IMG/VR virus record: IMGVR_UViG_3300028416_000004
Coordinates: 62,001-126,000 of that record
Strand: one strand, 5' to 3'
DNA: 64,000 nt
Shown here: one piece after another, positions 1-64,000 of the stretch
Layout: each line of letters begins with the position of its first letter
Numbering within the stretch: the first letter of the stretch is position 1
Program-made: the position numbers and the translations under genes
The notes under the pieces: model-generated
Database searches by the model: none
What the model was told of the DNA's origin: nothing
What the model saw: the letters and a program-made list of their open reading frames with translations, nothing else

Positions 1-201
1 TGAAATATATCTATAATCTAAAGCAGTCAAAAAATACCTATCACCTTCTTCGTTTGCAACTACAAATTTACACTCATCCTTAAAACCTTCAATCAACTTT
101 GAAGTCGAATCACAAAATTGCTCAACTGTTGGATAAAATAAATCTATTGCTCTTTTTTTGTTATTTGTTTTTACTTCTGTAAAATGTCCTAAAAATTCCA
201 T
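1..201 (-). CDS. Hypothetical protein, truncated by the window edge
   Basis: ATG at 201 on the minus strand opens MEFLGHFTEVKTNNKKRAIDLFYP..., which runs off the window; a TAnnTTTG element lies upstream at 231-238. Confidence 0.6.
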   Translation of the reverse strand, partial: MEFLGHFTEVKTNNKKRAIDLFYPTVEQFCDSTSKLIEGFKDECKFVVANEEGDRYFLTALDYRYIS

Positions 202-292
202 ATTTTAAAATTATTTTTTATTTATAATACCAAAATTATGTAATTATAAAACTTAAAACAAGTTTTTTGTTATTTTTTTTATTATTTTTTTA

Positions 293-757
293 TTATTTGA
301 AAATTTTATAATAAAATTTAGGACTTAAGTTTTCTGATTTTGAATAACTTAATTCATATTCGCATTTAATAAATTCAACATCAAACTCCATATACTTTAT
401 AGAAGCACCAATAGCATTCAATAAATGAAGTTTACATATATGAATAGTTTTATATTCTTCTATCCACCCATCATCTGTACATAAAAGTAAAGATTCTATA
501 CATATAACATCACCCTTATCATGTGTTGAAAAAAATTTAAATCCATTTATCTTTTCTGGTGTTATTACTTTTTCAGAATATTCATCTTCTAAAAAAACAA
601 TAAACCTATTTGATTTGTAGGGTTCAAAATTTCTAAAAACATTTCTTTGAGTAATATAGCTAATGTTATTATTTTGTCCTTTTAAATTCTCTAAATATTC
701 TTTTGAGGAATTACTATTTTTTTCTAAAATTAACTTTCTTCTTCTCTTTTTGAACAT
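293..757 (-). CDS. Divergent tail-tube-like (gp19-like) protein
   Basis: FEPYKSNRFIV and LHLLNAIG...ELSYSKS resemble motifs of T4-like tail tube proteins; by-eye similarity only. Confidence 0.45.
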   Translation of the reverse strand: MFKKRRRKLILEKNSNSSKEYLENLKGQNNNISYITQRNVFRNFEPYKSNRFIVFLEDEYSEKVITPEKINGFKFFSTHDKGDVICIESLLLCTDDGWIEEYKTIHICKLHLLNAIGASIKYMEFDVEFIKCEYELSYSKSENLSPKFYYKIFK

Positions 758-765
758 TGAATTTT

Positions 766-1482
766 TTAATATCTATTTTTATATTTTAAAATCTTTTGCA
801 TTTTAACTGGAGTGAGTACAAGTCCATTTTTTAGAGTTAAAGAAAATTGTTTAGATATAGCTTTTTCTATAATTTCAAAACTAAGTCTAGTGTCTCCTAC
901 CAAAAAACCTCTATCTGTAAACTTTACTACAAAAGGAGAGTTCGTTTTAGTATCAAATCTTACTAGAACATCTTTTTTCTTTCCTTTATCTTCATTAGCC
1001 TTTAATGTATTTACTTTTTGTGCTGGTTGGACTTTTTGTGTTAGTTGAGTTTTTTGTGTTGGTTCAACCTTTTGTGGTAATTGAATATTTTTAATTTGAG
1101 AAACAACCTCTTCTTCAACAACTTCTTTTTCTTTTTCTTGAAAAGTATTTTTTTGACTTTCTAATTGGGATAACTGACTTTCTAGAGCTGAAATAGCAGC
1201 TTTAGCTTGTTCTATTTCTTCTTCTTTTATTTGAACACCTAATGTTGCTTGTTTTTTTTGAAGAGACGCTTTTGTACCACTACCTTGAATACTAGAAACC
1301 ATATTTTTTTGAGTAGTCAATTCTTTTAACTTGTTTTTTAAATCATTTTGTGCATTTTTCAAATTAACTTTTACATCTTCTATATTTTTTTCTAAAGATG
1401 CTAAATCAAATCGCTCCTCTTCAAATAGATATTTAGAAGCTTCTCTTAAAATAAATGAGTCTATATCTTTTTTACTAAACAT
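766..1482 (-). CDS. Coiled-coil hypothetical protein, possible internal head protein
   Basis: 238-aa ORF with an N-terminal ILREAS/LFEE motif, a long heptad region and an upstream TATTTAT motif. Confidence 0.6.
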   Translation of the reverse strand: MFSKKDIDSFILREASKYLFEEERFDLASLEKNIEDVKVNLKNAQNDLKNKLKELTTQKNMVSSIQGSGTKASLQKKQATLGVQIKEEEIEQAKAAISALESQLSQLESQKNTFQEKEKEVVEEEVVSQIKNIQLPQKVEPTQKTQLTQKVQPAQKVNTLKANEDKGKKKDVLVRFDTKTNSPFVVKFTDRGFLVGDTRLSFEIIEKAISKQFSLTLKNGLVLTPVKMQKILKYKNRY

Positions 1483-1498
1483 ATTAAATACTTTTAAT

Positions 1499-1505
1499 AT
1501 AAATA
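1499..1505 (-). promoter_or_regulatory. Putative late promoter motif TATTTAT (representative copy)
   Basis: Same 7-mer lies 5-40 nt upstream of about 14 structural/packaging/lysis-type genes, in the coding orientation. Confidence 0.55.
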
Positions 1506-1518
1506 GTTTACAAAACTA

Positions 1519-1547
1519 AAAAGAGCACCAATTTTAAGTGCTCTTTT
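1519..1547 (-). terminator. Rho-independent terminator
   Basis: AAAAGAGCAC...GTGCTCTTTT inverted repeat with T tract, downstream of 1554..1736. Confidence 0.75.
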
Positions 1548-1553
1548 ATATTT

Positions 1554-1736
1554 TTACATGCCCATTAATTTATTATAATGCTCTTCCCAGACTTTCTCTT
1601 CTTTCTTCTTTAAGGCTTCCATCTCTTTTCTCTTAATTTCTAAATGTCTTTTAGCAACTTTTTTTCTTTGAGATTTTTTTAAACCTTTTTTAGTAGCAAT
1701 CCTAACTTTTACAGTTTTATTTTTTAATTTTTTCAT
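1554..1736 (-). CDS. Small basic hypothetical protein
   Basis: 60-aa Lys/Arg-rich ORF with an A-rich upstream region and a downstream terminator. Confidence 0.6.
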   Translation of the reverse strand: MKKLKNKTVKVRIATKKGLKKSQRKKVAKRHLEIKRKEMEALKKKEEKVWEEHYNKLMGM

Positions 1737-1789
1737 ATTAATTTATTTTTATATAAAAATATTTAAAAAAATAAAAATGTAAATATTTA

Positions 1790-3505
1790 TTAAATTCTAT
1801 TATTTATTTCATCTCTAATTTTTGCAGCTTCCATATAACTTTCAGACTCTAAAGCGTTTTCTAAAGCATCATTAAGTTCATCTATATTCATATCTTGTAA
1901 AGATTCTCTAGAACCCAACATTCCTTCTTCATTATCATTATTATCTTCTATAGAAATTCTATCATCTCCACTTTCTATAGCCCTCAAAATTTCATCTGCA
2001 TTATCAACTCCACCATCAACTATATCTTCTGGATTAGGTAATTCTCCATCATTTTCTTCTTGATAATCATCTACATCCTCTTCTATTTCATTAATCAAAT
2101 TTTCCAAAGCTCTAATTCCCTCTTGACCATCATGTAAAACTTTATCCATTAAATCTAAAAAATCTTGTGCGTCCAACATACCCAATTCATATAATAAAGT
2201 AGAAACAATAGTATAATCATCCTCTCTATCATGAACAATATAATCTATAGCATCATGTAAATATTTCCAAACTCTAGGACCTAACAATTTCATCCAGTGC
2301 TCCTCTTGATAAGAGTCAGCTCTTCCTAATACTGCTTTTTGCATTTTAGGAGACATATTCTCTAAGCTATAAGCAAATATATACTCAACTACAGACTTAG
2401 CGACTTCATGTAATAAAATAGGGAATAAATGAGCAGATGCTTTAGCTCCAACAACTTGTCTAACAGGAGTTTCTTCACTTTCTTCATTTTCTTCTTCAGA
2501 ATTTTCTGGTTGTCCAAATTTTAATTCTGATTTACCCATATTAATTCTAACACCAGTTTGTTTTGGGTCAAAACTCCAAGTCATTAATTCAGCTGTAGGC
2601 ATTATTTGTTTATATAATTCAAACAATTGTGGGTCAATATTATCAATGTCAGACTTAAAATCTCTTATGGTTTTATGACTTCTATAACCAGCTCCCATCA
2701 TTAGCATATTTTGAATAAATCTTTTATCTAAATTTTTCTTTAATTGCTCTTGTTCTTCTGAAGTAAAATCATCTTCTATAGTTTGCTCTAACTGTTGTTG
2801 TAAATCTTGACCAGAATCATCTTCCATATCCATATCTGGTCCATTTTGTAAAGGCTTTAAATCTGCTTCAATTTTTTGCATTATTCTATCTTCAACCCCA
2901 AAAGTTCTTTTTACTATATTCAAAGCAAGTCTCTCTAATTCATTTTTATATCTAGACTCTAACATACTTGCTAATTGAACTTTTTGCATAAAACTCATTG
3001 GAGCTAACAAACCAGCTTCTTTGGCGTTCCTTAAAATTTCATCAAACTCTTCTGTACCCAATTTAGATAACGTTTTAAAATCAGGTTCTCCTTTTTGAAA
3101 AATCTCTATGTTTTTAAAAGGAGTCTCTTCAGATTCTTCTGCTCCAGATAAACCTGATTTAATGTTAGGATGAATATACCTATCAGCTGAAGCTTCATCT
3201 TCTGGCCTTAATGGAGCTTCGCTAATCATTCTTCTGTATTTATTATATTCTTGTATAACTTTTAACTTTCTTTCGAAAGTATATTCACTTTCAAGTTTTA
3301 GTTCAGTAGAATAAGCTTTAGGTTTAGGTTTTTCTGTAGGAGAAGGATTTCTATCTGGTATACCTCTTCTCTTCTTTTTTTTGCCTTTATCTATTTCTGT
3401 ATCTGTATCCGTATCTGGTATAGCTATTTCATTTTCTTTAATCTTATCTTCCAACATGCGTTTAGCTATAGCTTCTTTTAATAATCTTTTTAAATCTTTT
3501 TTCAT
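1790..3505 (-). CDS. Acidic hypothetical protein with C-terminal UVR (UvrB/UvrC) motif, possible head/ejected protein
   Basis: C-terminus [25 protein letters not shown] fits the UVR consensus; N-terminal LKRLLKEA motif; TATTTAT at 3535-3541. Confidence 0.6.
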
Positions 3506-3573
3506 TATTATAATTTTAATATAAACATTATATAATAAATATGCCTAAAAAAGCTTTTTATAAACTTTGATAC

Positions 3574-3609
3574 AAAAAAAAAGCCTACAACTAATTGCAG
3601 ACTTTTTTT
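3574..3609 (-). terminator. Rho-independent terminator after nrdA
   Basis: Minus-strand RNA AGUCUGCAA-loop-UUGUAGGCU (with G-U pairs) followed by a U run. Confidence 0.75.
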
Positions 3610-3630
3610 GTTAAATTAAATCATAAATTT

Positions 3631-6189
3631 TTATGAACCACAAGCTATACAATCATCTGGATTATCTATACTACATTGTAATTGAGACATTGCATTTAGT
3701 TCATCTTGAGACATTTCTACAACAGGAGTTACATTAACCTCCTCTTGAATAGTCTCTTTTATAGAAACTTTTTCTACTTGAACTACTTTTGGAGTATCAA
3801 AATTTTCAGAAACTTCTTCTACTTTATTTACTTCTGCACCCAAAGATTTTTTAGCTTCTGCTTTAGCATTACTTCTTAAGTAATACATACCAGTTTTTAA
3901 CCCCTTTTTCCAGCCATAAAATAAAGCCTTATTTAACTTAGCAACATTTGCATCTCTCATAAATAAATTTAAAGATTGAGATTGACAAATAAAGGCACCT
4001 CTATCTGCTGACATATCAATCAAATTAGATAACTTCATTTCCCAAGCAGTTTTATAAATTTCTCTAATTTCTCTAGGTATATCTTGAATATCTTGAATAG
4101 AACCATTATTTTTAATCATCTCAATTCTAATCTTATCATTCCATAAGCCTAAATTTATCAAGTCCATAACCAAATGCTTATTTACAACTACAAATTCTCC
4201 TGATAATACATTTCTTCTATAAATATTAGAAGTGAAAGGTTCAAAACATTCGTTATTACCTAATATTTGTGCTGTTGAAGCTGTCGGCATTGGAGCTAAT
4301 AGTAATGAGTTTTTAACCCCATATTTCATTACGCTCTTTCTTAATTTAGACCAATCCCACATTCCAGACAAATCTTCATCATTTAAATTCCATAAATTAA
4401 ATTGAAACTTACCTTCAGAAAGAGGAGAACCAACAAATGTAGAATAAGCACCATCTGTACTTTTTAAATTTTCTGTTTGTGGTAATTCTTTTAAATCTTT
4501 TTTGGCAATTTCATTAGAAGCAGTCATAGAAGCAAAATAAATTGTCTCAAAAACATCTTTATTTAACTTTTTAGCTTCTTCTGACTCAAACGGATAACCT
4601 AATACAGCAAACAAATCAGCTAAACCTTGAACTCCAATACCTATAGGCCTATGTCTCATATTAGAATTTTTAGTTTCTGGAGTGGGGTAGTAATTTTTAT
4701 CAATAACTTGATTTAAATTAACAGTTGTTTGATAAGCTACCTCATAAAGTTTGTCAAAATTAAAAGTTCTTAAAGTTTTATCTTTAGATTTCGTTTTACC
4801 ACTAGGAATATCTACAAATTTAGGTAAAGCTATAGAAGCCAAATTACAAACTGCTGTTTCATCTTTGTCAGTATATTCTAGGATTTCAGTACACAAATTA
4901 CTAGATTTAATTGTACCTAAATTCTTTTGGTTAGATTTGCTATTCGCAGCATCTTTATATAAAACATAAGGAACTCCAGTTTCAATTTGATTTTCCAAGA
5001 TTTGAGCCCATAATTCTCTAGCTTTAATAGTTTTTTCACCAATTCCTTCAATTTCATATCTTTCATATAATTCAGTAAAATCTTTTTTATCATCAGAATC
5101 ATATGCATCAATTAAACCTGGAACTTTTGCTGGGTCAAACAAAGTCCACTGACCATCCTCTTCTACTCTTTTCATAAATAAATCTGGAGTCCAAAGTGCT
5201 AAAAACAAATCTCTAGCTCTCATCTCTTCTTTACCATGATTCTTCTTTAAATCAATAAAATCTTGAATATCAGCATGCCAAGGTTCTAAATAGACAGCAA
5301 TTGAACCTTTTCGCTTCCCACCCCCTTGGTCTACGTATCTTGCAGTTTCATTAAAAACCTTTAACATTGGAACAATACCATTAGAGAAACCATTAGTTCC
5401 CTTAATATAAGAACCTTTACTTCTAATTTTGTGAATATTCACACCAATGCCACCAGCTGTTTGAGAAATTAGAGCACAATCTGATAAAGTTTTATAAATA
5501 CCTTCAATTGAATCAGAATCTATGTCTAACAAAAAACAACTAGACATTTGTGGTTTTTTTGTTCCAGCATTAAATAAAGTTGGGGTAGCATGAGTAAAAT
5601 AACCCTCTGATAATAAGTCATAAGTTTTTTGAACTTCTTTAAAATTATCACCCCAAATACCTATAGCAACTCTCATATACATATGTTGAGGAGTTTCAGT
5701 TATTTGATTATTCATTCTTAACAAATAAGCTCTCTCTAAAGTTTTAAATCCAAAATATTCAAAATCATAATCTCTATCATGAATAATCATAGATTCGATT
5801 TTTTTATGATTTTTCTGAACAACTTCATAAACTTCATCGGAAATCATACCTGCATTAAGACCAGTTTTTGGGTCTATATAACTATATAAATCTTCTATTG
5901 TTTCTTTGAAGCTTTTTTTGGTTTCTTTTTTTAAAGCACTAATAGCAATTCTTGAAGCTAAAATAGAATAGTCTGGGTGTATTCTTGTCATAGCCGCTGC
6001 TGTTTCTGATGCTAATTTATCCAACTCTTTAGATGTAACTCCATCATAAACTCCAGAAATAACTTTTTGTGCAACTTCTAAGTAATCTACATATTCAGTA
6101 TCTAAATCATAAGTTTGCTTTTTGACTCTAGAAGAAATTTTATCAAATTTAATTGTTTCTTCTGTACCATCTCTTTTAATTATTCTCAT
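3631..6189 (-). CDS. nrdA: Ribonucleoside-diphosphate reductase class Ia, alpha subunit
   Basis: N-terminal ATP cone (IIKRDG), [32 protein letters not shown] and C-terminal CIACGS. Confidence 0.98.
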
Positions 6190-6213
6190 ATTTTTTATTT
6201 ATTTATATTTTAT

Positions 6214-7236
6214 TTAAAAATCATCATCACTTCCATCAAAACTAATACTATTATCTTTTGAGTCACTTCCTACTCCAGACTTAGAATAATCAGCCACTCT
6301 CTTTTCAAAGAAGTTTGTTTTATTCTCTAAAGCTATATTTGCCATAAAATCAAAAGGATTTTTTGCATTAAACATTGGAGAACACTTTAAATCAATCAAT
6401 AAATTATCAGCTACATACTCTAAATATTGCTTCATTAAATCTGCATTCATTCCAATTAAACTAACTGGTAAAGATTCTGTAATAAACTCTTTTTCAATCT
6501 CTAAAGCAGAACTGATAATCTCTTTTATTCTAGATTCTGGAACTTTGTTTACAAGATGATTATTGTGTAAGTGTACAGCAAAATCACAATGCAAACCTTC
6601 ATCTCTAGAAATTAATTCATTAGAAAAACTAAGACCTGGCATTAACCCTCTACTTTTTAACCAAAAAATTGAACAAAAAGAACCAGAAAAGAAAATTCCT
6701 TCAACAGCCGCAAATGCTATTAACCTTTCAGCAAAACTGCTAGATTCAATCCATCTCAAAGCCCATTCACCCTTCTTTTTTACTGCATCTATATTCTCTA
6801 ATGCATTAAACAACATATTTTTTTCATCTTTATCTTTTACATAAGTGTCAATTAATAAAGAATAAGTTTCAGAGTGAATATTTTCCATTGCAATCTGAAA
6901 ACCATAAAAGAATTTAGCCTCTGCATATTGAACTTCACTAACAAAGTTTTCTGCTAAATTTTCATTTACAATTCCATCAGAAGCTGCGAAAAAAGCTAAA
7001 ATATTTTTAATAAAATATCTTTCATTATCATTTAACGTCTCCCAATCAGATAAATCTTGCTGCAAATCAATCTCTTCAGCAGTCCAAAAACTAGCTTCAG
7101 CTTTTTTGTAAAATTCCCATATATCATTATATTGTATTGGAAAAATAACAAATCTATTAGGATTTTCTTTTAAGATGTTTTCTTCTAAATGATTTAGTTT
7201 TTCTACATTTTTTTCGTTTAAAATCTCTTGACTCAT
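6214..7236 (-). CDS. nrdB: Ribonucleoside-diphosphate reductase class Ia, beta subunit
   Basis: [31 protein letters not shown] and RDEGLH di-iron motifs. Confidence 0.98.
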
Positions 7237-7270
7237 ATGTTTTTTTTTTATTTTTTTTTTATGATTTTCA

Positions 7271-7278
7271 CAAATATA
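7271..7278 (-). promoter_or_regulatory. Bacteroidota-type -7 promoter element TATATTTG (representative copy)
   Basis: Fits TAnnTTTG; further copies at 231, 10307, 12058, 28073, 35559 and 40561, each upstream of a non-structural gene. Confidence 0.65.
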
Positions 7279-7444
7279 ACAATAATATTCTTTTTAAAAA
7301 AGTAAAATAATATATTATTTGTTTTTTTGTTTTTATTTAAAGTGTTAATAAATAATTTAATTTTTAAATGATAAATTTAAAAGTGTTTATTTTTTTTCAC
7401 TATAAACTCTATAGACCTTCAAAAAGGCTTTTTTGGTCTATAAG

Positions 7445-8485
7445 TTACTTTTTAACTTTCTCTAAAACTTTAGAAGAATATTCTTTTTCTTTAGAGATTA
7501 AACGATTAAAAGGTCTAAAAAATAAAGACATGTCATTATTGAAAACATGCATATTAAAGCCATCTTTAATCATTAACTTCATAGCATTATTTATACCTCT
7601 ATCTTGCTCTACTGAAGGCATAATAATTATACAATCTATTATTTCACTTACTTCATCTATAGCTTTTTGGTTAACTATAGGCTTTTTGAGATTCATCAAC
7701 TCTCTATTTAACTCTATAGTTTTTCTTCCATTAATAATTTGCTCATAAATTTTTAATGGCTTCTCTTTTTGTTTTTCTTCAGCTTCTTTTATTAATTCAT
7801 CTAAAGTATATCTCTCTTCAAAAAATCTAGGGAAGTACGTTTTCATCTTTTTCATACCAACCCCCTTTAGGCCTGTAATTGAATCTGAAGTATCTCCTTC
7901 TATACATTTTGCAAACAAAGCGTTTTTATGTGTATATCCAAATATCTCTTTAAAATTATCAACATTAATCAACTTTCCATCTGAAGGTCTTATAACAGAA
8001 ACATTCTCATCTATTAATTGATGAAAATCTTTATCACTACTATATATTATAACATTTTCATCTTTATGTCTATTTTTTACATATAAACCTAACAAATCAT
8101 CAGCTTCAACATATTCTACCTCAACTTGCCTTACACACAATTCTTCTAAATAATTTTTTACTTGTATTTTTTGCTTTAATTTACTATACTTTCTCTGCCT
8201 TTCCTCATCTATCTCTTCATCTGTAAAGTAATAAGACTCTTCTTCCCAAGATTTATCTCTATCTCCTTTATATAAAGGATAAATGTTTTTTCTAAAAATG
8301 CCAGACATAATTCCATCCCAAAAAACAACAACTCTGTCTGGCATAGTTTTATCTACTATAGACCTTAAACTATCTAAAAAACCATATGAACCACCACAAT
8401 GCTCCCCTTTAGAAAATAAATCTTGTCGTTTCATAAAGTTACGCTTCAGATTCCATTCACCATCTATCAATAAGACTTTTCTCAT
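7445..8485 (-). CDS. 5'-3' exonuclease / flap endonuclease (T4 RNase H or PolI N-domain type)
   Basis: LLIDG, VVVFWDG, YKGDR, EADD, SSDKDFHQL and GDTSDSITGLKGVG motifs. Confidence 0.93.
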   Translation of the reverse strand: MRKVLLIDGEWNLKRNFMKRQDLFSKGEHCGGSYGFLDSLRSIVDKTMPDRVVVFWDGIMSGIFRKNIYPLYKGDRDKSWEEESYYFTDEEIDEERQRKYSKLKQKIQVKNYLEELCVRQVEVEYVEADDLLGLYVKNRHKDENVIIYSSDKDFHQLIDENVSVIRPSDGKLINVDNFKEIFGYTHKNALFAKCIEGDTSDSITGLKGVGMKKMKTYFPRFFEERYTLDELIKEAEEKQKEKPLKIYEQIINGRKTIELNRELMNLKKPIVNQKAIDEVSEIIDCIIIMPSVEQDRGINNAMKLMIKDGFNMHVFNNDMSLFFRPFNRLISKEKEYSSKVLEKVKK

Positions 8486-9456
8486 TATTTACCACTGTAT
8501 TTATTCCAGTCATCATCAAATCTCAACTCCCAATCAGTTCTGTGTTCTTTCTTATAATTGTTTAAGTCAGTAGTTGTATCTTTAACAAATCCATGAGCTG
8601 TACATAATATTTTATCTTTAACAGAAATGTTTGTTATGTGATTCTTTTCAACAACAATAGCTGTTTTAATTGCAAAAGAAACATTTACACCATCCTTAGT
8701 AGCATATACTTTTGTTGAATTTGATAAAATACCACCCATTCTTATAATTAAACTAGCAGCTTTAGCAATACCCTTACCACCATATGGAGTTAAAGTGTTT
8801 GCAATAGTACCCTCATAAGCGTGATTTACAATTAACAAAGTTGCACTATAAGGAAAATCTGCACGTTTTGTTGCTGAAATTTGTTTTTCAATAACTCTAT
8901 GAATTTGTTGAGTTAAAACTTTAGCAGTTTTCATAATTGCTCCATCTGCATCTTTTTCAATAGCATCTCTTTCAGCTTTACTTACTACGTTACCAATAGA
9001 ATCTATTATAACTAAGATATCAGTTGGTAAAACTCCATCTCTTTGGTCTTTTAGTCTATCTCTAACAAATTTAGTAATATCTTCAACTTCCTCTATTGAA
9101 TCAACATAAAGCATATCACCTTGAGTAATACCCATATCTAATGCGTGACTCCAATTGAACTTTTTTTCAGTATTAATAAAAATAGGAAGAATATCATTAT
9201 CTATAGCACCTTTAGCTGCTTCTAAAGCTAGAGTTGATTTACCTGAATCTGGATGTCCATAAGCCATAGTTACACCATACATAGGTATACCAGGAAGTTG
9301 AGTAGTGTCTTGATAAGCTCTACTTAATGGAATCCATTCATCTTCTTTATAAATAACTTCTTCTAAATCTAAATTCTTTCTATAATCACTTATAGAAAAA
9401 GTTTTTTTAGGCTTTAAATTTGGAGTACCTTCTCCTTCTTCTGTTTTTTTTGCCAT
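8485..9456 (-). CDS. recA: RecA/UvsX-like recombinase
   Basis: Walker A GHPDSGKST, FINTEK, IIDSIG, PYGGKG and VEKNH motifs. Confidence 0.88.
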   Translation of the reverse strand: MAKKTEEGEGTPNLKPKKTFSISDYRKNLDLEEVIYKEDEWIPLSRAYQDTTQLPGIPMYGVTMAYGHPDSGKSTLALEAAKGAIDNDILPIFINTEKKFNWSHALDMGITQGDMLYVDSIEEVEDITKFVRDRLKDQRDGVLPTDILVIIDSIGNVVSKAERDAIEKDADGAIMKTAKVLTQQIHRVIEKQISATKRADFPYSATLLIVNHAYEGTIANTLTPYGGKGIAKAASLIIRMGGILSNSTKVYATKDGVNVSFAIKTAIVVEKNHITNISVKDKILCTAHGFVKDTTTDLNNYKKEHRTDWELRFDDDWNKYSGK

Positions 9457-9480
9457 TTTTTTTAATTTAATTATTAATTA

Positions 9481-10245
9481 TTAACCATTTTGATTTTCAG
9501 AACCATCTACTAAATTAATAGACTTATCTAATATCTTCTTTATAGCATCATAAGGAAGTTCTATAAAAATTTCATTTAAAGGCTTTACTAAACTCCTTAA
9601 AGTGTTAGCCTTTTCTTCGTCAGGTAAACCATGAGCATCTACCATTAAAGGTGTCTTAACAGGTACAATCATCAAATTAACAACATCAGAATCTGATGGA
9701 AAAGTTATATTAATATCATTACCTTGAGCAATATTGGAAATGTCACCATAATACTTGTTTTTATAAAAACCAGCTATAGTATTCAATATTGTTTTAGGAA
9801 AACCCCACCACTTTGGACCTTCATGCTCTTTTCCTCTAATAGTAATGGGTAAAAAATGTCTAGTTTTAGCAACTTTTTTCTTTTTATCATCACTATCTGG
9901 TTGAGTATTTAAATGTTCACATATAGGACAAGGTCTACCGTATTGAGAAGGGCATACTACCATTTTTGAACTTCCTATATTCCAGTGAAAATCAATTTTT
10001 TGATAAGCTTTTCCAACTAAAGGTGGTACAATCCTAATTTCTTCACCCTCACTTGGTATTTTACCTTTTTTTGGATTATAAGTAGCATCCCTTAAATCTA
10101 CCTTAACCTTTTCATTTCTGTTCATAGAAGAATTTGTTTCTTCTACATCACTTAAAAATTCTTCAACATTCATTCCTTGACTGTAAGGTTGTTGATTTAC
10201 ACCCTCAAACTCTTGGTTTGAAGGATTGTTGTTGTAATCATTCAT
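9481..10245 (-). CDS. Single-stranded DNA-binding protein, T4 gp32-like
   Basis: IRIVP, H...CP...CPICEH zinc motif, WGF..TI and YGDI...GND; adjacent to the recombinase. Confidence 0.82.
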   Translation of the reverse strand: MNDYNNNPSNQEFEGVNQQPYSQGMNVEEFLSDVEETNSSMNRNEKVKVDLRDATYNPKKGKIPSEGEEIRIVPPLVGKAYQKIDFHWNIGSSKMVVCPSQYGRPCPICEHLNTQPDSDDKKKKVAKTRHFLPITIRGKEHEGPKWWGFPKTILNTIAGFYKNKYYGDISNIAQGNDINITFPSDSDVVNLMIVPVKTPLMVDAHGLPDEEKANTLRSLVKPLNEIFIELPYDAIKKILDKSINLVDGSENQNG

Positions 10246-10418
10246 ACTTTTCTCTTTTTTAAAGTTTTTAATCAGTCTAAATCGTTTTTCTTAACTTTTA
10301 TAACCGCAAATATAACTCTTAATTGAGTCTAATTATAAATATAGTTATTTTTAAATTTCATATACAAATAAAGTTAAAAAAAACATAAAAAACAATATTT
10401 TTTCAATTTATTTTTCAA

Positions 10419-12053
10419 CTAAATACATTCCATATAATTATCACCTAAAGAATAATCAATTTCAAACACCATATCATTATATTTTGATAATATTTTTTGA
10501 ATTTCTCCTATTAAATTTAACTCTTCTGGATGTATATCTAAAACAAAAGAATCAAACACTTGAAACATAAATGATGACTTGTGACTTTCTAGCCATTTTT
10601 TTAATTCATTTAATTTATCTACCACTATTTCTGCAGCTGTAGATTGAACGTAATTATTAAATGCAGCATATGTCTTATTAGGTTTTATTAAAGTACCAAA
10701 AGGGTTTATTATATACCCCAATTCTTTATAAACATTATTAATATAATCAGAAGTATTTAAGATTGGATTTAAAAATTCTTTTATATTATTTAAAGCTTCC
10801 TCTACATTGATGCCTTCTATTTTAGAAATTAAACTTTTTATTAACGTATCACCTCCTCCATACAATATAGCATGATTAATGTCCTTTGCAACTTTTCTAT
10901 GAAAAGATGTTACTTCAACACTTCCTCCCAACATAGCTTTAGCTGTATTGTAATGCAAATCAGAGTTCATATTTTTAATTATAAATTCTTCATCTCTAGA
11001 TAAGTACATAGATAACCTTGTTTCAAAAGACTTATAATCAAATACTACAATTTTACCACCTTTATGTCTGGGGATAATTTCTTTTCTTATAGGACTATCT
11101 TTAGGTATCATTTGTGGATTAAACGAATCTACACAATTTATCCTACCAGTTATAGTTCTTTTATCTGAATATCTTAACATTATATATTTCTTATCATTTT
11201 CCCAAGTGCTCCTTACTCCTTCTGGAATTTTAAAATTTGAATTAAAATATATTTTATTTGTAGATAACCAAGAAGTTACTTTATCTTTAACTGTTTGCCT
11301 TATACAAGAATTTAACTCATCTTTAGTTAGAGTGTGTTTACTTATTATGTCATTCATCATCATAGGTATAAACCTATAAACATCTTTATTTAAAAAGATT
11401 TTTATAAAATCTTTAGGTTCTATATGATTAGAATATTTAGACCAAAAAACATTTTCCAAAGTCATAACATTTCTAACTTCATCGACATAAACATATTTAA
11501 TAATATTTTGATAACTAAATAAAGTACATTCTATTTTATTGATTAATCCTGTAAAAATCTTCTTATAATCTTTGCCTACATATTCTAAACTAGAAACACT
11601 TATAGCATAAGTATTTGAATCATTGTAAATATAGCATACATTTTTATGAAAATATATAAAAGACCTAGTTTTATTATTTATATTATTTAGAAAAAAATCT
11701 CTTATCTCTCCATCTAAAATAGCATCATAAGTTATAATGTTTTTATTGAAAAACTTTTTCATAGAAAATTCAAGAAACATTTTGATGTCTGTTTTGTTTT
11801 TTCCATCCTTTTCTGTTAAACTAAAAGTCCAAAATAAATTATCTGATATTTTAGGATTATCAATAGATTGTTCTGGGAAAATTTCTCTAACTTTATTCCA
11901 ACCTATTATTAAAGTAGGTAAATCTTGCTCTTCTGTAAAACTAATAGTTTCTATTAACTCTAAAGCAAAATTATCATAATGGACATTTATATACTCCAAA
12001 TCATCAGAAGAATAAGGGAGTATTTTACAAATTTTTATCAAACTATTAAGCAT
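10419..12053 (-). CDS. polA: Divergent family A DNA polymerase (polymerase domain)
   Basis: TGRI, NPQMIPK, motif A FDYKSFETR, DLH, motif B RKVAKDINHAILYG, NNYVQSTAAEI and motif C QVFDS. Confidence 0.85.
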   Translation of the reverse strand: MLNSLIKICKILPYSSDDLEYINVHYDNFALELIETISFTEEQDLPTLIIGWNKVREIFPEQSIDNPKISDNLFWTFSLTEKDGKNKTDIKMFLEFSMKKFFNKNIITYDAILDGEIRDFFLNNINNKTRSFIYFHKNVCYIYNDSNTYAISVSSLEYVGKDYKKIFTGLINKIECTLFSYQNIIKYVYVDEVRNVMTLENVFWSKYSNHIEPKDFIKIFLNKDVYRFIPMMMNDIISKHTLTKDELNSCIRQTVKDKVTSWLSTNKIYFNSNFKIPEGVRSTWENDKKYIMLRYSDKRTITGRINCVDSFNPQMIPKDSPIRKEIIPRHKGGKIVVFDYKSFETRLSMYLSRDEEFIIKNMNSDLHYNTAKAMLGGSVEVTSFHRKVAKDINHAILYGGGDTLIKSLISKIEGINVEEALNNIKEFLNPILNTSDYINNVYKELGYIINPFGTLIKPNKTYAAFNNYVQSTAAEIVVDKLNELKKWLESHKSSFMFQVFDSFVLDIHPEELNLIGEIQKILSKYNDMVFEIDYSLGDNYMECI

Positions 12054-12110
12054 ATTGCAAATATAAATAAATTATTTACAATAAACATATAAATTTATTT
12101 TTTTTAAAAA

Positions 12111-15100
12111 TTATGAAAAAGTTATACCTTTATCTTGAAAATTTTCTTTTAAATACTCTAAGAAACTTGGAGCTCTTTGTTGCGCCCTATTCATTCCTCC
12201 TAATTTATCATTAGGGTCTAATTTTGCAGTAATGTGACTGACTTCATAACCTGGGCCTGCATTTAAATGATAATAGAAAAATACTGCTTCTTTTAAAGAA
12301 GGGAAAGTTATACCATCATCTGTGCACCCATAAGCCTTTTCTCTACTTGTTCTTTTAGAAGAAGGTCCAAAGTTTTTAGTTGTTCTTCTACTATTAAAAA
12401 ACCCAACTAAAGCAGATGTAGCAACATCTTCTTCTCCTAATTTTTCAGGATTTTTAACTAAATCTACACCAGTATATTTTTTAGCAGCTTCATAACCAGA
12501 TTTGAAAGTTATTTGATTATAACCTCTTCCTCTATATTTCCAACCATCACCTTGAGCAGTATTTCCATAACCATCTTTTCTAATACCTATAGGCTTTTGT
12601 GTATAAACAATATTTGCAATCTTTTCTTGATATTTATCTGAATCTGCTTTTTGAGTTTTTGGATTTACAAACCCTTTTTTAACAGGGTCATTCTTTTTAA
12701 AATAACTCCAGACTTCTGGTAATCTTGCTGCACTATAATTAAATCCTTCAGATTTTAACTCAAAAGAACTTTCTTTACTACAAATAGCTAACACAGAAGC
12801 TATAGCATAATCAGACTTAATACCCTTTTTAATACATTCATTTATAATTTTATTTATCCTAGTCTTCTTAGTTGAACTATTTAAATAAGCACTAACTTCC
12901 TTACTGCCAGCATCTAAACCAAAAACTTTTTGATTACTAGCATCTGAAGAACCAGCATTATTTTGAGAACTTGAAATGTCTTGTGTAAAACTTGCATACT
13001 CTTCATAAATAGCTTTCTTTTCTTCTTCTGTATATTGAGATGAACCCTCTAAAGGAGCTATCTTATCACTTATGGAAGTATAAGCCTTTTCATAATCTTG
13101 AAGAGTTATTGGAGTTATACCACCATAACTATCGCCTGCATATCTCATTTTTATACCATTTAAATCTGTAGTCATATTGTTAGGACTAATCTTATGACTA
13201 ACTTTAATAATTTGATATAATCCAGTAAAAATTGTATGATTTTCTAAAAAGAAAAATTGCATTGGAGAAATTTGTGCATTACCAATAATTTCAACACCAG
13301 CTTTGTAACTTCTTCCTTCAAAGACAGATAATAAACTACAATCAGTAGTTACTGTTCTATTTTTATTTTCATTATCAACGATAGCTTGTAAATTCACTAT
13401 ACTTTCAGCTGTTACTTTATTATCATCAGTTCCAACTTGAACATTTTTAACAATTTTATTAGTTGGGTCTCCAAATGCTACAGGAAATGCTTGAACTTGA
13501 AAATTCCTCAAATCCTTAACTGATGACTGTTTTTTATCTGGGTTATTACCAACTAAAGTCCTACTTTCTGGTGTAGGTTGAAACATTACTTGAAAAAAGT
13601 TACCTATTTTTGGCCCCATCATTTCTTGAGGTGTAAAAATATCTGTAATCTTATCATATCTAGCATTTCCGCAAATAGGGAAAAACATAAAATTATTTTT
13701 AGTACAAAGTTGTTGAAAAATATTTAAAACAGTTGTATTTGCTTTTGCTGAATATAAAGGTTTTATATTAATAATAGAATCTTCAACTTTAACTTTTCTC
13801 TCTCCAGAAGAACCAATAGCCTGAAGTGGATAATCATATCTAAAACCACCTCCAGCAACACTTCCATCATTTCTTTTTCTATTTATTGGCGTACCTTTTC
13901 CTCCATCTAAATTCTGAGAATATGTTTCTTGAAGAATTTCAGCAACATTTGGAGTTAAAACTGAAGGGTCTCCAACTTGATTAATTCTAGAACCACTAGA
14001 ATTTGTTCCTAAAATTTGCCACTGATGAAAAAGAGTATGCATTTGTTGATAAATCAAATCTTCATGCTCTCCTGCTTTACCCAAAACTGAACCAAAAACT
14101 TTATTTATTTCATCTTGATTTTTTTGAATTTTTGACCTTAAACCTTTACAGAATTGTCTTAAAAATACTAAAGTAGCCTGAGCATAGAGAATTTCATCAT
14201 CATTTACACTAGATATTGTAGCACCACTTTTCGCTGCTCCTACAGGTACTTCTTGCATAAAAGGAAACAAACCTCCAGCTAAAGGTATTATATTACACCT
14301 AACTTCTGTTCTTGAAGGATATTGAGCATAAGGAGCAATTACTACAGGATTTAAATTAATATCTAAAAAACCATCTTTTGCAGCTCCATCACTATCTTCA
14401 AGTTTATCTTCATCAGTTGGTCCAAAAGTTTTTTTCCAAACAAATTCAGAAGATTTAAAAGATTTGTCTATAGGATTTTTCATATCCTTATTTATTATTT
14501 TATTATAATCTAAAAAACTATTAATCAAATCATCACCTCTTTCTCCTTTTATAGTTTTATTATAAAATGAAATAAATTCACTTACTTTACTATTTTCTTT
14601 AGTTAAAGGTTCTTTTTTATCTTTCTTTACTAAGACTGAAGATAATTTAACTATTTGAGCTATTTCATCTTCTACTTCATCAGATTCTGTTTGAGTATCT
14701 TCTTTTTCTTCTCCTTCTTCATCCACTTCTGGTCTAGGTTGAACACCAGGTGCATTTAAAGATTCTGAAACTCTTGAAACATCTTCAGTAGAACTAAAAA
14801 CCACATACTCCATACCATTACCATCATAAAGGAAACCATTTTTATTTAAACAAACATGGGTATAAATAACACCATTCATTCCTACAAAAGTACCTAAAGT
14901 AGTCTCAAAATCTAAACCATTACCATAAGTTCTTGGTTGGTAATAAGTTTGTGCTTTTGTTTTACCAAAAAATGCTTTATTTGGACCAATTAATTTTCCC
15001 ATAAATTCCTCAACTGTATAACCAATAAAGTTAGCATTTTTCATTTCTAAACCAACACCATCATTTAAATTTAAAACATTTTTATCAACATCATATATTA

Positions 15101-17078
15101 AACCCATATCAGATGATTTAAATAAATATTCAGACTTATATTTTGAATCTTCATCTTCTTCACCTTCACCTTTAATCTTGTTTCTAATCTTTTTAATATA
15201 TTCTATTGCTGTTTTATCTTCTGTTAATGTTTCTAATCCTGGTTGTATAACAACAATTTTTTGCTTTAAATCTTGCCAATCAAACTCAACTTCTTCTTCT
15301 GCATCTGGGTCATATATAATAGCAGTTATTACATCACAGAAATTTTTTAACATTTGCAATCCATCAAAATCTAACTGATTTAATATTGATTGATTTATGT
15401 TATTTAAATCAGAATCAGCTAAAGACCTAACCTTATCTAAATCCAACTTTTTATAATCTCCAGTAATAAAGGTTATATCCCCATCAGGTTCCATGTTTCC
15501 AGGTAAAGATGGATTGTAACTTTGAGTTAAAAAACCAAGTATAGCAGCTCTTTTTATTATTACAGAAGCCATTACAGACCAATCAGTTACATCTATAAAA
15601 GGATTTTCAGTACCTATCTCTAAGTTATTGATTATATTTTTAATCTTTTTATCACCATCTAAATTAGCTTCCGCTTGTAATGATTTATTTTCAGCAATAC
15701 CATAACTTATAGCAGTAGTAAATTCAGATACAAATTTTTTCTCAAATTCATTAACGCCTAAATTGCTAACTGGAACTTGCTTTCCTAAATCTTTAGAATC
15801 TTCAGAAGGTTTTTCAAATTTCATTGGAAAATATCTACCTATAACATCTTCCTCTTCTGCCTTATTTCTAGCTTCATAATTATTTAAATAACCTTGTTCT
15901 CCAGCATCTATAATAAAACCCATAATATAAGCAGCGTCTTTAGCGATTGTTGAGAAAACTTCAGATATAGTTAGTTTTTTTAATTCATCTTTTTTCTCTT
16001 CATAAACACTACCTTTTATTGCTTCATCAATTAATTTTAAATTTTTTTCTATTTTTTCATTTAGTTGCTTAGACTCTTCTTTTAATTTTTGCAAATCAGA
16101 ATCACTAGGTGTTTTACCAAAATCAACTGTTACACTAGGTTTTTTACCTGATGATAATATTTTTATTTTATAATTTTCAACGTTACGAGAAGCACCATTC
16201 AAAGCTTTTAAATAGGTATTTAAATCTTCTTTATCTTCTTTTACATAAACTTCTCCTGGGCTTGTTATTGTAATTTTCTCAAATCCTTCAATTGCACCTT
16301 TGCCCCCAACAGTACTTTCTATAACGTCTCCAAAACTAAAAATACCACTAACTATACCTTGTATAGGGTCTCTTTTTAACACTTCTAACTTATTTACTAA
16401 TTCATCGTATTCTTTGTTTATATTTTTAGTCTGAATTTCTACAGTCTTACCAATATACATAAGGTCAATAACACCTTCAGTAGCTTTAATAAATTCTTTT
16501 GAGTCTTTAGGAAAATCCTTTACTCTATCTGCTCTTAATTTTTTTGCTGCATAAAGATACAAAAAAGGTAAATCAGCAAACATACCCCACTGATTAGGAA
16601 CAAATGTTGCTCTTAAAGTATAACTACCATCATCAGAGTTATATTGAGTAGAAGTAGTTTTCATATTTAAAAGCCAAGTAACTGGAGAGCCTAAATATCC
16701 TTTAAATGTAAATACAAATTTAGGTGGTGGCCACTGAAATAATGAAGCATAATTGACTCCATCTATTTCATTGTCAGATAATTCACCAAATACTGTCTTT
16801 CCATATAAATCTTTAAATTCTATTTCAACTATAGGTTGTAAAGAAGTGTTAGTTTCTACTTTTATATTAGTAATTCCAAAACCTGTTGATTCTCTAAAAA
16901 AACCAACATTAAATGTTTTATATCCAGTAAAATCCTCAACACCAGCATGGTTAATTAAGCCAGTATCTTCATCATAAGAAACTTTACCTTCATTAGTTAA
17001 AGTGCTTAAACGAACATCTAAATATAAATCTTTCTCATTATAATATAAATCAGATATGTTATTAGGTATTATTGGCAT
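12111..17078 (-). CDS. Baseplate hub / tail-associated lysin with C-terminal GH19 lysozyme domain
   Basis: Hub-like N-terminal and central segments (FGITNIKVE..PIVEIEFKD; IIGNAQISP...GLYQIIKVSHKI); C-terminal KESSF..E..NYS, YGN...DGWKYRGRGYNQIT GH19 motifs. Confidence 0.8.
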   Translation of the reverse strand: MPIIPNNISDLYYNEKDLYLDVRLSTLTNEGKVSYDEDTGLINHAGVEDFTGYKTFNVGFFRESTGFGITNIKVETNTSLQPIVEIEFKDLYGKTVFGELSDNEIDGVNYASLFQWPPPKFVFTFKGYLGSPVTWLLNMKTTSTQYNSDDGSYTLRATFVPNQWGMFADLPFLYLYAAKKLRADRVKDFPKDSKEFIKATEGVIDLMYIGKTVEIQTKNINKEYDELVNKLEVLKRDPIQGIVSGIFSFGDVIESTVGGKGAIEGFEKITITSPGEVYVKEDKEDLNTYLKALNGASRNVENYKIKILSSGKKPSVTVDFGKTPSDSDLQKLKEESKQLNEKIEKNLKLIDEAIKGSVYEEKKDELKKLTISEVFSTIAKDAAYIMGFIIDAGEQGYLNNYEARNKAEEEDVIGRYFPMKFEKPSEDSKDLGKQVPVSNLGVNEFEKKFVSEFTTAISYGIAENKSLQAEANLDGDKKIKNIINNLEIGTENPFIDVTDWSVMASVIIKRAAILGFLTQSYNPSLPGNMEPDGDITFITGDYKKLDLDKVRSLADSDLNNINQSILNQLDFDGLQMLKNFCDVITAIIYDPDAEEEVEFDWQDLKQKIVVIQPGLETLTEDKTAIEYIKKIRNKIKGEGEEDEDSKYKSEYLFKSSDMGLIYDVDKNVLNLNDGVGLEMKNANFIGYTVEEFMGKLIGPNKAFFGKTKAQTYYQPRTYGNGLDFETTLGTFVGMNGVIYTHVCLNKNGFLYDGNGMEYVVFSSTEDVSRVSESLNAPGVQPRPEVDEEGEEKEDTQTESDEVEDEIAQIVKLSSVLVKKDKKEPLTKENSKVSEFISFYNKTIKGERGDDLINSFLDYNKIINKDMKNPIDKSFKSSEFVWKKTFGPTDEDKLEDSDGAAKDGFLDINLNPVVIAPYAQYPSRTEVRCNIIPLAGGLFPFMQEVPVGAAKSGATISSVNDDEILYAQATLVFLRQFCKGLRSKIQKNQDEINKVFGSVLGKAGEHEDLIYQQMHTLFHQWQILGTNSSGSRINQVGDPSVLTPNVAEILQETYSQNLDGGKGTPINRKRNDGSVAGGGFRYDYPLQAIGSSGERKVKVEDSIINIKPLYSAKANTTVLNIFQQLCTKNNFMFFPICGNARYDKITDIFTPQEMMGPKIGNFFQVMFQPTPESRTLVGNNPDKKQSSVKDLRNFQVQAFPVAFGDPTNKIVKNVQVGTDDNKVTAESIVNLQAIVDNENKNRTVTTDCSLLSVFEGRSYKAGVEIIGNAQISPMQFFFLENHTIFTGLYQIIKVSHKISPNNMTTDLNGIKMRYAGDSYGGITPITLQDYEKAYTSISDKIAPLEGSSQYTEEEKKAIYEEYASFTQDISSSQNNAGSSDASNQKVFGLDAGSKEVSAYLNSSTKKTRINKIINECIKKGIKSDYAIASVLAICSKESSFELKSEGFNYSAARLPEVWSYFKKNDPVKKGFVNPKTQKADSDKYQEKIANIVYTQKPIGIRKDGYGNTAQGDGWKYRGRGYNQITFKSGYEAAKKYTGVDLVKNPEKLGEEDVATSALVGFFNSRRTTKNFGPSSKRTSREKAYGCTDDGITFPSLKEAVFFYYHLNAGPGYEVSHITAKLDPNDKLGGMNRAQQRAPSFLEYLKENFQDKGITFS

Positions 17079-17089
17079 ATTTTTATAAA

Positions 17090-17401
17090 TTAATATTTAG
17101 TGTTTTTTCTTAAAATTTTACCTTCTACTTCCGTCAAAACCTCCCTTAAAGGTAGTGGTATCCTTAATACAGTTTCTTTTGGAATATCAAATTCAATAGA
17201 ATATTCTGGATTAGCCAACAATATTAACCAACCATAAGTATCATCTTCATAAACTTCTGCTGAAATTCTATCTAATCTTGTTTTGTCTGAATTATATATC
17301 CTAAAAATATCCGTATTTCTCTCTTTTATTTTTATAGGAGGCATAACATCAATACCTTTTCCGTCTTCTCTTCTTAAAATTTTATACCTATCTTTTCCCA
17401 T
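17090..17401 (-). CDS. Baseplate wedge protein, gp53/LysM-like
   Basis: RLDRISAEVYEDDTYGWLILLANP...LRIP motif; lies next to the hub gene. Confidence 0.8.
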   Translation of the reverse strand: MGKDRYKILRREDGKGIDVMPPIKIKERNTDIFRIYNSDKTRLDRISAEVYEDDTYGWLILLANPEYSIEFDIPKETVLRIPLPLREVLTEVEGKILRKNTKY

Positions 17402-17483
17402 AACATTTAGTATATTGTATTAATAAATATTAATTGTTATTTTTTTATAAATTAAAACAATATAAAAAAAATGTAAAGCAAAA

Positions 17484-20400
17484 CTAAACACTTGTTCTTC
17501 TACTGAAAAATCCTCCTTCATCTGTCGATAATGGTGGGTCTTCATTCAATCTTCCACCATAAGAACCTATAATATTAAAGTTTAAAGTAACTTCACACCA
17601 CATAGGCTGAACTCTACCACCATCAAAAGTCCAAGGTGCATCTGAATAACTATAAGAAACACTATTAACTACAATATCATGGTCTAACCAATCTCCTAAA
17701 GTTAAATGACACACAGGAGGTCTAGAAAAAGAAAATCCAGAATTAGTTCTTTCTGACAATCTATTTCTTGCAGGTCTAGTCATTTTAGCAATAAATTCCA
17801 TTCTTTTTAAAAAATCAACTTTGCTTCCAGAAAAATAACTAGGTTGAAACATATTTTTTCTTTTCATTTCTGCAAGTTTCTTAACAGTATCTTCAGATTT
17901 GCTTTCTACATAATTATCTTCTCTAACTGTTGTATCAAAACCTTCAAAGAATTTATATATATTTTCTCCTTGAGCTGTTTTTTCAGAATAAGAAACCCTC
18001 CTTTGAGCAACTAAAGTAGCTTCATCATCTAAAATGTTAGCTTGAGTCTTAAGCTCGTTTGCTTTTGTTATTTTTTCATCACTTTCTACCTTAACTCTTT
18101 TTTTCTCTTCTTCTGAAGCTGACTCATCAACATTTACTATACTTGCTTCTAACTTTCTAGCTTCAGCCCTTAATTCATCAGCTTGTGCAGTATTTGTAGC
18201 TATTAATTTAGAAAAATTATTATTCTCAAAATTTTCTATTATTTTAGTAACTACACCATTTTGAGGATTAAAATCATAACCTATATCAACTTCTGTTGCA
18301 AAGTCAGTTAAAACAAAAAACGAAACACTACCATCTCTTGATGAATTGCTGTAAGTATAAATTGGTTCTGGTCTTCCTAAAAATGTAGTAGAGTTCCAAC
18401 TTGCAGAATCACCATGTTGAAAACTCTTTATATAAGCTGGGAAAGACATTGCAGAACCTTCTATAGCTGGTATAGAATAATTCGTCAAAACAAACCTTAA
18501 TGTTTCAGCACCTTGTGGTGCATAAGGATTTTTAATACTATATCTATTAAAATTCTTTTTATATTGTCCATCACTTTTCTTTCCTACAATAAAAACACTA
18601 GAAGAGCCCTCATTACCTTGTACGTTAAAATTTTGTGCAAAAGCAATTCTATTATCTGAAGCTATTGTATTAATGACATGCCTAACACCTCTCCTTCTAC
18701 TACTTTCTCCATCAAAATCAAAAGCTATAGTGTCTGTTGTATCAGTTTGAGAAGCCATAGAAACTCCTGTACCTAATTCTTGTGAATCATTTTGAGAAAG
18801 TGGTTTTAATATTTTTTCAGGAGAACTACTTAAATATTGTCCTCCATTTTGAGTTATTACATCTGCTGGAGTTGTGTTTGTTCTGACTTGTAATCTTTTT
18901 TGTATTCCAGACTTACTCAATAAATCTTGAAAGCCTGGTGAACCAAAACTCCTTAACTGTTCAATAGCATTTTGATTTCCAGGTTGATAATTATAACCTG
19001 GCTTAATTTGAAAAGTATTTTGTTGAACATTATGTAAAGAAATAAGATTTGTTATAAAACCTTCACTTTTAGGAGAAGAATAAAAACTTAAACCATCATC
19101 AGGTTTAGAAGAATCATCTACTAATGATGTACCATAAATACCATATATATTTGATATACCTTCTATATTTTTTAGACTTTCTAATGAGTTTTTTTGAAGC
19201 AAATAATCTCTTCCACCAGAATTAATTTGACTAGAAGATACCTCATCAAAAAACCTCTTAGATTCCTCATCATCAAAAACACTTTTTAAACTATTACCAT
19301 TATTATTTAAAGCTTCATTTGCCTTCCTAAAAATACTACCAGAAATTTCAAGTCTAGAAACACCAATATAATCACTACTACCTGCCGTTATAATATTAGC
19401 ACCTAAATTAAATCTACTAGGATTTTTTGATAATTGTTCATTTCTAAAAATTTTAGATAAATTTTCTATATCTGAACCATTTGAAATATTAGCAGATTTT
19501 TGCTCTTCCCTTTCAACTTTTGATATTTCAGATAAATTAATATCACTCTCTACATTGTGACTTAAATTATTACTTCTAAAACTAATAGAGCCATTAGATA
19601 AATCATTAGGTTGTGAAATATTATTATATAAATTATTCAATCTAAAAGCATCTGAATCATCTTCTAAATTACCACTATTTGAAGTATTAGAATTTATATT
19701 ACTAACTAAATATTGAAAACTATCTCCAGCTAAATCAGAATTAGAAGAAACGTTAGATATTAAGTTATTATCCCTTGTTTGAGTAGAATCATTTTGCAAA
19801 TCACTATTACTAGTTACATTTGTTGATAAATCATCATTCCTATATACAACAGAATCATTAAGTAAATCTGTCTGTATAGATGTATTTTTAGATAAATCAT
19901 TCTGCCTAATAGATGTTGAATCAGATTCTAAATTAGAAATTAAAGGATTATTATAAGATAAATCATCATTCCTAAAAACTTCACTATCTTGTTCTAAATT
20001 TGAAACTTTAGGGTTATTATAAGATAAATCATCATTTCTATATACTCCAGATTCAAATTCTAAATTTGAAATTTTAGGATTATTATTAGATAAATCTTGT
20101 TGCCTAAATTCTATAGAATCATTTTCTAAACTAGATGAATTTGAAGTATTATTTTGTAACCTTTCATTCCTAAAACCTTTTGAATAATCTTCTAAATCTG
20201 ATTTTTTTGATTCATTTTTAGACATTAAAGTACTATTAAAACCATCAGAAAAAGATTTTAAATCAAAATTTTTATTTAAATTTTTATTTTCAGAATCATT
20301 CCTATAAGGTATGGAATTTAATTCCAAATTAGAATTTAAATTATTATTTTTAGAAAAATTATTTTCTCTTATTTCAACAGAACTATTTTCTAAATTATTA

Positions 20401-21422
20401 TTTGAACTTACATTCTTATTTAATGAATTATTTCTATATTCTTCTGAATTTACATCTAAATTGAAATTTGTTTTATTATCATTTTTTGATTCATTAGAAC
20501 TTTTATAAACTAAAGAATCACTTAATAAATCAGAATTATTTTGTAAATTTTTTCCAATAGAATTACTTCTATATATAGAACTATCTGAATCTAAATCTGA
20601 ATTTTTATTTTCATTTTTATATTCATTATTGTTTCTAAAAATCTCAGAATTTAATTGTAAATCTGTCTCACTTTCTTTATTTTTAGAAGTATTTCCATTT
20701 CTAAAACTCTCTGAATCAATAATTAAATCACTATTATTAGAAATGTTTTTAGATTCATTTAATTGTCTTACACTTTTTGATTCAGAGGATAAATCATTTA
20801 AACTTTCTTTATTATACTTTAAGTTTTTATTTCTAGCTTCTGAATTATCTAAGTCTAAATTTGAATTGTAAGGATTATTATCTTTTGATACGTTTTTAGA
20901 TAATAAACCATCTCTAATTTCAGTACTAAAATTATTATTTAGTGCTGTATCATTATTATTATTTAGCGTTGTATTTTTTGAAATATTTTCATTCCTATAA
21001 ACTTTAGATATTGTTTCTAATGTTTTTGTAAGGTTTAAATTTTTTTGTACAGCTTTTTTTCTAGATTCTTCTCCAAAATCTTCTATCTTTTTAGAAGATT
21101 CAATTAATTTATTTTTAGACTCTAACCTTCTTCTTTGCAACTCACCACTCTCTTCTAAATTAACTTGATTAGAAACAAATTTACTTAATAAACTATCTCT
21201 TATTATTTGAGACTCTGTTTCTAAATCATTAGAAGATATTATATTTTTTGAAATATTCTCCTTTCTAACTTGAGGATATATTACATCATAAACATCTTTA
21301 GGTTTTTCTAAATTTTTAGATAGCAATTTACCTCTAACTTGATTAGAATACTCAGAAAAGAAAGCATCTAATCCAGTTCTTCTTTCAAATTCTTCAAAAG
21401 TCTCATCGTAAGGAGTGTTCAT
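17484..21422 (-). CDS. Baseplate/tail tube initiator-like protein with long N-terminal 22-aa repeat region
   Basis: C-terminal FPAYIKSF...SASWNSTTFLGRPEPIYTYSNSSR...PPVCHLTLGD...PMWCEVTLNF tube-initiator-like motifs; lies between tape measure and gp53-like genes. Confidence 0.7.
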   Translation of the reverse strand: MNTPYDETFEEFERRTGLDAFFSEYSNQVRGKLLSKNLEKPKDVYDVIYPQVRKENISKNIISSNDLETESQIIRDSLLSKFVSNQVNLEESGELQRRRLESKNKLIESSKKIEDFGEESRKKAVQKNLNLTKTLETISKVYRNENISKNTTLNNNNDTALNNNFSTEIRDGLLSKNVSKDNNPYNSNLDLDNSEARNKNLKYNKESLNDLSSESKSVRQLNESKNISNNSDLIIDSESFRNGNTSKNKESETDLQLNSEIFRNNNEYKNENKNSDLDSDSSIYRSNSIGKNLQNNSDLLSDSLVYKSSNESKNDNKTNFNLDVNSEEYRNNSLNKNVSSNNNLENSSVEIRENNFSKNNNLNSNLELNSIPYRNDSENKNLNKNFDLKSFSDGFNSTLMSKNESKKSDLEDYSKGFRNERLQNNTSNSSSLENDSIEFRQQDLSNNNPKISNLEFESGVYRNDDLSYNNPKVSNLEQDSEVFRNDDLSYNNPLISNLESDSTSIRQNDLSKNTSIQTDLLNDSVVYRNDDLSTNVTSNSDLQNDSTQTRDNNLISNVSSNSDLAGDSFQYLVSNINSNTSNSGNLEDDSDAFRLNNLYNNISQPNDLSNGSISFRSNNLSHNVESDINLSEISKVEREEQKSANISNGSDIENLSKIFRNEQLSKNPSRFNLGANIITAGSSDYIGVSRLEISGSIFRKANEALNNNGNSLKSVFDDEESKRFFDEVSSSQINSGGRDYLLQKNSLESLKNIEGISNIYGIYGTSLVDDSSKPDDGLSFYSSPKSEGFITNLISLHNVQQNTFQIKPGYNYQPGNQNAIEQLRSFGSPGFQDLLSKSGIQKRLQVRTNTTPADVITQNGGQYLSSSPEKILKPLSQNDSQELGTGVSMASQTDTTDTIAFDFDGESSRRRGVRHVINTIASDNRIAFAQNFNVQGNEGSSSVFIVGKKSDGQYKKNFNRYSIKNPYAPQGAETLRFVLTNYSIPAIEGSAMSFPAYIKSFQHGDSASWNSTTFLGRPEPIYTYSNSSRDGSVSFFVLTDFATEVDIGYDFNPQNGVVTKIIENFENNNFSKLIATNTAQADELRAEARKLEASIVNVDESASEEEKKRVKVESDEKITKANELKTQANILDDEATLVAQRRVSYSEKTAQGENIYKFFEGFDTTVREDNYVESKSEDTVKKLAEMKRKNMFQPSYFSGSKVDFLKRMEFIAKMTRPARNRLSERTNSGFSFSRPPVCHLTLGDWLDHDIVVNSVSYSYSDAPWTFDGGRVQPMWCEVTLNFNIIGSYGGRLNEDPPLSTDEGGFFSRRTSV
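19420..21350 (-). repeat. Degenerate in-frame tandem repeat, about 66 bp / 22 aa
   Basis: e.g. NNPKISNLEFESGVYRNDDLSY / NNPKVSNLEQDSEVFRNDDLSY / NNPLISNLESDSTSIRQNDLSK; roughly 25-29 copies; boundaries approximate. Confidence 0.85.
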
Positions 21423-21463
21423 TATTGTTTATATTTATTTATAAATATTTTAAAATAAAAATA

Positions 21464-24400
21464 TTATTTTAAATGTTTAGTGTCCTTTAAAATAATTTCT
21501 TGTAAATCTTTACCGTCTATTTGTAATTGTACAACATGAGTAACTTTTCTATCTTCTGCTTTATTAATTTCTGCAACAAATTTACCCATTTCCGCTCCAC
21601 CTTCTGCCATAACCTCAGAAAGTTGTTGAAGCTTTTCCATATTCATTGCAGCTACAGCAGCTTCTAATTGAGCAACACCAGCACTCATTCTCTCTAAACC
21701 ATCAGCTCCCATTTGTAGATTTGGAGCTAAACTTGACATGTCATCTTTTAGTGCAGAAATTGCACTCAACATAACAGTTATACCCAAAATAGAAAGAGGG
21801 TTAAACATTAATAAACCAGCTGCAGCGAAACCTAACAAAGCAGGTCCTAATGCGTTAAGAGCACCAGCTAAACCTATTAAGCCACTCCATTCAGTTGTTG
21901 CCATTGATATTAATAATGGTGCAGCTTGAGCCAACATAGGCGCAGCTTGTGCTAACATAGCAGCTCCAATTAATAAACCTACACCAGCAATTGCAGTATC
22001 AATCCCAAAAGCACCTATAGCCTCTGCAAATGGTGCCAAACCACTCCAGTCTGCATCTTTTATTTGCTCTAAAGGAGCGAGAGCTTGTACTAAATAATTT
22101 CCAGCTTGACTCATCATATAAGCTCCAACTAACAATGCAGCTCCAGCAATAGCTAAACCGCCTGCTCCAAGTAACAAGAAAGGCCAAGCAAAAGCCATAC
22201 CTACACCTAACGCAGTCAAAGCGGCAACAACCAATATAGCTACACCAACACCAGCTAATACATTTAACCAGTCAACATCACTCATCATTTGTGCAGCATA
22301 AGCAAAAGGAACTAACGCTAATCCCATTGTACCCATAGCAAGAGCACCCTTTATGACATCTCCCATTTTGACTTTTCCTAAAATTTTAGTTGTCAACCAA
22401 AAACCACCAGCCATAATCGCCATAGCTCCAGCTGCAGCGATAAGTTGTGAACCGTCAGGAGCTCCTACTGCAGATATACCAGCCATAAACAAAGCTACAG
22501 ATGCTCCAATAGTAATTAAAGCAAATCCTAATTTTAAAATATCTCCATATTTAACTTCCTTGAACGATTTAAGACCTTCTGCCATAGATTCTATCCAACC
22601 TCCTTTAGCAGAATCTCCTTGTGGAGACTCTGGCGGTGTAGGACCTTGAATTGAATTACCTCCTGGTTTAATCTTGCTAAACATACTTTTAACACTTCCT
22701 AAAAAACCTTTTCCGCTCATTGAGGCATTAAACCCTCTAGCCATCATAATACCATTAGCAAAAGCTTTGGCTGGACCAAATAAAAGCATCATAGTAGCCA
22801 TAAAACCTCCTATAGCAGTTTTCATACCTGTACCTAAACTATTTATCCATTGAACTACATTGGTAGCAATTTGTACAGCTTTCTGTAAAAAAGGTAACAA
22901 CACATTAGTAAAAGAAGTTTTTAAATTTGTAATACTTTCTTTTAAGCCCATATTTTGATTAGCCTGCTCTTCCAAGTCAGCCTTTTCTTTAGCTTTCTGG
23001 TCCATCAATGTCTTTATTTGTTGTTGATTCATATTTTGCAAATCATCTAAACCTTCAACACCAGCATTGACACTTAATTTACCATCTTTAATACTTGTAG
23101 CTTGCATTAAAAATGCTTTTTCTTCATCAGTTAAATTTTCTCCCAATAAACTTGGAGGTAACATTTCTAACTTTCTGTTATCATCTGCATTTTGAGCAAT
23201 CATTTTTTGAAGACTATCCATAGATTGTCCTGTAGCATCAGAGACCATTTGCAATCTATCTACATCTATTGGGTCAAATTTATATTCACCATCTTCATTA
23301 AAAGCACCTATATCTTTACCCATTTGACCTAATATTTTTTGCATCTCTTCTGGACCTTTACGTGCAGCAGATAATAATTGCATAGGGTCTATAGCAGCAA
23401 ATGAACCACCAGCCAATTGTAAATCAGCAGCCATTTGCATTGCTCCTTCTATATTTCTAGCTCTTTTACCAGTTTCAAATATTTCATCCACATTCATTCC
23501 AAGCCTTTTTGATTCTAAGACCATCTTCCTTAAAGAAGCTTCTCCTCCAGTGAAACCCATTTGACGCATTTTTGACATACTTTTAGACATTTCTTGCATC
23601 ACTTCTTTACCACTTAAACCATAAGCGGCAGCATCTTTCATAGTTGCTGATGCATTTTCAGTCATTGCTTGAGTATTAGAACCAAATTTTAAATATTCTG
23701 CTGCTAATTTAGCCGTTTCTGCAGCATTTAAACCAGTCGCTTTTCCCATAGCAGCCAAATCTACTGCTGCTTCTTTTAAAGCACCAAAATTAGTAGTACG
23801 AAGTTCTTTTCCCAATTCACCCATGAATGCAGTCGCTTCTTGAACACCCATACCAAAACGTGCAGCTTCACCTGTTAATTGACTCATTCCAACAGCGTTT
23901 TGGTCAAAAGCTATACCTGTATCTATTTGTGCTTTTTTAATAGTTGCATCATATTCTTTAGCTCCATTAATTAGATTTTCAAAACTAAAACCTTTAGTTA
24001 TGTTTTGACCTATTGCAGAAAGACCAGAAGATAATGAAAATGTAGTTTTTTTAAAGTTATCAATTTCATCAGAAACTATTGCCATTTCAGCTGACAATTC
24101 TTTACCTTCTTCAACAGATTTTGCTAATTCTTGTGTTAATTTTTTATCTAAATTTGCAGTTTGTATTTTTTCCATAAAACCATCACCAAACTGACCCAAA
24201 CTTTGAGATAAAGCCATAAAATCTATTTCACCTTTGTTCCAATGTTTTGATAATGCTTGAGCTTCTACTGTACTAAGACCTAATTTATCAGCAAATTGTT
24301 CAGAATTCTCAATTGCTACTCCTGATTTTTTAATTAAATCCTGAAATTGTTGATTCATTTCAGCACCTGATTCTAAACTTTTTTTCTTTAAGTCGTCTAA

Positions 24401-24613
24401 TCTTGTAGTAAGATGTTCAGTTGCTTTTGCAAATTCATCATTTGTTAAGTCTCTAAAGAACTTATTTCCATCTATACCCAATAAAGTACTAGATATTTCA
24501 TCAAAATACTTTTTTTGCTTTTGTAAAGATTCTTCACTTTTAGCTAATGCTCTATTATAAGCTTTAGCTGCTTCTAAAGCCTTCCCACTAAGTCCTTCTT
24601 CGTTAACTGCCAT
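21464..24613 (-). CDS. Tail tape measure protein
   Basis: 1049 aa, Ala/Gly/Met-rich and helical, with hydrophobic C-terminal repeats and a VQLQIDGK terminus; upstream of baseplate genes. Confidence 0.88.
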   Translation of the reverse strand: MAVNEEGLSGKALEAAKAYNRALAKSEESLQKQKKYFDEISSTLLGIDGNKFFRDLTNDEFAKATEHLTTRLDDLKKKSLESGAEMNQQFQDLIKKSGVAIENSEQFADKLGLSTVEAQALSKHWNKGEIDFMALSQSLGQFGDGFMEKIQTANLDKKLTQELAKSVEEGKELSAEMAIVSDEIDNFKKTTFSLSSGLSAIGQNITKGFSFENLINGAKEYDATIKKAQIDTGIAFDQNAVGMSQLTGEAARFGMGVQEATAFMGELGKELRTTNFGALKEAAVDLAAMGKATGLNAAETAKLAAEYLKFGSNTQAMTENASATMKDAAAYGLSGKEVMQEMSKSMSKMRQMGFTGGEASLRKMVLESKRLGMNVDEIFETGKRARNIEGAMQMAADLQLAGGSFAAIDPMQLLSAARKGPEEMQKILGQMGKDIGAFNEDGEYKFDPIDVDRLQMVSDATGQSMDSLQKMIAQNADDNRKLEMLPPSLLGENLTDEEKAFLMQATSIKDGKLSVNAGVEGLDDLQNMNQQQIKTLMDQKAKEKADLEEQANQNMGLKESITNLKTSFTNVLLPFLQKAVQIATNVVQWINSLGTGMKTAIGGFMATMMLLFGPAKAFANGIMMARGFNASMSGKGFLGSVKSMFSKIKPGGNSIQGPTPPESPQGDSAKGGWIESMAEGLKSFKEVKYGDILKLGFALITIGASVALFMAGISAVGAPDGSQLIAAAGAMAIMAGGFWLTTKILGKVKMGDVIKGALAMGTMGLALVPFAYAAQMMSDVDWLNVLAGVGVAILVVAALTALGVGMAFAWPFLLLGAGGLAIAGAALLVGAYMMSQAGNYLVQALAPLEQIKDADWSGLAPFAEAIGAFGIDTAIAGVGLLIGAAMLAQAAPMLAQAAPLLISMATTEWSGLIGLAGALNALGPALLGFAAAGLLMFNPLSILGITVMLSAISALKDDMSSLAPNLQMGADGLERMSAGVAQLEAAVAAMNMEKLQQLSEVMAEGGAEMGKFVAEINKAEDRKVTHVVQLQIDGKDLQEIILKDTKHLK

Positions 24614-24680
24614 TTTATCAATTTATATCAATAATAAATATATTTTAATAAAAATATCTTAACAACTTTTAAAGTAAATA

Positions 24681-24710
24681 AAAAAAAGGAAGTTTAAAAC
24701 TTCCTTTTTT
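24681..24710. terminator. Rho-independent terminator (symmetric)
   Basis: AAAAAAGGAAGTTT / AAACTTCCTTTTTT near-perfect palindrome. Confidence 0.8.
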
Positions 24711-24742
24711 ATTTTGTTATATTTTATTATTTTATTTTATCC

Positions 24743-25339
24743 TCACTTATTTCCTCCATAAAAATCTTTTAAGTAATCTATTTTTTGAGAATTAGACATT
24801 TGTGCCATCTTTTGATTCATAATATTTTTAACTGTCTGAAACTCATCTTCTTGACCACCACAAGAAGAATTGCCACCTGTAACAGGTCTTGTATCAGGTA
24901 GACTAGCAAGTCTTTTTATTTGCTCTGGAGTTAAAGGTTTACCATCTGAAATTTGATTCCACCCACCTACAATAAATATTGCTCTAAGACATTGAATAAT
25001 TAATAATATGCCTATAAAACCTGCAACACCTTTTTTCGTAGTAGTATCATCTGTGAAAATTTCAACAAAATCTGTTATTAAATCAGTTTCTACTAGTAAT
25101 ATGTAACCATTAAAGAAAAATAAAAATAATCCCATTAAAATTACAGGTATTGGCTTTTGCCATCTAGCATCTGGCCCTGCTACAAATAATTGAAAAATAA
25201 ACCTAATAAACAAAAAAGGATAAAGTATAATAGGCGTTTTAACTTCTTCTTCATTATCTATTTGAGGTTGATTATTTAAATTTAACTCACTAGATAAATG
25301 TTTACCAAATCTTTTTTCATATTCTTCAAATCTACTCAT
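24743..25339 (-). CDS. Hypothetical membrane protein
   Basis: Three hydrophobic segments in a 198-aa ORF. Confidence 0.7.
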   Translation of the reverse strand: MSRFEEYEKRFGKHLSSELNLNNQPQIDNEEEVKTPIILYPFLFIRFIFQLFVAGPDARWQKPIPVILMGLFLFFFNGYILLVETDLITDFVEIFTDDTTTKKGVAGFIGILLIIQCLRAIFIVGGWNQISDGKPLTPEQIKRLASLPDTRPVTGGNSSCGGQEDEFQTVKNIMNQKMAQMSNSQKIDYLKDFYGGNK

Positions 25340-25400
25340 AACTGTAATTTTATTGTTTATTATATTATATAAACGTATTAATTTAAAAAATATTACAATT

Positions 25401-26885
25401 TTAAATAATTTTTTTTAAAATTTTTACAATAGACATTTGAGAATCATTTTCAGTAAGGTACTTTTTTTGTAATGCAGCTATATGTGGTGGTAATTTTCCT
25501 GGAGTGGATTTTGTTTTTGTTTTATTTTCTTTTTCTCCAGAAATTTCTTTTTTTAATAAATTTAAGTAATATTGAGTTATATTATCAGACTTAAAATTAT
25601 TTATAACATCTTGTCTAAACCTAGAAAAATAAGACATAACCTTATCTCTCTCTGAATCTTTATTTTTAAAAGCTTCTCCTTTTTCTTTTGGGTACATAAA
25701 TGCTAAACTAGGATATTCTCCATAACCATCTACCCTACCTTCTTCTACCAACCTTTTGAAGAAATTTAAATATTTAAAAAACATACCGCTATTAATATCT
25801 TCCTTAAATTTATTTACACTTTTAAACAACTCTTCATCATCCTCTAAATCTAAAATATAATAACCTTTTCCTCCTGGTTTCCAACCTTTTCTTTTAGTTT
25901 TTATATCAAACCTATTAGATTTTGGTTCTTTTTTTTGTTCAGTAGTTTCTTCACCTTCCTTAGATTCATATTCTGAAGTTTTCACTTCTATATATTGAAC
26001 TCCTTTATTAATATCTATCACTCCAGGTATACTAAAAACTTTACCTATTTGTACGTAAGAGTTTTCAAAGTCACTTTTAGTTCTATTATAATTCTCCCAA
26101 GACACTTCTACACCATTTATTTTCATATCTAAAGACTCATAATCAATACCCTTATCAATTATTAAAAGATGTTCTACATCATTATTATCAACAATCTTTA
26201 TCTGCATTCCTTCTGCCACTTGTATAATAGATAGCTTTTTATGTTTTGTATTTTCTTTAGCCATCCTAAGACCCATAACAAAACCAGTGCCCACGGAACA
26301 TCCTCCAGACTTAAAATCCCATGGACTTATTTTAAACCCATCGGAACCAGCTATGTAATATCCATCAACTATCTGTCCGCCAGTTATAATACCATTAGAA
26401 AGTATACCCATAAAAGTTCCACTTTCCCATTCTCCTACAAAATTAATTAATCTACCTTTTATACCTCCTTTTGAATATTTTTTTGCAGTACTACTTAATG
26501 ACAATCTTTTTGCAGACCAACTTCCTTTATAAATCCACTCTATTGAATTATTTACTTTTAAAGCCCTTTCTTTATTTGAAACGAAAACATTTTTACCAGA
26601 AGACTTAGTTTCTACTTCTTCCAATTCGAAAAAGAAAAAAGGTAATAAATCATCAGAAATTTCTTCAGCATAATTATCACCTATTTTATATAAATCAGCA
26701 TTTGAAATATTTGATGTTTGCACACTAGAAGTGGTTTTTACTTTAATTGGCTCACTCTCTTTATCTTCTAACGAATATTTTTGACCCAACAAACCTTTAC
26801 CGAAAGATTTTAAAGCATGTCCAATACCTAATATTTCATCCAATCTTTCTTGTATTTCTTTTATATTTTTTTCGTATTTTCCCAT
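25401..26885 (-). CDS. Hypothetical protein, possible head/ejected protein
   Basis: 494-aa ORF; N-terminal IKE..LDE and C-terminal LTE motifs; short GxWxxG repeats. Confidence 0.6.
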   Translation of the reverse strand: MGKYEKNIKEIQERLDEILGIGHALKSFGKGLLGQKYSLEDKESEPIKVKTTSSVQTSNISNADLYKIGDNYAEEISDDLLPFFFFELEEVETKSSGKNVFVSNKERALKVNNSIEWIYKGSWSAKRLSLSSTAKKYSKGGIKGRLINFVGEWESGTFMGILSNGIITGGQIVDGYYIAGSDGFKISPWDFKSGGCSVGTGFVMGLRMAKENTKHKKLSIIQVAEGMQIKIVDNNDVEHLLIIDKGIDYESLDMKINGVEVSWENYNRTKSDFENSYVQIGKVFSIPGVIDINKGVQYIEVKTSEYESKEGEETTEQKKEPKSNRFDIKTKRKGWKPGGKGYYILDLEDDEELFKSVNKFKEDINSGMFFKYLNFFKRLVEEGRVDGYGEYPSLAFMYPKEKGEAFKNKDSERDKVMSYFSRFRQDVINNFKSDNITQYYLNLLKKEISGEKENKTKTKSTPGKLPPHIAALQKKYLTENDSQMSIVKILKKII

Positions 26886-26897
26886 TTTAATAAATTA

Positions 26898-27383
26898 TTA
26901 AATTCCTAAAAATTTCTTCATTTCATCATTTATTACTTCTTTTGCATTTGATTTTAAAAAATCAGAAAGTATTTTAGACCATTTATTTAAACTGTCAATT
27001 AAATCTTTTTTATGTGAACCATTTGCCTTATAATAAGATAAAGCTTCATTAAAAATTTTTAAAAATGTTTTGAAGTGTTTTTCAATAAAATTTTCATAAC
27101 TACTTCCACCTTCATCTTTAATACTAACTAAATACTTTTTATATTCATCAATTTTTTTATTTAAATCTTCTTTATTTTCAAAAGACAAACTTTTAGACCA
27201 AACATCTTTTATATTTGAATCTACTTTCTTATTTGATTTGTTATCGGAATTTAATTCACTTCCTGTGATAGATGCATATTTTGGGTCGTTAAATTGAGCA
27301 AAATTATGAAACATACCTCTTCCGTTACTTCCTAAATTTAAAGCCTCTCTTATAATATTTCTTAAGTATTTTTTAGAATCCAT
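26898..27383 (-). CDS. Hypothetical protein, possible internal head protein
   Basis: N-terminal LRNIIREAL motif; TATTTAT at 27403-27409. Confidence 0.6.
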   Translation of the reverse strand: MDSKKYLRNIIREALNLGSNGRGMFHNFAQFNDPKYASITGSELNSDNKSNKKVDSNIKDVWSKSLSFENKEDLNKKIDEYKKYLVSIKDEGGSSYENFIEKHFKTFLKIFNEALSYYKANGSHKKDLIDSLNKWSKILSDFLKSNAKEVINDEMKKFLGI

Positions 27384-27430
27384 ATTTGAAATTAATTTAG
27401 TTATAAATAGTTTTCTTTTTTAAAAACAAA

Positions 27431-27457
27431 AAAAGCTCAAACATAATTTGAGCTTTT
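27431..27457 (-). terminator. Rho-independent terminator
   Basis: AAAAGCTCAAA-CATAA-TTTGAGCTTTT inverted repeat. Confidence 0.78.
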
Positions 27458-27478
27458 ATTTTTATATCTATGAAAATA

Positions 27479-27679
27479 TTAAATAGCTTTAACTTCTATC
27501 ACTTCATAAAACCAACCACTATCAGTATTTGTATTAAAAATTTCACACATTTTTTCAGCTTCTTTCTGATTTTTTGTCTCAAAAACTTCTGAATTTGAAT
27601 CTAAAATTAAAACGTGAACAGTTTTATCCTTACGTTTCATTATTTTTTTTATCTGGAAAATTGTTTTTTTATTAGACAT
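27479..27679 (-). CDS. Hypothetical protein
   Basis: 66-aa ORF tightly coupled to the upstream ORF and followed by a terminator. Confidence 0.65.
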   Translation of the reverse strand: MSNKKTIFQIKKIMKRKDKTVHVLILDSNSEVFETKNQKEAEKMCEIFNTNTDSGWFYEVIEVKAI

Positions 27680-27681
27680 AA

Positions 27682-28053
27682 TTATTCTTTTATTAATTCA
27701 TAAAATTCTTTCTCTTTTGAATTTACAATATCTTTTACCATTTCATTTCTAACTTTCTCTCTAGAATCCATAAAGATTGAAGCTAAAGAGTTAAATTCTG
27801 AAAGGTCCATTTCAAATTCTTTATAATTTACATACTCCCCAAAAATAACACCAACTGAATATTTATAACTCTTACTTTGTTTTTCTTGAGCGGATACATA
27901 AATAGATATTCCATCTTTCAATATCAATAAATAATAAGGACTAGAATCTGAACCTTCTAATAAAAATGAAGATTCTTTTTTTAACTCCTTACATTTTCTT
28001 GTCCACAAAGAAATTATTTGTTCTTTTTTTAATGAATTTTTATTATTTTCCAT
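27682..28053 (-). CDS. Hypothetical protein
   Basis: 123-aa ORF preceded by TATATTTG at 28073-28080. Confidence 0.7.
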   Translation of the reverse strand: MENNKNSLKKEQIISLWTRKCKELKKESSFLLEGSDSSPYYLLILKDGISIYVSAQEKQSKSYKYSVGVIFGEYVNYKEFEMDLSEFNSLASIFMDSREKVRNEMVKDIVNSKEKEFYELIKE

Positions 28054-28110
28054 AATTTTTTATTTTATTTCACAAATATATGCATTTTATAGAAATTATG
28101 CAAATTTTAT

Positions 28111-29085
28111 TTATTTTTTAGATTTAGCTCTATTTGCTGCATCTCTATCTGCTTTATTTTTCTTTTCAACTTCTTCTTGTATCCTCTCTAATACCCATCT
28201 TCTTTCATATACTGGCATATTAAAGACATCATCTCTTGAAAATCCGCCCTTTCCATAATAGGTAATTAAAAATATTTCATCCATCATATGACTTCTATAC
28301 TCTGGAGTTAAACCAAAAAAATCATAATCTATAGGAATTTTACTATAAGAAGTATGGTTACAAAAATTACACTCACTTTTAATTATATTATCTATTCCAG
28401 GTTCTATCCTCTCCATATATTCTCTTAATTTATATGAATCTTTTATGGGCATATTTTTGATTACTTTTTTTATAAACGTTTGGTCTCTAACACCATTTAT
28501 GCTAATAATTTGATTTCTATATGTAGCTTCTATAATATTTTCAACTTTTTGACCACCTACAACCTTAAATTCTTCTGAAACTATTTTTTTTATTTGTTTT
28601 TCGTCTTTTAAAGTTTTAGGTCTAAACTTTACAATAACTTCTTCACCATTTAATTTCATATTTGGCATTTTAAAAGTATATTGATGATTTTCATCTGGCA
28701 AATCTTCTGAATGAAACTCTTTCATTTCTAAAGAAGATAAATTAAAACTAGTTTCACTTTCTTTTTTACAATGTGGACAAACATACTTGAAAGAAACTTT
28801 ATCTCCATAAGAAGTAGACCTCAAATAAACCATAAAAGCATCTCTATCTCCAATTAAAAGATTTTCTACTTCACCCTCCCAGTCTAGCAAACACGAACTC
28901 ATCAACATTTCTATAGCTTTACCAGAATCAATTAAAGTTGGTGAAGTTAGTAAATTCTCTTCTTTTGCAGTTATGTATTTAACTAAAAAAGTTGATTTTT
29001 TATTATCATAAAAAATACCCCTTGAAGGAATTGTAATCTCATCAAAGGGTACATTATTATTTTTTACTATATCCTTATATAGCAT
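28111..29085 (-). CDS. T4 gp26-like baseplate hub assembly protein fused to a gp51-like C-terminal extension
   Basis: IPSRG.FY, KYITAKEENLLTS, GDRDA...LR...YG, two CxxC pairs, PGID; extension YR...EIF...GGFS...NMPVYERR. Confidence 0.78.
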   Translation of the reverse strand: MLYKDIVKNNNVPFDEITIPSRGIFYDNKKSTFLVKYITAKEENLLTSPTLIDSGKAIEMLMSSCLLDWEGEVENLLIGDRDAFMVYLRSTSYGDKVSFKYVCPHCKKESETSFNLSSLEMKEFHSEDLPDENHQYTFKMPNMKLNGEEVIVKFRPKTLKDEKQIKKIVSEEFKVVGGQKVENIIEATYRNQIISINGVRDQTFIKKVIKNMPIKDSYKLREYMERIEPGIDNIIKSECNFCNHTSYSKIPIDYDFFGLTPEYRSHMMDEIFLITYYGKGGFSRDDVFNMPVYERRWVLERIQEEVEKKNKADRDAANRAKSKK

Positions 29086-29090
29086 ATCTT

Positions 29091-30005
29091 TTAAACGTTA
29101 GCGTTAGGCCAGAATAATTTTGCAGTAATAGGAACTTCTTGTGAATAATGAGTTCCACAATTGTTACATTCAAAATCATAATTTAAATCAACTCCTGGTT
29201 CAACTTCTGCTAAATATTCTCTAAAGAAAAAACTATCAGCTATAGGCATAACACCTATAAATTTTTTAATATAAGTTTTATCTCTATTTCCATTTACATC
29301 CATTATTTGTAACAAATACCTTTCAGTAAGAACTGTAGCAACTTTAAGTTTACCTTTTATAGTTTTTTTACCTACTTCAGAAGCTTTTTGAAGTCTATTT
29401 TCATCTGAACCATTCAAAAGTCTAAATTTAATATTAGCTTTACATTTTGGTAATTGAACTGAAAACAATCCTTCAGAATCAGGCTCAATTAGCATTTCTT
29501 TATTTTTTAATTGAGATAAAAGAATGTTTTTTTCATTTACTTCTGAACAATTTGGGCAAGTAGTTTTAGTTTCATATTCATCACCATAACCAGTTATTCT
29601 TAAAGCAATTAGAACTGCATTCCTATCTCCAGTAAGCATTTCGCTAGGAGTTATATCTTTATCAATCATAGCATTTTCTAATAAAACATCTAAAACCTTA
29701 CCGCTCTTAATTAAATCGCCACTAGTTAAAATGTTTTCATCTTCAGCAGTTAAATATTTAACTTCAACAGTTTTTTTTCTATTAGCATAAAACGCTCCTT
29801 TTGAAGGAAGTTCAACATAATCTGTAGGAACTTCAAATTCTGTATCAACAAATTGATTAGGGATATCGTGTTGTTGAGCAATAGTTTCTGTTCTTGTTTG
29901 ATTTTGTTGATTAGATTGAGTTCTTGCTTGAACTTTTGGCTCTAAAGGGTCACTTGAGTTATACACTTCTCTTTCAGCACCTAAATTAATTTGTTCTTCT
30001 GACAT
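29091..30005 (-). CDS. T4 gp26-like baseplate hub assembly protein (short paralogue)
   Basis: LPSKG.FY, KYLTAEDENILTS, GDRNA...LR..GYG, two CxxC pairs, PGVD; ends LFWPNANV. Confidence 0.82.
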   Translation of the reverse strand: MSEEQINLGAEREVYNSSDPLEPKVQARTQSNQQNQTRTETIAQQHDIPNQFVDTEFEVPTDYVELPSKGAFYANRKKTVEVKYLTAEDENILTSGDLIKSGKVLDVLLENAMIDKDITPSEMLTGDRNAVLIALRITGYGDEYETKTTCPNCSEVNEKNILLSQLKNKEMLIEPDSEGLFSVQLPKCKANIKFRLLNGSDENRLQKASEVGKKTIKGKLKVATVLTERYLLQIMDVNGNRDKTYIKKFIGVMPIADSFFFREYLAEVEPGVDLNYDFECNNCGTHYSQEVPITAKLFWPNANV

Positions 30006-30094
30006 AATTTATTTTTTATTTATTAATTATAAATAGTATTATCTAATTTTTTATAAAAATAATACTGGTTTATAAAAAGTAAACAATAATCATT

Positions 30095-30562
30095 ATGAAT
30101 GAAGAAGAAAAAAAGAAAAAAGTTAACTCAATTTTAAAACAAACTAAAAGAAAACTTTTAAAACCCAGAAACCAAATAAAGAAAATTAAATATTTACATG
30201 CTCAATCTTATAGGATGAGCAAAAATACAACTTGGCCTGAAAGAGAGTTTGAATCTATCCTCAAAGAAATGAATATAGAATATGAATCTCAAAAAATACT
30301 TAAAGGTAAGATATATGATTATTATATACCATCTGCTAATATGTTATGTGAAGTTGATGGTGATTATTATCATGGAAATGAAGAAAAATATGAAACTTTA
30401 AACGAAATGCAAAAAAAAGCGAAACAAAACGATAGATATAAAGATATCATTGCAAAAGGCATGGGTTACGGAATGTTTCGCATTTGGGAATCTGAACTTA
30501 AAAATAGTAGAGATTTAGCAAAAGAAAGAATAATAAACGAAATCTTAATTAAGAAACTCTAA
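30095..30562 (+). CDS. Vsr/DUF559-like (PD-(D/E)xK) endonuclease, probable free-standing homing endonuclease
   Basis: T.PE..F..IL, YDYYIP, EVDGDYYHG, ND..KD..A...GY...RIWESE; on the strand opposite its neighbours. Confidence 0.85.
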   Translation: MNEEEKKKKVNSILKQTKRKLLKPRNQIKKIKYLHAQSYRMSKNTTWPEREFESILKEMNIEYESQKILKGKIYDYYIPSANMLCEVDGDYYHGNEEKYETLNEMQKKAKQNDRYKDIIAKGMGYGMFRIWESELKNSRDLAKERIINEILIKKL

Positions 30563-33500
30563 TTCAAATTCAGTTGTTTCATAATGTTCTTTCAAAAAGT
30601 ATTGTAAAGAAGTTTGTCTTATATTTGGGTCTATATTATCTATACTTCTCTTAAACGCTTCTCTTTCGCCTATTAAAATTCCCATTTTTTTTGCTCTAGT
30701 AAGTCCTGTGTAAATAAGATTTCTATAAAGCATTATATAATGTTGGTTTAATATCGGAATTATTACTATCTTAAACTCACTACCTTGAGATTTGTGTATA
30801 GTTATAGCATATGCTAATTCTATTTCTATTATATTAGACCTTTCATATCGTACAAGTTTAGTTTTTTTAGAGTCACCATAATTAATAATCAAACTATAAT
30901 CTTTAGTATCAATTTTAGTTATATAACCAATATCACCATTAAAAACATTTAAATCATAATTGTTAGCTGTTTGTATAACCCTATCTCCTTCTCTAAAAGT
31001 TCTTTCTCCTATAGTTATTTCTTTTTTGTTTTCAGATTTTGGATTTACAGCAACTTGTACTCTCTTATTAATTTCTTTAGTTCCAACAGAACCTTTATTC
31101 ATAGGTGTTAATATTTGTATTTCATTATCTTTACCCATATATTTTTCTATGGTTTCACTATATAATTTAACTATCATATCAATAGCATTCAAGCCATATT
31201 TAAGTGTTGAATTTGGCTCATTTTGATATTCTAAATTCATAGATGAATCAATAAACATACAATCACTTCCATCTTTCCACATTTTAGGATTTGAAATTGG
31301 AGTTTCTACATTTGGAGTTTCACCTTTATTTATAGTATGTGCATAAGTAATAATTTTTGATTTTTCAGCTTGTCTAAAAACTTTTTTCAAACTAAACACC
31401 TTAACACATTGACTATTAATTAAATCTGATATTAAATTTCCTGGGCCAACAGATGGTAATTGGTCTTTATCTCCAACTAAAACAATTTGTGTATTTGGCG
31501 ATATAGCTCTAAAAAATGAAGAAGCTAACCTAATATCAATCATAGAGGATTCATCTAAAATAATAAAATCACATTCCAGCATATCTTTTTCAGATTTTCT
31601 AAAATTACCATTACCTGCATCCCATTTTAATAATCTATGTATTGTTTTTGATTCTGCACCTATAACTTCAGACATTCTTTGAGCTGCCCTTCCTGTTGGT
31701 GCTGCTAAAAGTACTTTTTTACCTAAAGATAAAAGTATATCATAAATAAACTTTACAGTAGTGGTATTATGAGTAACGACATAATTACCTAAAACAAATC
31801 TTTTATTTCCATCAATTTCAAAACCGTAATAATCTCCTTCTCCTTTATCTACCAACTTAAAACCAGAATGTAAATGATTTTTATTTTGATTATTCATTGC
31901 TTTTTTTCGCTTAATTTTAACAGGTACTCTTTGTAAATTTCCACTTATATTAATTCTATAAACTTTACAACTATAATAACTACCATCTTCTCTTTTCATT
32001 GTAGCAATCTTATCGGTTATAGATGTTTTAAAACCAAGACTAGAACTTAACTCAAATATATCATATGCTAATTTTTTATTTTTTTGAGTTATTTCATATA
32101 TACCACTACCAGTTAAATGACCATCCGAATCTATCAAACCTGCAAGTAAACTTAAACGATGCTCCCTGGAGTTAATTAGATGCTCATTAGGTATATGCTT
32201 ATTATTAAATACATTTTCTTTTTTTAATAATGAATATAAAGACTTTTTTCCACCTGTAACAATTAAACTAGAAGCTCTATTAAGATTTTCTCTTAATCTA
32301 AATTTATAACCATTGTTATCTGACCATTCTCTAGAATAATCTATTATTTCTTTATCTATATTTGTTATTATAAATGTTTTTGAGTTACTATGACCATCAC
32401 CTAACCACAAACCTAACAAATAGGGGTCTAAATAAGTTTTCTTTAAAGGATATTCAACTCCTACACTATACTGCATTAATCTATGTCTGTTTCTTTTACT
32501 AACTTTCAAATAATCCTTAATAGATATATCTACAACATCACCTTGAGAATATTTTTTACCATTAATTGTTATATCTCTCTCTTTAGTGTTATAAACAAGA
32601 GAAAGTATATGAGATTCATTACATCCCCAAATTTTTCCATCATTAGAAATTACATCATACATTCTCTCTTTACCTCTCGCTAAACTCAAAACTTTTCTTG
32701 GAGTAGAATCATCTCCCATTAACAAATCTCCTTCTTTAATGTTTTCCACCTTATTTTTAGTCCCATCAAACATCAAAACAGTTGTACCCTTCTTTAAACA
32801 TTTGCCAACGCCTGGACCTCCTGTTAAAATAGACAAACCATTAGAAACAACTCCTATAACTGAATCATATTGTTCTTCACTAAGTTTTATTTTAGAATTA
32901 GACAACATTTTATCTAACCTTTCTTTTAAATCACTTGTATTGTTAGCATATCTTTTCTTTGATAATCTAACCACCTTTTCTGCTACATACATTTCATCAT
33001 AATACAAATCTCTAGAATAAAACCTTTTTTGTTCTCTTATTTTATCTTTAGAGAAATTTATAGATACTATCTTCTCTTCTAATTCCTCTTTATTTAAAAT
33101 ATATTCTATTAATGTATTAACTTCAATTCCAATTAATTTCCTAACTCTTTCTTTTGTTTGTTTTTCAGTTAAATAACAGTGTCCATCAGATTGATTATTA
33201 GATAAAATATGATGTACAGCTGCAGTAACTCTTTCTTCACTTTTTTCATTGAAACCTAAACTCATAGCTAACTTATCAGCCATTGAAAATCCAAACCCAA
33301 CTATATCTGTAGCCAATCTATATGGATTATTTTTTAAAGTTGAAATAGAATCTATACCATACTCTTTGTAAATTTTAACAGCCGAAGAAGTGGCAACCAT
33401 ATGGTCTTGCAAGAAAATCATAATATTATTCATTTCCCTATTTTCTTTCCAACTCTCCTTAAGCACTTGTAATTTACTCCTATTTATTCCCTCTACTTCA

Positions 33501-33880
33501 ATTATTCTATCAATGTTATTCCTAAAAATATCTAAAGCTTCATCACCGAAATAATTAACTATCTTTTTAGCTGTAACAGGTCCTATCCCTGGAAAAAATC
33601 CTGAACTTAAATACTTAACAAGAGATTCTGTTGTTGCTGGAGGCATTTCTTGACAAGAGTTAGTATTAAATTGTTTTCCAAACCTAGCATGTTTAGACCA
33701 ATAACCTTCAAATTTCATTGTAACACCTTCAAATACTTTTGGTTGATTTATTGTTACGGTTATATTATCTTTAATGTCTTTATTATCAACAACTTCAACA
33801 CTCAAAACTCCATAACCATTAATTGGATTATGAAACTTAACTCTTCTTATAATCCCAACAAAGGAAGTTATATTATCCAT
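30545..33880 (-). CDS. recD2: RecD2-like SF1B helicase, intein-containing
   Basis: RecD2 N-terminus (GIGPVTA HhH, NPYRL), Walker A TGGPGVGK|T, APTGRAA, DESSM, VGDKDQLPSVG, YAITIHKSQGSEF and YTGLTRAK. Confidence 0.95.
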   Translation of the reverse strand: MDNITSFVGIIRRVKFHNPINGYGVLSVEVVDNKDIKDNITVTINQPKVFEGVTMKFEGYWSKHARFGKQFNTNSCQEMPPATTESLVKYLSSGFFPGIGPVTAKKIVNYFGDEALDIFRNNIDRIIEVEGINRSKLQVLKESWKENREMNNIMIFLQDHMVATSSAVKIYKEYGIDSISTLKNNPYRLATDIVGFGFSMADKLAMSLGFNEKSEERVTAAVHHILSNNQSDGHCYLTEKQTKERVRKLIGIEVNTLIEYILNKEELEEKIVSINFSKDKIREQKRFYSRDLYYDEMYVAEKVVRLSKKRYANNTSDLKERLDKMLSNSKIKLSEEQYDSVIGVVSNGLSILTGGPGVGKCLKKGTTVLMFDGTKNKVENIKEGDLLMGDDSTPRKVLSLARGKERMYDVISNDGKIWGCNESHILSLVYNTKERDITINGKKYSQGDVVDISIKDYLKVSKRNRHRLMQYSVGVEYPLKKTYLDPYLLGLWLGDGHSNSKTFIITNIDKEIIDYSREWSDNNGYKFRLRENLNRASSLIVTGGKKSLYSLLKKENVFNNKHIPNEHLINSREHRLSLLAGLIDSDGHLTGSGIYEITQKNKKLAYDIFELSSSLGFKTSITDKIATMKREDGSYYSCKVYRINISGNLQRVPVKIKRKKAMNNQNKNHLHSGFKLVDKGEGDYYGFEIDGNKRFVLGNYVVTHNTTTVKFIYDILLSLGKKVLLAAPTGRAAQRMSEVIGAESKTIHRLLKWDAGNGNFRKSEKDMLECDFIILDESSMIDIRLASSFFRAISPNTQIVLVGDKDQLPSVGPGNLISDLINSQCVKVFSLKKVFRQAEKSKIITYAHTINKGETPNVETPISNPKMWKDGSDCMFIDSSMNLEYQNEPNSTLKYGLNAIDMIVKLYSETIEKYMGKDNEIQILTPMNKGSVGTKEINKRVQVAVNPKSENKKEITIGERTFREGDRVIQTANNYDLNVFNGDIGYITKIDTKDYSLIINYGDSKKTKLVRYERSNIIEIELAYAITIHKSQGSEFKIVIIPILNQHYIMLYRNLIYTGLTRAKKMGILIGEREAFKRSIDNIDPNIRQTSLQYFLKEHYETTEFELEFLN
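31766..32800 (-). mobile_element. Intein (345 aa) with LAGLIDADG homing endonuclease, in RecD2 Walker A
   Basis: Begins CLKKGTTVLMFDG after GPGVGK and ends VVTHN before T(+1); block B CNESHIL; LLGLWLGDG and LLAGLIDSDG motifs. Confidence 0.95.
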
Positions 33881-33886
33881 TTTACA

Positions 33887-34996
33887 TTATTTTTTAAATT
33901 CAACATTTATTTCGTCTACCAAAAACATACCCATCATTTTCATCCCCAAAACTAAATCTTCCATCATTCCAGTCAAAAAAACTTTAACATTATCATCAGT
34001 ATTTATATCATACTCTTCATTTTCAATTATACTATTAATATCATCACAAAGACTTACAATTCCCTCAAATAAAATATTTACATTTAAATACCAAATAGAC
34101 TTACTCATAAGATACTGTAAAACATTAGAGTTAAAAGCACTTTTATTTTCTTCTAAAAAAACATAATCTTTTAATTTTATATAAGTTTCAGTAATATAAA
34201 GCCCATAACTCTTTGAAAGATATTCTTTATTTGATAAGTCAACATATAATTCATTTTTAGTTAAATCTTGAGAAAATATTAAACCAATTATAATATTATA
34301 ATATAAATACCTATCTTCAAAACTAAAATAATCATTCAATAAATTTATTATATCATGAAAATTATTTAAATCTGAATTTTTAAAAATTAATTTTGGTAAA
34401 GTCAAATATTTAACTTGACCATCTTTTTTTGTTTTATTTTTTTTATTTTTAGTTAAATAAACAATTTTATTTTCTTTGTTAGCATTCAGAAATCTTGTTT
34501 TTACATAATCCAACTCATTAACACCTTCTTTCAAATCATTAACATAAATAACTTTATCTGGTTTGTTTTCAAAAGAATAATTTATATAATCAAAATATTT
34601 TAAACTTTTAGAATTAAATTCTTCTTTAGAAACGCCATAAACAAAAGAAATAACTTCATTACAAACATTAATCTTTTTTAAAAATCTTGAATATAAGAAA
34701 ATAAAAAAATCATCCAAATCCAACTTTACACCCTTCTCTTTATTTAAGCCAATCAAATATTTATAAGTTTCCCTCTCATAGAAACAACCAGATAAATCAA
34801 AAGATTTTGGATATAAAATATCAGTCTTATTCTCACTAATTTCTTTAAATTTCATTCCAGAACTTTCAACCCATTTCTTAAGTCTATAAATTTCTGGATT
34901 TTTTGAAACATCTAAATTATGAGGAAAATATAAACTTAACTTATTATCTTTAAATTTATGTGATACATAATTATGTAAAATTTTTATTTCACTCAT
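33887..34996 (-). CDS. Hypothetical protein
   Basis: 369-aa ORF in operon with recD2; no motif recognised. Confidence 0.7.
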   Translation of the reverse strand: MSEIKILHNYVSHKFKDNKLSLYFPHNLDVSKNPEIYRLKKWVESSGMKFKEISENKTDILYPKSFDLSGCFYERETYKYLIGLNKEKGVKLDLDDFFIFLYSRFLKKINVCNEVISFVYGVSKEEFNSKSLKYFDYINYSFENKPDKVIYVNDLKEGVNELDYVKTRFLNANKENKIVYLTKNKKNKTKKDGQVKYLTLPKLIFKNSDLNNFHDIINLLNDYFSFEDRYLYYNIIIGLIFSQDLTKNELYVDLSNKEYLSKSYGLYITETYIKLKDYVFLEENKSAFNSNVLQYLMSKSIWYLNVNILFEGIVSLCDDINSIIENEEYDINTDDNVKVFLTGMMEDLVLGMKMMGMFLVDEINVEFKK

Positions 34997-35174
34997 ATAT
35001 AATCTTTTTTAAATATTCAAAAACATTTCGCAACTCCACTTCTCGGTCTATTTTACTATTCCTTTCTATTAACAACTCCTTTTTGTTAGGATTATTGTTA
35101 CAATAATTAAATATACCTTGTGAAGGTTTGAATCTTTTTGAAAAATCCCAAAAATCTTTTTTACTTTTTGACAC
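34989..35174 (-). CDS. Hypothetical protein
   Basis: 61-aa ORF overlapping both neighbours. Confidence 0.5.
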   Translation of the reverse strand: MSKSKKDFWDFSKRFKPSQGIFNYCNNNPNKKELLIERNSKIDREVELRNVFEYLKKIIYE

Positions 35175-35515
35175 TACTCTTTTATTAATTTAGAATTTTT
35201 AATACCTTCTTTTTTAAAAGATTTTTGTTTAACTCTTTTAAAATCTAAGCCTAAATCTTTAAAATACTCTTCCATTGTAGGTAAAGCTAGATTAAAGTAA
35301 TCGCAAATAGTCTCTTCATATTCTTTCAAATCTTCATCAGACAAGTCTTTTGAATCTATTTCATATCCAGATATATATTTAACTTGCTCTTTTTCTAAAT
35401 CTGAAAAAGAATTAAAAGATTCTTTTAGAAATTTTGGAGCTACAATATTTCTTACAGATTCTTCACCATCTTTTTTAACATAATCAAAAATTATTTTCTT
35501 TATGAATTCTGCCAT
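35174..35515 (-). CDS. WYL-like (Sm/SH3-fold) domain protein
   Basis: IIFDYVKKDGEESVRNIVAP...KSFKKEGI pattern typical of WYL-like phage proteins. Confidence 0.55.
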   Translation of the reverse strand: MAEFIKKIIFDYVKKDGEESVRNIVAPKFLKESFNSFSDLEKEQVKYISGYEIDSKDLSDEDLKEYEETICDYFNLALPTMEEYFKDLGLDFKRVKQKSFKKEGIKNSKLIKE

Positions 35516-35583
35516 TTTTTTAATTTTTTAATTATTATTTGCTATTTATTTATAACAACAAATATACGAAAAAAAATAATCAT

Positions 35584-36063
35584 ATGAAAGAAAATAAATT
35601 AATTTTAGGTTTTGAAAACACAAAAGAACTATTTAGTTCTATTCTTGGATTAAAAAATTCTTTCATAAATTTCCTATTAGCTATGATTACAGCCTCAACT
35701 TCATTTATTACTCAATACATTTGGGATGATGCATCAGCTGTATATTTTATGTTATTCTTAATTATTGTAGATGCTTCCACTGGAATATGGAAATCTATAA
35801 AATATAGAACTTTTAGTAGTAGTAAGTTACCTAGAGTTTTAGTTATCTCAATAATATATGTTTTAATGCTTGCTATTAGTTGGAACGCTGCAAAACACTC
35901 AACTTTATTCATTTGGTTACCTGGAATGGTTTATGGAGGTCTTATTGGAACTCCATTAGTGTCAATATACGAAAACTTTGCAGAATTGGGATATGTACCA
36001 AAAGGTTTATTGTATGATATTAAAGAAAAAATAAAACATTACTTCAACAAAAAGCAAAATTAA
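35584..36063 (+). CDS. Holin (phage holin 4-1-like)
   Basis: Several transmembrane segments, LIIVDASTGIWKS, S.KL and SIYENFAELG motifs; ATG at 35584 preferred; TATTTAT at 35543-35549. Confidence 0.78.
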   Translation: MKENKLILGFENTKELFSSILGLKNSFINFLLAMITASTSFITQYIWDDASAVYFMLFLIIVDASTGIWKSIKYRTFSSSKLPRVLVISIIYVLMLAISWNAAKHSTLFIWLPGMVYGGLIGTPLVSIYENFAELGYVPKGLLYDIKEKIKHYFNKKQN

Positions 36064-38333
36064 GATATTTTTCTAAATTGACAACCATCTTGAAACTTTA
36101 ACCAACCTTGTTCTTTTTTGAATTTAGTTATATATATACTTCCCTCTTCAATTAAATCACTTATTCTATCATAAGCATCAGCCCAAACGACCATCTTAAC
36201 CACAGAACCTCCATCACTCAACTCTAAAGACCAATATTTTTTACCTTTTATAGAATACTTTTCTTGAACACCCTTTATTACAAAATAATAGTATTTATTT
36301 GGATTCTCAAATTCCGTTACAGGTTCTATATTAAAATCATATTTATCCATAAAATCTTGCTTTAACTTAGATATCTTATTAAACAAATTCAAATCTAAAC
36401 TACAAACTTTTATAAAATCTTTATATTTAACCTCTTCAGGTGTTGGTTCATATTTATCTTTTAAGTTTTCTTCAATAATATCAAATCTATTTTGTCCAAA
36501 CAAATCCATTTGCATAGTATTACTTTTCATTTTATACTTACGAAATTCCATTAACTCTTCTCTTGAACTAGACCAATCATCAAAAACACCAGCATTTAAA
36601 CAAGCTTCAAAGTTAGCTTTATTAAATTTACTAAATTGATGCATAAAAAACTTATCTTTATCAATGTCAGATACCCCAATAGACTGAAGCTCTTCAAATG
36701 CTATCTCACCCATTCCATTAATGCTAGAAAAGCCCATAAGTATAGTGTTTTCGTCTAACATTCCCCATTCCCATTTAGATTTTCTGTTGGGGGGTAAAAT
36801 CTTTATACCTTTTGTAAAAGATGTCATAATAGCTGAAGATAACCAAGATTCATCATCTTTAGCGTGATTCAATAAAGCAGTATAAAACTCTGTAGGGTAA
36901 TATCTTTTCATATACAAAGTTTGCATCGCAACATAAGAATAACTTACTGAGTGACTTCTGTTGAACGAATATCCCAAATACTTAACTAACCACTCCTCTA
37001 TATCTTTAACTTCATTCTCTTCTAAACCTTTCGCTTTACAACCCTCTTTAAATTTATCCCAAAGTTTTAAATATTCTTTATAATTCTTATTTGAAGATTC
37101 ACTTTCTTCCAACTCTTCTCCAGATAATGTCTTTTTTATAACCTTAGAAGCTTTATCCATAACTTTTCTTAAATTATCACCTTCCCCTAAAGACATTCCA
37201 GCCAATTCATGAGCAATAAACATTAATTGCTCTTGAAAAATTAATACTCCATTTGTATTTCTTAATAAAGGCTCTAAAGATGGATGAACTAAATCAATAG
37301 ACTCTGGGCTTTTTTTATTCCTTATATACTCCTCATGAGCACCTACACCCATAGGGCCTGGTCTATATAATGCATTGGCAGCAACCATTTCTTCAAAGTT
37401 TTCTGTATGCATATTTTTTATAAGCTTAGACATTCCTTCGGATTCAAACTGAAATACTCCTTGATTATTACCACTTCTTAACTCTTCAAAAAGTTCAGGA
37501 TTATCTAAATCAACATATTTAACTTCTTCAGAAATATCTATACCTCTATTTTCTTTTACTAATTTAATGGATTGTTTTAAAACGTTTAAAGTAGTCAAAT
37601 TAAGTCTGTCTAACTTTAGTATTCCCAAGTCAGACAAATCTTTACCACTACCAGATTCTTGAAAACCAGATACAGTAACACCTTTTACTATATTTACTGG
37701 CATATATTCCCAAACTGGCCCTGGTGTAATAACTATACCAGCAGCATGTTTACCTAAATTTCTAACTTGACCTTGTAGAGTTAAAGTGGTATCTATAATT
37801 TTTTTATTTGATGGATTTTGTATCCAACTTTTGACTACTTCAGATGATTCTGGTGAATTTGGATGTTCTCTTAACCAATCTTTTAAGTCTCCTTCATATT
37901 TCATAAAAGATTTTGGCATTTCTTTAGTTACAGCAAAAACATTCGAATCAAAACCTGCATCTTGACCAAAAGCTTTAGCCACATCTTTAAGGCACCCTTT
38001 TTCGTTAAAAGTAGAAAATGTAATTACAGGAAAAACACACTCTTTTCCATATTTATTATAAAGAAACTCATCAGTTTTAACATCTGAACCAGTTTCGAAG
38101 TCTATATCAATATCAGGAGGAGAATTTCTAGCTGGATTTAAAAATCTCTCAAAATATAAATCAAACCTTAAAGGGTCAATTTTCGTAATATCAAGACACC
38201 ATGAAAGAAGACTTCCTGCTGCAGAATTGTGTACACCTATTCCCTCAATATTATAAGAATGTGTTTCTTCAACAGTTAAATCATGAACTTTACCTTTGTA
38301 ATTTTTAAATTTTCTACTTTTTAGTTTTGCCAT
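36060..38333 (-). CDS. dnaE: DNA polymerase III alpha, C-terminal part, with N-terminal split-intein IntC
   Basis: SAAGSLLSWCLDIT, FERFLNP.R..PPDIDIDF, GKHAAG, GVFQFES, ALYRPGPM, YSFNRSHS and a C-terminal OB fold. Confidence 0.95.
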   Translation of the reverse strand: MAKLKSRKFKNYKGKVHDLTVEETHSYNIEGIGVHNSAAGSLLSWCLDITKIDPLRFDLYFERFLNPARNSPPDIDIDFETGSDVKTDEFLYNKYGKECVFPVITFSTFNEKGCLKDVAKAFGQDAGFDSNVFAVTKEMPKSFMKYEGDLKDWLREHPNSPESSEVVKSWIQNPSNKKIIDTTLTLQGQVRNLGKHAAGIVITPGPVWEYMPVNIVKGVTVSGFQESGSGKDLSDLGILKLDRLNLTTLNVLKQSIKLVKENRGIDISEEVKYVDLDNPELFEELRSGNNQGVFQFESEGMSKLIKNMHTENFEEMVAANALYRPGPMGVGAHEEYIRNKKSPESIDLVHPSLEPLLRNTNGVLIFQEQLMFIAHELAGMSLGEGDNLRKVMDKASKVIKKTLSGEELEESESSNKNYKEYLKLWDKFKEGCKAKGLEENEVKDIEEWLVKYLGYSFNRSHSVSYSYVAMQTLYMKRYYPTEFYTALLNHAKDDESWLSSAIMTSFTKGIKILPPNRKSKWEWGMLDENTILMGFSSINGMGEIAFEELQSIGVSDIDKDKFFMHQFSKFNKANFEACLNAGVFDDWSSSREELMEFRKYKMKSNTMQMDLFGQNRFDIIEENLKDKYEPTPEEVKYKDFIKVCSLDLNLFNKISKLKQDFMDKYDFNIEPVTEFENPNKYYYFVIKGVQEKYSIKGKKYWSLELSDGGSVVKMVVWADAYDRISDLIEEGSIYITKFKKEQGWLKFQDGCQFRKIS
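38226..38333 (-). mobile_element. Split intein C-fragment (IntC, 36 aa)
   Basis: MAKLKSRKFKNYKGKVHDLTVEETHSYNIEGIGVHN followed by S(+1); blocks F and G present. Confidence 0.93.
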
Positions 38334-38454
38334 TATTATTTTCTTTATGTTCTTGTTTTGCTTTTCTATTTTATTAATTAATCAAAAATTTCACAAACTA
38401 AACATATTATATAAATCATAAACGAATAATTAATTAAAAGATTTTCTCATAATT

Positions 38455-40554
38455 CTAATATTTATTTATATCAACAATATCATCTTCTTCAGTTAAATTT
38501 TTAGCTTCCACCCACCCACGATTTTCAGTAAGAATTTCATGGTCAAGAGTACATTCTATCACTCTACCATCATCAAATTTAAGTTCAATAATCTCTTCTT
38601 GAATATCATACTCCAATGTATCAATAACTTTTCTTTCATCTCCGAATGCATCAATTACCTTATCTCCAATTTCAATTGTATCTATTGGAACATACATTCC
38701 ATCAGCCATTTTTACTCTACTTCCTGGCAAAAAACAACCCCTCCCAGGGCCAACTTCTATATCATTATCAGCACAAAATCTTATTAATTCCCAAACAACC
38801 AGAAAATAATCTAACATCTTCTTATCTCTGATGACATCCAATTCATAATCTAATCTCTTTCTATATTCTTCAATTTTCTTTTCATCTATTTTTATTGGAC
38901 CTTTCTTTTGATATAAACTAAGTTTTTGGTTTAATTTGGCATGCGAAAGTCTTCTAATTATCTCTTCAGTATCTTTTGTTTTAAAAAATTCAAAAACATC
39001 GTTAGTAGGTTTATATTGAGGATATTTTTCTACATTAGTTTCAAAATCAAAATTACATAAAGAAGATATTTTTTCACTATTAATCATACATATTCTAACA
39101 AAATCTTCTTCATAATCATATGCAAAGGATTCATTCATTTCGAATATATCAGATTCTGAAGGATAATACATATCTCCATTTTCTTTTGTTCTAGCTTTTT
39201 TGATAGGTCTTTTTTGATTAATTGATATCAATACATCTTGAAGAACTTTTTCATTCTTTTTAGGAAAGTAAACATCGTTTGAAACAATAATAGCCATATT
39301 ATACTTGTTAGACATATTTATAATAAATTTATTATATTGTCTTTGTATCTCATTGTCTTCTAGAGATATTTCGGCTATATAATTTCTTCTTCCGAAAAGG
39401 TTAAGCATTTTAACTAAATATTCTTCAGCTTGTCTGTATTTACCCATTTGTAAATATTTAGATATAGTACCATGTTTTGAACTGGTAGTTAATATCAAAC
39501 CTTCTTTTCCTTCTAAAATCCACTTAGTTTTTATTCTTGGAACTCTATAAAAACCTTCAGCAAATGAAAGATAATTGATTTTATTTATATTAACATATCC
39601 TTCATCATTTAAAACTATTATTTTTTGCAAAACATTAATATCTTGCTCTTTTGGTTCATATTGACCACCTATACTATCATTTAAAAAGAATTCACAACCA
39701 ATTATAGGTTTAATATCTTTTGATTTACATTTTTGATAAAACGAAAAAGCACTAGATAAACTACCTTTATCAGTTAAAACTAAAGTTTTATGATTATACT
39801 CTTTAGCCATACTTATATAATCACTTGTGGAGCCAGCACCTTCTAAAACAGAATGATAAGTATGTAAGCCGAAATTAACCATTGAATGGTCTATTGGAAC
39901 AGAGCCATTTTTTTGCTTCCATTTATTTATAATTTCTAATTCTGAACTTTTTGAGTCTAAAAATTCTAAAACATCTTCTCCAAACCCTAATGCACCAACT
40001 CTTCTTAACTCAAAAAAACATTTAGCTAAAGCTTCAACGTCAATTAAAGCATCGTGGGCATCTTCAAATGTTTTATTAAAAAGTATTTTATGGAGTTCTG
40101 TTAAAGTTGGTGGTTTTAAACCGTTTTTGCCTTGTATTCTACAAAAGTTTACTGTTGAATTCATAGTACATATATGAGTAATGTCTCTCATATAATTTTT
40201 CATGTTCAACCTATAAAATTCACATGCAGTTACCTTGTTATCGAAACTAATATTATGAGCTACTAAAAATTTTGATTTCTCTATATCTTTAATAAACTCA
40301 TTTAAAGCTTGTTCTAAAGGTACACCTTCAAAGTTGGCTCTTTCATTAGTTATTCTATGAATCCTAATACTTTCTTCAGGTATTATAAATTTATCTGGCT
40401 TTATGATTCTGTTATTTGAACCAATCTCCACACCATTAATATCGTAAACCTTCCATGCTAACTGAACTATTCTTGGCCAATTATTAACATCGGTTATGGG
40501 AGCACTGAAATCTTCTGGCAACCCTGTTGTTTCTGTATCAAATATTATAAACAT
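38455..40554 (-). CDS. dnaE: DNA polymerase III alpha, N-terminal part (DnaQ-like exonuclease + PHP), with C-terminal split-intein IntN
   Basis: FDTETTG, VAHNISFD and AHDALID DEDDh motifs; PHP motifs HTYHS, LTDKG, KPIIGCE; YFLVVWE...GPGRG; start 40554 preferred because TATATTTG overlaps the ATG at 40563. Confidence 0.95.
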   Translation of the reverse strand: MFIIFDTETTGLPEDFSAPITDVNNWPRIVQLAWKVYDINGVEIGSNNRIIKPDKFIIPEESIRIHRITNERANFEGVPLEQALNEFIKDIEKSKFLVAHNISFDNKVTACEFYRLNMKNYMRDITHICTMNSTVNFCRIQGKNGLKPPTLTELHKILFNKTFEDAHDALIDVEALAKCFFELRRVGALGFGEDVLEFLDSKSSELEIINKWKQKNGSVPIDHSMVNFGLHTYHSVLEGAGSTSDYISMAKEYNHKTLVLTDKGSLSSAFSFYQKCKSKDIKPIIGCEFFLNDSIGGQYEPKEQDINVLQKIIVLNDEGYVNINKINYLSFAEGFYRVPRIKTKWILEGKEGLILTTSSKHGTISKYLQMGKYRQAEEYLVKMLNLFGRRNYIAEISLEDNEIQRQYNKFIINMSNKYNMAIIVSNDVYFPKKNEKVLQDVLISINQKRPIKKARTKENGDMYYPSESDIFEMNESFAYDYEEDFVRICMINSEKISSLCNFDFETNVEKYPQYKPTNDVFEFFKTKDTEEIIRRLSHAKLNQKLSLYQKKGPIKIDEKKIEEYRKRLDYELDVIRDKKMLDYFLVVWELIRFCADNDIEVGPGRGCFLPGSRVKMADGMYVPIDTIEIGDKVIDAFGDERKVIDTLEYDIQEEIIELKFDDGRVIECTLDHEILTENRGWVEAKNLTEEDDIVDINKY
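38458..38736 (-). mobile_element. Split intein N-fragment (IntN, 93 aa)
   Basis: CFLPGSRVKMADG (block A) ... ECTLDHEILT (block B) ... GWVEAKNL, then stop. Confidence 0.93.
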
Positions 40555-40660
40555 ATGATACAAATATAATTAGTTTTCACTTTAATTCAAAAGAAAGCTA
40601 ATAAAAATTTAATAATTAATTCTGGGTGGTGGTTAATTATTTTATTGAAAATATTAAATT

Positions 40661-40960
40661 TTAAGAGTAATCACTTTCATTATCTTGTCGCTGTTTCAAG
40701 ATAGCACCCCTAAGTTCTATACATAATTTTCTTATATCATTAAGATACTTCCTTGCATCAATGGAAGCGTCCACAGTACCTTTAAACATAAATTTATATA
40801 ATCTAGGTTCTGCTCTTTCTGTTAAAAATTTAATTTTTTGAAATAACTCATCTATTCCATATTCATCATCTTCTATTAAATTTTCTTCTCTAACTTTTGT
40901 ACCTTTAGATAATGCCTCTTTTTTTTCTCTTATTTGTTTTTTTAATTCTTCGTAATTCAT
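40661..40960 (-). CDS. Histone H1-like Hc1-family protein
   Basis: ELFQKIK...KF..KG...AS..ARK.L.DI.KL..ELR resembles the Bacteroidota/Chlamydia Hc1 core. Confidence 0.6.
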   Translation of the reverse strand: MNYEELKKQIREKKEALSKGTKVREENLIEDDEYGIDELFQKIKFLTERAEPRLYKFMFKGTVDASIDARKYLNDIRKLCIELRGAILKQRQDNESDYS

Positions 40961-40979
40961 AAAAATAAAATATTAATAA

Positions 40980-42809
40980 TTAAATTTTATCACCTTGATT
41001 TAATATATCATTTCCATCGTCATCTAATCCAGTTTCTTTATTTATTTTATTTAATCTTTCTGTTATAGAATCAATTAATCTGTTTGTTTTAGTATTTAAA
41101 TTATCATTTTTAACATTTAGAATATAATTTTCTTTAATTGAATTTTTATTACTTCTTTTTAAATCTTTATTATTTTCTTCTAAAAATAAAACATTTTCAG
41201 ATAAAGATTCTTCTTCTCCTCCAAAATCTTCTTCAGAACCTGAATCAAAAGAACCTCCAGCATCTTCTCCACCTAAATCAGTCGCTTCTCCACCCATTTC
41301 ACCACCTCCTTCTGGTGCTGTTTCTCCATTTATTCTAAACTTCTCATCTATATCAGCAAATAAACCAGTTTCCATATATTCTTCTGGTGCAACTTCTATT
41401 TCTGAGAACATTTTTTTCTCTACCTTTTTCTGCCTTAATATCTGCTTAATTTCAGCTTTAGAAAATCCCATAATATATTCCATAGCCCAAGTATATGACA
41501 CGGGAGAAGTTGCTTCTGTTGTATACATTTTCTCGAAAACTTCCATTCGACTTTTCATAGTTTCTAACTTCAACAATTCTTGTTGAGTTGATGGATTGGT
41601 TAATTTTAAGCTAAAATTATCCATATCATCTTCGAATCCTAATAAAAATAAGTGTATATTAGCTATTCTTCTAAGTTCAATGATTATATTTTCTTGAATC
41701 CTATTTATAGTTCTACTAAATCTCAAATCTGCTTGAGATAAAGCTGAACCCCCAGGCATAGATTCTGAATAATTTAAATAAGGTTTAGGAACTTTTAATG
41801 CTGCAAAAAGTTTATTTTGCAAATATTCAACATCTTGTATTTCTCCCAAGTTTGAAGCACCAGGTAAAGTTTCAATTCTAGACGATTTATCCCCCCTAAT
41901 TGGCATAAAATAATCTTCTTCCATAGTAAGAGGATTATATTTCAAATTCATTTGTCCACTTTTTTGGTCAACAATAGGTGATTTTTTTAATTCTCTTTTA
42001 ATTTTTTCTATATACTGATGAACATCTGCAGATTCTAAATTACCAACCTCAATATAATGAACTCTTCTTTCTGGTGCTCTAATAATTCTATAAACTAACA
42101 TAGCATCTTCAGCAAGTTGAAGTTGTTTCCATAATTTTCTAGCAGGGTCTAAAACACTTCTACCATAAGGTAATTTAGCACCATCAGAAACTAACCTAAA
42201 GTGAGCCATTTGAAATTCTTCAAAATACATATTGTTTATATCCCACTTAAATCTTGAAGAGTTTATATTTCCATCAAAAGCTTCTTCTCTATGTATTTCC
42301 GAAACTGGTAACATTCTAGAATCATAAATACCTTCTTTTTGGTCTATTTCTAATTTGATAAAAGAATCACCAAACTTAATCATTTCTCTTACCCAGAAAG
42401 TTAAATTATATTCTATATTCATTCTTCCATGAAACAAATCTTTCAAAACAGTTTTAATTCTGTCATTTTCAGAATAAACTGATAAAATATCACCTCTTTC
42501 ATTTCTAGTAACACTTTCATCAGTTATTATATCAAGTGCTGCAGATACCTCTGGTGACATATCCATTGCTCTATAATCATTATATGCACCTATTCTATCT
42601 GTATCATAATAAACACTTCTAGAATAAATGTCTTGAGATATTTTTTGAGATTGAACATCAAGAAAATCTTGTTGTCTCTGTTGCATAGGTGTCAAATTAT
42701 TATTTGACATATTTCCAGATATAACTTGTCTTTCATTAGGTAAAGGTCTAGAAGTTCTTCCTCTTTTTAATCTATCTAATAAATCTATAAATACACTTTT
42801 TTCTGACAT
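40980..42809 (-). CDS. Portal protein, T4 gp20-like
   Basis: PEVSAALDII.DE, YGRSVL, EDAMLVYRIIRAPERRVHYIEVGN, EDYFMP, IETLPG and LKVP motifs. Confidence 0.95.
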   Translation of the reverse strand: MSEKSVFIDLLDRLKRGRTSRPLPNERQVISGNMSNNNLTPMQQRQQDFLDVQSQKISQDIYSRSVYYDTDRIGAYNDYRAMDMSPEVSAALDIITDESVTRNERGDILSVYSENDRIKTVLKDLFHGRMNIEYNLTFWVREMIKFGDSFIKLEIDQKEGIYDSRMLPVSEIHREEAFDGNINSSRFKWDINNMYFEEFQMAHFRLVSDGAKLPYGRSVLDPARKLWKQLQLAEDAMLVYRIIRAPERRVHYIEVGNLESADVHQYIEKIKRELKKSPIVDQKSGQMNLKYNPLTMEEDYFMPIRGDKSSRIETLPGASNLGEIQDVEYLQNKLFAALKVPKPYLNYSESMPGGSALSQADLRFSRTINRIQENIIIELRRIANIHLFLLGFEDDMDNFSLKLTNPSTQQELLKLETMKSRMEVFEKMYTTEATSPVSYTWAMEYIMGFSKAEIKQILRQKKVEKKMFSEIEVAPEEYMETGLFADIDEKFRINGETAPEGGGEMGGEATDLGGEDAGGSFDSGSEEDFGGEEESLSENVLFLEENNKDLKRSNKNSIKENYILNVKNDNLNTKTNRLIDSITERLNKINKETGLDDDGNDILNQGDKI

Positions 42810-42903
42810 TTTTTTTATTAATAAATATTTAATTTTTCTTTTTTCTAAGCTTTCTAGAAGACTTTTTTAACAATAAAACACTTTTTTTCAAAAAGTAAAT
42901 AGA

Positions 42904-44565
42904 TTATCCTTTTATTGAGCCATATAACCAAGAGTTATCATTAAAATCATCATCATCTTCCCAATTTTCTTTTTTATTGCCATCTAAACTTAAATTCCCA
43001 ACATCACTTGAACTATGACTTATCATATCTAACATTTCCATTGTTTTCTTTTTGTTCCAGAATACAGATTCGAATTCAGTATCCCTAATCAATAAAGCGA
43101 TAGCAAGTGCAAAAATTAAATCATCATTAAATCCAGGTTCATGTTCAGCTTTGTCACCTTTATAAACAAAAGTTTCAAATTCAGTAAGAAGTCTTAATGA
43201 ATTTATTTTTATATGCATTTCTCGCATATTTGTAACGATTGAATTTAAAAGGAGTGGTCTAGTTTTTACAGTAGTCTGAAAACCAGGAACATCAGTATCT
43301 TTATCTACCACATAATTATGTGTTCTATTATAAAGTTTAACAGCTGATTTAGAAATATACATTCTATCTTTTGGATATTTTAATGTATTTTTCAAAATTA
43401 ATGTTGTAGCTAAACCAAAACTGTTACATTCTACAGCCATAAATGCATTATTATACTCAATACCAACTTTATAAAGTAGTTCAGCAAAAACATCTGGTAC
43501 TATTTTACCTTGATATTCAGCAACTTGCTCTAAACTATCTGCATCTATAACTTGAACAGTAGAATAATCCGCTCCATCCCCTCTACCAACATCGGCTCCA
43601 ATTATATAATTGCCATTTTCTTCTGGTTTTTTCCAAACATGAAAAGAAGTTACATAATCACAAAATCCAGATTCTGTCCTTTTAAAATCATAATAACATA
43701 TAGGTTGTTTATCACCTATATCTTTTACATATTTTTGTATTATAGAACTCTCAACCACAACTGCTGTTGAACCTTCGAAAGATAAATCTAACTCTTGTGC
43801 TATCTTAATTTTATTATGATGCATTCTATTACATTCTCCTTCATACCAGGGACTCCAAGGATATTCTTTTCCATCAGAATCTACTCTTGTTTCTAAATCT
43901 TCTGATAAAATTGGATGTATAGACCAATGTAATTTAATTGGAACAAAGTTTCCTTTTCCTTTTGTGGCTTGCGTCCAAGTTTGATGATATAAATTTCCTG
44001 TTCCTTTGGGTGTTGATATCATTATACACTTACCTTGAGTTGCTGATAAAGCTAAACCAGCACCCATCCAGATATCTTGTGCATGTTCAATAAAAGCTGT
44101 CTCATCGAGAATTAAACAAGTTAAAGATTCACCTCTACCAGCTTGTTTACTACTTGCAACAGCCTTAACCCAAGAACCGTTTGAAAAAGAAATTTGTTTT
44201 GTATTATTTATTAGCCTTTCTTCAGGTAATAACCAATCTGGAAGTCTATCTAAAAACTGTCTAACTGTATTTAAAAATCTTACTGCACCATTACCATTAT
44301 CTGCAACAACTAATATTCTTTCATCTGGACAAAAAACTAACCTCCAAGCTACATATAAAGCTGATATTACTGAAAGTCCCATTTGTCTAGACTTTAAAAC
44401 TATAGAATTTTGATTATCATTAAATGTGTTTAAACAAGATTCTTGATATGGAAAACAAGTCATTTTATCTATCTGCTGTTTTTTCATATCAAAAACAAAT
44501 CCATATGTGTTAGCAAAATAGACAGGACTTTGTACACATTTTATATATTCTTCTATATAATTCAT
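42904..44565 (-). CDS. terL: Terminase large subunit, T4 gp17-like
   Basis: KSRQMGLS, GRGES...LILDETAF, ISTPKG, GADVGRG.G.DYS, VECNS.G and GFNDDLI motifs. Confidence 0.96.
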   Translation of the reverse strand: MNYIEEYIKCVQSPVYFANTYGFVFDMKKQQIDKMTCFPYQESCLNTFNDNQNSIVLKSRQMGLSVISALYVAWRLVFCPDERILVVADNGNGAVRFLNTVRQFLDRLPDWLLPEERLINNTKQISFSNGSWVKAVASSKQAGRGESLTCLILDETAFIEHAQDIWMGAGLALSATQGKCIMISTPKGTGNLYHQTWTQATKGKGNFVPIKLHWSIHPILSEDLETRVDSDGKEYPWSPWYEGECNRMHHNKIKIAQELDLSFEGSTAVVVESSIIQKYVKDIGDKQPICYYDFKRTESGFCDYVTSFHVWKKPEENGNYIIGADVGRGDGADYSTVQVIDADSLEQVAEYQGKIVPDVFAELLYKVGIEYNNAFMAVECNSFGLATTLILKNTLKYPKDRMYISKSAVKLYNRTHNYVVDKDTDVPGFQTTVKTRPLLLNSIVTNMREMHIKINSLRLLTEFETFVYKGDKAEHEPGFNDDLIFALAIALLIRDTEFESVFWNKKKTMEMLDMISHSSSDVGNLSLDGNKKENWEDDDDFNDNSWLYGSIKG

Positions 44566-44639
44566 AATTATTTATTTAATTATAAATATTATTTTTTTTT
44601 AAAAAATGCTTTTAGAGGAGCTGGGGGTGGTTTTTTTAA

Positions 44640-44957
44640 TTATAACCCAACATATATAGTTGGTGAAGGATTAACTTCTGAATCTCTTTTTACATTATAA
44701 ATTTCAGACACGTATACTACTCCAGTATCTAAATTATCTACATATAATTGAAAAGTTCCTAATGTAGATGCTGACCAAGATATTGAATAAATACCTTCTG
44801 ATGCATTAGATAAAACAGAATTTACAGTGACTCCTGTATTAACCAATCCGTCAGTATACATAGTGAAAGAAAGATTAACTGGGGTTATAGGTAAATTAGT
44901 TGTAGGATTAAATGACCTAATTAATTCATAAACTGTTTGACCTGTTGTAATAATCAT
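44640..44957 (-). CDS. Hypothetical beta-rich (Ig-like) virion protein
   Basis: 105 aa, Thr/Ser/Val-rich, GIYSISW motif. Confidence 0.55.
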   Translation of the reverse strand: MIITTGQTVYELIRSFNPTTNLPITPVNLSFTMYTDGLVNTGVTVNSVLSNASEGIYSISWSASTLGTFQLYVDNLDTGVVYVSEIYNVKRDSEVNPSPTIYVGL

Positions 44958-44969
44958 TTTATTTTAATT

Positions 44970-45302
44970 TTATTTTTCTAAATCCCAATCATTAGGCAAT
45001 CGGTTAAAAAACTTATAAGCTTCCTTTTCTTCGTCATTCATCTCTTTCCAAGTTAAAGGAAAAAAATGAAAATAAATAAACGTTACCAAAATAAAAGAAC
45101 AACCAGTTGCAAATGGTAAAAATGCATATTTAGTAAAACCTAATAAAGTTAAAATTATAGTTATAACAAATGTTATAAATACAATAACTGCTGATGGTTG
45201 TAGTTTATTTTTTTTACTATAATTCCTAAATAAATTAACCCACATTCTCCTAAATTTAACAATATTAGGCTTATAAACTTTTTTTAATTTTTCTGTACTC
45301 AT
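44970..45302 (-). CDS. Hypothetical membrane protein
   Basis: Two hydrophobic segments. Confidence 0.6.
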   Translation of the reverse strand: MSTEKLKKVYKPNIVKFRRMWVNLFRNYSKKNKLQPSAVIVFITFVITIILTLLGFTKYAFLPFATGCSFILVTFIYFHFFPLTWKEMNDEEKEAYKFFNRLPNDWDLEK

Positions 45303-45306
45303 AATC

Positions 45307-45636
45307 TTAACCTTCTGTATTTGTTATTTCCATATATGATATAGATAAATCTATAGCATTATCATTACCACAACTTGCTTGTAAACTATCTAAATTATCT
45401 AAAGTAAAAGTTCCATCTAAAGCTTGAAATGACGATGATTGTGGTATCGTAATATCATAAGCTAAATAATATGTTTGAGAAGCACTATTATCAACCCAAG
45501 ATAAGTTAAATGAAGTATCAGCACTAAAAACGTTAGTTGCGTGTACAGTCTTAACTAGATACTTTGTCGTAGTAGAAGCACTAAGTGCTACAGTTGAACC
45601 TGTTCCTAAATGACTACCTGTATTTAAATATTCCAT
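45307..45636 (-). CDS. Small beta-sandwich virion/fibre-associated protein
   Basis: 109 aa with YLAYDITIP...L...DSLQA...SYMEI pattern; TATTTAT upstream. Confidence 0.6.
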   Translation of the reverse strand: MEYLNTGSHLGTGSTVALSASTTTKYLVKTVHATNVFSADTSFNLSWVDNSASQTYYLAYDITIPQSSSFQALDGTFTLDNLDSLQASCGNDNAIDLSISYMEITNTEG

Positions 45637-45665
45637 CTTCTTTTTATTATAAATATGTTAAATTA

Positions 45666-46259
45666 TTATAAACCATTAAGTTTATTTATTATTCCATTCT
45701 TTAATTCTTCTGTATAATAAGTTTTTTCTGAAAAACCTGAAGAAACATAATTACCTTCACTTTTTAACCAATCATACAAACCATCTTGACTATCTTCTGC
45801 AAAACTTTCAATGCCATATTTTATATAATTTTCATTTAGCAATGATGTTGATACTGCCAAGTTAGAAGAATCTGAAATTGAAAGTCTATAAGAAGCAAAA
45901 GACTTTGCTTTATCCCATCTTTCTTTTCTACAATTTTCTGAATTTACCACAAAATAATACCAATACTCTTCTTGTTCAGAACTTGTAAATATTTTATCTC
46001 TATCTATTGGTCCTACGCAGTAATTTTTAGCTGCATATGGTTTATCTAATTCACTTAAATTATCAAACCCTCCAACACTAGTTATGTATTCAATAGCCAT
46101 TTGCCTTCTATACAAAAAATCTTTTTCTAATTCATCAATTTTAAACCAATGATATACATTAGTTATATCTTGATAATTAACATCTAAAATTTCTTTTATT
46201 TGATATGTTTCAAATCCTTGACTTTCACCAAAGTATTTTCCTATTTTTAAATAACTCAT
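45666..46259 (-). CDS. Hypothetical protein
   Basis: 197-aa ORF in the fibre operon. Confidence 0.65.
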   Translation of the reverse strand: MSYLKIGKYFGESQGFETYQIKEILDVNYQDITNVYHWFKIDELEKDFLYRRQMAIEYITSVGGFDNLSELDKPYAAKNYCVGPIDRDKIFTSSEQEEYWYYFVVNSENCRKERWDKAKSFASYRLSISDSSNLAVSTSLLNENYIKYGIESFAEDSQDGLYDWLKSEGNYVSSGFSEKTYYTEELKNGIINKLNGL

Positions 46260-46260
46260 T

Positions 46261-47091
46261 TTAACTTATATTATATTTTGTTTTTAAATAATTTTCAACT
46301 TGAATTTGTTCATCAGACGTTAAAGGTCTATTGTAAAATATATATTCAGCATAATCAAAATCTGAATCATAAACATCACTACCACCAGCATTAAGCAACA
46401 ACCCTTCAGAAGAAGGCTCTTGAACAGCACTTGTATATGGTTGAGTATCACTATCAGCTGAAGGTCCAATTATTTCAGCACTTATATTTATTTGGTCATA
46501 CCTCATTTTAAATATATTTGAACCTATAGATGAAGGTAAATTTGTTTCACAACGTTGTGAAGCTGTATTCCAATCATTTACAAACCATCTTAAAGTTCCT
46601 GAATAAGAAAATACACCCCACCCTAATGACCAAGATGTACTATTTGTTCTTCCAATAAAAAAACCAAATGTAGATGGGAAAGAATCTAACTTACCAACGT
46701 AATATGCTGTAAAACCACCAGTACTTGTTAAGTCTAACAAAGTACTGTCAGATGTCTCCATACTGTCACCATTATCACAATCAACCGATGGTAAATTATT
46801 TAAATCAACATTTGATGAATTATATGGTGGTTGAGCTGATGCTGTACTTTGTATCATATCTAAACCGTTTCCGCTTTTATCACCCCAAACAGAGACATTA
46901 CTACCATTTAATGTTATGTTTTCAGCAGCATCGTACCATGCGGTTGGTGCTGGTATAAGTTCATTACTAAACCTGCCTTGTGTTCTTTCTAAAAAATGTT
47001 GTTCTCTACCAATAATACCTTTTGTATCACCACTAATAGAACCAAACCTTTTATCTGTATCAATAAACCCACTATTTCCTCTTATACTCAT
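46261..47091 (-). CDS. LamG/concanavalin-A-like virion protein
   Basis: AWYDA...VSVWGDKSGNG...EYIFYNRPLT..EQ..VENYL..KY. Confidence 0.78.
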   Translation of the reverse strand: MSIRGNSGFIDTDKRFGSISGDTKGIIGREQHFLERTQGRFSNELIPAPTAWYDAAENITLNGSNVSVWGDKSGNGLDMIQSTASAQPPYNSSNVDLNNLPSVDCDNGDSMETSDSTLLDLTSTGGFTAYYVGKLDSFPSTFGFFIGRTNSTSWSLGWGVFSYSGTLRWFVNDWNTASQRCETNLPSSIGSNIFKMRYDQINISAEIIGPSADSDTQPYTSAVQEPSSEGLLLNAGGSDVYDSDFDYAEYIFYNRPLTSDEQIQVENYLKTKYNIS

Positions 47092-47831
47092 TATACGTTA
47101 TAAATTAATCTAATATTATCTATGCACATCCCTGGATTATTCTCAACTGAACTGTCGTTTGTCCAACTAAACACTATTCTTTGTGTTGTACCTGGTGTAA
47201 ATAAAGGCCCATTACCTGTTGTGCCATCTATAGTTATTGTTTCACGAAACCAACTCAAATCAGCACCAGGTTGATATAAATCATTAAATCTACCATTAGA
47301 ATCACCACCTATTCTATCTGTTATTGATGTGTATTCAGTACCAGCTAAAGGAGTTGATGAAGTGTTCCAATAATTTACATAACCATTATCAAAACTACTC
47401 TCTCCATTACACCTCCAATCAAACTCTAAAGTAAGTGATGTTGCGACAGATGGGATATCAAAATCAAAATAAATATGACTATCTCTTTGACTAGAACCAT
47501 AATATTGTGCGTTAACACCATTATTATCTGAAATATAAGCTGACTGTGTACCACCACTTGATGATACCGCTGTACCAACAACCCAATCAGATTTATTTGT
47601 ACTGGTACCACCTTCATTAGCCACAGTCCATTTATTAAGTGTACCATCTTCAAAATCATCCTCAAATAATAAAAATGGGTCACCTGGTGTAATTGGAATG
47701 AAATTCCCTCTTTTTCTCTCTAAAAACTGTTTACGTACAGACACACTACCAGTAGTTCCAGTACTAGAGACTTCACCACGCTTATCTAATCCAATATAAC
47801 CACTATTTCCTTTTATTAAACTTAATCCCAT
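47091..47831 (-). CDS. Jelly-roll (MAM/CBM-like) virion protein
   Basis: FEDDFEDG...W, LEFDWRCNGESSFD and WTNDSS...CIDNIRL motifs. Confidence 0.65.
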   Translation of the reverse strand: MGLSLIKGNSGYIGLDKRGEVSSTGTTGSVSVRKQFLERKRGNFIPITPGDPFLLFEDDFEDGTLNKWTVANEGGTSTNKSDWVVGTAVSSSGGTQSAYISDNNGVNAQYYGSSQRDSHIYFDFDIPSVATSLTLEFDWRCNGESSFDNGYVNYWNTSSTPLAGTEYTSITDRIGGDSNGRFNDLYQPGADLSWFRETITIDGTTGNGPLFTPGTTQRIVFSWTNDSSVENNPGMCIDNIRLIYNV

Positions 47832-47832
47832 T

Positions 47833-49929
47833 TTATGTTACATTCATAAACCAACTAAATATCTTATTATCGTCACTAACACCTGTTGTTCCACTAACAA
47901 CATTACCACTACCATCAATACCTAAGTTTGTAACTGAAGTACCAGTGCCTAATGTACCTATATTAAGTGTTCCACTAATATCTAAATTACCACTTGGTAA
48001 TTCTACATTTTGATTAGCATCTATACCTATAGCAGTTCTAGATGTACCACCACTATCTGTAGTACTAATTATAATTTTAGAACCATGTTCTTCGTTTCGT
48101 ATAAAAAGAGCATCTGTAGATGAAGTACTAGAAGGATAACCAATCCAACCCTTCCTTTCCGATGGGTCATAAAATTCTATAAAATTAGAATTATTAGCTG
48201 ATGTAGTTTCTAACCTAAGTATTGAACTATCACCCTTTACGTGAAATTCTACTGAAGGTGTTGTAGTACCAACACCCACATTACCAGTACCAGCTTCAAT
48301 AAATAAACCTTCTGTTGTTGCACCTGTACTTGTAGTAAACAATAAATCTCTACCATTTGATATAAACCTAGTGTCACCACCAGCATTCTGTATTTTAGAT
48401 GTTAAAATAGCTCCACCTGGATTGTAGAATTCAAGTGCGGATTGTCCAGCATTACCATCTGAAAATAAATGTACTTCACCGCCATTATTACCATCTTTAA
48501 GTATTATCTTAGTATCTTCATCTAAACCTTGAAAGGTTAAATTTCCATTAACCGATGCTATTGTGTTTAATGGTATAGTTCCATCACCACCATAAATACC
48601 TGTATTTGTATTTCCACTAACAACATTACCAGTAGAATCAACGCCTAAATTTGTAACTGAAGTACCTGTACCTAATGTTCCTATATTAAGTGTTCCACTT
48701 ATTTTTGTATCTCCACTAACATCTAACTCTACTAATGGACTTGTATTATTTATGCCTACAAAATTATCTTCAGCTTGTAATGTTAGTGGTGTATCACTAT
48801 TAGAATCTTTGAAATATAAAAACCCATCACCATCCTCTAATTTCCAAAAATTATTATTAATATTATTATTTAATATGATATTTTCAAATGTATAACCATC
48901 GGATGCTGATGTAAATGGAGAACGAGCTACTGGATTTACTACACTTGTAGATGCTGATAACACACCTGTATTTAAATTCCATGAACCTTCATATCCTAAA
49001 TTTTTGTCAAAATAAATTTTAGCATTGTGACCAGCAGTAAGATTTGGTAAATACACTTCTAAATGGTATGTTGTAGAATCAATTTCATCTTCTACTATCC
49101 TAACTTCATGGATATAATTTGATTGTCCGTATTTTTCTAATTGAAGTGTTGCTACAGAGTCAGACCAATTTTTAAAAGCATTAATGACATATGTAGTTGG
49201 TGTCCAATTCCCACCAGCATATGAAATAAGAACTCGGATACCACCTCTATCACCACCTGATGTATAACCAATTCGATACCAACCAGCTGTATTACCAGTT
49301 ACAGTAGATATATTACCAAACTCTCTTAAATTAAAAGAACCTACAACTTCTAATTTTGATGTAGGCGTTTCTGTTCCAATACCTACGTACCCTTTTGTAC
49401 TACCAGAACCTTGAATATGTAAATCCGATATATTAGTCTGTGGATTACCACCAGCATACAATCTAATATAATCATCTGTACCAGTACCAGGTGCACTTAT
49501 TATACTTATTCCGTTAGCAGATGTGTTAGAATAAATAGAACTATCACCAGGGTCACCATACACAGTAGAACCAGTCCAATCAAAACCGACAGTATTCATA
49601 GTAGTTGAAACAACTCCATCAGATGCAGCAAATCTAGATACTATATCAGTTCGTGTTGTAGAAAGTGCAGCTTGTGGTCCATCCGCAAAATCTAGATTTA
49701 ATCTAAATTTTTCTGTGTTTTGTACAACTTCTAATATTTCACTTGGAGTTTCTGTTCCAATACCAACATTACCATCATTATAATATATACTTGTACCTGA
49801 TTGACTCCATGGTGTTGTTCCACTTAAATTAGAACCATCACCATAATATGTTGTAGCCGTTAAACTACCTTGGACTTCACTATCACCTTTGGATATAAAT
49901 CCATTTTTAATTACAAATTCGTTTCCCAT
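47833..49929 (-). CDS. Tail fibre-like protein
   Basis: MGNEFVIKNG start; repeated GNVGIGT..P...L.V fibre motifs. Confidence 0.78.
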   Translation of the reverse strand: MGNEFVIKNGFISKGDSEVQGSLTATTYYGDGSNLSGTTPWSQSGTSIYYNDGNVGIGTETPSEILEVVQNTEKFRLNLDFADGPQAALSTTRTDIVSRFAASDGVVSTTMNTVGFDWTGSTVYGDPGDSSIYSNTSANGISIISAPGTGTDDYIRLYAGGNPQTNISDLHIQGSGSTKGYVGIGTETPTSKLEVVGSFNLREFGNISTVTGNTAGWYRIGYTSGGDRGGIRVLISYAGGNWTPTTYVINAFKNWSDSVATLQLEKYGQSNYIHEVRIVEDEIDSTTYHLEVYLPNLTAGHNAKIYFDKNLGYEGSWNLNTGVLSASTSVVNPVARSPFTSASDGYTFENIILNNNINNNFWKLEDGDGFLYFKDSNSDTPLTLQAEDNFVGINNTSPLVELDVSGDTKISGTLNIGTLGTGTSVTNLGVDSTGNVVSGNTNTGIYGGDGTIPLNTIASVNGNLTFQGLDEDTKIILKDGNNGGEVHLFSDGNAGQSALEFYNPGGAILTSKIQNAGGDTRFISNGRDLLFTTSTGATTEGLFIEAGTGNVGVGTTTPSVEFHVKGDSSILRLETTSANNSNFIEFYDPSERKGWIGYPSSTSSTDALFIRNEEHGSKIIISTTDSGGTSRTAIGIDANQNVELPSGNLDISGTLNIGTLGTGTSVTNLGIDGSGNVVSGTTGVSDDNKIFSWFMNVT

Positions 49930-49936
49930 AATTTTT

Positions 49937-49960
49937 AATTCCTTTCCCTATCCAGAAATT
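49937..49960 (-). promoter_or_regulatory. 5' leader hairpin with GGAUAGGGAA loop
   Basis: AATTTCT-GGATAGGGAA-AGGAATT, a 7-bp stem (one G-U) ending 7 nt before the ATG. Confidence 0.5.
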
Positions 49961-49997
49961 TTATATTATATAAATATGTTGTTTTTTTTATTTATTT

Positions 49998-50711
49998 TTA
50001 TAATCCAAATCTTGATTTTGTTGCATTATAGTTTTGTTGTACTTCTTCTGGGGATAATATTTTATTGTATATTTTTAAACTTGGGATTTTACCTTCAAAA
50101 AAATGCCTTGGATTTGTTATATCCCAAAATGCTATTCCTAATCTTCTATTAAAAACAGTTGAATAATAAACTGTATCTACAGAATTGGGAATAGTTTCAC
50201 TTACTTCAAGTTCTCCATTTACGTACATGTTAACTGTATTGTTTCCAGATGTAACATCTTGATTATTTGTACACACAACATTATACCAAACATTATTTTG
50301 GAATGTATTGTTGGAATATAAATTCCTTTGTGTTGTAACGCTACTAATAACCGTAAATCTTGAAAAGTGAAATGTATTATCAGACCTAAATGCAAAATAA
50401 GGTAAATACATATTCCAAACCATATTATAAGTATTATTTGAAGCATATCTTTTAAACCAAAAATCAAATGTCATTTCTGCTTTATTCATATTGTAAATTT
50501 CAGAATCAATACAATAATCATTCAAACCATCAAACTCTAAACTACCTAAGTTATCTGTTGTGTATGAAACACCATTGTTTAGCTCTAAACTTTTCGAACC
50601 TACCAAATCATTAAATAAAGTGTTGCCACTTATATAACTTTTAGAATTAGAAGCATCAAGATAAAACTCTAAACCATCTGTAACTATATTTAAACCTCCT
50701 TTAGTTGCCAT
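49998..50711 (-). CDS. LamG/concanavalin-A-like protein
   Basis: IVTDGLEFYLDASN...FDG.ND...YNKILS.EEV.QNYNA...RFGL. Confidence 0.85.
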   Translation of the reverse strand: MATKGGLNIVTDGLEFYLDASNSKSYISGNTLFNDLVGSKSLELNNGVSYTTDNLGSLEFDGLNDYCIDSEIYNMNKAEMTFDFWFKRYASNNTYNMVWNMYLPYFAFRSDNTFHFSRFTVISSVTTQRNLYSNNTFQNNVWYNVVCTNNQDVTSGNNTVNMYVNGELEVSETIPNSVDTVYYSTVFNRRLGIAFWDITNPRHFFEGKIPSLKIYNKILSPEEVQQNYNATKSRFGL

Positions 50712-50714
50712 AAA

Positions 50715-50972
50715 TCATAATTCTTCAGTTGAAGTCCATTCCGTACCACTTAAAATTGTTTTAATTTCAGTGTATGTATATGGTCCTTCTTTTGTTGTTA
50801 GTGATTTAATAGAGGATGGTATTGTTTCACCTTCCCATTTAACAAATGTTTTAGTTTCATCAACTGAACGTCTAATTGTATCTTGTGATGTTTCTAATAC
50901 TTGTGTGAAATCAACTGTACCTAACTCAGATACATTAAAAATCATAAATTGTCTTGTTTCGTAATTTGTCAT
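50715..50972 (-). CDS. Small hypothetical protein in the LamG gene array
   Basis: 85 aa, VDFTQVLETS..T.RRSVD.TKTFVKW; tightly packed between LamG genes. Confidence 0.7.
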   Translation of the reverse strand: MTNYETRQFMIFNVSELGTVDFTQVLETSQDTIRRSVDETKTFVKWEGETIPSSIKSLTTKEGPYTYTEIKTILSGTEWTSTEEL

Positions 50973-50984
50973 AATATTTTATTT

Positions 50985-51704
50985 TTAAAGTCCAAATCTA
51001 CCTTTGGTTGCGTTATAGTTTTGTAATGCTTCTGAATCAGTTAGAACTCTATTGTAGATTTGAGAATTCGCTATTTTTCCATTTGCGTGATAACCCCCAA
51101 AATCACTATCTCTTCCTACGTAAAAATTAGTAGAGTTATTATTCATTGCGGTATAAGAACCAGCTGACAAATTATTATAACCAGTAGCCTCTACTCCGTT
51201 AATATAATGTTTAATTCCAGTACTTAATCCAGAACCATCATATGTTGAAATTAATGAAGTCCAAACATTTATTGGTATAGCTGTAGTAGTAGTTCTAGCG
51301 ATATAATTTGAAGAGTTATTATCTAATAAAATTAAACCAAGTACACTATTACCAAAAGGACCATGTAACCATTCAGTAGCTTTAGATAGTGTTCTAAACC
51401 TAACAGAACTATCACAGTACACCCAACAACCCACACTAAAAGGATTATCACTTGTACCGTTACCAAAACTAAATAAGTCACTATCATTAAAATTAACATA
51501 ATCATTCACACCATCAAATGATATACTTCCACCACCATCGGTTACATATGATGCTCCATTAGTTAAAACCCCATCATTATTATTTGAAGTTAAATCGAAC
51601 CAATCTGTTCCTGTACCTGGATAAGATGATGTATTACCAGCGTCTAAGTTTAAAACTAAACCTTCTTGTACTATTCCGAATCTTGGTCCTACTACTCCAC
51701 TCAT
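50985..51704 (-). CDS. LamG/concanavalin-A-like protein
   Basis: IVQEGLVLNLDAGN.SSYPG.G..WFDL...QIYNRVLT...QNYNA...RFGL. Confidence 0.85.
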   Translation of the reverse strand: MSGVVGPRFGIVQEGLVLNLDAGNTSSYPGTGTDWFDLTSNNNDGVLTNGASYVTDGGGSISFDGVNDYVNFNDSDLFSFGNGTSDNPFSVGCWVYCDSSVRFRTLSKATEWLHGPFGNSVLGLILLDNNSSNYIARTTTTAIPINVWTSLISTYDGSGLSTGIKHYINGVEATGYNNLSAGSYTAMNNNSTNFYVGRDSDFGGYHANGKIANSQIYNRVLTDSEALQNYNATKGRFGL

Positions 51705-52399
51705 AATCCAAATCTTGTTTTTAATGCGTTATAGTTTTGTCTAACTTCATCAGCACTTAATATTTTATTATATATTTTTAAACTTGGTATTTTGCCTTCA
51801 AATGGGTATGATGCTCCTCTATGGTTACCAATTCTTAGTTCATATGGTGTAGAATAATATTCATCCACAATTCCAGTCCATGTATTTGACGTTTCCAATT
51901 CTCCATTCACATATATTTGTACCGTTACATCACCAGATGAAAAATCTTGATGTAGCGTAGAACATACGTTATACCATGTGTTATCAGAATATGTTGTGGT
52001 AGTAAATAAACTTCTTTGAGTAGTGGTACCAGTTAATCTAGTCGAAAAAGAAAACATAAATCTATTATCAAACCTAAATGCGAGATACGGTAAGAAATTT
52101 GACCATGGCATATTGTTATTATTGTTTGATTGTGTTCTATTAAACCAAACATCCCAACTCATAGATGGTTTTTCACGATTATAGTTATTTACTGTCTGGG
52201 TATAATCATCTAAACCATCAAACACTAAACTACCTAAATTATCTGTTGTATATGAAACACCATTATTTAATGTCATGTCTTGGGAACCAACTAAATCATA
52301 TTCAGTTGTACTACCACTAACATAACTTTTATAATTAGAAGCATCAACATAAAACTCTAACCCATCTGTAACTATTTTTGGTGAATAATGAAAACTCAT
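51701..52399 (-). CDS. LamG/concanavalin-A-like protein
   Basis: Close paralogue of 49998..50711 (shared NNGVSYTTDNLGSL and FEGKIPSLKIYNKILS). Confidence 0.85.
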   Translation of the reverse strand: MSFHYSPKIVTDGLEFYVDASNYKSYVSGSTTEYDLVGSQDMTLNNGVSYTTDNLGSLVFDGLDDYTQTVNNYNREKPSMSWDVWFNRTQSNNNNNMPWSNFLPYLAFRFDNRFMFSFSTRLTGTTTQRSLFTTTTYSDNTWYNVCSTLHQDFSSGDVTVQIYVNGELETSNTWTGIVDEYYSTPYELRIGNHRGASYPFEGKIPSLKIYNKILSADEVRQNYNALKTRFGL

Positions 52400-52402
52400 A
52401 TT

Positions 52403-55400
52403 TTATATACTTCTTACTATTGTTTTTATTTCCCAAGTACCAGTTGTTGCTGATACAGTTAAATTAGCTGTACCTCCAGACACATTCATATCAAATGTAA
52501 CAGGACTAGTATCACCTATATCTGTAGTAGTTGTTTCTGTATAGTTAACAGATGAACCACTAAATATTGACATAATTGAACCAGCTCTAGCACCAGTTCC
52601 TGTTAAAGTATATTCAAAGAACCCACCAGTATATGCACTTAAAGGTATTGAATACAATTCTGTTAAACCTGATGTTATTGAAGTTTTGAATGTTGTATTT
52701 AATGAAGGAGCTTGATAATTACCCATCAAAATTTCATCATCACTATTAACTTCTAAAATAGGCAATCCAGATATATCATTAACAGCGAATAGTGTACCAG
52801 TAAGATTGTCTGTAATACTAAATAATTCACCAGCAGAACCTTGAACTGTAAATAATGGGTCAGTAGAACTTGAACCAATAATTGTTAAAACATTTTGTCC
52901 ACTTCCAGACAATCTTGTTTCTCCTAAAACATCTAAAGTGTATTGAGGATTTCCTATCCCTACACCAATATACCCTTTTGTACTACCAGAACCATGAATA
53001 TGTAAGTGTGGTGTTGCTGTAGCATTATTTCCTGCATAGAAATTAATACTATCTTCTGTGCCCGTTCCTGCACCATTAAATATATGTAAGTTATTTGCTG
53101 CTGTTGAAGCAAACATAAACGTATCATCTGATTCTCCACCATATGCAACAGATGCATCTCGATTTGAACCTAATACACCCATAACAATAGAACTTACATT
53201 ATCGTTAATTAATTGCATTACTGTTGAACCAGAAGAATTTGTTGTCTTTCCATAAAATTCAGCTGTATATGGCAACGTTCTATCAACTCTTGCACGAAAC
53301 TGACCTGTTGAACCAGATACCGACAATCTATCAGATGGAGTTTCTACACCAACACCAACATAACCATCATTGTCAATAACTAACTTATCTCCTCCTGAAA
53401 TATGCCCAAATGTAATAGTGTTTCCACTTGCTCCAATGACTGGTGTATTTGTCGTTAATGAATCATTAAATCTAATATTTACTCTTTCATCTCCACTCTC
53501 AAAATTAGCTAAACTATTTGCAACTGAATCATAAATATGTAATTTTTGTGTTGGAGTTTCAGTACCAATACCAATATATCCTTTTGTACTACCAGAACCT
53601 TGGATATGTAAATGCGAAGTTGATAACGCATTACCTCCAGCATAAAATCTAATGTAATCTTCTGTTCCAGTACCAGGTCCGTTAATCAAATTTAAACCAT
53701 TTGCAGCAGAATTAGAATAAATATAACTATCACTAGGTACACCAAAAGATTGTATTCCAGAATAAGTAGTTCCGACAGTACCGACATTTATTGAACTAGT
53801 ACCATCTGTTGCTCCAAATCTAATTAAACTATCTGTATCACTTGTTACAACACTTATAAGTGGTCCACTACCATTATCTAAATTAGTCGCAAATGTTGTT
53901 GTACCATCTGTCACTTCTAATATATCACTTGGTGTAATTGTACCAATACCAACTTTACCATCCGCTGTTACATCTAATAAGTTAGCACTATTGTTTCTAA
54001 CTCTAACAATGGGTCTAGTAGTAACACCACTCCAAGGGTCAACCCCAGGGTTTGTGGTAACTCTACCTTGTAACATTATCAATGGGTTGACACCAGTATC
54101 TACAGAAGGGTCTATAACTGATTGTATATATAAGTTTGTTGATGTATTAGTATTATTAAAAGACCTAAAAACTGGGTTGAATGAACCATCTGTAGATACA
54201 GCATTAGTTATAGCTAAATAATCTGTACTATCTATAGTTCTAAATCTAGCAATATCTTCAAAACTAGATGTGCCACCACTACTAACAATATCTAAATTAA
54301 ATGTTGGGTCACTAACACCAATACCAACATTTCCATCATTATAATATATACTTGTGCCTGATTGACTCCATGGAGTAGTTCCGCTTAAATTAGAACCATC
54401 ACCATAATATGTTGTAGCAGTTAAACTGCCATCTACAATAGTATCACTATCTATGTATGTATCATATCCAGCATTACCAACAAATACTCTATCTTGATTA
54501 TCAACACCAATTAGAGATACATTAACATCAGCAATTGTTCTACCTTGTAAGAAATAAGAATTATCTCTTAAATTAATATGTCCGTTAAATACATCTATTG
54601 CCGAGTTTGATGTAATACTACTAGCTGTTAGTGTATTAAGTGTTGTATCACCTGTAACATCTAAATCACCATTTATTGTTAAACCACTAACTTGATTAAA
54701 TGTTGAAGTAAGTGAACCACCATTATCATCGGTTATCGTAAATGTGTTATTATCATTATATGTAAATCCTGTAGTAGTTATACCCACATCAGTTCTAATA
54801 ACTTCTTGTGGTAAATTGTCCCCATTACCAACCCATAAATAACCTGTTGTTAAGTTTGGTAAACCAGCAGTTCTAGCAGTGTTAAATATAAATATTTGTC
54901 CGTTTGTAGTACCAACATTTAATACTTTAGCAATTCTTTGTATTTGTGTATTTGTACCAGTTGGTCTGAATTTAGTTAACCCACCATCAGTTTTTGACAT
55001 ATAAAGAACATCATTAACTTCCCATGTTTCACCAAATGGGTTAAGAGTTGTTGAACCACTTGTCGTATCAATACCGCTTAATTTACCGAAAGTGATAAGT
55101 GGATAAACACCAGCATTATCAAAATCTTCAGCAGTAAACCCAATTACTGGCATTGTACTACCAGTTGATGCATTAGCCAATTCAACTTCATGTATATCAT
55201 TATCAAACCCTGTAATATAAACTGGACAACCCTTATCTATTGTTCCAGCAGAACCTTTTTTACTCCATATAGTTACATTACCAGCAGAAACATATTCTTC
55301 ACCTGTTAACCATTGATTAGTAGGTGCATCAAAATAAAGTAATCTACCTTGATATGTATTATCTGGTGTTGCTGGTATATTTGTTGTTACATCATCTAAA

Positions 55401-56782
55401 TCGTTAAGTGTTATACCTGTGTATGTAGATGCTGATAACACCCCATCTATTGTTAACCCTGTAAGAGTGTTAATAGTTGCTGATAAATCGCTTAAACCAC
55501 CATTTCTACTAATTGTAAATGTGTTAGCATCATCATATGTAAATCCAGTAACATAGAAGTTATCACCACCACCTGTTGTAAATCCTGTTACAACAACACT
55601 ACCACCATCATTTCTATCTAATGTTAATGTTTCCGATGAGAATGTACCACCAGTAACAAATGTATTTGTATCAATAGGTATAGAAACATCAACTTTAATA
55701 ATATCATCTATTGTTGTGATTGTAGTATTACTACCACCACTAATTGTCCTAAAATATAAATCTGTTCCAGACTTGCCACTAAACACTTCATTAGCACCAC
55801 CACTATTAATTCCGTTTTGAATTTTAGAATCTAATTCGGTCTGTAAATTGGTAACATCAGATATTGTATGAGTATGTGCTGTAGATATTAAATTATTAAA
55901 TGATGTTTGATGTGGGTTATTTGTATCGCCAGTATGTGTATCAAATAATGTTAAATCAGTTTTTCCACTTAAGACTGGGGAAAGGTTTACACTATACAAA
56001 TTACCTCCTTGTATATTATTGTCAAACTCAATCGTTTCACCATTAAGATTAGCGGCTGTTGTATAACTATCTGTCATTCCAGTGGTAAAACCACTAACCT
56101 GAAAAGTCCCTCCAGTAGAATTTGTATAAGTGACAATGCCTGTCAATATATCATAAATACCACTAACAACATAAACATCAGATGCTAAAGATGATAAATC
56201 AGTATTAATAGTAATACCATCATTTCTACTTGTTGATAAATTATAAGTTAAACTATTAAAAGTTTGACCAGTTACAAATGTATCATTAACATCTATTGAC
56301 GATAAATCAACATCAAAAGAATTACCATCATTTCTTTCAAAAGTAATTAATGAAGTATTATTATCGTAAGTACCTCCAGTGGTATAAAAATCTGTAAAAC
56401 CACTAACTAAAACATTATTGCCATCATTTCTTTCTAATGTTAAAATTTGAGATGAAAAAGTACCGCCAGTTACATAAAAATTATCTGTTGATATACCACT
56501 TAAATTACTTCCATCACCATAAAAAGTACCTCCACTTATAATATTAGTTGATATTGAATTTAAAGAAATATCATCATCTAAATTTATAATAGGATTACTT
56601 GCTGTACCTCCTGTATTTATGTTAATACCTGGCTGAACATTTACATTAGAAGTAACAAATAAATCAGATAAATCAGTAGAACCAGAATAAATAGTTCCAC
56701 CACTTATTGTAACTCCAGAAACACTATCGAGAGATAAATTTCCTTGTATTTTTTCAGCATTTATATTTTTAGTTGCACTCAT
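52403..56782 (-). CDS. Long tail fibre-like protein
   Basis: 1459 aa, Thr/Gly/Ser-rich; N-terminal VTGGT...RNDG repeats and C-terminal GNVGIG fibre repeats. Confidence 0.8.
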   Translation of the reverse strand: MSATKNINAEKIQGNLSLDSVSGVTISGGTIYSGSTDLSDLFVTSNVNVQPGININTGGTASNPIINLDDDISLNSISTNIISGGTFYGDGSNLSGISTDNFYVTGGTFSSQILTLERNDGNNVLVSGFTDFYTTGGTYDNNTSLITFERNDGNSFDVDLSSIDVNDTFVTGQTFNSLTYNLSTSRNDGITINTDLSSLASDVYVVSGIYDILTGIVTYTNSTGGTFQVSGFTTGMTDSYTTAANLNGETIEFDNNIQGGNLYSVNLSPVLSGKTDLTLFDTHTGDTNNPHQTSFNNLISTAHTHTISDVTNLQTELDSKIQNGINSGGANEVFSGKSGTDLYFRTISGGSNTTITTIDDIIKVDVSIPIDTNTFVTGGTFSSETLTLDRNDGGSVVVTGFTTGGGDNFYVTGFTYDDANTFTISRNGGLSDLSATINTLTGLTIDGVLSASTYTGITLNDLDDVTTNIPATPDNTYQGRLLYFDAPTNQWLTGEEYVSAGNVTIWSKKGSAGTIDKGCPVYITGFDNDIHEVELANASTGSTMPVIGFTAEDFDNAGVYPLITFGKLSGIDTTSGSTTLNPFGETWEVNDVLYMSKTDGGLTKFRPTGTNTQIQRIAKVLNVGTTNGQIFIFNTARTAGLPNLTTGYLWVGNGDNLPQEVIRTDVGITTTGFTYNDNNTFTITDDNGGSLTSTFNQVSGLTINGDLDVTGDTTLNTLTASSITSNSAIDVFNGHINLRDNSYFLQGRTIADVNVSLIGVDNQDRVFVGNAGYDTYIDSDTIVDGSLTATTYYGDGSNLSGTTPWSQSGTSIYYNDGNVGIGVSDPTFNLDIVSSGGTSSFEDIARFRTIDSTDYLAITNAVSTDGSFNPVFRSFNNTNTSTNLYIQSVIDPSVDTGVNPLIMLQGRVTTNPGVDPWSGVTTRPIVRVRNNSANLLDVTADGKVGIGTITPSDILEVTDGTTTFATNLDNGSGPLISVVTSDTDSLIRFGATDGTSSINVGTVGTTYSGIQSFGVPSDSYIYSNSAANGLNLINGPGTGTEDYIRFYAGGNALSTSHLHIQGSGSTKGYIGIGTETPTQKLHIYDSVANSLANFESGDERVNIRFNDSLTTNTPVIGASGNTITFGHISGGDKLVIDNDGYVGVGVETPSDRLSVSGSTGQFRARVDRTLPYTAEFYGKTTNSSGSTVMQLINDNVSSIVMGVLGSNRDASVAYGGESDDTFMFASTAANNLHIFNGAGTGTEDSINFYAGNNATATPHLHIHGSGSTKGYIGVGIGNPQYTLDVLGETRLSGSGQNVLTIIGSSSTDPLFTVQGSAGELFSITDNLTGTLFAVNDISGLPILEVNSDDEILMGNYQAPSLNTTFKTSITSGLTELYSIPLSAYTGGFFEYTLTGTGARAGSIMSIFSGSSVNYTETTTTDIGDTSPVTFDMNVSGGTANLTVSATTGTWEIKTIVRSI

Positions 56783-56803
56783 CTTTAATAAATATTATCA
56801 TTT

Positions 56804-57001
56804 TTATTCTTTATTACTTTCTATCCAAATTAAATATTCTTCTGGAGACTCTTGACTCCAAAACCAATCATCAATCGGATATTCATATGTATCTTTATTT
56901 TCTTTTAAAAGTGTATAATTTAAATTATAAACAGCATTAGGTGCATAAAACCATTTTTCACCATCAAACTTATAAAATCCACTTGTATCTAATTTTTCCA
57001 T
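56804..57001 (-). CDS. Small hypothetical protein
   Basis: 65 aa, DTSGFYK...APN.V...Y.YPID.W.W; coupled to the LRR gene. Confidence 0.65.
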   Translation of the reverse strand: MEKLDTSGFYKFDGEKWFYAPNAVYNLNYTLLKENKDTYEYPIDDWFWSQESPEEYLIWIESNKE

Positions 57002-57005
57002 TTTA

Positions 57006-59174
57006 TTATATTGTTACTGTCCATCCTTTGTTAGTTGCTATTAAAATATCAGTAGCAGATAAATTTGCTGTACCTGGATTACCACTAACATTTATAACTT
57101 TAGCTGATGCTATACCTAAATTGTTGAATATATTCACTATGTTATCCCTATCTAAATTGTTATTTTGGAATTCTAAATTCTGTACAGCTCCATATATATT
57201 ACAAATAGATAGATTGTATGTGGAACCATTAAACATATCTCTACCATCAGTCACGGAAGACAAATCCCAAGAACCTATTTTCCTTAATTGGTTTGTTGTT
57301 GAATAAAAACACCTATATGTGTTTGTGACGTTAGATGTGTCAAGTGTTGGTAACTCAAATAACATACCACAAGAATAAAACGTTTGATACAAACTGGTAA
57401 CATTAGATGTGTTGTATTGTGGTATACTTTTCAGACGATTACAATCATAAAACATTTGTTGCATACTTGTACAACTTGACAAATCCATATCAGGACCTTC
57501 TTCTAATTTATAACAATTTTGAAACATGCTTTGCATTGTAGTTACATTTGATGTATCATCTAAACTAACACTTTCCAACTCATAACAATTTTGGAACCAT
57601 AACGAACAATATGTCACAGCTGACATACCAACACACGTTATTGATGATAAACTACGACAATCCTTGAACGTATATAATTCATTCGTAACACTATTACTGA
57701 AATCTATTGTTGGTAACCATTTCAACTCATAACAACCACTAAATGTTTCCCTAAAGTTTGTACCACTACTCGTTGAAAAATCAACCCCAACAGATTGTAA
57801 ACGAGTACAACCATAAAACATTCTATAAAAATTTTGGATGTTAGATGTATCCACATTTGGGAACTCTCTTAATTCTGTAGCTTGTCTAAACATGTTATTA
57901 GCATCTGTGACACTAGACATATCTAGTGGTGGTAGTGTCTCTATATCCGATGAATAGAACATTTGTACCATATTAGTCACGTTAGATGTATCGAACAACG
58001 GTATTGTTTTAATGTTTTTTGTGTTGTAAAACATACTAGACATAGTAACCACACTACTCGTATCCATCATCGGTATTTTATATAACCCAGTACCATTAAA
58101 CATACTAGACATATTAGTTACGTTACCAGTGTTACTAATAGATAAATTTTTAGTTAACCACCTAGTCACTTGAAACATTAAACTAGTTGTGGTACAATTA
58201 CTCAAATCTAATGGTGGTAAACTCCATAATTCATAACAATTTTGGAATAACCCTTGACAGTTGGTTGAATTAACTGTGTTGATACCAAGAACCTTTCTTA
58301 ATACAACACAGGTTGTGAATGTTTCTCTAAAGTTAGTACAAGATGTGGTATTATTAAGTTCAACTTCTCTTAAACTCCTACAACTATAAAACATTCTATA
58401 AAGTGTTGTAACTGAAGAACAATCAAATATTGGGACTCTTTCTAAATTACTACAATTATAAAACATACTATCCATTTGTAACACGTTAGATGTATCTAAA
58501 TCTGGTATTTCAATTAAATTACTACAACCAATAAACATACTAGATGCATCAGTAATTCCATACATATCAAAATTACTCAACTTATATATTTGAGAATATC
58601 CAAACAAATTAGTAGCATTTGTAATTGAATGAGAACCAATCCAATCTATATGTTCTAACATATTACTATAACTACTACCTAAATCACCCGATGTTAAATT
58701 AGGTACAGATAATCTAATCTCTAAAACACCATTATAAGTATTTCCATATCCACCTGTTCCAGCAAAAGGAACTTCATCAATATCAAAATTCGTTAATGTC
58801 TGTCCACTTTGTGGTGTAATGGTTACCACTGCCTGTCTATAACCATAACTTGTTGTTGTTGCTGACGAAACGCCACTATATTGTATATTATATGTTGTTA
58901 CATCACCACCAGTTGTTGGGTGGTTAGCAGTATATCCAGTACTAAAACCATCACCCCAATCAACTTCAAAATCACCAGCACATCTAAAACCTAAATAATT
59001 ATCACCATCTTCAAATACCGCAACCAATAAATGTATTATATCTTCACCACTAGTTACTGAAGGTAAATCAATCCATTCACTAGGTCTAGTATATGTTTTG
59101 TACGGTGTTGGGTCATCAGGTGGATTACCACTATTTACCGTTAATCTATTATTATTTACTAATATAACTGACAT
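57006..59174 (-). CDS. BspA/DUF285-like leucine-rich repeat protein
   Basis: About 17 repeats of the form LDTSNVTNM..MF..C..L..IP; N-terminal VDWGDG (PKD-like) motif. Confidence 0.85.
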   Translation of the reverse strand: MSVILVNNNRLTVNSGNPPDDPTPYKTYTRPSEWIDLPSVTSGEDIIHLLVAVFEDGDNYLGFRCAGDFEVDWGDGFSTGYTANHPTTGGDVTTYNIQYSGVSSATTTSYGYRQAVVTITPQSGQTLTNFDIDEVPFAGTGGYGNTYNGVLEIRLSVPNLTSGDLGSSYSNMLEHIDWIGSHSITNATNLFGYSQIYKLSNFDMYGITDASSMFIGCSNLIEIPDLDTSNVLQMDSMFYNCSNLERVPIFDCSSVTTLYRMFYSCRSLREVELNNTTSCTNFRETFTTCVVLRKVLGINTVNSTNCQGLFQNCYELWSLPPLDLSNCTTTSLMFQVTRWLTKNLSISNTGNVTNMSSMFNGTGLYKIPMMDTSSVVTMSSMFYNTKNIKTIPLFDTSNVTNMVQMFYSSDIETLPPLDMSSVTDANNMFRQATELREFPNVDTSNIQNFYRMFYGCTRLQSVGVDFSTSSGTNFRETFSGCYELKWLPTIDFSNSVTNELYTFKDCRSLSSITCVGMSAVTYCSLWFQNCYELESVSLDDTSNVTTMQSMFQNCYKLEEGPDMDLSSCTSMQQMFYDCNRLKSIPQYNTSNVTSLYQTFYSCGMLFELPTLDTSNVTNTYRCFYSTTNQLRKIGSWDLSSVTDGRDMFNGSTYNLSICNIYGAVQNLEFQNNNLDRDNIVNIFNNLGIASAKVINVSGNPGTANLSATDILIATNKGWTVTI

Positions 59175-59175
59175 T

Positions 59176-61185
59176 TTATCCTCTTATTAATCTAACCCAA
59201 TCATTATCATTAATAGCAATGAAAAAATAATTTCCATCGAAATACATTTGTCCTTGATAAGTATTTGATATAGTACTTCCTGTATATATTCCATTTATAT
59301 CCCAATTACTAACATTACTCAAAAGAGTTGTTGCTAATCCTGAAGATAAAAATTGGTCAACAATTGGTATTTCTGTTACAGTACCTCCACTAACAACATC
59401 TGAACCTAATACAGCTTTTTGAGTTACATCTTGCATTTTATTGTAAGTAACAGAATTTGGCTGTATTGTTGTGACTCCTAAGTTATTTATATTTACATCA
59501 CCAGTCATCTGAACTGATTGTGCTGTATTACCAGAATCTCCAACAAAAATTTCACCATAATTTAAATCTGGTTGTGAAGTAAATCCAGTAACAATAACAC
59601 TATTTCCATCATTTCTGTCAAGTGTTAAAGTTTCTAACGAAAAACTACCTCCAGTAACATAAAAATTATCTGTTGATATACCACTTAAATTACTTCCATC
59701 ACCATAATAAGTAACTCCAGATAAAACTGATATAGTTGTTGTTAAGTCTGATAAACTATCATTTCTTGATATAGTGAATGTATTTATATCATCATATGTA
59801 AAACCAGTTACATAAGTATTTGTATCTGTATCTCCAGTTGTTCCAATAACAAGATTTCCATTGATATCTACACCTAAATTGTTTACTGAAGTACCTGTGA
59901 ATAAATTGTTTAATGTTAAACCACTTGTTATTGTAATAAAACTATCAAATGTCCTTGTACCACCAGTTGGTGCTTCAACAATTTCTTTTAATTGAATTTC
60001 ATTTAAATTATTAACTTCTATTGTGACTTCATCTGTCGCTGGTAAGGATGTTAAATCAACATCATATGTTGTGCTATCATTTTTTTCAAATGTAATAATA
60101 GATGTATTATCATCATAAGTTCCACCTGTTGTAAAAGTATCAGTAACACCAGTAATATCTATTGTAACAGAATCATTTCTCGTTAATGTAATTACATCAG
60201 TAGAGTCATCATATGTACCACCTGTAATAAATGTATTTGTATCGATAGGTACATTCACATCAACTCTAATAACATCATCTATTGTAGTTATTGTTGTGTT
60301 ACTACCTCCACTAAGTGTTCTAAAATATAAATCAGTTCCAGACTTACCACTAAAAACTTCATTTCCACCACCACTATTAATGCCATTCTCAATCTTAGAG
60401 TCTAATTGTGTTTGTACATCACCACTATAAACATTAAATGTATTTATATTTAATTTTGAATCTATTTCTACTTTAGTATCTGCTGTATATGAATGAAAAT
60501 CTGTATTATTAGTTTTTCCACTTAATACTGGGGAAAGATTTACATTATATAAATTAGTTCCTTGTATATTATTATCAAATTCAATTACTTCACCGTTAAG
60601 ATTAGCTGCACTTGTATAACTATCTGTCATTCCAGTAGTAAAACCACTAACTTGAAAAGTTCCACCACTAGAATTAGTATAAGTAACAACACCTGTTAAT
60701 ACATCATAAACACCACTAACAACATAAACATCTGAAGCTAAAATTGATAAATCTGAATTTATAGTAACACCATCATTTCTTTTAGTAGATAATATATAAG
60801 TATTATTATCAAATGTTTGACCTGTAATATATGTATCATTTAAATCTAAACTAGATAAATCTACTAAAAAATTAGTTCCATCATTTTTATCAAAAGTAAT
60901 TAATCCACTATTGTTATCATAAGTACCTCCAGTAGTAAAAGTGTCTGTTATTCCAGAAATCTCTAAATTTACATTATCATTTCTATTTAATGTTATAATA
61001 TCAGTATTAGAATCATAAGTCCCCCCAGTTACATAATAATTAAAATTAGTATCTCCAGTAACACCAACAACAACATTACCATTTATATCAATACCTAAAT
61101 TATTTACAGAACTACCAGAATAAAGACTATTAATTTTTAAATAATCTAAGTCAACTAGCCCTTTTATTCTTTTTTCTAAACTCAT
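59176..61185 (-). CDS. Fibre-like structural protein with VTGGTY...RND repeats
   Basis: Shares long modules with 52403..56782. Confidence 0.75.
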   Translation of the reverse strand: MSLEKRIKGLVDLDYLKINSLYSGSSVNNLGIDINGNVVVGVTGDTNFNYYVTGGTYDSNTDIITLNRNDNVNLEISGITDTFTTGGTYDNNSGLITFDKNDGTNFLVDLSSLDLNDTYITGQTFDNNTYILSTKRNDGVTINSDLSILASDVYVVSGVYDVLTGVVTYTNSSGGTFQVSGFTTGMTDSYTSAANLNGEVIEFDNNIQGTNLYNVNLSPVLSGKTNNTDFHSYTADTKVEIDSKLNINTFNVYSGDVQTQLDSKIENGINSGGGNEVFSGKSGTDLYFRTLSGGSNTTITTIDDVIRVDVNVPIDTNTFITGGTYDDSTDVITLTRNDSVTIDITGVTDTFTTGGTYDDNTSIITFEKNDSTTYDVDLTSLPATDEVTIEVNNLNEIQLKEIVEAPTGGTRTFDSFITITSGLTLNNLFTGTSVNNLGVDINGNLVIGTTGDTDTNTYVTGFTYDDINTFTISRNDSLSDLTTTISVLSGVTYYGDGSNLSGISTDNFYVTGGSFSLETLTLDRNDGNSVIVTGFTSQPDLNYGEIFVGDSGNTAQSVQMTGDVNINNLGVTTIQPNSVTYNKMQDVTQKAVLGSDVVSGGTVTEIPIVDQFLSSGLATTLLSNVSNWDINGIYTGSTISNTYQGQMYFDGNYFFIAINDNDWVRLIRG

Positions 61186-61221
61186 TTTTATTTAATATAT
61201 TTTATATATTCTTTTTTTATT

Positions 61222-63210
61222 CTAATAAATTAAATCAGTTAATTTCGTTATTTCACCACTATGTGTTGTCGCACTATAATCAGTATTTACAGTTAAATTC
61301 GATGTGATTACTTCAGAAGTGGTTGGATAATTAATCGATAAACCACTATTTGAATAGATACTACTATTAACTACTTGTAATCTACCAAAATTAGTTATAT
61401 TAGTTAAAGTGTCTCCACTACCTGTATTAACTATATTTGAATTATTAATTAACACGTTTAAATATTGTCCATCACCATAAGAATCTAAATCATTATAACC
61501 ATTCACATAAGAGTTGTTCAATCTAAATGTTGATGTTGTAGTATCTGTATGGTCATATAATATAAACCTATCAGCAGTTGATATAATTTTACTATTATTC
61601 ACATTTATCTCACCTCCAAATCTAGGATGAAATGTATAATTAAAATTACCCTCTATATTACCTCTAAAATTAACTTTTGAAGTTCCAAAAGATTGCATAA
61701 TAACATTACTAGTTGTCCCAGTACCTAACAACTTGATATCTCCATCAAAATTAATTATATTACCACTAGATGAACTAACAATAAACCTACCTACACCACT
61801 ACTAGTTTTTGTTGTTATAGTACCTTTATAATTTATAATATTATTAGAATGATTTAACCAGAATAAACCAGTAGTTAAACTGTTATCAGAATAATCATAT
61901 AAATTTGAATTCATATTTAAAACCCAACCACCACTAATAAATGTTGATACAATTGCACCGTAATATGCGAATGTTGTATATGCATTTTGATAATAAATAT
62001 CCTTTATGTTGACATTTATATTACCACAAGTTAATTGTCTCATATTAAAAACTTGAGCTAACGACAACATATATTCGCCATTTATATCAATATTAGATGA
62101 AGTGCAATTGTTTCTAATATAAAAAGAATAAGCGCAATCATAATAGTATCTACGTTTTACGTAAGATGAAAAATCCAAAAACTCGGAATCCATAATAGTA
62201 TAGACACTACCATATCCAGCATTACCAGATAAGAAGTATTTGTGTTCCTCATCAGATATTAATGTGAATTTACAGTCATTAACGGTATTTCTGATTTCAA
62301 TTAATTGACAACTATTAGACCTTAAACTTTTAGTTTCTGAAAAGAAGTTAAAATTATTACCACCATTACATGTGAAATACATCGATAAACCGTTACTTGT
62401 ATCTGGTCCTAAACCAGTAGCTTCAAATTCTAAATAACCCAACACTGTACATGTTTCACCAGTTGTTCCGTTTGGTGAGAATAGACCAACACTTTGACCA
62501 GTTGGTGCCTCATTAATCATATTAATTTTAACACCAGCACAAAAATAATACGTTATACCATCTTTCCATAAATTTAATTCAGTCTGCCAAACACCATCAT
62601 ATTGATTACCAGTAGAATCACTATTATCAAAAACAATTGTTTGTGGTAACACATATATTAAATCACCATATGTTGAAGCTGTTTTAGCACCATAAAGTGT
62701 TTTAAATGGTTTATCTAATCTACCTTTTTCACCAGTTGAGTCATCACCATTCTCATCAACAAAAAGTGTATTTGAAATAGTTACACCTGTAAAGAAACCA
62801 TCAATGTTTATACTATTATTAGCATTATCTAATAATGTTAATACACCATTCTCTTTACTATAAGTGCTTCCTGTAATAAAAGTATCTGTTATACCTGTAA
62901 CATCTATTGTAACAAAATCATTTCTAGAAATTGTTAATAAATCTAACTCTTGATTATAAGTAGCTCCAGTTACATATTTATCTTGAGATGTTGCTGCACT
63001 AATTATATGTTGAACATCAACATAATCTATATTCCCATTTGATGAATTTCTTGCTAATATTTGAAATAAAGAATTATCATTACTTGGAACATCTACAATA
63101 TTTAATGTATTAGCAGATAAGTTAGCTTGAATATAAGTATTTCCACTTACAGTACCACCACTTAATGGTAAAAATTTATCATCTATTTTAAAAAAATATT
63201 GTCCAGCCAC
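61222..63210 (-). CDS. Tailspike-like protein with probable beta-helix domain
   Basis: GTG start; LPLSGGT; LFVDENGDDSTG....DKPFKTL beta-helix entry motif; Asn/Ile-rich rungs. Confidence 0.68.
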   Translation of the reverse strand: MAGQYFFKIDDKFLPLSGGTVSGNTYIQANLSANTLNIVDVPSNDNSLFQILARNSSNGNIDYVDVQHIISAATSQDKYVTGATYNQELDLLTISRNDFVTIDVTGITDTFITGSTYSKENGVLTLLDNANNSINIDGFFTGVTISNTLFVDENGDDSTGEKGRLDKPFKTLYGAKTASTYGDLIYVLPQTIVFDNSDSTGNQYDGVWQTELNLWKDGITYYFCAGVKINMINEAPTGQSVGLFSPNGTTGETCTVLGYLEFEATGLGPDTSNGLSMYFTCNGGNNFNFFSETKSLRSNSCQLIEIRNTVNDCKFTLISDEEHKYFLSGNAGYGSVYTIMDSEFLDFSSYVKRRYYYDCAYSFYIRNNCTSSNIDINGEYMLSLAQVFNMRQLTCGNINVNIKDIYYQNAYTTFAYYGAIVSTFISGGWVLNMNSNLYDYSDNSLTTGLFWLNHSNNIINYKGTITTKTSSGVGRFIVSSSSGNIINFDGDIKLLGTGTTSNVIMQSFGTSKVNFRGNIEGNFNYTFHPRFGGEINVNNSKIISTADRFILYDHTDTTTSTFRLNNSYVNGYNDLDSYGDGQYLNVLINNSNIVNTGSGDTLTNITNFGRLQVVNSSIYSNSGLSINYPTTSEVITSNLTVNTDYSATTHSGEITKLTDLIY

Positions 63211-63211
63211 T

Positions 63212-63571
63212 TTATATATTATTTATATCTTCTTCAATTTTAATACTTATACCTCCTTCTCTAGGTAAAGACATCTTTGTTCCATTTGCAAAAAACAATT
63301 CAAATTCACCAATAAAATTTCCAGAAATAGCAGTATCTCCTTCTACCCATTGATATTGTATTATACCAGAGTCATTAGAAATTACTTGAGCTACTTTAGA
63401 AGATATAACTAAAGCTCCACAATCATCTACCATAGAAAATTCAACTTTAGTTACAGCACTTAAATTCAATCTATTCCAACCTCCTAAACAACCTTTATCA
63501 TAAACGGTAGCTATCAAAGCTGGTGCTGTATCATTTCTTTTTATAATAAATGGTTTTTCTCCTCTTGCCAT
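63212..63571 (-). CDS. BppU-like Ig-fold virion protein
   Basis: FIIKRNDTAP.L, GIIQYQW..GDT...G.F.GEFE..F..G...S.P. Confidence 0.7.
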   Translation of the reverse strand: MARGEKPFIIKRNDTAPALIATVYDKGCLGGWNRLNLSAVTKVEFSMVDDCGALVISSKVAQVISNDSGIIQYQWVEGDTAISGNFIGEFELFFANGTKMSLPREGGISIKIEEDINNI

Positions 63572-63575
63572 ACTT

Positions 63576-63938
63576 TTAATTATTAACTATTTCTAATCTT
63601 ACTTCTTGATTTTCAAGTCTTATGTCAATATTTTGACCAACTACAACAGGGCTTAATTTAAATCTTGTTATAAGTCTCTTTTCTGGACTATCTACTGTAT
63701 ATTTTAAAACCCAATTCATTTCATATATATCATCAATATTGTATAAACCTGGGGATAAATTTACATAATACCTTCCTAAAGAATCATTTATAACTTCAGG
63801 ACTCTCTATAACAATAGAATCTCCTTCTATTGTTACATAACCAGATATTTCTTCTACATTTATTAAATCATATGTTTCTCCACTTAAAGTGGTTATATTG
63901 ATACAATAAAAATCTCTATAAAGTCTTAAATAAGCCAT
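63576..63938 (-). CDS. Hypothetical Ig-like virion protein
   Basis: Probable start MAYLRLYR at 63938; GRYYV motif; TATTTAT at 63965-63971. Confidence 0.6.
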   Translation of the reverse strand: MAYLRLYRDFYCINITTLSGETYDLINVEEISGYVTIEGDSIVIESPEVINDSLGRYYVNLSPGLYNIDDIYEMNWVLKYTVDSPEKRLITRFKLSPVVVGQNIDIRLENQEVRLEIVNN

Positions 63939-64000
63939 AATCAAAAAAAGATATTTCCTCACAAATAAATAGTAACAAAAAAGGAGACTGTATTAAAACA

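What the first reader, a model, noticed from the sequence alone, without database searches (positions are those of the whole stretch)
1499..63971. Putative late promoter TATTTAT, the reverse complement of the T4 late promoter core
Seen: plus-strand ATAAATA (TATTTAT on the coding strand) occurs at 1499, 3535, 17423, 21441, 24634, 27403, 30029, 42821, 44582, 45649, 49970, 56788 and 63965, 5-40 nt (mostly 11-29 nt) upstream of structural, packaging or putative virion genes. Before the plus-strand holin it appears flipped (35543). In four cases (1519, 3574, 24681, 27431) a terminator lies just upstream of the motif, insulating it. Established: T4 gp55 recognises TATAAATA on the coding strand. Inference: this phage uses a different late sigma or activator specificity. 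Caveat: the 7-mer is common in AT-rich DNA.
Basis: partly seen in the sequence, partly recalled or inferred. Interest (0 to 1): 0.6.

Follow-up and report, generated by a model that had tools for sequence, protein, structure and literature searches.

The report
Conserved phage late-promoter motif TATTTAT
A short sequence, (A/C)TATTTAT, sits just upstream of the particle-building, DNA-packaging and lysis genes of this 232-kb marine phage and its distant relatives; it is very probably their late-gene promoter, and the likeliest reader is a previously unannotated phage sigma-like protein rather than the T4-type factor gp55.

Summary
All 14 listed sites exist, and all four upstream terminators are there. 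The signal is not AT-richness: in 172 sense-oriented upstream intergenic regions of the 232.5-kb genome, [AC]TATTTAT occurs 65 times against 10.3 expected (z 16.5). It lies 4-45 nt before start codons and has no -35 element.

It precedes portal, terminase, protease, sheath, tube, baseplate and holin genes. Replication genes instead carry the Bacteroidota host promoter (TTG...TAnnTTTG).

The motif stays invariant upstream of terminase and portal orthologues while flanks diverge. It recurs before the same genes in the cultured Flavobacterium phage immuto and in Microcystis phage Mel-JY01.

No gp55, gp45 or phage RNA polymerase was found. The genome encodes three sigma-like proteins. Motif enrichment tracks the divergent 294-aa one ("sigma3"): six of six genomes with it are enriched, none of three without it. 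Immuto and Mel-JY01 lack any RpoD-like sigma.

Best reading: a -10-type late promoter read by host RNA polymerase core plus a phage sigma, probably sigma3. The T4 reverse-complement resemblance is true of the letters but has no mechanistic meaning. No transcription start was mapped.

The parts
1499..1505 (-). Late-type motif (cTATTTATa on the coding strand), 16 nt upstream of gene 766-1482 (protease-like / virion structural, weak PHROG hits)
1519..1547 (-). Intrinsic terminator hairpin plus T-run immediately upstream of the 1499 motif
3535..3541 (-). Late-type motif (aTATTTATt), 29 nt upstream of gene 1790-3505 (571 aa, no family hit)
3574..3609 (-). Terminator-like hairpin plus U-run downstream of the nrdA gene and upstream of the 3535 motif
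   Evidence: -20.3 kcal/mol, z -3.4
17423..17429 (-). Late-type motif, 21 nt upstream of gene 17090-17401 (baseplate wedge-like), which leads into the 1655-aa lysin-domain protein 12111-17078
21441..21447 (-). Late-type motif, 18 nt upstream of gene 17484-21422 (1312 aa, unknown)
24634..24640 (-). Late-type motif, 20 nt upstream of gene 21464-24613 (1049 aa, tape-measure-like)
24682..24710 (-). Bidirectional terminator hairpin upstream of the 24634 motif
27403..27409 (-). Late-type motif (cTATTTATa), 19 nt upstream of gene 26898-27383 (161 aa, unknown)
27431..27457 (-). Terminator hairpin upstream of the 27403 motif
30029..30035 (-). Late-type motif (cTATTTATa), 23 nt upstream of gene 29091-30005 (baseplate hub-like)
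35543..35553 (+). Two overlapping late-type motifs on the plus strand (cTATTTATTTATa), 34 and 30 nt upstream of the plus-strand holin-like gene 35584-36063
42821..42827 (-). Late-type motif, 11 nt upstream of the portal gene 40980-42809; invariant in 7 relatives with 79-87% identical portal
44582..44588 (-). Late-type motif, 16 nt upstream of the large terminase gene 42904-44565; invariant in relatives while flanks diverge; also present before terL of immuto and Mel-JY01
45649..45655 (-). Late-type motif (aTATTTATa), 12 nt upstream of gene 45307-45636; metatranscriptome contigs of four runs end at 45634
49970..49976 (-). Late-type motif, 40 nt upstream of gene 47833-49929 (698 aa, unknown)
56788..56794 (-). 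Late-type motif, 5 nt upstream of gene 52403-56782 (1459 aa, tail-fibre-like by similarity to immuto proteins); possibly a leaderless transcript
63965..63971 (-). Late-type motif (cTATTTATt), 26 nt upstream of gene 63576-63938, with a hairpin plus T-run just upstream
7271..7278 (-). Contrast class: host-type Bacteroidota -7 element TATATTTG, 34 nt upstream of nrdB (6214-7236)
12058..12065 (-). Contrast class: host-type TATATTTG, 4 nt upstream of the family-A DNA polymerase gene 10419-12053
40561..40568 (-). Contrast class: host-type TATATTTG, 6 nt upstream of the DNA polymerase gene 38455-40554
35559..35566 (-). Contrast class: host-type TATATTTG upstream of the operon 35515 to 30545 that ends in the RecD2-like helicase; it shares the divergent intergenic region with the holin late motif
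25373..25397 (-). Third promoter class (TGTAATATTTT-N12-CGT), 33 nt upstream of gene 24743-25339; the same bipartite motif precedes the sigma2 gene outside the window

Best explanation
The element 5'-(A/C)TATTTAT(A/T)-3' on the non-template strand is the single -10-type element of this phage's late promoters.

The phage has no detectable RNA polymerase of its own, so host RNA polymerase core must do the transcribing, directed by a phage-encoded specificity factor. The most likely factor is a divergent 294-aa sigma-like protein, here called sigma3 (genome 165718-166602, outside the window). It has a sigma domain 2 fold, a disordered acidic linker and a small C-terminal helical domain.

Transcription is inferred to start 5-6 nt downstream of the motif, at an A-rich position. 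That gives leaders of 0-40 nt. Intrinsic terminators upstream of several sites make them separate late transcription units.

Early and replication genes use the Bacteroidota host sigma-A promoter (TTG...TAnnTTTG). A small third class (TGTAATATTTT-N12-CGT) drives, among others, one of two tandem RpoD-like phage sigma genes. The programme therefore looks like a sigma cascade.

Shown here: enrichment, strand and position bias, separation by function, conservation across relatives, co-occurrence with sigma3, absence of gp55, gp45 and a phage RNA polymerase.
For: Enrichment and geometry:
- [AC]TATTTAT is 65 against 10.3 expected in sense upstream intergenic regions (z 16.5).
- Only the position 5' of the motif adds information (A or C in 64 of 78). 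There is no -35 signal. A is enriched at the 5th and 6th nt after the motif (64% and 70% against 45% background).
- The minimum spacer to the ATG is 4 nt, the same as for host-type promoters whose G is at -5.

Function:
- The motif lies directly upstream of portal, terL, prohead protease, head completion, sheath, tube, baseplate wedge and hub, tape-measure-like and holin genes.
- TAnnTTTG lies upstream of nrdB, SSB-like, PolA, PolC-like, primase and sigma1 genes (Fisher p 0.003).

Conservation:
- TATTTAT is invariant before terL and portal in 7 relatives (terL 81-92% identical) while flanks change.

Distant relatives:
- Immuto: 18 against 0.8 expected (z 19.7) in 50 kb; 44 forward against 7 reverse genome-wide, with every annotated gene but two in the 50 kb examined on the forward strand; the motif precedes terL, portal, sheath, tube and hub.
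- Mel-JY01, which has a cyanobacterial host: 6 against 0.6.

The factor:
- No gp55 or gp45 PHROG hit. No T7-like or beta-subunit RNA polymerase domain.
- Sigma3 has a weak Sigma70_r2 hit (E 9e-4) and a weak ECF-superfamily hit (E 1.5e-3).
- Residues 70-169 of its model superpose on sigma domain 2 of many solved sigmas (Z 8-10, rmsd 2.5-3.8 A over 82-98 residues).
- Its nearest Atlas clusters are named viral 'RNA polymerase sigma factor family'.

Co-occurrence:
- All six sigma3-positive genomes are enriched (own, immuto, Mel-JY01, G001, G004, G005; z 7.7-19.7).
- Three sigma3-negative phages that carry an RpoD-like sigma are not (1 of 2.3, 0 of 0.5, 0 of 0.6 expected).
- Immuto and Mel-JY01 have no Sigma70_r2 hit at all.
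Against: - No transcription start site, timing or binding data exist for any of these phages.
- The metatranscriptome data are assembled contigs and cannot show RNA ends. Some contigs cross the motif-bearing intergenic regions.
- The sigma3 evidence is weak on its own terms. The Pfam hit is below the curated cut-off. A profile search of solved structures found nothing. Z of 8-10 is within the range that helical proteins can reach by chance. The C-terminal domain has no informative match.
- Co-occurrence of sigma3 and the motif is confounded by shared ancestry, since all sigma3-positive phages share the same structural module. Another lineage-specific protein could be the true reader.
- About 13 consensus sites lie in the presumed early 0-60 kb region, and some structural genes have a TAnnTTTG match as well.
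- The genome is estimated at 88% complete, so a missing factor cannot be excluded.
Confidence: 0.7

Rival explanations
1. TATTTAT is a late promoter, but it is read by one of the two tandem RpoD-like phage sigmas (sigma2, genome 58184-59047, or sigma1, 57223-58089) rather than by sigma3.
For: Both are full-length sigma-70 proteins with regions 1.2 to 4. Sigma2 has lost the canonical -35-contacting residues of region 4.2 (STESVRQ in place of TRERVRQ), which fits promoters without a -35 element. The gene trio p263-sigma2-sigma1 is conserved in relatives that carry the motif.
Against: Immuto and Mel-JY01 have the motif before the same genes but no Sigma70_r2 hit at E up to 1. Three phages with sigma2-like genes but no sigma3 show no enrichment.
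Confidence: 0.1
2. Host primary sigma reads TATTTAT as a weak, non-consensus -10/-7 element. A phage activator or sigma-appropriating protein confers late timing, as T4 MotA/AsiA does for T4 middle promoters.
For: TATTTAT shares T and A at the first two positions with TATAAT and TAnnTTTG. No biochemical data exclude it. Many phage genes here have unknown function.
Against: The same 8-mer is used by phages of Bacteroidota and of a cyanobacterium. Their primary sigmas have very different -10 consensus sequences. There is no upstream activator-site conservation. It differs from the host consensus at two nearly invariant positions (T-7 and G-5).
Confidence: 0.1
3. The motif is a conserved cis element that is not a promoter, for example an RNA processing site, a translation-initiation enhancer or a binding site for a DNA-packaging or replication protein.
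For: It always lies in the 5' region of genes. Bacteroidota lack Shine-Dalgarno sequences and use other leader features. Some RNA contigs read through the sites.
Against: The distance to the ATG varies from 4 to 45 nt, which is unlike a translation signal. It is absent before replication genes. It often follows terminators, where a new start is needed. Its length, asymmetry and A-rich site 5-6 nt downstream are typical of a -10 element.
Confidence: 0.06
4. The pattern is a chance product of 86% A+T intergenic DNA.
For: The 7-mer is only 1.4-fold over expectation when counted over the whole window on both strands.
Against: z 12-16 against dinucleotide-preserving shuffles of the same intergenic regions, with strand asymmetry. 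The same enrichment appears in 35% G+C immuto DNA (z 19.7). The motif is invariant in diverged orthologous spacers.
Confidence: 0.01

Closest known systems
T4 late promoters (TATAAATA) read by gp55 with gp33 and the gp45 sliding clamp
   Same: A single 8-bp A+T-only box about one helical turn upstream of the start, with no -35 element, placed before virion, packaging and lysis genes. The specificity factor is phage-encoded, carries little more than a sigma domain 2, and acts on host RNA polymerase core. The phage has a T4-like portal, capsid and tail module.
   Different: The box is (A/C)TATTTAT, the base-by-base complement of the T4 box, not the same sequence. No gp55 or gp45 homologue was detected. 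The sigma3 profile against a gp55 profile gives 0.2% probability. Sigma3 is 294 aa with an extra C-terminal domain, against 185 aa for gp55. Replication uses PolA and PolC-type enzymes, not gp43, so clamp-coupled activation is not implied.
Bacteroidota primary sigma promoter (-33 TTTG / -7 TAnnTTTG)
   Same: Present in the same genome, at the same distance range from start codons (minimum spacer 4 nt), and A+T-rich. This is probably the host's promoter, used for early and replication genes.
   Different: The late motif has A where the host element has the nearly invariant T-7, and lacks G-5. It shows no upstream TTG. It serves a different gene set.
Sigma cascades of Bacillus phage SPO1 (gp28, then gp33/gp34) and the phiEco32 / 7-11 sigma gp36
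   Same: Phage-encoded sigma factors redirect host core from host-type early promoters to phage-specific middle and late promoters. Several promoter classes coexist in one genome, and one sigma gene is placed under a different promoter class.
   Different: The order of the cascade here is only inferred from promoter placement. The candidate late sigma is far more divergent than SPO1 or phiEco32 sigmas, and its promoter has no -35 element.
Immutovirus (Flavobacterium phage vB_FspM_immuto) and Microcystis phage Mel-JY01
   Same: Closest cultured relatives by portal (38-42% identity), terminase, capsid, sheath and tube. Both encode a sigma3 homologue (34% and 29% identity) annotated only as hypothetical. 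Both carry the same motif before the same genes.
   Different: Smaller genomes (160 and 190 kb) without the two RpoD-like sigma genes. No promoter analysis of them was found in the searched literature.

Membership tests
T4-type late promoter system (gp55/gp33/gp45) | 8-bp box TATAAATA on the non-template strand at about -10 | tested here: not met
   The box on the coding strand is (A/C)TATTTAT(A/T). TATAAATA in the sense orientation is far less enriched (27 against 10.2) than TATTTAT (87 against 24.6).
T4-type late promoter system (gp55/gp33/gp45) | No -35 element; a single short box suffices | tested here: met
   No position from -20 to -2 relative to the motif carries more than 0.21 bit.
T4-type late promoter system (gp55/gp33/gp45) | Located upstream of late (virion, packaging, lysis) genes | tested here: met
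   Portal, terL, protease, sheath, tube, baseplate and holin genes carry it. Timing itself was not measured.
T4-type late promoter system (gp55/gp33/gp45) | A gp55 homologue is encoded | tested here: not met
   PHROG 234 and 12791 give no hit at E up to 1 in six frames. hhalign of the sigma3 family against the gp55 family gives probability 0.2%. The genome is 88% complete, so absence is not absolute.
T4-type late promoter system (gp55/gp33/gp45) | A gp45-type sliding clamp acts as activator | tested here: not met
   PHROG 223 gives no hit at E up to 1. gp33 was not searched.
Sigma-70 superfamily (for sigma3) | Sigma domain 2 (regions 1.2-2.4) | tested here: inconclusive
   Pfam Sigma70_r2 E 9e-4, 19-21 bits, below the 24-bit cut-off; TIGR02937 E 1.5e-3. 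Model residues 70-169 align to sigma domain 2 of 40 or more solved sigmas at Z 8-10, rmsd 2.5-3.8 A. One homologue carries PF04542. Atlas neighbours are named sigma factor. A profile search of PDB sequences found nothing.
Sigma-70 superfamily (for sigma3) | Sigma domain 4 (helix-turn-helix binding the beta flap and -35) | tested here: inconclusive
   The C-terminal 106 residues, folded alone (pLDDT 75), give only generic helical matches (Foldseek E above 0.6; VIA Z up to 6.3; sigma28 at Z 5.3 within the noise).
Sigma-70 superfamily (for sigma3) | Binds RNA polymerase core and directs promoter-specific initiation | not testable with these tools
This needs biochemistry.
Bacteroidota sigma-A promoter | -7 element TAnnTTTG with T-12, A-11, T-8, T-7, T-6 and G-5 nearly invariant | tested here: not met
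   Late sites end in TTTAT(A/T), not TTTG. Only 7 of 58 genes with a consensus late site also have any TAnnTTTG in the same intergenic region.

The most novel reading that the evidence does not exclude
Sigma3 defines a new family of phage late sigma factors that is the functional counterpart of T4 gp55, but as a single polypeptide carrying both a domain 2 and a C-terminal domain. This would be the 'fused late sigma' that the T4 literature notes has not been found in nature. Its box, (A/C)TATTTAT, would be a portable promoter that works with RNA polymerase cores of hosts as different as Bacteroidota and Cyanobacteria, across a large and abundant marine and freshwater clade of 160-520-kb phages.
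Probability: 0.25. Interest if true: 0.75.

Novelty: new variant of a known kind. Interest (0 to 1): 0.6.

Why it matters
Phage late transcription by a dedicated sigma is a classic paradigm, known in detail only for T4, SPO1 and a few others.

Here a different late box, with a candidate new sigma family, is shared by a widespread and almost unstudied clade. That clade includes marine Bacteroidota jumbo phages, Immutovirus, a Microcystis phage and 300-520-kb megaphages.

The practical gains would be:
- A simple rule for annotating late operons in these genomes.
- A function for a conserved 'hypothetical' protein family with about 300 members.
- A directly testable system, because immuto and its Flavobacterium host are in culture.
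- A short orthogonal promoter/sigma pair that could be useful for genetics in Bacteroidota, where standard promoters do not work.

Next to host-type promoters and a third promoter class, it also outlines a multi-sigma temporal cascade in a jumbo phage that lacks its own RNA polymerase.

Tried and rejected
- gp55 and gp45 searches with PHROG profiles in six frames found nothing. hhalign of the sigma3 family against T4 gp55 alone and against a gp55 family alignment was insignificant.
- Sequence searches of sigma3 against solved structures gave nothing useful: the single sequence gave only a spurious trigger-factor hit, and the profile gave nothing.
- Foldseek on the full sigma3 model gave no significant match, although the weak list was dominated by sigma chains. 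The VIA second look gave the domain 2 matches.
- The C-terminal domain folded alone gave no informative match in Foldseek or in the wide VIA search. Its sigma-4 or gp33 nature stays open.
- RNA evidence: 13 RNA runs (most recorded as seawater metatranscriptomes) hold part of window 40500-46400. Contigs of four runs end at 45634, 15 nt below the 45649 motif. All four leave a gap over the terL upstream region (about 44543-44645). But other contigs cross the portal and 45649 intergenic regions, depth is low, the A+T-rich spacers are prone to drop-out, and contigs cannot show RNA ends. I treat this as inconclusive.
- The canonical sigma-70 (TTGACA/TATAAT) scan was not enriched: 101 against 115, and 117 against 123.
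- A phage RNA polymerase was not found: no T7-like or beta-subunit domain and no RNA polymerase domain in nine large unknown proteins. Very divergent jumbo-phage enzymes could escape these profiles.
- Literature searches for a described TATTTAT phage promoter, or for promoter work on immuto, found none.
- MAFFT of terL spacers misplaces the motif of immuto and Mel-JY01 because the distances differ. Those two were read directly instead.


Full report
**Context.** The window is bases 62001-126000 of a single 232,514-bp viral contig, a metagenome record that CheckV rates 88% complete. It has 27% G+C. I called 255 genes, and 5.3% of the genome is intergenic DNA at 86% A+T. Forty-eight of the 50 genes in the window lie on the minus strand.

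The portal, large terminase, capsid, sheath and tube proteins are distant T4-type proteins. Their closest cultured relatives are Flavobacterium phage vB_FspM_immuto (portal 38% identical) and Microcystis phage Mel-JY01 (42%). The replication genes are not T4-like: a family-A polymerase, a PolC-like polymerase in two genes, and a RecD2-like helicase carrying an intein. Most of the RNA runs that hold part of the region are recorded as seawater metatranscriptomes.

**The observation.** Every listed site exists. On the coding strand the sites read (A/C)TATTTAT(A/T) and lie 5-40 nt before a start codon.

Counted over the window on both strands, the 7-mer is barely enriched: 97 against 71. The caveat about A+T-rich DNA therefore had to be tested properly. 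I took the 172 upstream intergenic regions of the whole genome in the sense orientation of the downstream gene. I compared them with 400 dinucleotide-preserving shuffles of the same regions:
- TATTTAT: 87 against 24.6 (z 12.2).
- [AC]TATTTAT: 65 against 10.3 (z 16.5).
- T or G before the motif: not enriched.
- The antisense form: 53 against 29.6 (z 4.6). Divergent regions counted twice and the palindrome TATTTATAAATA explain part of this.
- TATTTAT is the commonest of all 21 arrangements of five T and two A.

Aligning 78 sites shows information only at the motif and at the base before it (A or C in 64 of 78). Nothing resembles a -35 element. A is enriched at the 5th and 6th base after the motif.

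All four claimed terminators are present.

**A second promoter class gives the contrast.** The 8-mer TATATTTG occurs 16 times in the sense orientation and never in the antisense orientation in co-directional intergenic regions. Many copies have TTG about 19 nt upstream. TAnnTTTG is enriched in the sense orientation (39 against 11.8) but not in the antisense orientation (15 against 14.1). This is the published -33/-7 promoter of the Bacteroidota primary sigma, with G at -5, so the host is very probably a member of Bacteroidota.

The two classes divide the genes:
- TAnnTTTG stands before nrdB, an SSB-like gene, PolA, the PolC-like polymerase, primase, the RecD2 operon and one phage sigma gene.
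- TATTTAT stands before portal, terminase, prohead protease, head completion, sheath, tube, baseplate wedge and hub, a tape-measure-like protein, a tail-fibre-like protein and the holin.

On the annotated genes this gives Fisher p 0.003. Host-type sites dominate the first 60 kb of small genes. Late-type sites dominate 120-200 kb. Both classes have a minimum spacer of 4 nt to the ATG. That fits a start at the 5th base after the element, and a few leaderless messages.

**Conservation.** Fourteen related contigs have terminase 81-100% identical. In the seven non-identical ones that I examined, the spacers before terL and portal have diverged, yet TATTTAT is invariant at the same place. The motif is enriched in their intergenic regions too.

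In immuto (35% G+C), the motif precedes terL, portal, sheath, tube, baseplate hub, phoH and other genes. It is 18 against 0.8 expected in 50 kb (z 19.7). Genome-wide it is 44 forward against 7 reverse, with every annotated gene but two in the 50 kb examined on the forward strand. The capsid gene lacks it in both phages and sits behind the protease promoter, so even the operon layout is shared.

In Mel-JY01, whose host is a cyanobacterium, the motif again precedes terL, portal and others (6 against 0.6). A box kept across hosts from different phyla argues for a phage-encoded reader.

No gp55 or gp45 profile hit exists at E up to 1. No T7-like or beta-subunit RNA polymerase domain was found. Instead, the genome has three sigma-like genes, all outside the window:
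- Two tandem full-length RpoD/RpoS-like genes lie about 3-5 kb upstream of the window's first base: sigma1 at 57223-58089 and sigma2 at 58184-59047. Sigma1 is 51% identical to sigmas of Bacteroidales genomes assembled from metagenomes.
- Sigma1 has a host-type promoter.
- Sigma2 has lost the canonical region 4.2 residues. It is preceded by a third, bipartite promoter (TGTAATATTTT-N12-CGT) that is conserved before its orthologues down to 45% identity.
- Sigma3 (165718-166602, 294 aa) has only sub-threshold Sigma70_r2 and ECF-superfamily hits. Even so, it belongs to a well-conserved family of about 300 unannotated viral proteins.

The sigma3 model superposes residues 70-169 on sigma domain 2 of dozens of solved sigmas (Z 8-10). 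Its nearest Atlas clusters are labelled viral sigma factors.

Sigma3 homologues occur in immuto, Mel-JY01 and an uncultured 484-kb phage, the same records that rank highest in the portal search. Immuto and Mel-JY01 have no Sigma70_r2 hit at all.

Among phages found through sigma2 similarity, the three with sigma3 (518, 368 and 306 kb) show the enrichment (z 8.7-14.9). The three without it (206, 62 and 38 kb; two of them complete) show none.

Motif and sigma3 therefore co-occur in six of six genomes, against none of three without it. This is the best available pointer, but it is confounded by common descent.

**Relation to T4.** The architecture matches the T4 late promoter described: one short A+T box at -10, no -35 element, late genes, and a minimal phage sigma on host core. 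Membership is not met, because the box differs and gp55 and gp45 are not detectable.

TATTTAT reads the same backwards. Its reverse complement is therefore simply its complement, ATAAATA, which is the T4 core. This is a property of the letters, not a mechanism, since sigma domain 2 reads the non-template strand directionally.

**Weaknesses.**
- No start site or timing has been measured.
- The RNA data are contigs and are ambiguous.
- The sigma3 fold evidence is moderate, and its C-terminal domain is unassigned.
- The complex prediction could not be run.

**Verdict.** It is a new variant of a known kind of system. It has a cultured model in which it can be tested directly.

Noticed in passing
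window 25373-25397 (-); also genome 331, 8345, 21020, 24343, 59084 (before sigma2), 135960, 136472: A third, bipartite promoter-like motif, TGTAATATTTT-N11/12-CGT(T/A)TA. Eight copies, all intergenic and in the sense orientation, 25-40 nt before start codons. It resembles ECF-sigma promoters (AAC-type -35, CGT -10). It is conserved before sigma2 orthologues down to 45% protein identity.
   Followed up: partly
genome 57223-59901 (about 2-5 kb upstream of the window's first base); loci L006, L023-L034: A conserved gene trio: a 263-aa unknown protein, then sigma2, then sigma1. The two sigmas are 287/288-aa RpoD-like proteins of the short Bacteroidota type. The trio is shared with relatives including a 518-kb megaphage. 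Sigma1 keeps canonical region 4.2; sigma2 does not.
   Followed up: partly
window 7271-7278, 10307-10314, 12058-12065, 28073-28080, 35559-35566, 40561-40568 (all -): Bacteroidota host-type promoters (TTG...TAnnTTTG) lie before replication and nucleotide-metabolism genes. This points to a marine Bacteroidota host for an uncultured phage. Several lie only 4-6 nt from the ATG, suggesting leaderless messages.
   Followed up: partly
window 30545-33880 (-): The RecD2-like helicase (1111 aa) is interrupted by an intein with Hint and LAGLIDADG homing-endonuclease domains, at residues about 361-704.
   Followed up: no
window 36060-38333 and 38455-40554 (-): The PolC/DnaE-like replicative DNA polymerase is split into two genes (a 699-aa part with an N-terminal exonuclease, and a 757-aa part) separated by a 121-nt spacer. 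A separate family-A polymerase is at 10419-12053.
   Followed up: no
window 40500-46400: The region is present in seawater metatranscriptome assemblies from several studies. Contigs of four runs end at exactly 45634 (the start codon of the 109-aa gene). All four leave the terL upstream spacer uncovered.
   Followed up: partly
genome 59955-60347, 61384-61818, 163466-164674 (upstream regions): A possible fourth upstream motif, TT(G/T)ACTTT(T)ATGATT, followed by a TATATT/TATAAC-like box. Only three copies were seen.
   Followed up: no
window 49998-52399 (-) and genome 186980-188349: A family of five paralogous virion structural proteins of about 230-240 aa, three of them in tandem in the window. 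They are similar to two adjacent 'structural protein' genes of immuto.
   Followed up: no
genome 219567-222077 (-) and 216070-219570 (+): An 836-aa protein carries an ART-PolyVal ADP-ribosyltransferase domain, which could modify host proteins such as RNA polymerase, as T4 Alt does. Next to it is a 1166-aa fused Mre11/Rad50-like (SbcCD) protein.
   Followed up: no
window 12111-17078 (-): A 1655-aa protein with a C-terminal endolysin-like domain (PHROG 181, residues 1354-1565) lies in the baseplate and tail operon. It is probably a virion-associated cell-wall hydrolase.
   Followed up: no

What the first reader, a model, noticed from the sequence alone, without database searches (positions are those of the whole stretch)
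10419..12053. Second polymerase: family A enzyme with His at the F762-equivalent position and an altered motif C
Seen: motif B RKVAKDINHAILYG aligns to E. coli PolI R754-K758-F762-Y766 with His at 762; motif C is QVFDS rather than QVHDE; motif A is DYKSFETR. Both catalytic Asp residues remain, and I see no clear proofreading motifs in the N-terminal half. Established: position 762 controls nucleotide discrimination and is usually Phe, Tyr or Leu. Inference: this is a specialised accessory polymerase beside DnaE (gap filling with the separate 5'-3' exonuclease, or altered nucleotide selectivity).
Basis: partly seen in the sequence, partly recalled or inferred. Interest (0 to 1): 0.62.

Follow-up and report, generated by a model that had tools for sequence, protein, structure and literature searches.

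The report
Accessory phage polymerase with histidine pocket
A marine jumbo phage that copies its genome with a DnaE-type enzyme also carries a small, proofreading-dead family A DNA polymerase. The sugar-contacting residue of this polymerase is a conserved histidine, which makes it a new branch of a recently described class of extra phage polymerases and a candidate for unusual nucleotide selectivity.

Summary
The ORF at window 10419-12053 (-) is a 544-aa family A polymerase. His394 aligns with E. coli F762, motif C reads F500-D501-S502, and both catalytic Asp residues and the steric-gate Glu are present.

- **The His is a family trait.** It is kept in 115 of 121 metagenomic homologues, which form one clade.
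It is shared with sister clades and with UDG-fused phage PolAs. The characterised Tt72 polymerase is active with it.
Phe343 is invariant at the I709 position. This is the same substitution as the Klenow mutant I709F, which accepts rNTPs better.
- **The structure fits a reduced polymerase.** The model (pLDDT 93) is Klenow-like, with a catalytically dead exonuclease domain, a shortened thumb and an unassigned 100-residue N-terminal domain.
- **The enzyme is accessory.** All 11 large phage records with this gene also encode DnaE. The order PolA-SSB-RecA-FEN-RNR is conserved down to Flavobacterium phage immuto, so the gene is a positional counterpart of "divPolA1" (Yutin et al. 2024).

The most likely role is short-patch synthesis with the separate flap nuclease, filling lagging-strand gaps or extending recombination intermediates. 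Altered sugar selectivity is plausible but untested. I rate it a new variant of a known kind, of moderate interest.

The parts
10419..12053 (-). PolA gene, 544 aa (P0001), stop codon included
   Evidence: ORF list and translation. Pfam DNA_pol_A 96.1 bits over residues 247-541. PHROG 17 DNA polymerase.
11754..12053 (-). N-terminal alpha/beta domain, residues 1-100, fold not assigned
   Evidence: Outside the Klenow-aligned part of the model. Folded alone it gives pLDDT 86. Best PDB Z is 6.2, with only generic alpha/beta hits; UDG/MUG hits score Z 5.2-6.1. hhalign to a UDG domain gives probability 0.07. Conserved residues are C9, P46, G51, W52, W75 and E81.
11379..11753 (-). 3'-5' exonuclease-like domain, residues about 101-225, catalytically dead
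   Evidence: Model residues 101-544 align to Klenow 324-928 (Z 26.7, rmsd 3.6, 428 residues). There is no conserved DxE, and the strand where the fold match places Exo I carries F135.
10422..11378 (-). Polymerase domain, residues about 226-544, with a shortened thumb
   Evidence: hhalign to E. coli 655-925. About 65 residues precede the TGR motif, against about 135 in Klenow. Pfam profile positions 1-64 are unmatched.
11016..11039 (-). Motif A DYKSFETR: D339 (=D705), F343 (=I709, codon 11025-11027), E344 (=E710 steric gate)
   Evidence: D, F and E are each invariant in 150 of 150 family sequences.
10857..10898 (-). Motif B (O-helix) RKVAKDINHAILYG: R386, K390, H394, Y398
   Evidence: H is present in 115 of 121 sequences and 141 of 150.
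10872..10874 (-). Codon CAT for His394, the F762 / B3 equivalent
10548..10562 (-). Motif C QVFDS: F500 (=H881), D501 (=D882), S502 (=E883)
   Evidence: S is present in 121 of 121 sequences; position 500 is H74/Y25/F22.
9481..10245 (-). gp32-like single-strand DNA binding protein, next gene downstream
   Evidence: Pfam gp32 at E 1.2e-4, below the cut-off; PHROG 1192 SSB at E 7e-7. A gene annotated or scoring as an ssDNA-binding protein holds the same place in relatives.
8485..9456 (-). RecA/UvsX-like recombinase
   Evidence: PHROG 97 UvsX-like at E 3e-19; Pfam RecA at E 4e-6.
7445..8485 (-). Separate 5'-3' flap exonuclease (FEN)
   Evidence: Pfam 5_3_exonuc_N 100.7 bits plus 5_3_exonuc.
3631..7236 (-). 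Ribonucleotide reductase NrdB (6214-7236) and NrdA (3631-6189), at the end of the conserved module
   Evidence: Pfam 368 and 683 bits.
38455..40563 (-). DnaE N-terminal part: RNase T-like exonuclease, PHP domain, start of Pol III alpha, and the N-half of the split intein
   Evidence: Pfam; translation.
36060..38333 (-). DnaE C-terminal part: 36-aa C-half of the split intein, then the rest of Pol III alpha, HHH and OB domains
   Evidence: Pfam; translation.

Best explanation
This is a catalytically competent family A DNA polymerase without proofreading. It serves as the accessory polymerase of a marine jumbo phage whose main replicase is a DnaE-type enzyme fused to a proofreading exonuclease.

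It belongs to a conserved module: PolA, gp32-like SSB, RecA/UvsX-like recombinase, separate flap endonuclease, ribonucleotide reductase. Within that module it most likely works as an unfused Pol I. It would fill the short gaps left when the flap nuclease removes primers on the lagging strand, or other single-strand gaps, on SSB-coated DNA.

Its nucleotide pocket is rebuilt compared with Pol I. An invariant Phe sits at the I709 position and a polar His at the F762 position. The Glu next to the motif C Asp is replaced by Ser.

Shown here: the identity, the fold, the residue equivalences, their conservation, the dead exonuclease, the co-occurrence with DnaE and the gene order. Inferred: polymerase activity, the gap-filling role and any effect of His394 or Phe343 on substrate choice.
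For: - **Identity and residue mapping:**
- **Structure:** a high-confidence model (pLDDT 93) aligns to Klenow, Bst and Taq large fragments at Z 25-27.
- **Active-site residues:** D339, D501, R386, K390, Y398 and E344 are invariant or nearly so in 150 family sequences. That points to purifying selection on a working active site.
- **Ser at the E883 position is compatible with activity.** Tt72 polymerase carries it, and its S616A mutant keeps 76% activity (PMC9324360).
- **No proofreading carboxylates** are conserved. For genomes of 125-519 kb this argues against a main-replicase role.
- **DnaE is always present.** Here it carries an N-terminal RNase T-like exonuclease and a PHP domain. It is found in all 10 large related records searched.
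- **The gene order is conserved.** PolA-(SSB)-RecA-FEN-(DnaB)-RNR holds at 39% identity, in the Asn762 sister clade and in Flavobacterium phage immuto.
- **Published precedent:** Yutin et al. describe the same situation for divPolA1 and infer a role in replication (PMC11348598).
- **Possible expression:** seawater metatranscriptome runs hold 44% and 21% of the gene's sampled words. This evidence is weak, because DNA carry-over cannot be excluded.
Against: - No biochemical data exist for any member.
- According to Yutin et al., divPolA1 also occurs in phages whose regular polymerase is family A or B. Those enzymes can fill gaps themselves, so the role may not be tied to a weakness of DnaE.
- No phage ligase was found in the 232-kb record, which is 88% complete. 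The maturation pathway would therefore need a host enzyme.
- No primase or sliding clamp was recognised either, so the lagging-strand machinery of this phage is not understood.
- The adjacency to a recombinase fits a recombination role just as well.
Confidence: 0.45

Rival explanations
1. It is a recombination or repair polymerase. It extends 3' ends in D-loops made by the neighbouring RecA/UvsX-like recombinase (recombination-dependent replication, as in T4-like phages), or it fills gaps during repair, in the manner of the exonuclease-dead Pol theta and Pol nu.
For: The gene sits two genes upstream of the recombinase, with the SSB gene between them, and this arrangement is conserved. The portal and baseplate proteins are T4-like. 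The exonuclease-dead architecture resembles Pol theta and Pol nu, which appear among the structural matches at Z about 24.5. No primase was recognised in the record, which would make recombination-primed synthesis attractive.
Against: The flap nuclease and helicase genes in the same module point just as well to lagging-strand processing. Nothing here separates the two roles, and they are not mutually exclusive.
Confidence: 0.2
2. The remodelled sugar pocket (Phe at the I709 position, His at F762) gives the enzyme a distinct substrate range. It might accept ribonucleotides or 3'-modified nucleotides readily. In the extreme case it could start or extend primers itself, as reported for the exonuclease-truncated PolA CCPol with its partner MP.
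For: Both residues that pack against the sugar of the incoming nucleotide differ from Pol I, and both are conserved (F343 in 150 of 150, H394 in 141 of 150). Klenow I709F incorporates rNTPs better than wild type (review PMC4854868). F762 governs ddNTP discrimination (PMC10520511). T7 RNA polymerase has Met at the equivalent O-helix position and H-D-S in motif C, and a few family members have Met at 394. No primase family was detected in the phage record.
Against: The steric-gate Glu (E344) is invariant, as in dNTP-selective enzymes. No MP-like small gene lies next to the polymerase in this window. Absence of primase hits in an 88%-complete record, tested with four Pfam models, is weak evidence. 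No sign of a Z-genome was found (no PurZ).
Confidence: 0.12
3. It is the real replicative polymerase, or the lagging-strand one, and DnaE is the auxiliary enzyme.
For: Yutin et al. note that the context of divPolA1 is a clean replication module, while the 'regular' polymerases of those phages sit among functionally mixed genes. In this window DnaE lies beside virion genes.
Against: It has no proofreading and a shortened thumb, and no clamp was found. The genomes are large, 125-519 kb. DnaE carries its own exonuclease and a PHP domain, and it hosts an intein, which typically sits in essential replication genes.
Confidence: 0.1
4. It is an inactive polymerase relic kept for a structural or regulatory role.
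For: The exonuclease is dead, the thumb is shortened, and E883 and (in this copy) H881 are replaced.
Against: Every residue known to be essential for PolA chemistry is invariant across homologues down to 34% identity. A Ser at the E883 position is compatible with activity.
Confidence: 0.03

Closest known systems
divPolA1 (Yutin et al. 2024, Virol J 21:200, PMC11348598): the extra divergent PolA of Flavobacterium phage immuto and related 155-190 kb phages
   Same: It is encoded in addition to a 'regular' polymerase. It has a truncated thumb and an inactivated 3'-5' exonuclease. Its position and downstream gene order are the same, PolA-SSB-RecA-FEN-DnaB-NrdB-NrdA. Both fall in one PolA superclade (SH-like support 0.82). 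The phage backbones are related: the portal is 38-42% identical to those of immuto and Microcystis phage Mel-JY01.
   Different: The immuto, Mel-JY01 and LR756508 proteins are shorter (408-452 aa) and form their own clade. Where motif B aligns (immuto, LR756508) they have Phe at 762. They have His at the steric-gate position (motif A DYDAFH or DFDGYH) and Y-D-A in motif C. They match this family's profile only weakly (22-52 bits against the genomes; 30-74 bits for the whole proteins). The family studied here has 544 aa, an extra N-terminal domain, a retained steric-gate Glu, His at 762 and D-S in motif C. I could not check whether the paper's marine representative (QDP51333) belongs to this family, because that record is not held.
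UDG-PolA fusions and Thermus phage Tt72 polymerase
   Same: They share Ser at the E883 position (HDS) and phylogenetic proximity. P0191 and P0200 are UDG-exo-pol proteins of about 800 aa with F762 and HDS. Tt72 has D615-S616 and is active. Both have a three-part layout with an extra domain N-terminal to the exonuclease domain.
   Different: Those enzymes have an active or recognisable exonuclease, a recognisable family 4 UDG domain, Phe at 762 and a full thumb. Here no UDG signature is present, and the structural similarity of the N-domain to UDG/MUG is in the noise (Z 5.2-6.1).
Bacterial DNA polymerase I (Klenow, Bst and Taq large fragments)
   Same: The fold matches (Z 25-27), as do motifs A, B and C, the TGR motif and the steric-gate Glu. 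Taq and Bst also have a dead exonuclease domain. The likely job, gap filling with a 5' nuclease, is the same.
   Different: The 5' nuclease is a separate gene. The thumb is shortened. The substitutions I709F, F762H and E883S are present, with H881F in this copy. There is an extra N-terminal domain.
Klenow I709F and Taq I614 mutants (laboratory variants)
   Same: The substitution at the motif A residue that flanks the steric gate is the same: Phe343 here.
   Different: Those are engineered single mutants with relaxed sugar selectivity. Here the Phe is natural, invariant and paired with a polar residue at 762.

Membership tests
Family A DNA polymerase (Pfam PF00476) | Profile score above the curated cut-off | tested here: met
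   96.1 bits against a cut-off of 34.3, residues 247-541.
Family A DNA polymerase (Pfam PF00476) | Catalytic Asp in motifs A and C; O-helix Arg, Lys and Tyr; TGR motif | tested here: met
   D339, D501, R386, K390, Y398 and T302-G303-R304 align to E. coli D705, D882, R754, K758, Y766 and the TGR motif.
Family A DNA polymerase (Pfam PF00476) | Klenow-like fold (exonuclease-like domain plus palm, fingers and thumb) | tested here: met
   AF2 model with pLDDT 93. VIA Z 26.7, rmsd 3.6 over 428 residues to 1d8y.
Family A DNA polymerase (Pfam PF00476) | Template-directed DNA synthesis | not testable with these tools
   Needs the purified protein.
divPolA1 (Yutin et al. 2024) | Encoded in addition to a 'regular' polymerase of family A, B or C | tested here: met
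   DnaE is in the window and in 10 of 10 related large records. No PolB was found and no second PolA.
divPolA1 (Yutin et al. 2024) | Conserved arrangement of replication genes downstream | tested here: met
   The window has PolA-SSB-RecA-FEN-NrdB-NrdA. Immuto has PolA-x-x-SSB-RecA-FEN-DnaB-NrdB-NrdA.
divPolA1 (Yutin et al. 2024) | 3'-5' exonuclease domain inactivated | tested here: met
   No conserved DxE; only E81, D110 and E200 are conserved acidic positions.
divPolA1 (Yutin et al. 2024) | Truncated thumb | tested here: inconclusive
   About 65 residues (two helices, 226-263) lie before the palm strands and TGR, against about 135 in Klenow. Pfam positions 1-64 are unmatched. Model coordinates could not be inspected.
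divPolA1 (Yutin et al. 2024) | Sequence kinship with the named members, closer than with other PolAs | tested here: inconclusive
   Immuto, Mel-JY01 and LR756508 whole proteins score 30-74 bits against the family profile, lower than canonical PolAs at about 105-120 bits. They fall in the same superclade (support 0.82) but as a separate clade. The paper's other representatives are not held.
UDG-PolA fusion | [quoted passage not shown] | tested here: not met
   No Pfam UDG hit. hhalign to the UDG part of P0191 gives probability 0.07. VIA Z is at most 6.1 to MUG/UDG, within noise.
Bacterial Pol I | Fused 5'-3' exonuclease domain, and F762 with H881-D882-E883 | tested here: not met
   The FEN is a separate gene at 7445-8485. 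The residues are H394 and F500-D501-S502.
T7-like single-subunit RNA polymerase | Small residue (Gly) in place of the steric-gate Glu, and an RNAP N-terminal domain | tested here: not met
   E344 is invariant. T7 RNAP motif A is DGSCSG. Only the H-D-S of motif C is shared.
CCPol-type priming PolA | Partner protein MP and primase activity | not tested
   There is no small ORF of 60 aa or more between the PolA and SSB genes in this window. Relatives do have one or two small ORFs there. No comparison with CCPol or MP was made.

The most novel reading that the evidence does not exclude
His394 and the invariant Phe343 form a natural, previously undescribed sugar pocket. This pocket might let a family A polymerase use ribonucleotides or 3'-modified nucleotides efficiently. 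In a phage record where no primase was recognised, the enzyme could then make or extend primers itself. That would be a PolA-based priming or mixed RNA/DNA synthesis step in jumbo-phage replication.
Probability: 0.1. Interest if true: 0.8.

Novelty: new variant of a known kind. Interest (0 to 1): 0.45.

Why it matters
- **A fourth natural state at position 762.** Phage ecology and enzyme engineering treat position 762 (B3) as a three-state marker, Phe, Tyr or Leu. It is linked to speed, fidelity and dideoxynucleotide discrimination. Here a whole clade keeps His there: about 30 clusters at 50% identity, found in seawater and in samples from other IMG and SRA projects that I did not classify. 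A sister clade keeps Asn. Both carry an invariant Phe at the I709 position. This defines a natural pocket design that has not been tested in the laboratory.
- **A tractable test case.** The enzyme is small (544 aa) and easy to assay. It could show how a polar residue at this site affects dNTP, ddNTP and rNTP choice.
- **A wider view of extra phage polymerases.** The clade broadens the recently described class of 'extra' PolAs in large phages. It ties that class firmly to DnaE-based replication and a split Pol I layout, which bears on how jumbo phages organise lagging-strand synthesis.

Tried and rejected
- **Phage database matches.** A megablast of window 8000-24000 against GenBank phages found no match. 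A tblastn of the protein found only distant PolAs, with E 4e-12 at best, so no cultured phage in that collection has an orthologue.
- **Exonuclease domain by sequence.** hhalign of the N-terminal 240 residues to the Klenow exonuclease domain was not significant (probability 0.28). The domain is recognisable only by structure.
- **The N-terminal 100 residues.** VIA against 48,161 chains gave a best Z of 6.2. hhalign to a UDG domain gave probability 0.07. The language-model look-alike search scored 0.84 to exonuclease clusters, under the tool's threshold. The Atlas fold search returned only generic alpha/beta hits. The UDG-remnant idea is therefore neither supported nor excluded.
- **Viral structure library.** The BFVD search found no close relative; identities were at most 21%.
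- **Phylogeny.** An IQ-TREE run with bootstraps hit the time limit. The trees reported are FastTree trees with SH-like supports.
- **Read mapping.** Those places were sent to no tool afterwards.
- **Records not held.** MK892584 and LR796625, the divPolA1 representatives, are not held. The paper's supplements as held contain no sequences. The cluster look-up returned no NCBI accession numbers.
- **Literature.** Searches for F762H, F667H, Y526H or His762 in a polymerase found nothing.
- **Complex prediction.** I did not run complex prediction, because the report does not claim a physical PolA-FEN complex.
- **Inactive-relic reading.** Rejected because all essential residues are invariant.
Full report
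**What is there.** The window is bases 62001-126000 of a 232.5-kb IMG/VR virus record. The DNA is low in G+C, about 28%. All but a few short ORFs of 100 aa or more lie on the minus strand. It carries a T4-like portal, a terminase and baseplate proteins. By portal similarity, the nearest cultured relatives are Microcystis phage Mel-JY01 and Flavobacterium phage immuto, at 38-42% identity. The ORF at 10419-12053 (-) encodes 544 residues. It scores 96 bits on Pfam DNA_pol_A against a cut-off of 34.3.

**Check of the observation.**
- Three alignments map the key residues the same way: phmmer against Taq, profile-profile alignment of a 96-sequence family alignment against E. coli Pol I, and hmmalign.
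- The mapping is D339=D705, E344=E710, R386=R754, K390=K758, H394=F762, Y398=Y766, F500=H881, D501=D882 and S502=E883.

**The substitutions are family traits.** A word-index search returned 120 full-length homologues at 34-93% identity, from Tara, JGI, ENA and Logan assemblies.
- His394 is kept in 115 of 121 sequences; the rest have Met, Asn or Tyr.
- Ser502 is kept in 121 of 121.
- Position 500 varies: H 74, Y 25, F 22.

The exhaustive profile search found 17,053 PolA-like proteins. There is a sharp gap between the family (about 30 clusters at 50% identity, E below 1e-149) and the next proteins (E 1e-43 and weaker).

**Where the family sits among PolAs.** On a FastTree of the polymerase domain the family is monophyletic (SH-like support 0.993).
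- Its neighbours are a group of about 500-aa proteins with Tyr762 and H-D-S, and a group with Asn762 and F-D-S or F-D-A.
- Further out lie proteins of about 800 aa with Phe762 and H-D-S. Two of these (P0191, P0200) were scanned and are UDG-exonuclease-polymerase fusions.
- So the Ser at the E883 position is an older, widely shared trait, while the His at 762 marks this family. One unrelated protein (P0194) has it independently.
- The Ser is compatible with catalysis. The Thermus phage Tt72 polymerase has D615-S616 and is active, and its S616A mutant keeps 76% activity (PMC9324360).

Phe343 occupies the I709 position. It is invariant in 150 of 150 family sequences and in both sister groups, whereas canonical PolAs have Ile, Val, Leu or Met there. 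Klenow I709F is reported to incorporate ribonucleotides better than wild type (review PMC4854868). F762 governs dideoxynucleotide discrimination (PMC10520511). Both residues that flank the sugar of the incoming nucleotide are thus changed. The steric-gate Glu344, however, is invariant. My inference is that Phe343 supplies the hydrophobic platform, which leaves position 762 free to be polar (Tyr, His or Asn in the three sister groups).

**Structure.** AlphaFold2 with the family alignment gave pLDDT 93 and pTM 0.88.
- Residues 101-544 align to Klenow 324-928 (Z 26.7, rmsd 3.6, 428 residues). Bst, Taq, Pol theta and Pol nu align equally well.
- The exonuclease-like part (about 101-225) has no conserved D-x-E. 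Across residues 1-230 only E81, D110 and E200 are conserved acidic positions. Proofreading is therefore lost.
- Only about 65 residues separate this domain from the TGR motif, against about 135 in Klenow, and Pfam profile positions 1-64 are unmatched. The thumb is therefore shortened.
- Residues 1-100 form a separate alpha/beta domain (pLDDT 86 when folded alone). No confident structural match was found, so its function is unresolved.

**Context.** Directly downstream lie four further elements:
- a gp32-like SSB
- a RecA/UvsX-like recombinase
- a separate 5'-3' flap nuclease
- NrdB and NrdA

The same order is found next to homologues at 39% identity, next to an Asn762 sister protein, and in the annotated genome of Flavobacterium phage immuto.

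DnaE is in the window as two ORFs joined by a split intein. It carries an N-terminal RNase T-like exonuclease and a PHP domain. All ten large IMG/VR records (125-519 kb) that encode this PolA also encode DnaE. The phage record has no family B polymerase and no second PolA.

Searches of the 88%-complete record also found none of the following:
- ligase
- DnaG-type or Prim-Pol primase
- Toprim domain
- beta clamp
- PurZ
- ThyX

They found only a weak DnaB-like match, and a ThyA homologue.

**Comparison with what is known.** Surveys of viral PolA speak only of Phe, Tyr and Leu at position 762 (PMC6302109; PMC10201439). Searches for His at this site in a polymerase found nothing.

Yutin et al. 2024 (PMC11348598) described "divPolA1". 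[quoted passage not shown] It has a truncated thumb, an inactivated exonuclease and conserved replication genes downstream.

The gene studied here is a positional counterpart of divPolA1 and lies in the same superclade (support 0.82). It is nevertheless a distinct family. The immuto, Mel-JY01 and LR756508 proteins differ from it in these ways:
- they are 408-452 aa long
- they have Phe at 762 where motif B aligns
- they have His at the steric-gate position
- they have Y-D-A in motif C
- they match the family profile only weakly

I could not obtain the paper's marine representative to see whether it belongs to this family.

**Interpretation.** The enzyme is most likely an active, non-proofreading accessory polymerase doing short-patch synthesis within the SSB-recombinase-flap nuclease module. 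In effect it is an unfused Pol I beside a DnaE replicase. Confidence in the gap-filling version is 0.45, and in a recombination-linked version 0.2. A distinct sugar selectivity or priming role is possible (0.12), a main-replicase role unlikely (0.1), and an inactive relic very unlikely (0.03). None of these is shown biochemically.

**Limits.**
Those places were sent to no tool afterwards.
- The only hint of expression is that seawater metatranscriptome assemblies hold 44% and 21% of the gene's sampled words.
- The trees are FastTree trees, because an IQ-TREE run timed out.

**Verdict.** This is a new variant (a His762/Phe709 subfamily) of a known kind (family A polymerase, divPolA1-like accessory enzyme). 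Interest is 0.45.

Noticed in passing
window 36060-40563 (-): DnaE is encoded by two adjacent genes joined by a naturally split intein. The first ends ...GPGRG|CFLPGSRV..., followed by about 93 intein residues and a stop. After a 121-nt gap, the second starts with a 36-aa intein C-half ending in HN, followed by SAAGS. The split lies in the conserved GPGRG-SAAGS motif of Pol III alpha. Relatives have DnaE either intact (1141-1183 aa) or in two frames.
   Followed up: partly
window 30545-33880 (-): A RecD2-like helicase (OB, HHH, AAA_19/30, SH3_13 and UvrD_C_2 domains) is interrupted by a full intein with a LAGLIDADG homing endonuclease (Pfam Hom_end_hint, Hom_end, LAGLIDADG_3).
   Followed up: no
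L056 523-1749, L057 940-2298, L058 1-1326 (Mel-JY01, LR756508, immuto): The divPolA1-type mini PolAs of the cultured relatives have His at the steric-gate (E710) position (motif A DYDAFH or DFDGYH) and Y-D-A in motif C. This active site is even more derived than the one studied here.
   Followed up: partly
L061 10001-11647 (P0155) and relatives P0164, P0172, P0176, P0221, P0223: A sister clade of PolAs has Asn at the F762 position and F-D-A or F-D-S in motif C. P0155, the member whose contig was read, shows the same PolA-gp32-RecA-FEN-DnaB-RNR order. This is a second unreported residue state at that site.
   Followed up: partly
G000 whole record (232,514 bases): Pfam-based searches found no ligase, DnaG-type or Prim-Pol primase, Toprim domain, beta clamp, PolB, PurZ or ThyX. 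They found only a weak DnaB_C match at G000 24462-24641 and a ThyA homologue at G000 15791-16579. How this phage primes and seals lagging strands is unclear.
   Followed up: partly
window 12111-17078 (-): A 1655-aa protein lies directly upstream of the PolA gene. It has a weak chitinase class I / lysozyme-like match near its C-terminus. Relatives have a 1739-aa protein with an Amidase_2 domain in the same place, probably a virion-associated cell-wall hydrolase.
   Followed up: no
window 57006-59174 (-): A 722-aa protein with six DUF285 (BspA-like leucine-rich) repeats, lying next to large ORFs without any family match.
   Followed up: no
window 1790-3505 (-): A 571-aa protein with no Pfam or PHROG match, directly after NrdA. 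A 549-aa protein with a weak UVR match holds the same place in relatives (L002). It is conserved in the replication module but its function is unknown.
   Followed up: no
They lie mostly in the gap between the PolA gene and the upstream 1655-aa gene, reaching into the last codons of that gene.
   Followed up: no

Follow-up and report, generated by a model that had tools for sequence, protein, structure and literature searches.

The locus analysed here raises the question of how a phage may obtain a complete replicative polymerase from a DnaE that is encoded in two pieces, and by what route such an arrangement arose. It lies in the window, i.e., the whole stretch of 64,000 nucleotides that was analysed, which is part of a 232-kb IMG/VR record that is near-complete (estimated at 88%). 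The answer given below is very probably correct: the gene pair carries a split class-1 intein at the DnaE site GPGRG|SAAGS (the bar marks the splice junction), the intein is trans-spliced, and it represents one allele of a GRG|S family, with its endonuclease lost.

The DnaE gene pair and its intein halves

The two genes are adjacent and lie on the same (minus) strand. The N-gene (38455..40563) encodes a DnaQ-like 3'-5' exonuclease, a PHP domain, and the first part of the pol III alpha palm, followed in frame by the N-terminal intein half, IntN. The ORF call for this gene begins at a TTG at 40563 (702 aa), and the ATG at 40554, the coordinate given in the original prediction, yields 699 aa; the ATG is likely to be the true start because a 98%-identical database protein of 699 aa fits it. 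In Pfam, the N-gene product matches RNase_T (residues 6-183), PHP (233-399), DNA_pol3_alpha (538-610), and Hint-family entries (608-697), the latter being matches to a half domain that score under the curated cut-offs. Its C-terminus reads ...VGPGRG|CFLPGS...ECTLDHE...DINKY and ends at a TAG stop codon (38455..38457). The last five codons of the N-extein, GPGRG (38737..38751, minus strand), make up the N-terminal half of the conserved DnaE motif GPGRG-SAAGS, and are directly followed by the Cys1 codon (38736..38734). IntN itself comprises 93 aa (38458..38736, minus strand), with Cys1, block B (C62-T63-L-D-H66), and an acidic tail (...LTEEDDIVDINKY).

Downstream, a non-coding, AT-rich spacer of 121 nt (38334..38454, minus strand) with stops in all three frames throws the N-gene and the C-gene out of frame. 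The C-gene (36060..38333, minus strand; 757 aa) opens with a new ATG, so that the TAG, the spacer and this ATG together define two translation units, and encodes IntC followed by the rest of the palm, the fingers, HhH, and OB regions (Pfam: DNA_pol3_alpha 8-244, finger 248-398, HHH_6, and OB). Its N-terminus reads MAKLKSRKFKNYKGKVHDLTVEETHSYNIEGIGVHN|SAAGS. IntC comprises 36 aa (38226..38333, minus strand), with a basic N-terminus (MAKLKSRKFKNYKGK), block F (VHDLTVEETHSY), and block G (GVHN, containing His35 and Asn36), ending in ...VHDLTVEETHSYNIEGIGVH35-N36|S+1. Ser+1 (38223..38225, minus strand), the predicted transesterification nucleophile, is the first residue of the C-extein, which begins SAAGSLLSW. 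These ORFs and motifs confirm the original prediction of a DnaE in two genes with a split intein at GRG|S, and the ORF listing and a frame check bear out its further claim that the genes are out of frame, with a gap that contains stops and no endonuclease gene; no ORF of at least 40 aa was listed within the spacer. The spacer was not predicted to fold better than its shuffles (z = +1.0), a hairpin 5' of the C-gene, as given for gp41-7 by Dassa et al., was not found, and promoter-like sites in the region did not exceed chance.

Judged from sequence, the DnaE halves contain a naturally split class-1 (Cys1/Ser+1) HINT intein at GPGRG|SAAGS. The class-1 catalytic set is complete, namely, Cys1, T63/H66, D18/H25 of IntC, H35-N36, and Ser+1. 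In an alignment of 42 relatives, C1, F2, C62, T63, and H66 are invariant, as is the stretch R-G-C1-F2; the Thr-x-x-His pattern of block B is present as T63-L-D-H66, its Thr and His being invariant across the family alignments, V-H-N is invariant among contiguous relatives, and HN|S is found in all split loci. Excision would join GPGRG to SAAGS and thereby restore the uninterrupted G.GRGSAAGS of intein-free phage DnaE, which occurs as G(L/C)GRGSAAGS in Tenacibaculum phage Larrie and Bacteroides phage BS-TP1. The charge complementarity noted originally was also found (25 D/E vs 10 K/R in IntN; 7 K/R and 0 D/E in residues 1-15 of IntC).

The position of the break is that of a canonical split intein, as 93 + 36 aa compare with an expected ~90-120 aa for IntN and ~35-50 aa for IntC. 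IntN and IntC together align collinearly with contiguous mini-inteins of 123-137 aa at GRG|S, one of which, L021, has exactly their summed length (129 aa). In these alignments, the break coincides with the mini-intein linker and, in versions of 372-416 aa, falls where the endonuclease domain sits. An AlphaFold2 model of L021 adopts a HINT fold (pLDDT 97.8); the modelled protein is this contiguous relative, whose IntN part is about 64% identical to that of the window and to which the two pieces of the window align collinearly, rather than the pieces themselves. The model superimposes with TM scores of 0.8-0.9 on the gp41-1, NrdJ-1, Mtu RecA, and Npu DnaE inteins and on a bacterial intein-like domain, and the identity between solved inteins and L021 is at most 28%. 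Sequence matches in the PDB were NrdJ-1 (best, partial), a bacterial intein-like domain, and PI-SceI for IntN, and the C-terminal blocks of the Mtu RecA and MJ0781 inteins for IntC. No characterised intein identical to the GRG|S pair was found.

Proposed splicing and the supply of DNA polymerase

IntN is evidently under strong purifying selection: against the related viral locus L008, its dN is 0.059 and its dS 1.00 (dN/dS about 0.06), at 88% amino acid identity. The N-extein is 48% identical to that of L008, and the adjacent extein has a dN of 0.45 and a saturated dS (>2). The lower dS of the intein (1.0 vs >2, saturated) is only suggestive of lateral transfer.

In the mechanism proposed here, the two adjacent genes would be translated separately, after which electrostatic attraction would bring IntN (93 aa, acidic) and IntC (36 aa, basic) together to fold as one HINT domain. 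An N-S acyl shift at Cys1, transesterification to Ser+1, cyclisation of Asn36, and an O-N shift would follow, releasing the intein and producing a contiguous exonuclease-DnaE of ~1327 aa. Most likely, then, the full polymerase is joined after translation, trans-splicing being predicted from the conserved residues and the purifying selection.

Alternatively, the halves may no longer splice, either because they persist only as a non-covalent dimerisation module or because DnaE is a decaying pseudogene pair in a phage that is replicated by a family-A polymerase or the host replisome. A family-A DNA polymerase gene is indeed encoded in the window (10419..12053), split phage genes that lack an intein can work, as in the Aeh1 NrdA case cited by Dassa et al. 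(PMC2677866), and the DnaE of Larrie and BS-TP1 is split nearby without Cys1 or His-Asn. Loss of splicing is nevertheless unlikely, given that every catalytic splicing residue has been kept and is (nearly) invariant in the family, that IntN evolves at the low dN/dS stated above, that the polymerase motifs PDIDIDF (38097..38117), GKHAAG, and YRPGPM of the C-gene are intact, and that the sequence was found in RNA libraries. A trans-spliced product therefore remains the preferred reading. The original prediction went further and had phage replication depend on it. This is plausible, since the record holds a single DnaE, and that in two pieces; as a family-A polymerase gene is present and the record is 88% complete, the dependence is plausible rather than established.

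The GRG|S family and the origin of the split

The original prediction recommended searching phage DnaE sequences for contiguous or split inteins at GRG|S, and both were found, in phages and in phage metagenomes. Among the best 150 cluster representatives, 83 are DnaE N-fragments with a stop 88-121 aa beyond Cys1 at G.GRG|C, and 27 read on past that point. Those read-through inteins whose C-terminal splice junction was identifiable measure either 123-171 aa (mini) or 372-416 aa. IMG/VR contained 213 related viral loci, 80 of which were fetched; a profile search found 62 of these 80 to be split with an adjacent IntC gene, and IntC is conserved across the 62. Their spacers fall below 260 nt in 14 loci, measure 432 nt in one (L017), and span 700-2515 nt in the remaining 47. 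The same profile search showed that an apparent uncoupling of the halves in 35 loci, where a regular expression had detected no adjacent IntC, was an artefact of the pattern. Such recurrence of the same junction and stop position (83/150 best representatives and 62/80 loci) is far beyond what chance would be expected to produce, and on these alignments the window intein belongs, as one allele, to a large family of split inteins in phages.

Contiguous inteins at GRG|S occur in Lactococcus phage 949 (ORF116), Bacillus phage G (gp329), and Methanobacterium virus PhiF1 (ORF57), and metagenomic mini-inteins (P0103, L021, and others) occupy the same site. They share with the window intein the insertion point (..GRG|C(F/L)...VHN|SA..) and homologous blocks, and differ from it in being single polypeptides that splice in cis, either as mini-inteins of 123-137 aa or with a LAGLIDADG or other endonuclease domain. 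A megablast of the locus against a phage collection returned no cultured phage with the exact gene pair. Candidates that were rejected as split relatives are the Gordonia phages Terapin and Suzy, in which DnaE breaks within the PHP domain, far ahead of GRG|S, and the above-mentioned Larrie and BS-TP1, in which it is split after ERFLN and Cys1 and His-Asn are missing.

In most split relatives, the halves are separated by a free-standing gene for a PD-(D/E)xK endonuclease, e.g., the TnsA-N-like genes of L018 (344 aa) and L025 (275 aa), and L008 retains a 75-aa relic of an endonuclease at this position. A clean indel of 1015 nt, with the endonuclease gene inside it, separates L025 from L028, two loci of about 98% identity. 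A free-standing homing endonuclease gene between the IntN and IntC genes is absent from the window; it is proposed that the gene was deleted, leaving the 121-nt spacer. A candidate relic of its 3' end, 18 codons long, is located at 38314..38370 (minus strand); it reads NRKAKQEHKENNNGKTKK, followed by a stop codon, and its overlap with the start of the IntC gene is 20 nt, as for the intact gene in relatives. L018 ends in ...YRKAREKHKELDNDTIKK and L008 in ...YKKARNKHKELNNGEIKE, each followed by a stop, in an identical position and again with a 20-nt overlap. The local alignment of the relic covers 28 nt and was matched by 24 of 2000 shuffles (p about 0.01), modest support for the view that the spacer probably keeps the 3' relic of a lost free-standing endonuclease gene. 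The locus fits the endonuclease-lost "step III" of the fractured-gene model (PMC2677866).

The split at GRG|S had originally been taken for an independent event, in which the phage would have broken a contiguous intein by its own, lineage-specific route. This is now highly improbable, as the same-site split recurs in 62/80 viral loci and 83/150 best representatives, with contiguous versions in cultured phages; these loci and representatives agree in break point, in IntN length (88-97 aa in most), and in where IntC starts. The closest relatives, L018 and L008, share the split, with an endonuclease gene or its relic between the halves, and the split would therefore be older than the lineage. What may be the lineage's own is the loss of the endonuclease: the spacer is unlike those of other endonuclease-less relatives (47-241 nt) in both length and sequence, and the deletion that removed the endonuclease may therefore be lineage-specific.

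An assembly or sequencing artefact, in which an L021-like contiguous mini-intein of the same total length (129 aa), as found at GRG|S in related phages, was broken in silico by an indel or misjoin, is effectively refuted, because the identical junction recurs in independent assemblies (L006, from another sample and 99.95% identical over 9.6 kb; contigs from runs X5 and X4 and from RNA library X12, which bridge 38334..38454 without an indel), a 121-nt spacer with stops in all frames is no single frameshift, and dozens of divergent loci keep both the stop position and the Met-Ala/Lys-Leu-Lys start. The metatranscriptome contig over the spacer may represent carried-over DNA.

Relation to known split inteins and meaning of the locus

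The cyanobacterial split DnaE inteins (Ssp/Npu) resemble the window intein in their host protein (pol III alpha), in being naturally split class-1 inteins with a 36-aa IntC, and in charge complementarity. They reside, however, at a different site, which Wu et al. are said to have placed at Y|CFNKSH in 1998, and have Cys+1 rather than Ser+1; their halves lie at distant loci, whereas those of the window are adjacent. The sequence similarity between Ssp/Npu DnaE and the window IntN is marginal (E 0.2-1.2), and the window intein falls outside the cyanobacterial DnaE family. As originally stated, the corresponding site is uninterrupted in the window (YSFNRSHS; 36948..36971, minus strand; C-gene residues 455-462).

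This second site, YSFNR|SHS, holds another split intein in L008 and in L006, the 99.95%-identical strain, in which the sequence ...GYSFNR|CLTENHKVISEERGE... is followed by a 74-aa ORF. In run X4, both forms of the site are present, with loose ends at 36956 and 36967. Such presence/absence differences between near-identical strains indicate that these elements are still moving.

Split DnaE inteins away from the cyanobacterial site were already known from the ocean-metagenome fractured genes of Dassa et al. 2009, namely, gp41-1..9, NrdJ-1, NrdA-2, IMPDH-1, and DnaE-1/2/3, which include three DnaE split-intein loci at non-cyanobacterial sites, one of them with an extra in-frame IntC (PMC2677866); the middle piece of L008 looks like the latter. 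The GRG|S arrangement descends from the endonuclease-bearing fractured-gene layout described there (PMC2677866). Shared features are a phage-type replication gene, adjacent same-strand halves split at the endonuclease-insertion loop, an acidic IntN with a basic IntC, and, in relatives of the window intein, a free-standing restriction-fold endonuclease between the halves; in contrast, the window locus lacks the endonuclease gene. The closest locus of that study is gp41-7, which is endonuclease-less (step III) as well (PMC2677866). The Cys1/Ser+1 pair and class 1 are common to gp41-1, NrdJ-1, and IMPDH-1. NrdJ-1 gave the best PDB sequence match to IntN and gp41-1 was among the best fold matches of L021, and identity to the solved members is at most 23% in structural alignments of this contiguous relative. 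GRG|S may itself be among the three sites of DnaE-1/2/3. Site names (DnaE-a/b/c) or peptide strings were not found in the literature, and Table 3 of PMC11766414, on characterised split inteins, contains no DnaE allele of the GRG|S group.

The GRG|S locus leaves the understanding of the split-intein mechanism unchanged. It provides an example, from a marine phage genome of 232 kb that is near-complete, of a late stage on the proposed route from contiguous to split, in which the endonuclease is gone and the halves are still adjacent, and close relatives display earlier stages at the same site, i.e., the contiguous mini-intein, the endonuclease-bearing form, the free-standing endonuclease, and its relic. 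For applications, the family is a source of many small Cys1/Ser+1 pairs (93 + 36 aa) that are natural and strongly conserved; as their sequence identity to the split inteins currently employed is low, they are reasonable candidates for orthogonal protein ligation. More tentatively, the GRG|S family, which is apparently biochemically uncharacterised, may be among the most widespread of split phage inteins, be in flux within populations, be kept by need or co-option, and provide a fast orthogonal tool. If so, it would include a fast splicing pair orthogonal to gp41-1, NrdJ-1, IMPDH-1, and Npu DnaE, and endonuclease-less split inteins would be retained either because the polymerase has come to depend on them or because splicing now serves as a co-opted control step, for which a redox switch, with the invariant Cys beside the block-B Thr acting with Cys1, would be a candidate.

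Gene pair and junction

In this phage, DnaE is encoded by two minus-strand genes that carry the halves of a split intein at GRG|S, within the conserved motif GPGRG|SAAGS. This was confirmed as originally predicted: both open reading frames (ORFs), the junctions, the spacer and the restored motif are present in the sequence. The N-gene (38455..40563, minus strand; N-terminal part of DnaE plus IntN) is a 702-aa ORF if started at the TTG at 40563, but the ATG at 40554 is the likelier start because it fits the length of a 699-aa database protein that is 98% identical. The C-gene (36060..38333, minus strand; IntC plus the C-terminal part of DnaE) is a 757-aa ORF. IntN comprises 93 aa (38458..38736, minus strand) and IntC 36 aa (38226..38333, minus strand), and the spacer of 121 nt between the genes (38334..38454, minus strand) contains stops in all three frames, so that the two genes are out of frame. 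The N-gene product ends ...VGPGRG|CFLPGSRVKMADG...ECTLDHEILTENRGWVEAKNLTEEDDIVDINKY* and the C-gene product begins MAKLKSRKFKNYKGKVHDLTVEETHSYNIEGIGVHN|SAAGSLLSW; joining GPGRG to SAAGS gives a motif that is found unbroken in intein-free phage DnaE. According to Pfam, the N-gene contains an RNase_T exonuclease, PHP and the first 66 positions of DNA_pol3_alpha, with Hint-family matches below threshold, and the C-gene contains the rest of DNA_pol3_alpha together with finger, HhH and OB domains. The polymerase motifs PDIDIDF, GKHAAG and YRPGPM are intact. A terminator-like G+C-rich hairpin with a T-run (38735..38752, minus strand) coincides exactly with the GPGRG|CF junction of extein and intein, within coding sequence; it probably arises from the Gly/Pro/Arg codons and the TGT TTT TTG after them.

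The window covers bases 62001-126000 of its parent IMG/VR record, which is 232,514 bp long, estimated to be 88% complete, and of seawater origin. An assembly artefact as the source of the split can be dismissed, as independent contigs all show the same junction: an IMG/VR contig from another sample (L006) is 99.95% identical across 9.6 kb including the entire junction, and Logan contigs from sequencing runs X5 (37605-39934, 0 differences) and X4 (36967-40563, no inserted or deleted letters) span the spacer. The spacer is also spanned by a 755-nt contig (37979-38733) from the metatranscriptomic library X12, which is compatible with co-transcription of both genes, DNA carry-over being an alternative source.

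Intein class, splicing and polymerase role

The catalytic residues are present, namely Cys1, T63 and H66 of block B, D18 and H25 of IntC block F, His35-Asn36, and Ser+1. R-G|C1-F2, C62, T63 and H66 are invariant in 42 aligned N-fragments, as is V-H-N among 19 contiguous relatives. In the C-T-x-x-H of block B, Cys62 (38551..38553) directly precedes the Thr; it is invariant family-wide (intein family alignments A1 and A2) and could have a structural role or be a redox partner of Cys1. Sequence matches in the PDB include the NrdJ-1 split intein, a Clostridium bacterial intein-like domain, PI-SceI and the Mtu RecA intein. The N-gene tail and C-gene head are collinear, end to end, with mini-inteins that occupy the same DnaE site as one contiguous stretch of 123-137 aa. 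L021, one of these, has 129 aa, exactly 93 + 36, and the split point aligns to the short linker joining both halves of the intein domain. The structure model of L021 is an all-beta HINT fold (pLDDT 97.8), with TM 0.8-0.9 to the gp41-1, NrdJ-1, RecA, DnaB and Npu DnaE inteins at a sequence identity of <=28%. Compared with the related locus L008, IntN has a dN of 0.059 and a dS of 1.00, versus a dN of 0.45 for the adjoining 91 upstream extein codons; IntN is under strong purifying selection. The intein is a bona fide class-1 intein, broken at the canonical place and, judged from its sequence, almost certainly functional.

We infer that the two products are spliced. The polypeptides would be produced separately, after which the acidic IntN and basic IntC (whose previously reported charge counts were exact on recount) would come together as a folded HINT domain, and standard class-1 chemistry would ligate GPGRG to SAAGS, yielding an exonuclease-DnaE of ~1327 aa. 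The split DnaE is the only DnaE in the virus record at its estimated 88% completeness, and no family-B polymerase was found in the phage. A family-A DNA polymerase gene (10419..12053, minus strand; Pfam DNA_pol_A, 94 bits) is present, so the split DnaE is not the sole polymerase, which weakens the claim that replication depends on trans-splicing. The Cys1/Ser+1 pair, suggested as a possible new orthogonal ligation tool, also occurs in gp41-1, gp41-8, NrdJ-1 and IMPDH-1 (PMC11766414, Table 3) and hence represents no new chemistry; orthogonality to known split inteins is plausible because sequence identity is low.

Inteins at GRG|S and further DnaE fractures

A HMMER search with 20 extein residues plus IntN against 1.84 billion cluster representatives yielded 3429 matches at E <= 1e-3 and 381 at E <= 1e-10. 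Among the 150 best representatives, DnaE N-fragments with G.GRG|CF.. that stop 88-121 aa past Cys1 account for 83, and 27 read on beyond this zone; in those with a locatable C-terminal splice junction, the intein is either of mini size (123-171 aa) or bears an endonuclease (372-416 aa), and ends ..VHN|S..GS. Related viral contigs in IMG/VR number 213, of which 80 loci were fetched and classified: I) split, with the IntC gene downstream, either directly after a spacer of <260 nt (14, including the present phage) or after one of 432 nt (one, L017) or 700-2515 nt (47); II) contiguous mini-intein (7); III) IntN fused to a 319-374-aa ORF that overlaps the IntC gene (5); and IV) unclassified (6, comprising 4 contigs that stop short of the IntC region and 2 without a located Cys1 junction). 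In the five fused loci (L067, L081, L088, L091, L093), IntN runs in frame into the ORF, the end of which is overlapped by the IntC gene by 16-88 nt, an arrangement suggestive of an intermediate with the endonuclease joined to IntN only. Cultured viruses carry contiguous inteins at the same site, i.e., Lactococcus phage 949 ORF116 (with LAGLIDADG motifs), Bacillus phage G gp329 and Methanobacterium virus PhiF1 ORF57, and split homologues are named in databases only as 'DNA polymerase III subunit alpha', 'PHP domain-containing protein' or 'intein/homing endonuclease'. With 83 of 150 representatives and 62 of 80 loci split, the intein belongs to a large allele family at one site, and the proposal of an independent split event was not upheld.

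DnaE is fractured elsewhere as well. At YSFNR|CLTENHKVISEE..., the 99.95%-identical strain has another split intein, with a 74-aa ORF behind it (L006:9590-10178). This site is empty in the window, where YSFNRSHS is unbroken (36948..36971) as stated earlier; run X4 contains both the occupied and the empty form. Relative to the cyanobacterial DnaE intein site, it lies 3 residues further downstream. In a 52%-identical relative (L008:6010-12894), DnaE consists of four genes with three split inteins, at GRG|S, ERFLNPERN|C...VHN|SSPDIDIDF and YSFNK|C...VSN|SHS, the pieces being separated by small ORFs, some of which resemble endonuclease relics. In Tenacibaculum phage Larrie (L004:3198-6778) and Bacteroides phage BS-TP1 (L005:3213-4946), DnaE is broken after ERFLN.., the N-gene having a ~50-aa tail ending ..EEGDTIIKY*, with a short Lys-rich C-gene head in Larrie. 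Cys1 and His-Asn are absent from this split in both phages, making it a non-intein split; the fragment ends resemble the IntN end and IntC start, and may be degenerate intein halves now acting as a non-covalent zipper. In Bacillus phage G (L014:3914-7886), a single gene shows both an intein and a break that has none: gp329, with its contiguous intein at GRG|S, ends after ERFLNPTRG.. and is followed by the GIY-YIG homing-endonuclease gene gp330 and another DnaE piece, gp331. In the window, a RecD2-like helicase gene (30545..33880, minus strand) contains a contiguous LAGLIDADG homing-endonuclease intein (~31769..32800; Pfam Hom_end_hint, Hom_end, LAGLIDADG_3) in the Walker A loop, GVGK|CLKKG...VVTHN|TTT.

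Endonuclease history of the locus

Between the intein halves of L018 (IntN 77% identical to that of the window) lies a 344-aa gene, the last 20 nt of which overlap the IntC start, and L025 carries a 275-aa homologue in the same place; both match the PD-(D/E)xK family Tn7_TnsA-like_N, L025 above the curated cut-off. In L008 (IntN 88% but N-extein just 48% identical to the window), only a 75-aa C-terminal relic of this gene is left. The window spacer, in the matching frame, reads NRKAKQEHKENNNGKTKK* with the same 20-nt overlap as in L018 and L008, where the corresponding ends are ...YRKAREKHKELDNDTIKK* and ...YKKARNKHKELNNGEIKE*, respectively. The spacer thus probably holds a relic of a lost endonuclease gene, graded no higher since its nucleotide similarity was equalled by 24 of 2000 shuffles (modest significance). 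That the endonuclease gene is gained or lost is independently supported by two ~98% identical phages, L025 and L028, which differ by a clean 1015-nt indel carrying the PD-(D/E)xK gene between the IntN and IntC genes.

The model of Dassa et al. 2009 (PMC2677866) starts with the invasion of an intein gene by a free-standing endonuclease, whereby the host gene is fractured; the endonuclease may later vanish (step III, e.g., locus gp41-7), and the halves may be uncoupled as a last stage, as in cyanobacteria. That paper already described split inteins in three GOS DnaE loci, at sites unlike the cyanobacterial one; the middle piece of L008, in which 34 aa of extein separate IntC from the IntN of the following intein, resembles DnaE-1 as described there. 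The window locus and its relatives are the series proposed in that model, the window itself being a phage fractured-gene split intein at the endonuclease-lost stage. The underlying principle has been known since 2009, whereas the window locus together with its relatives forms a natural series of unusual completeness at a single insertion site, with polymorphism still ongoing.
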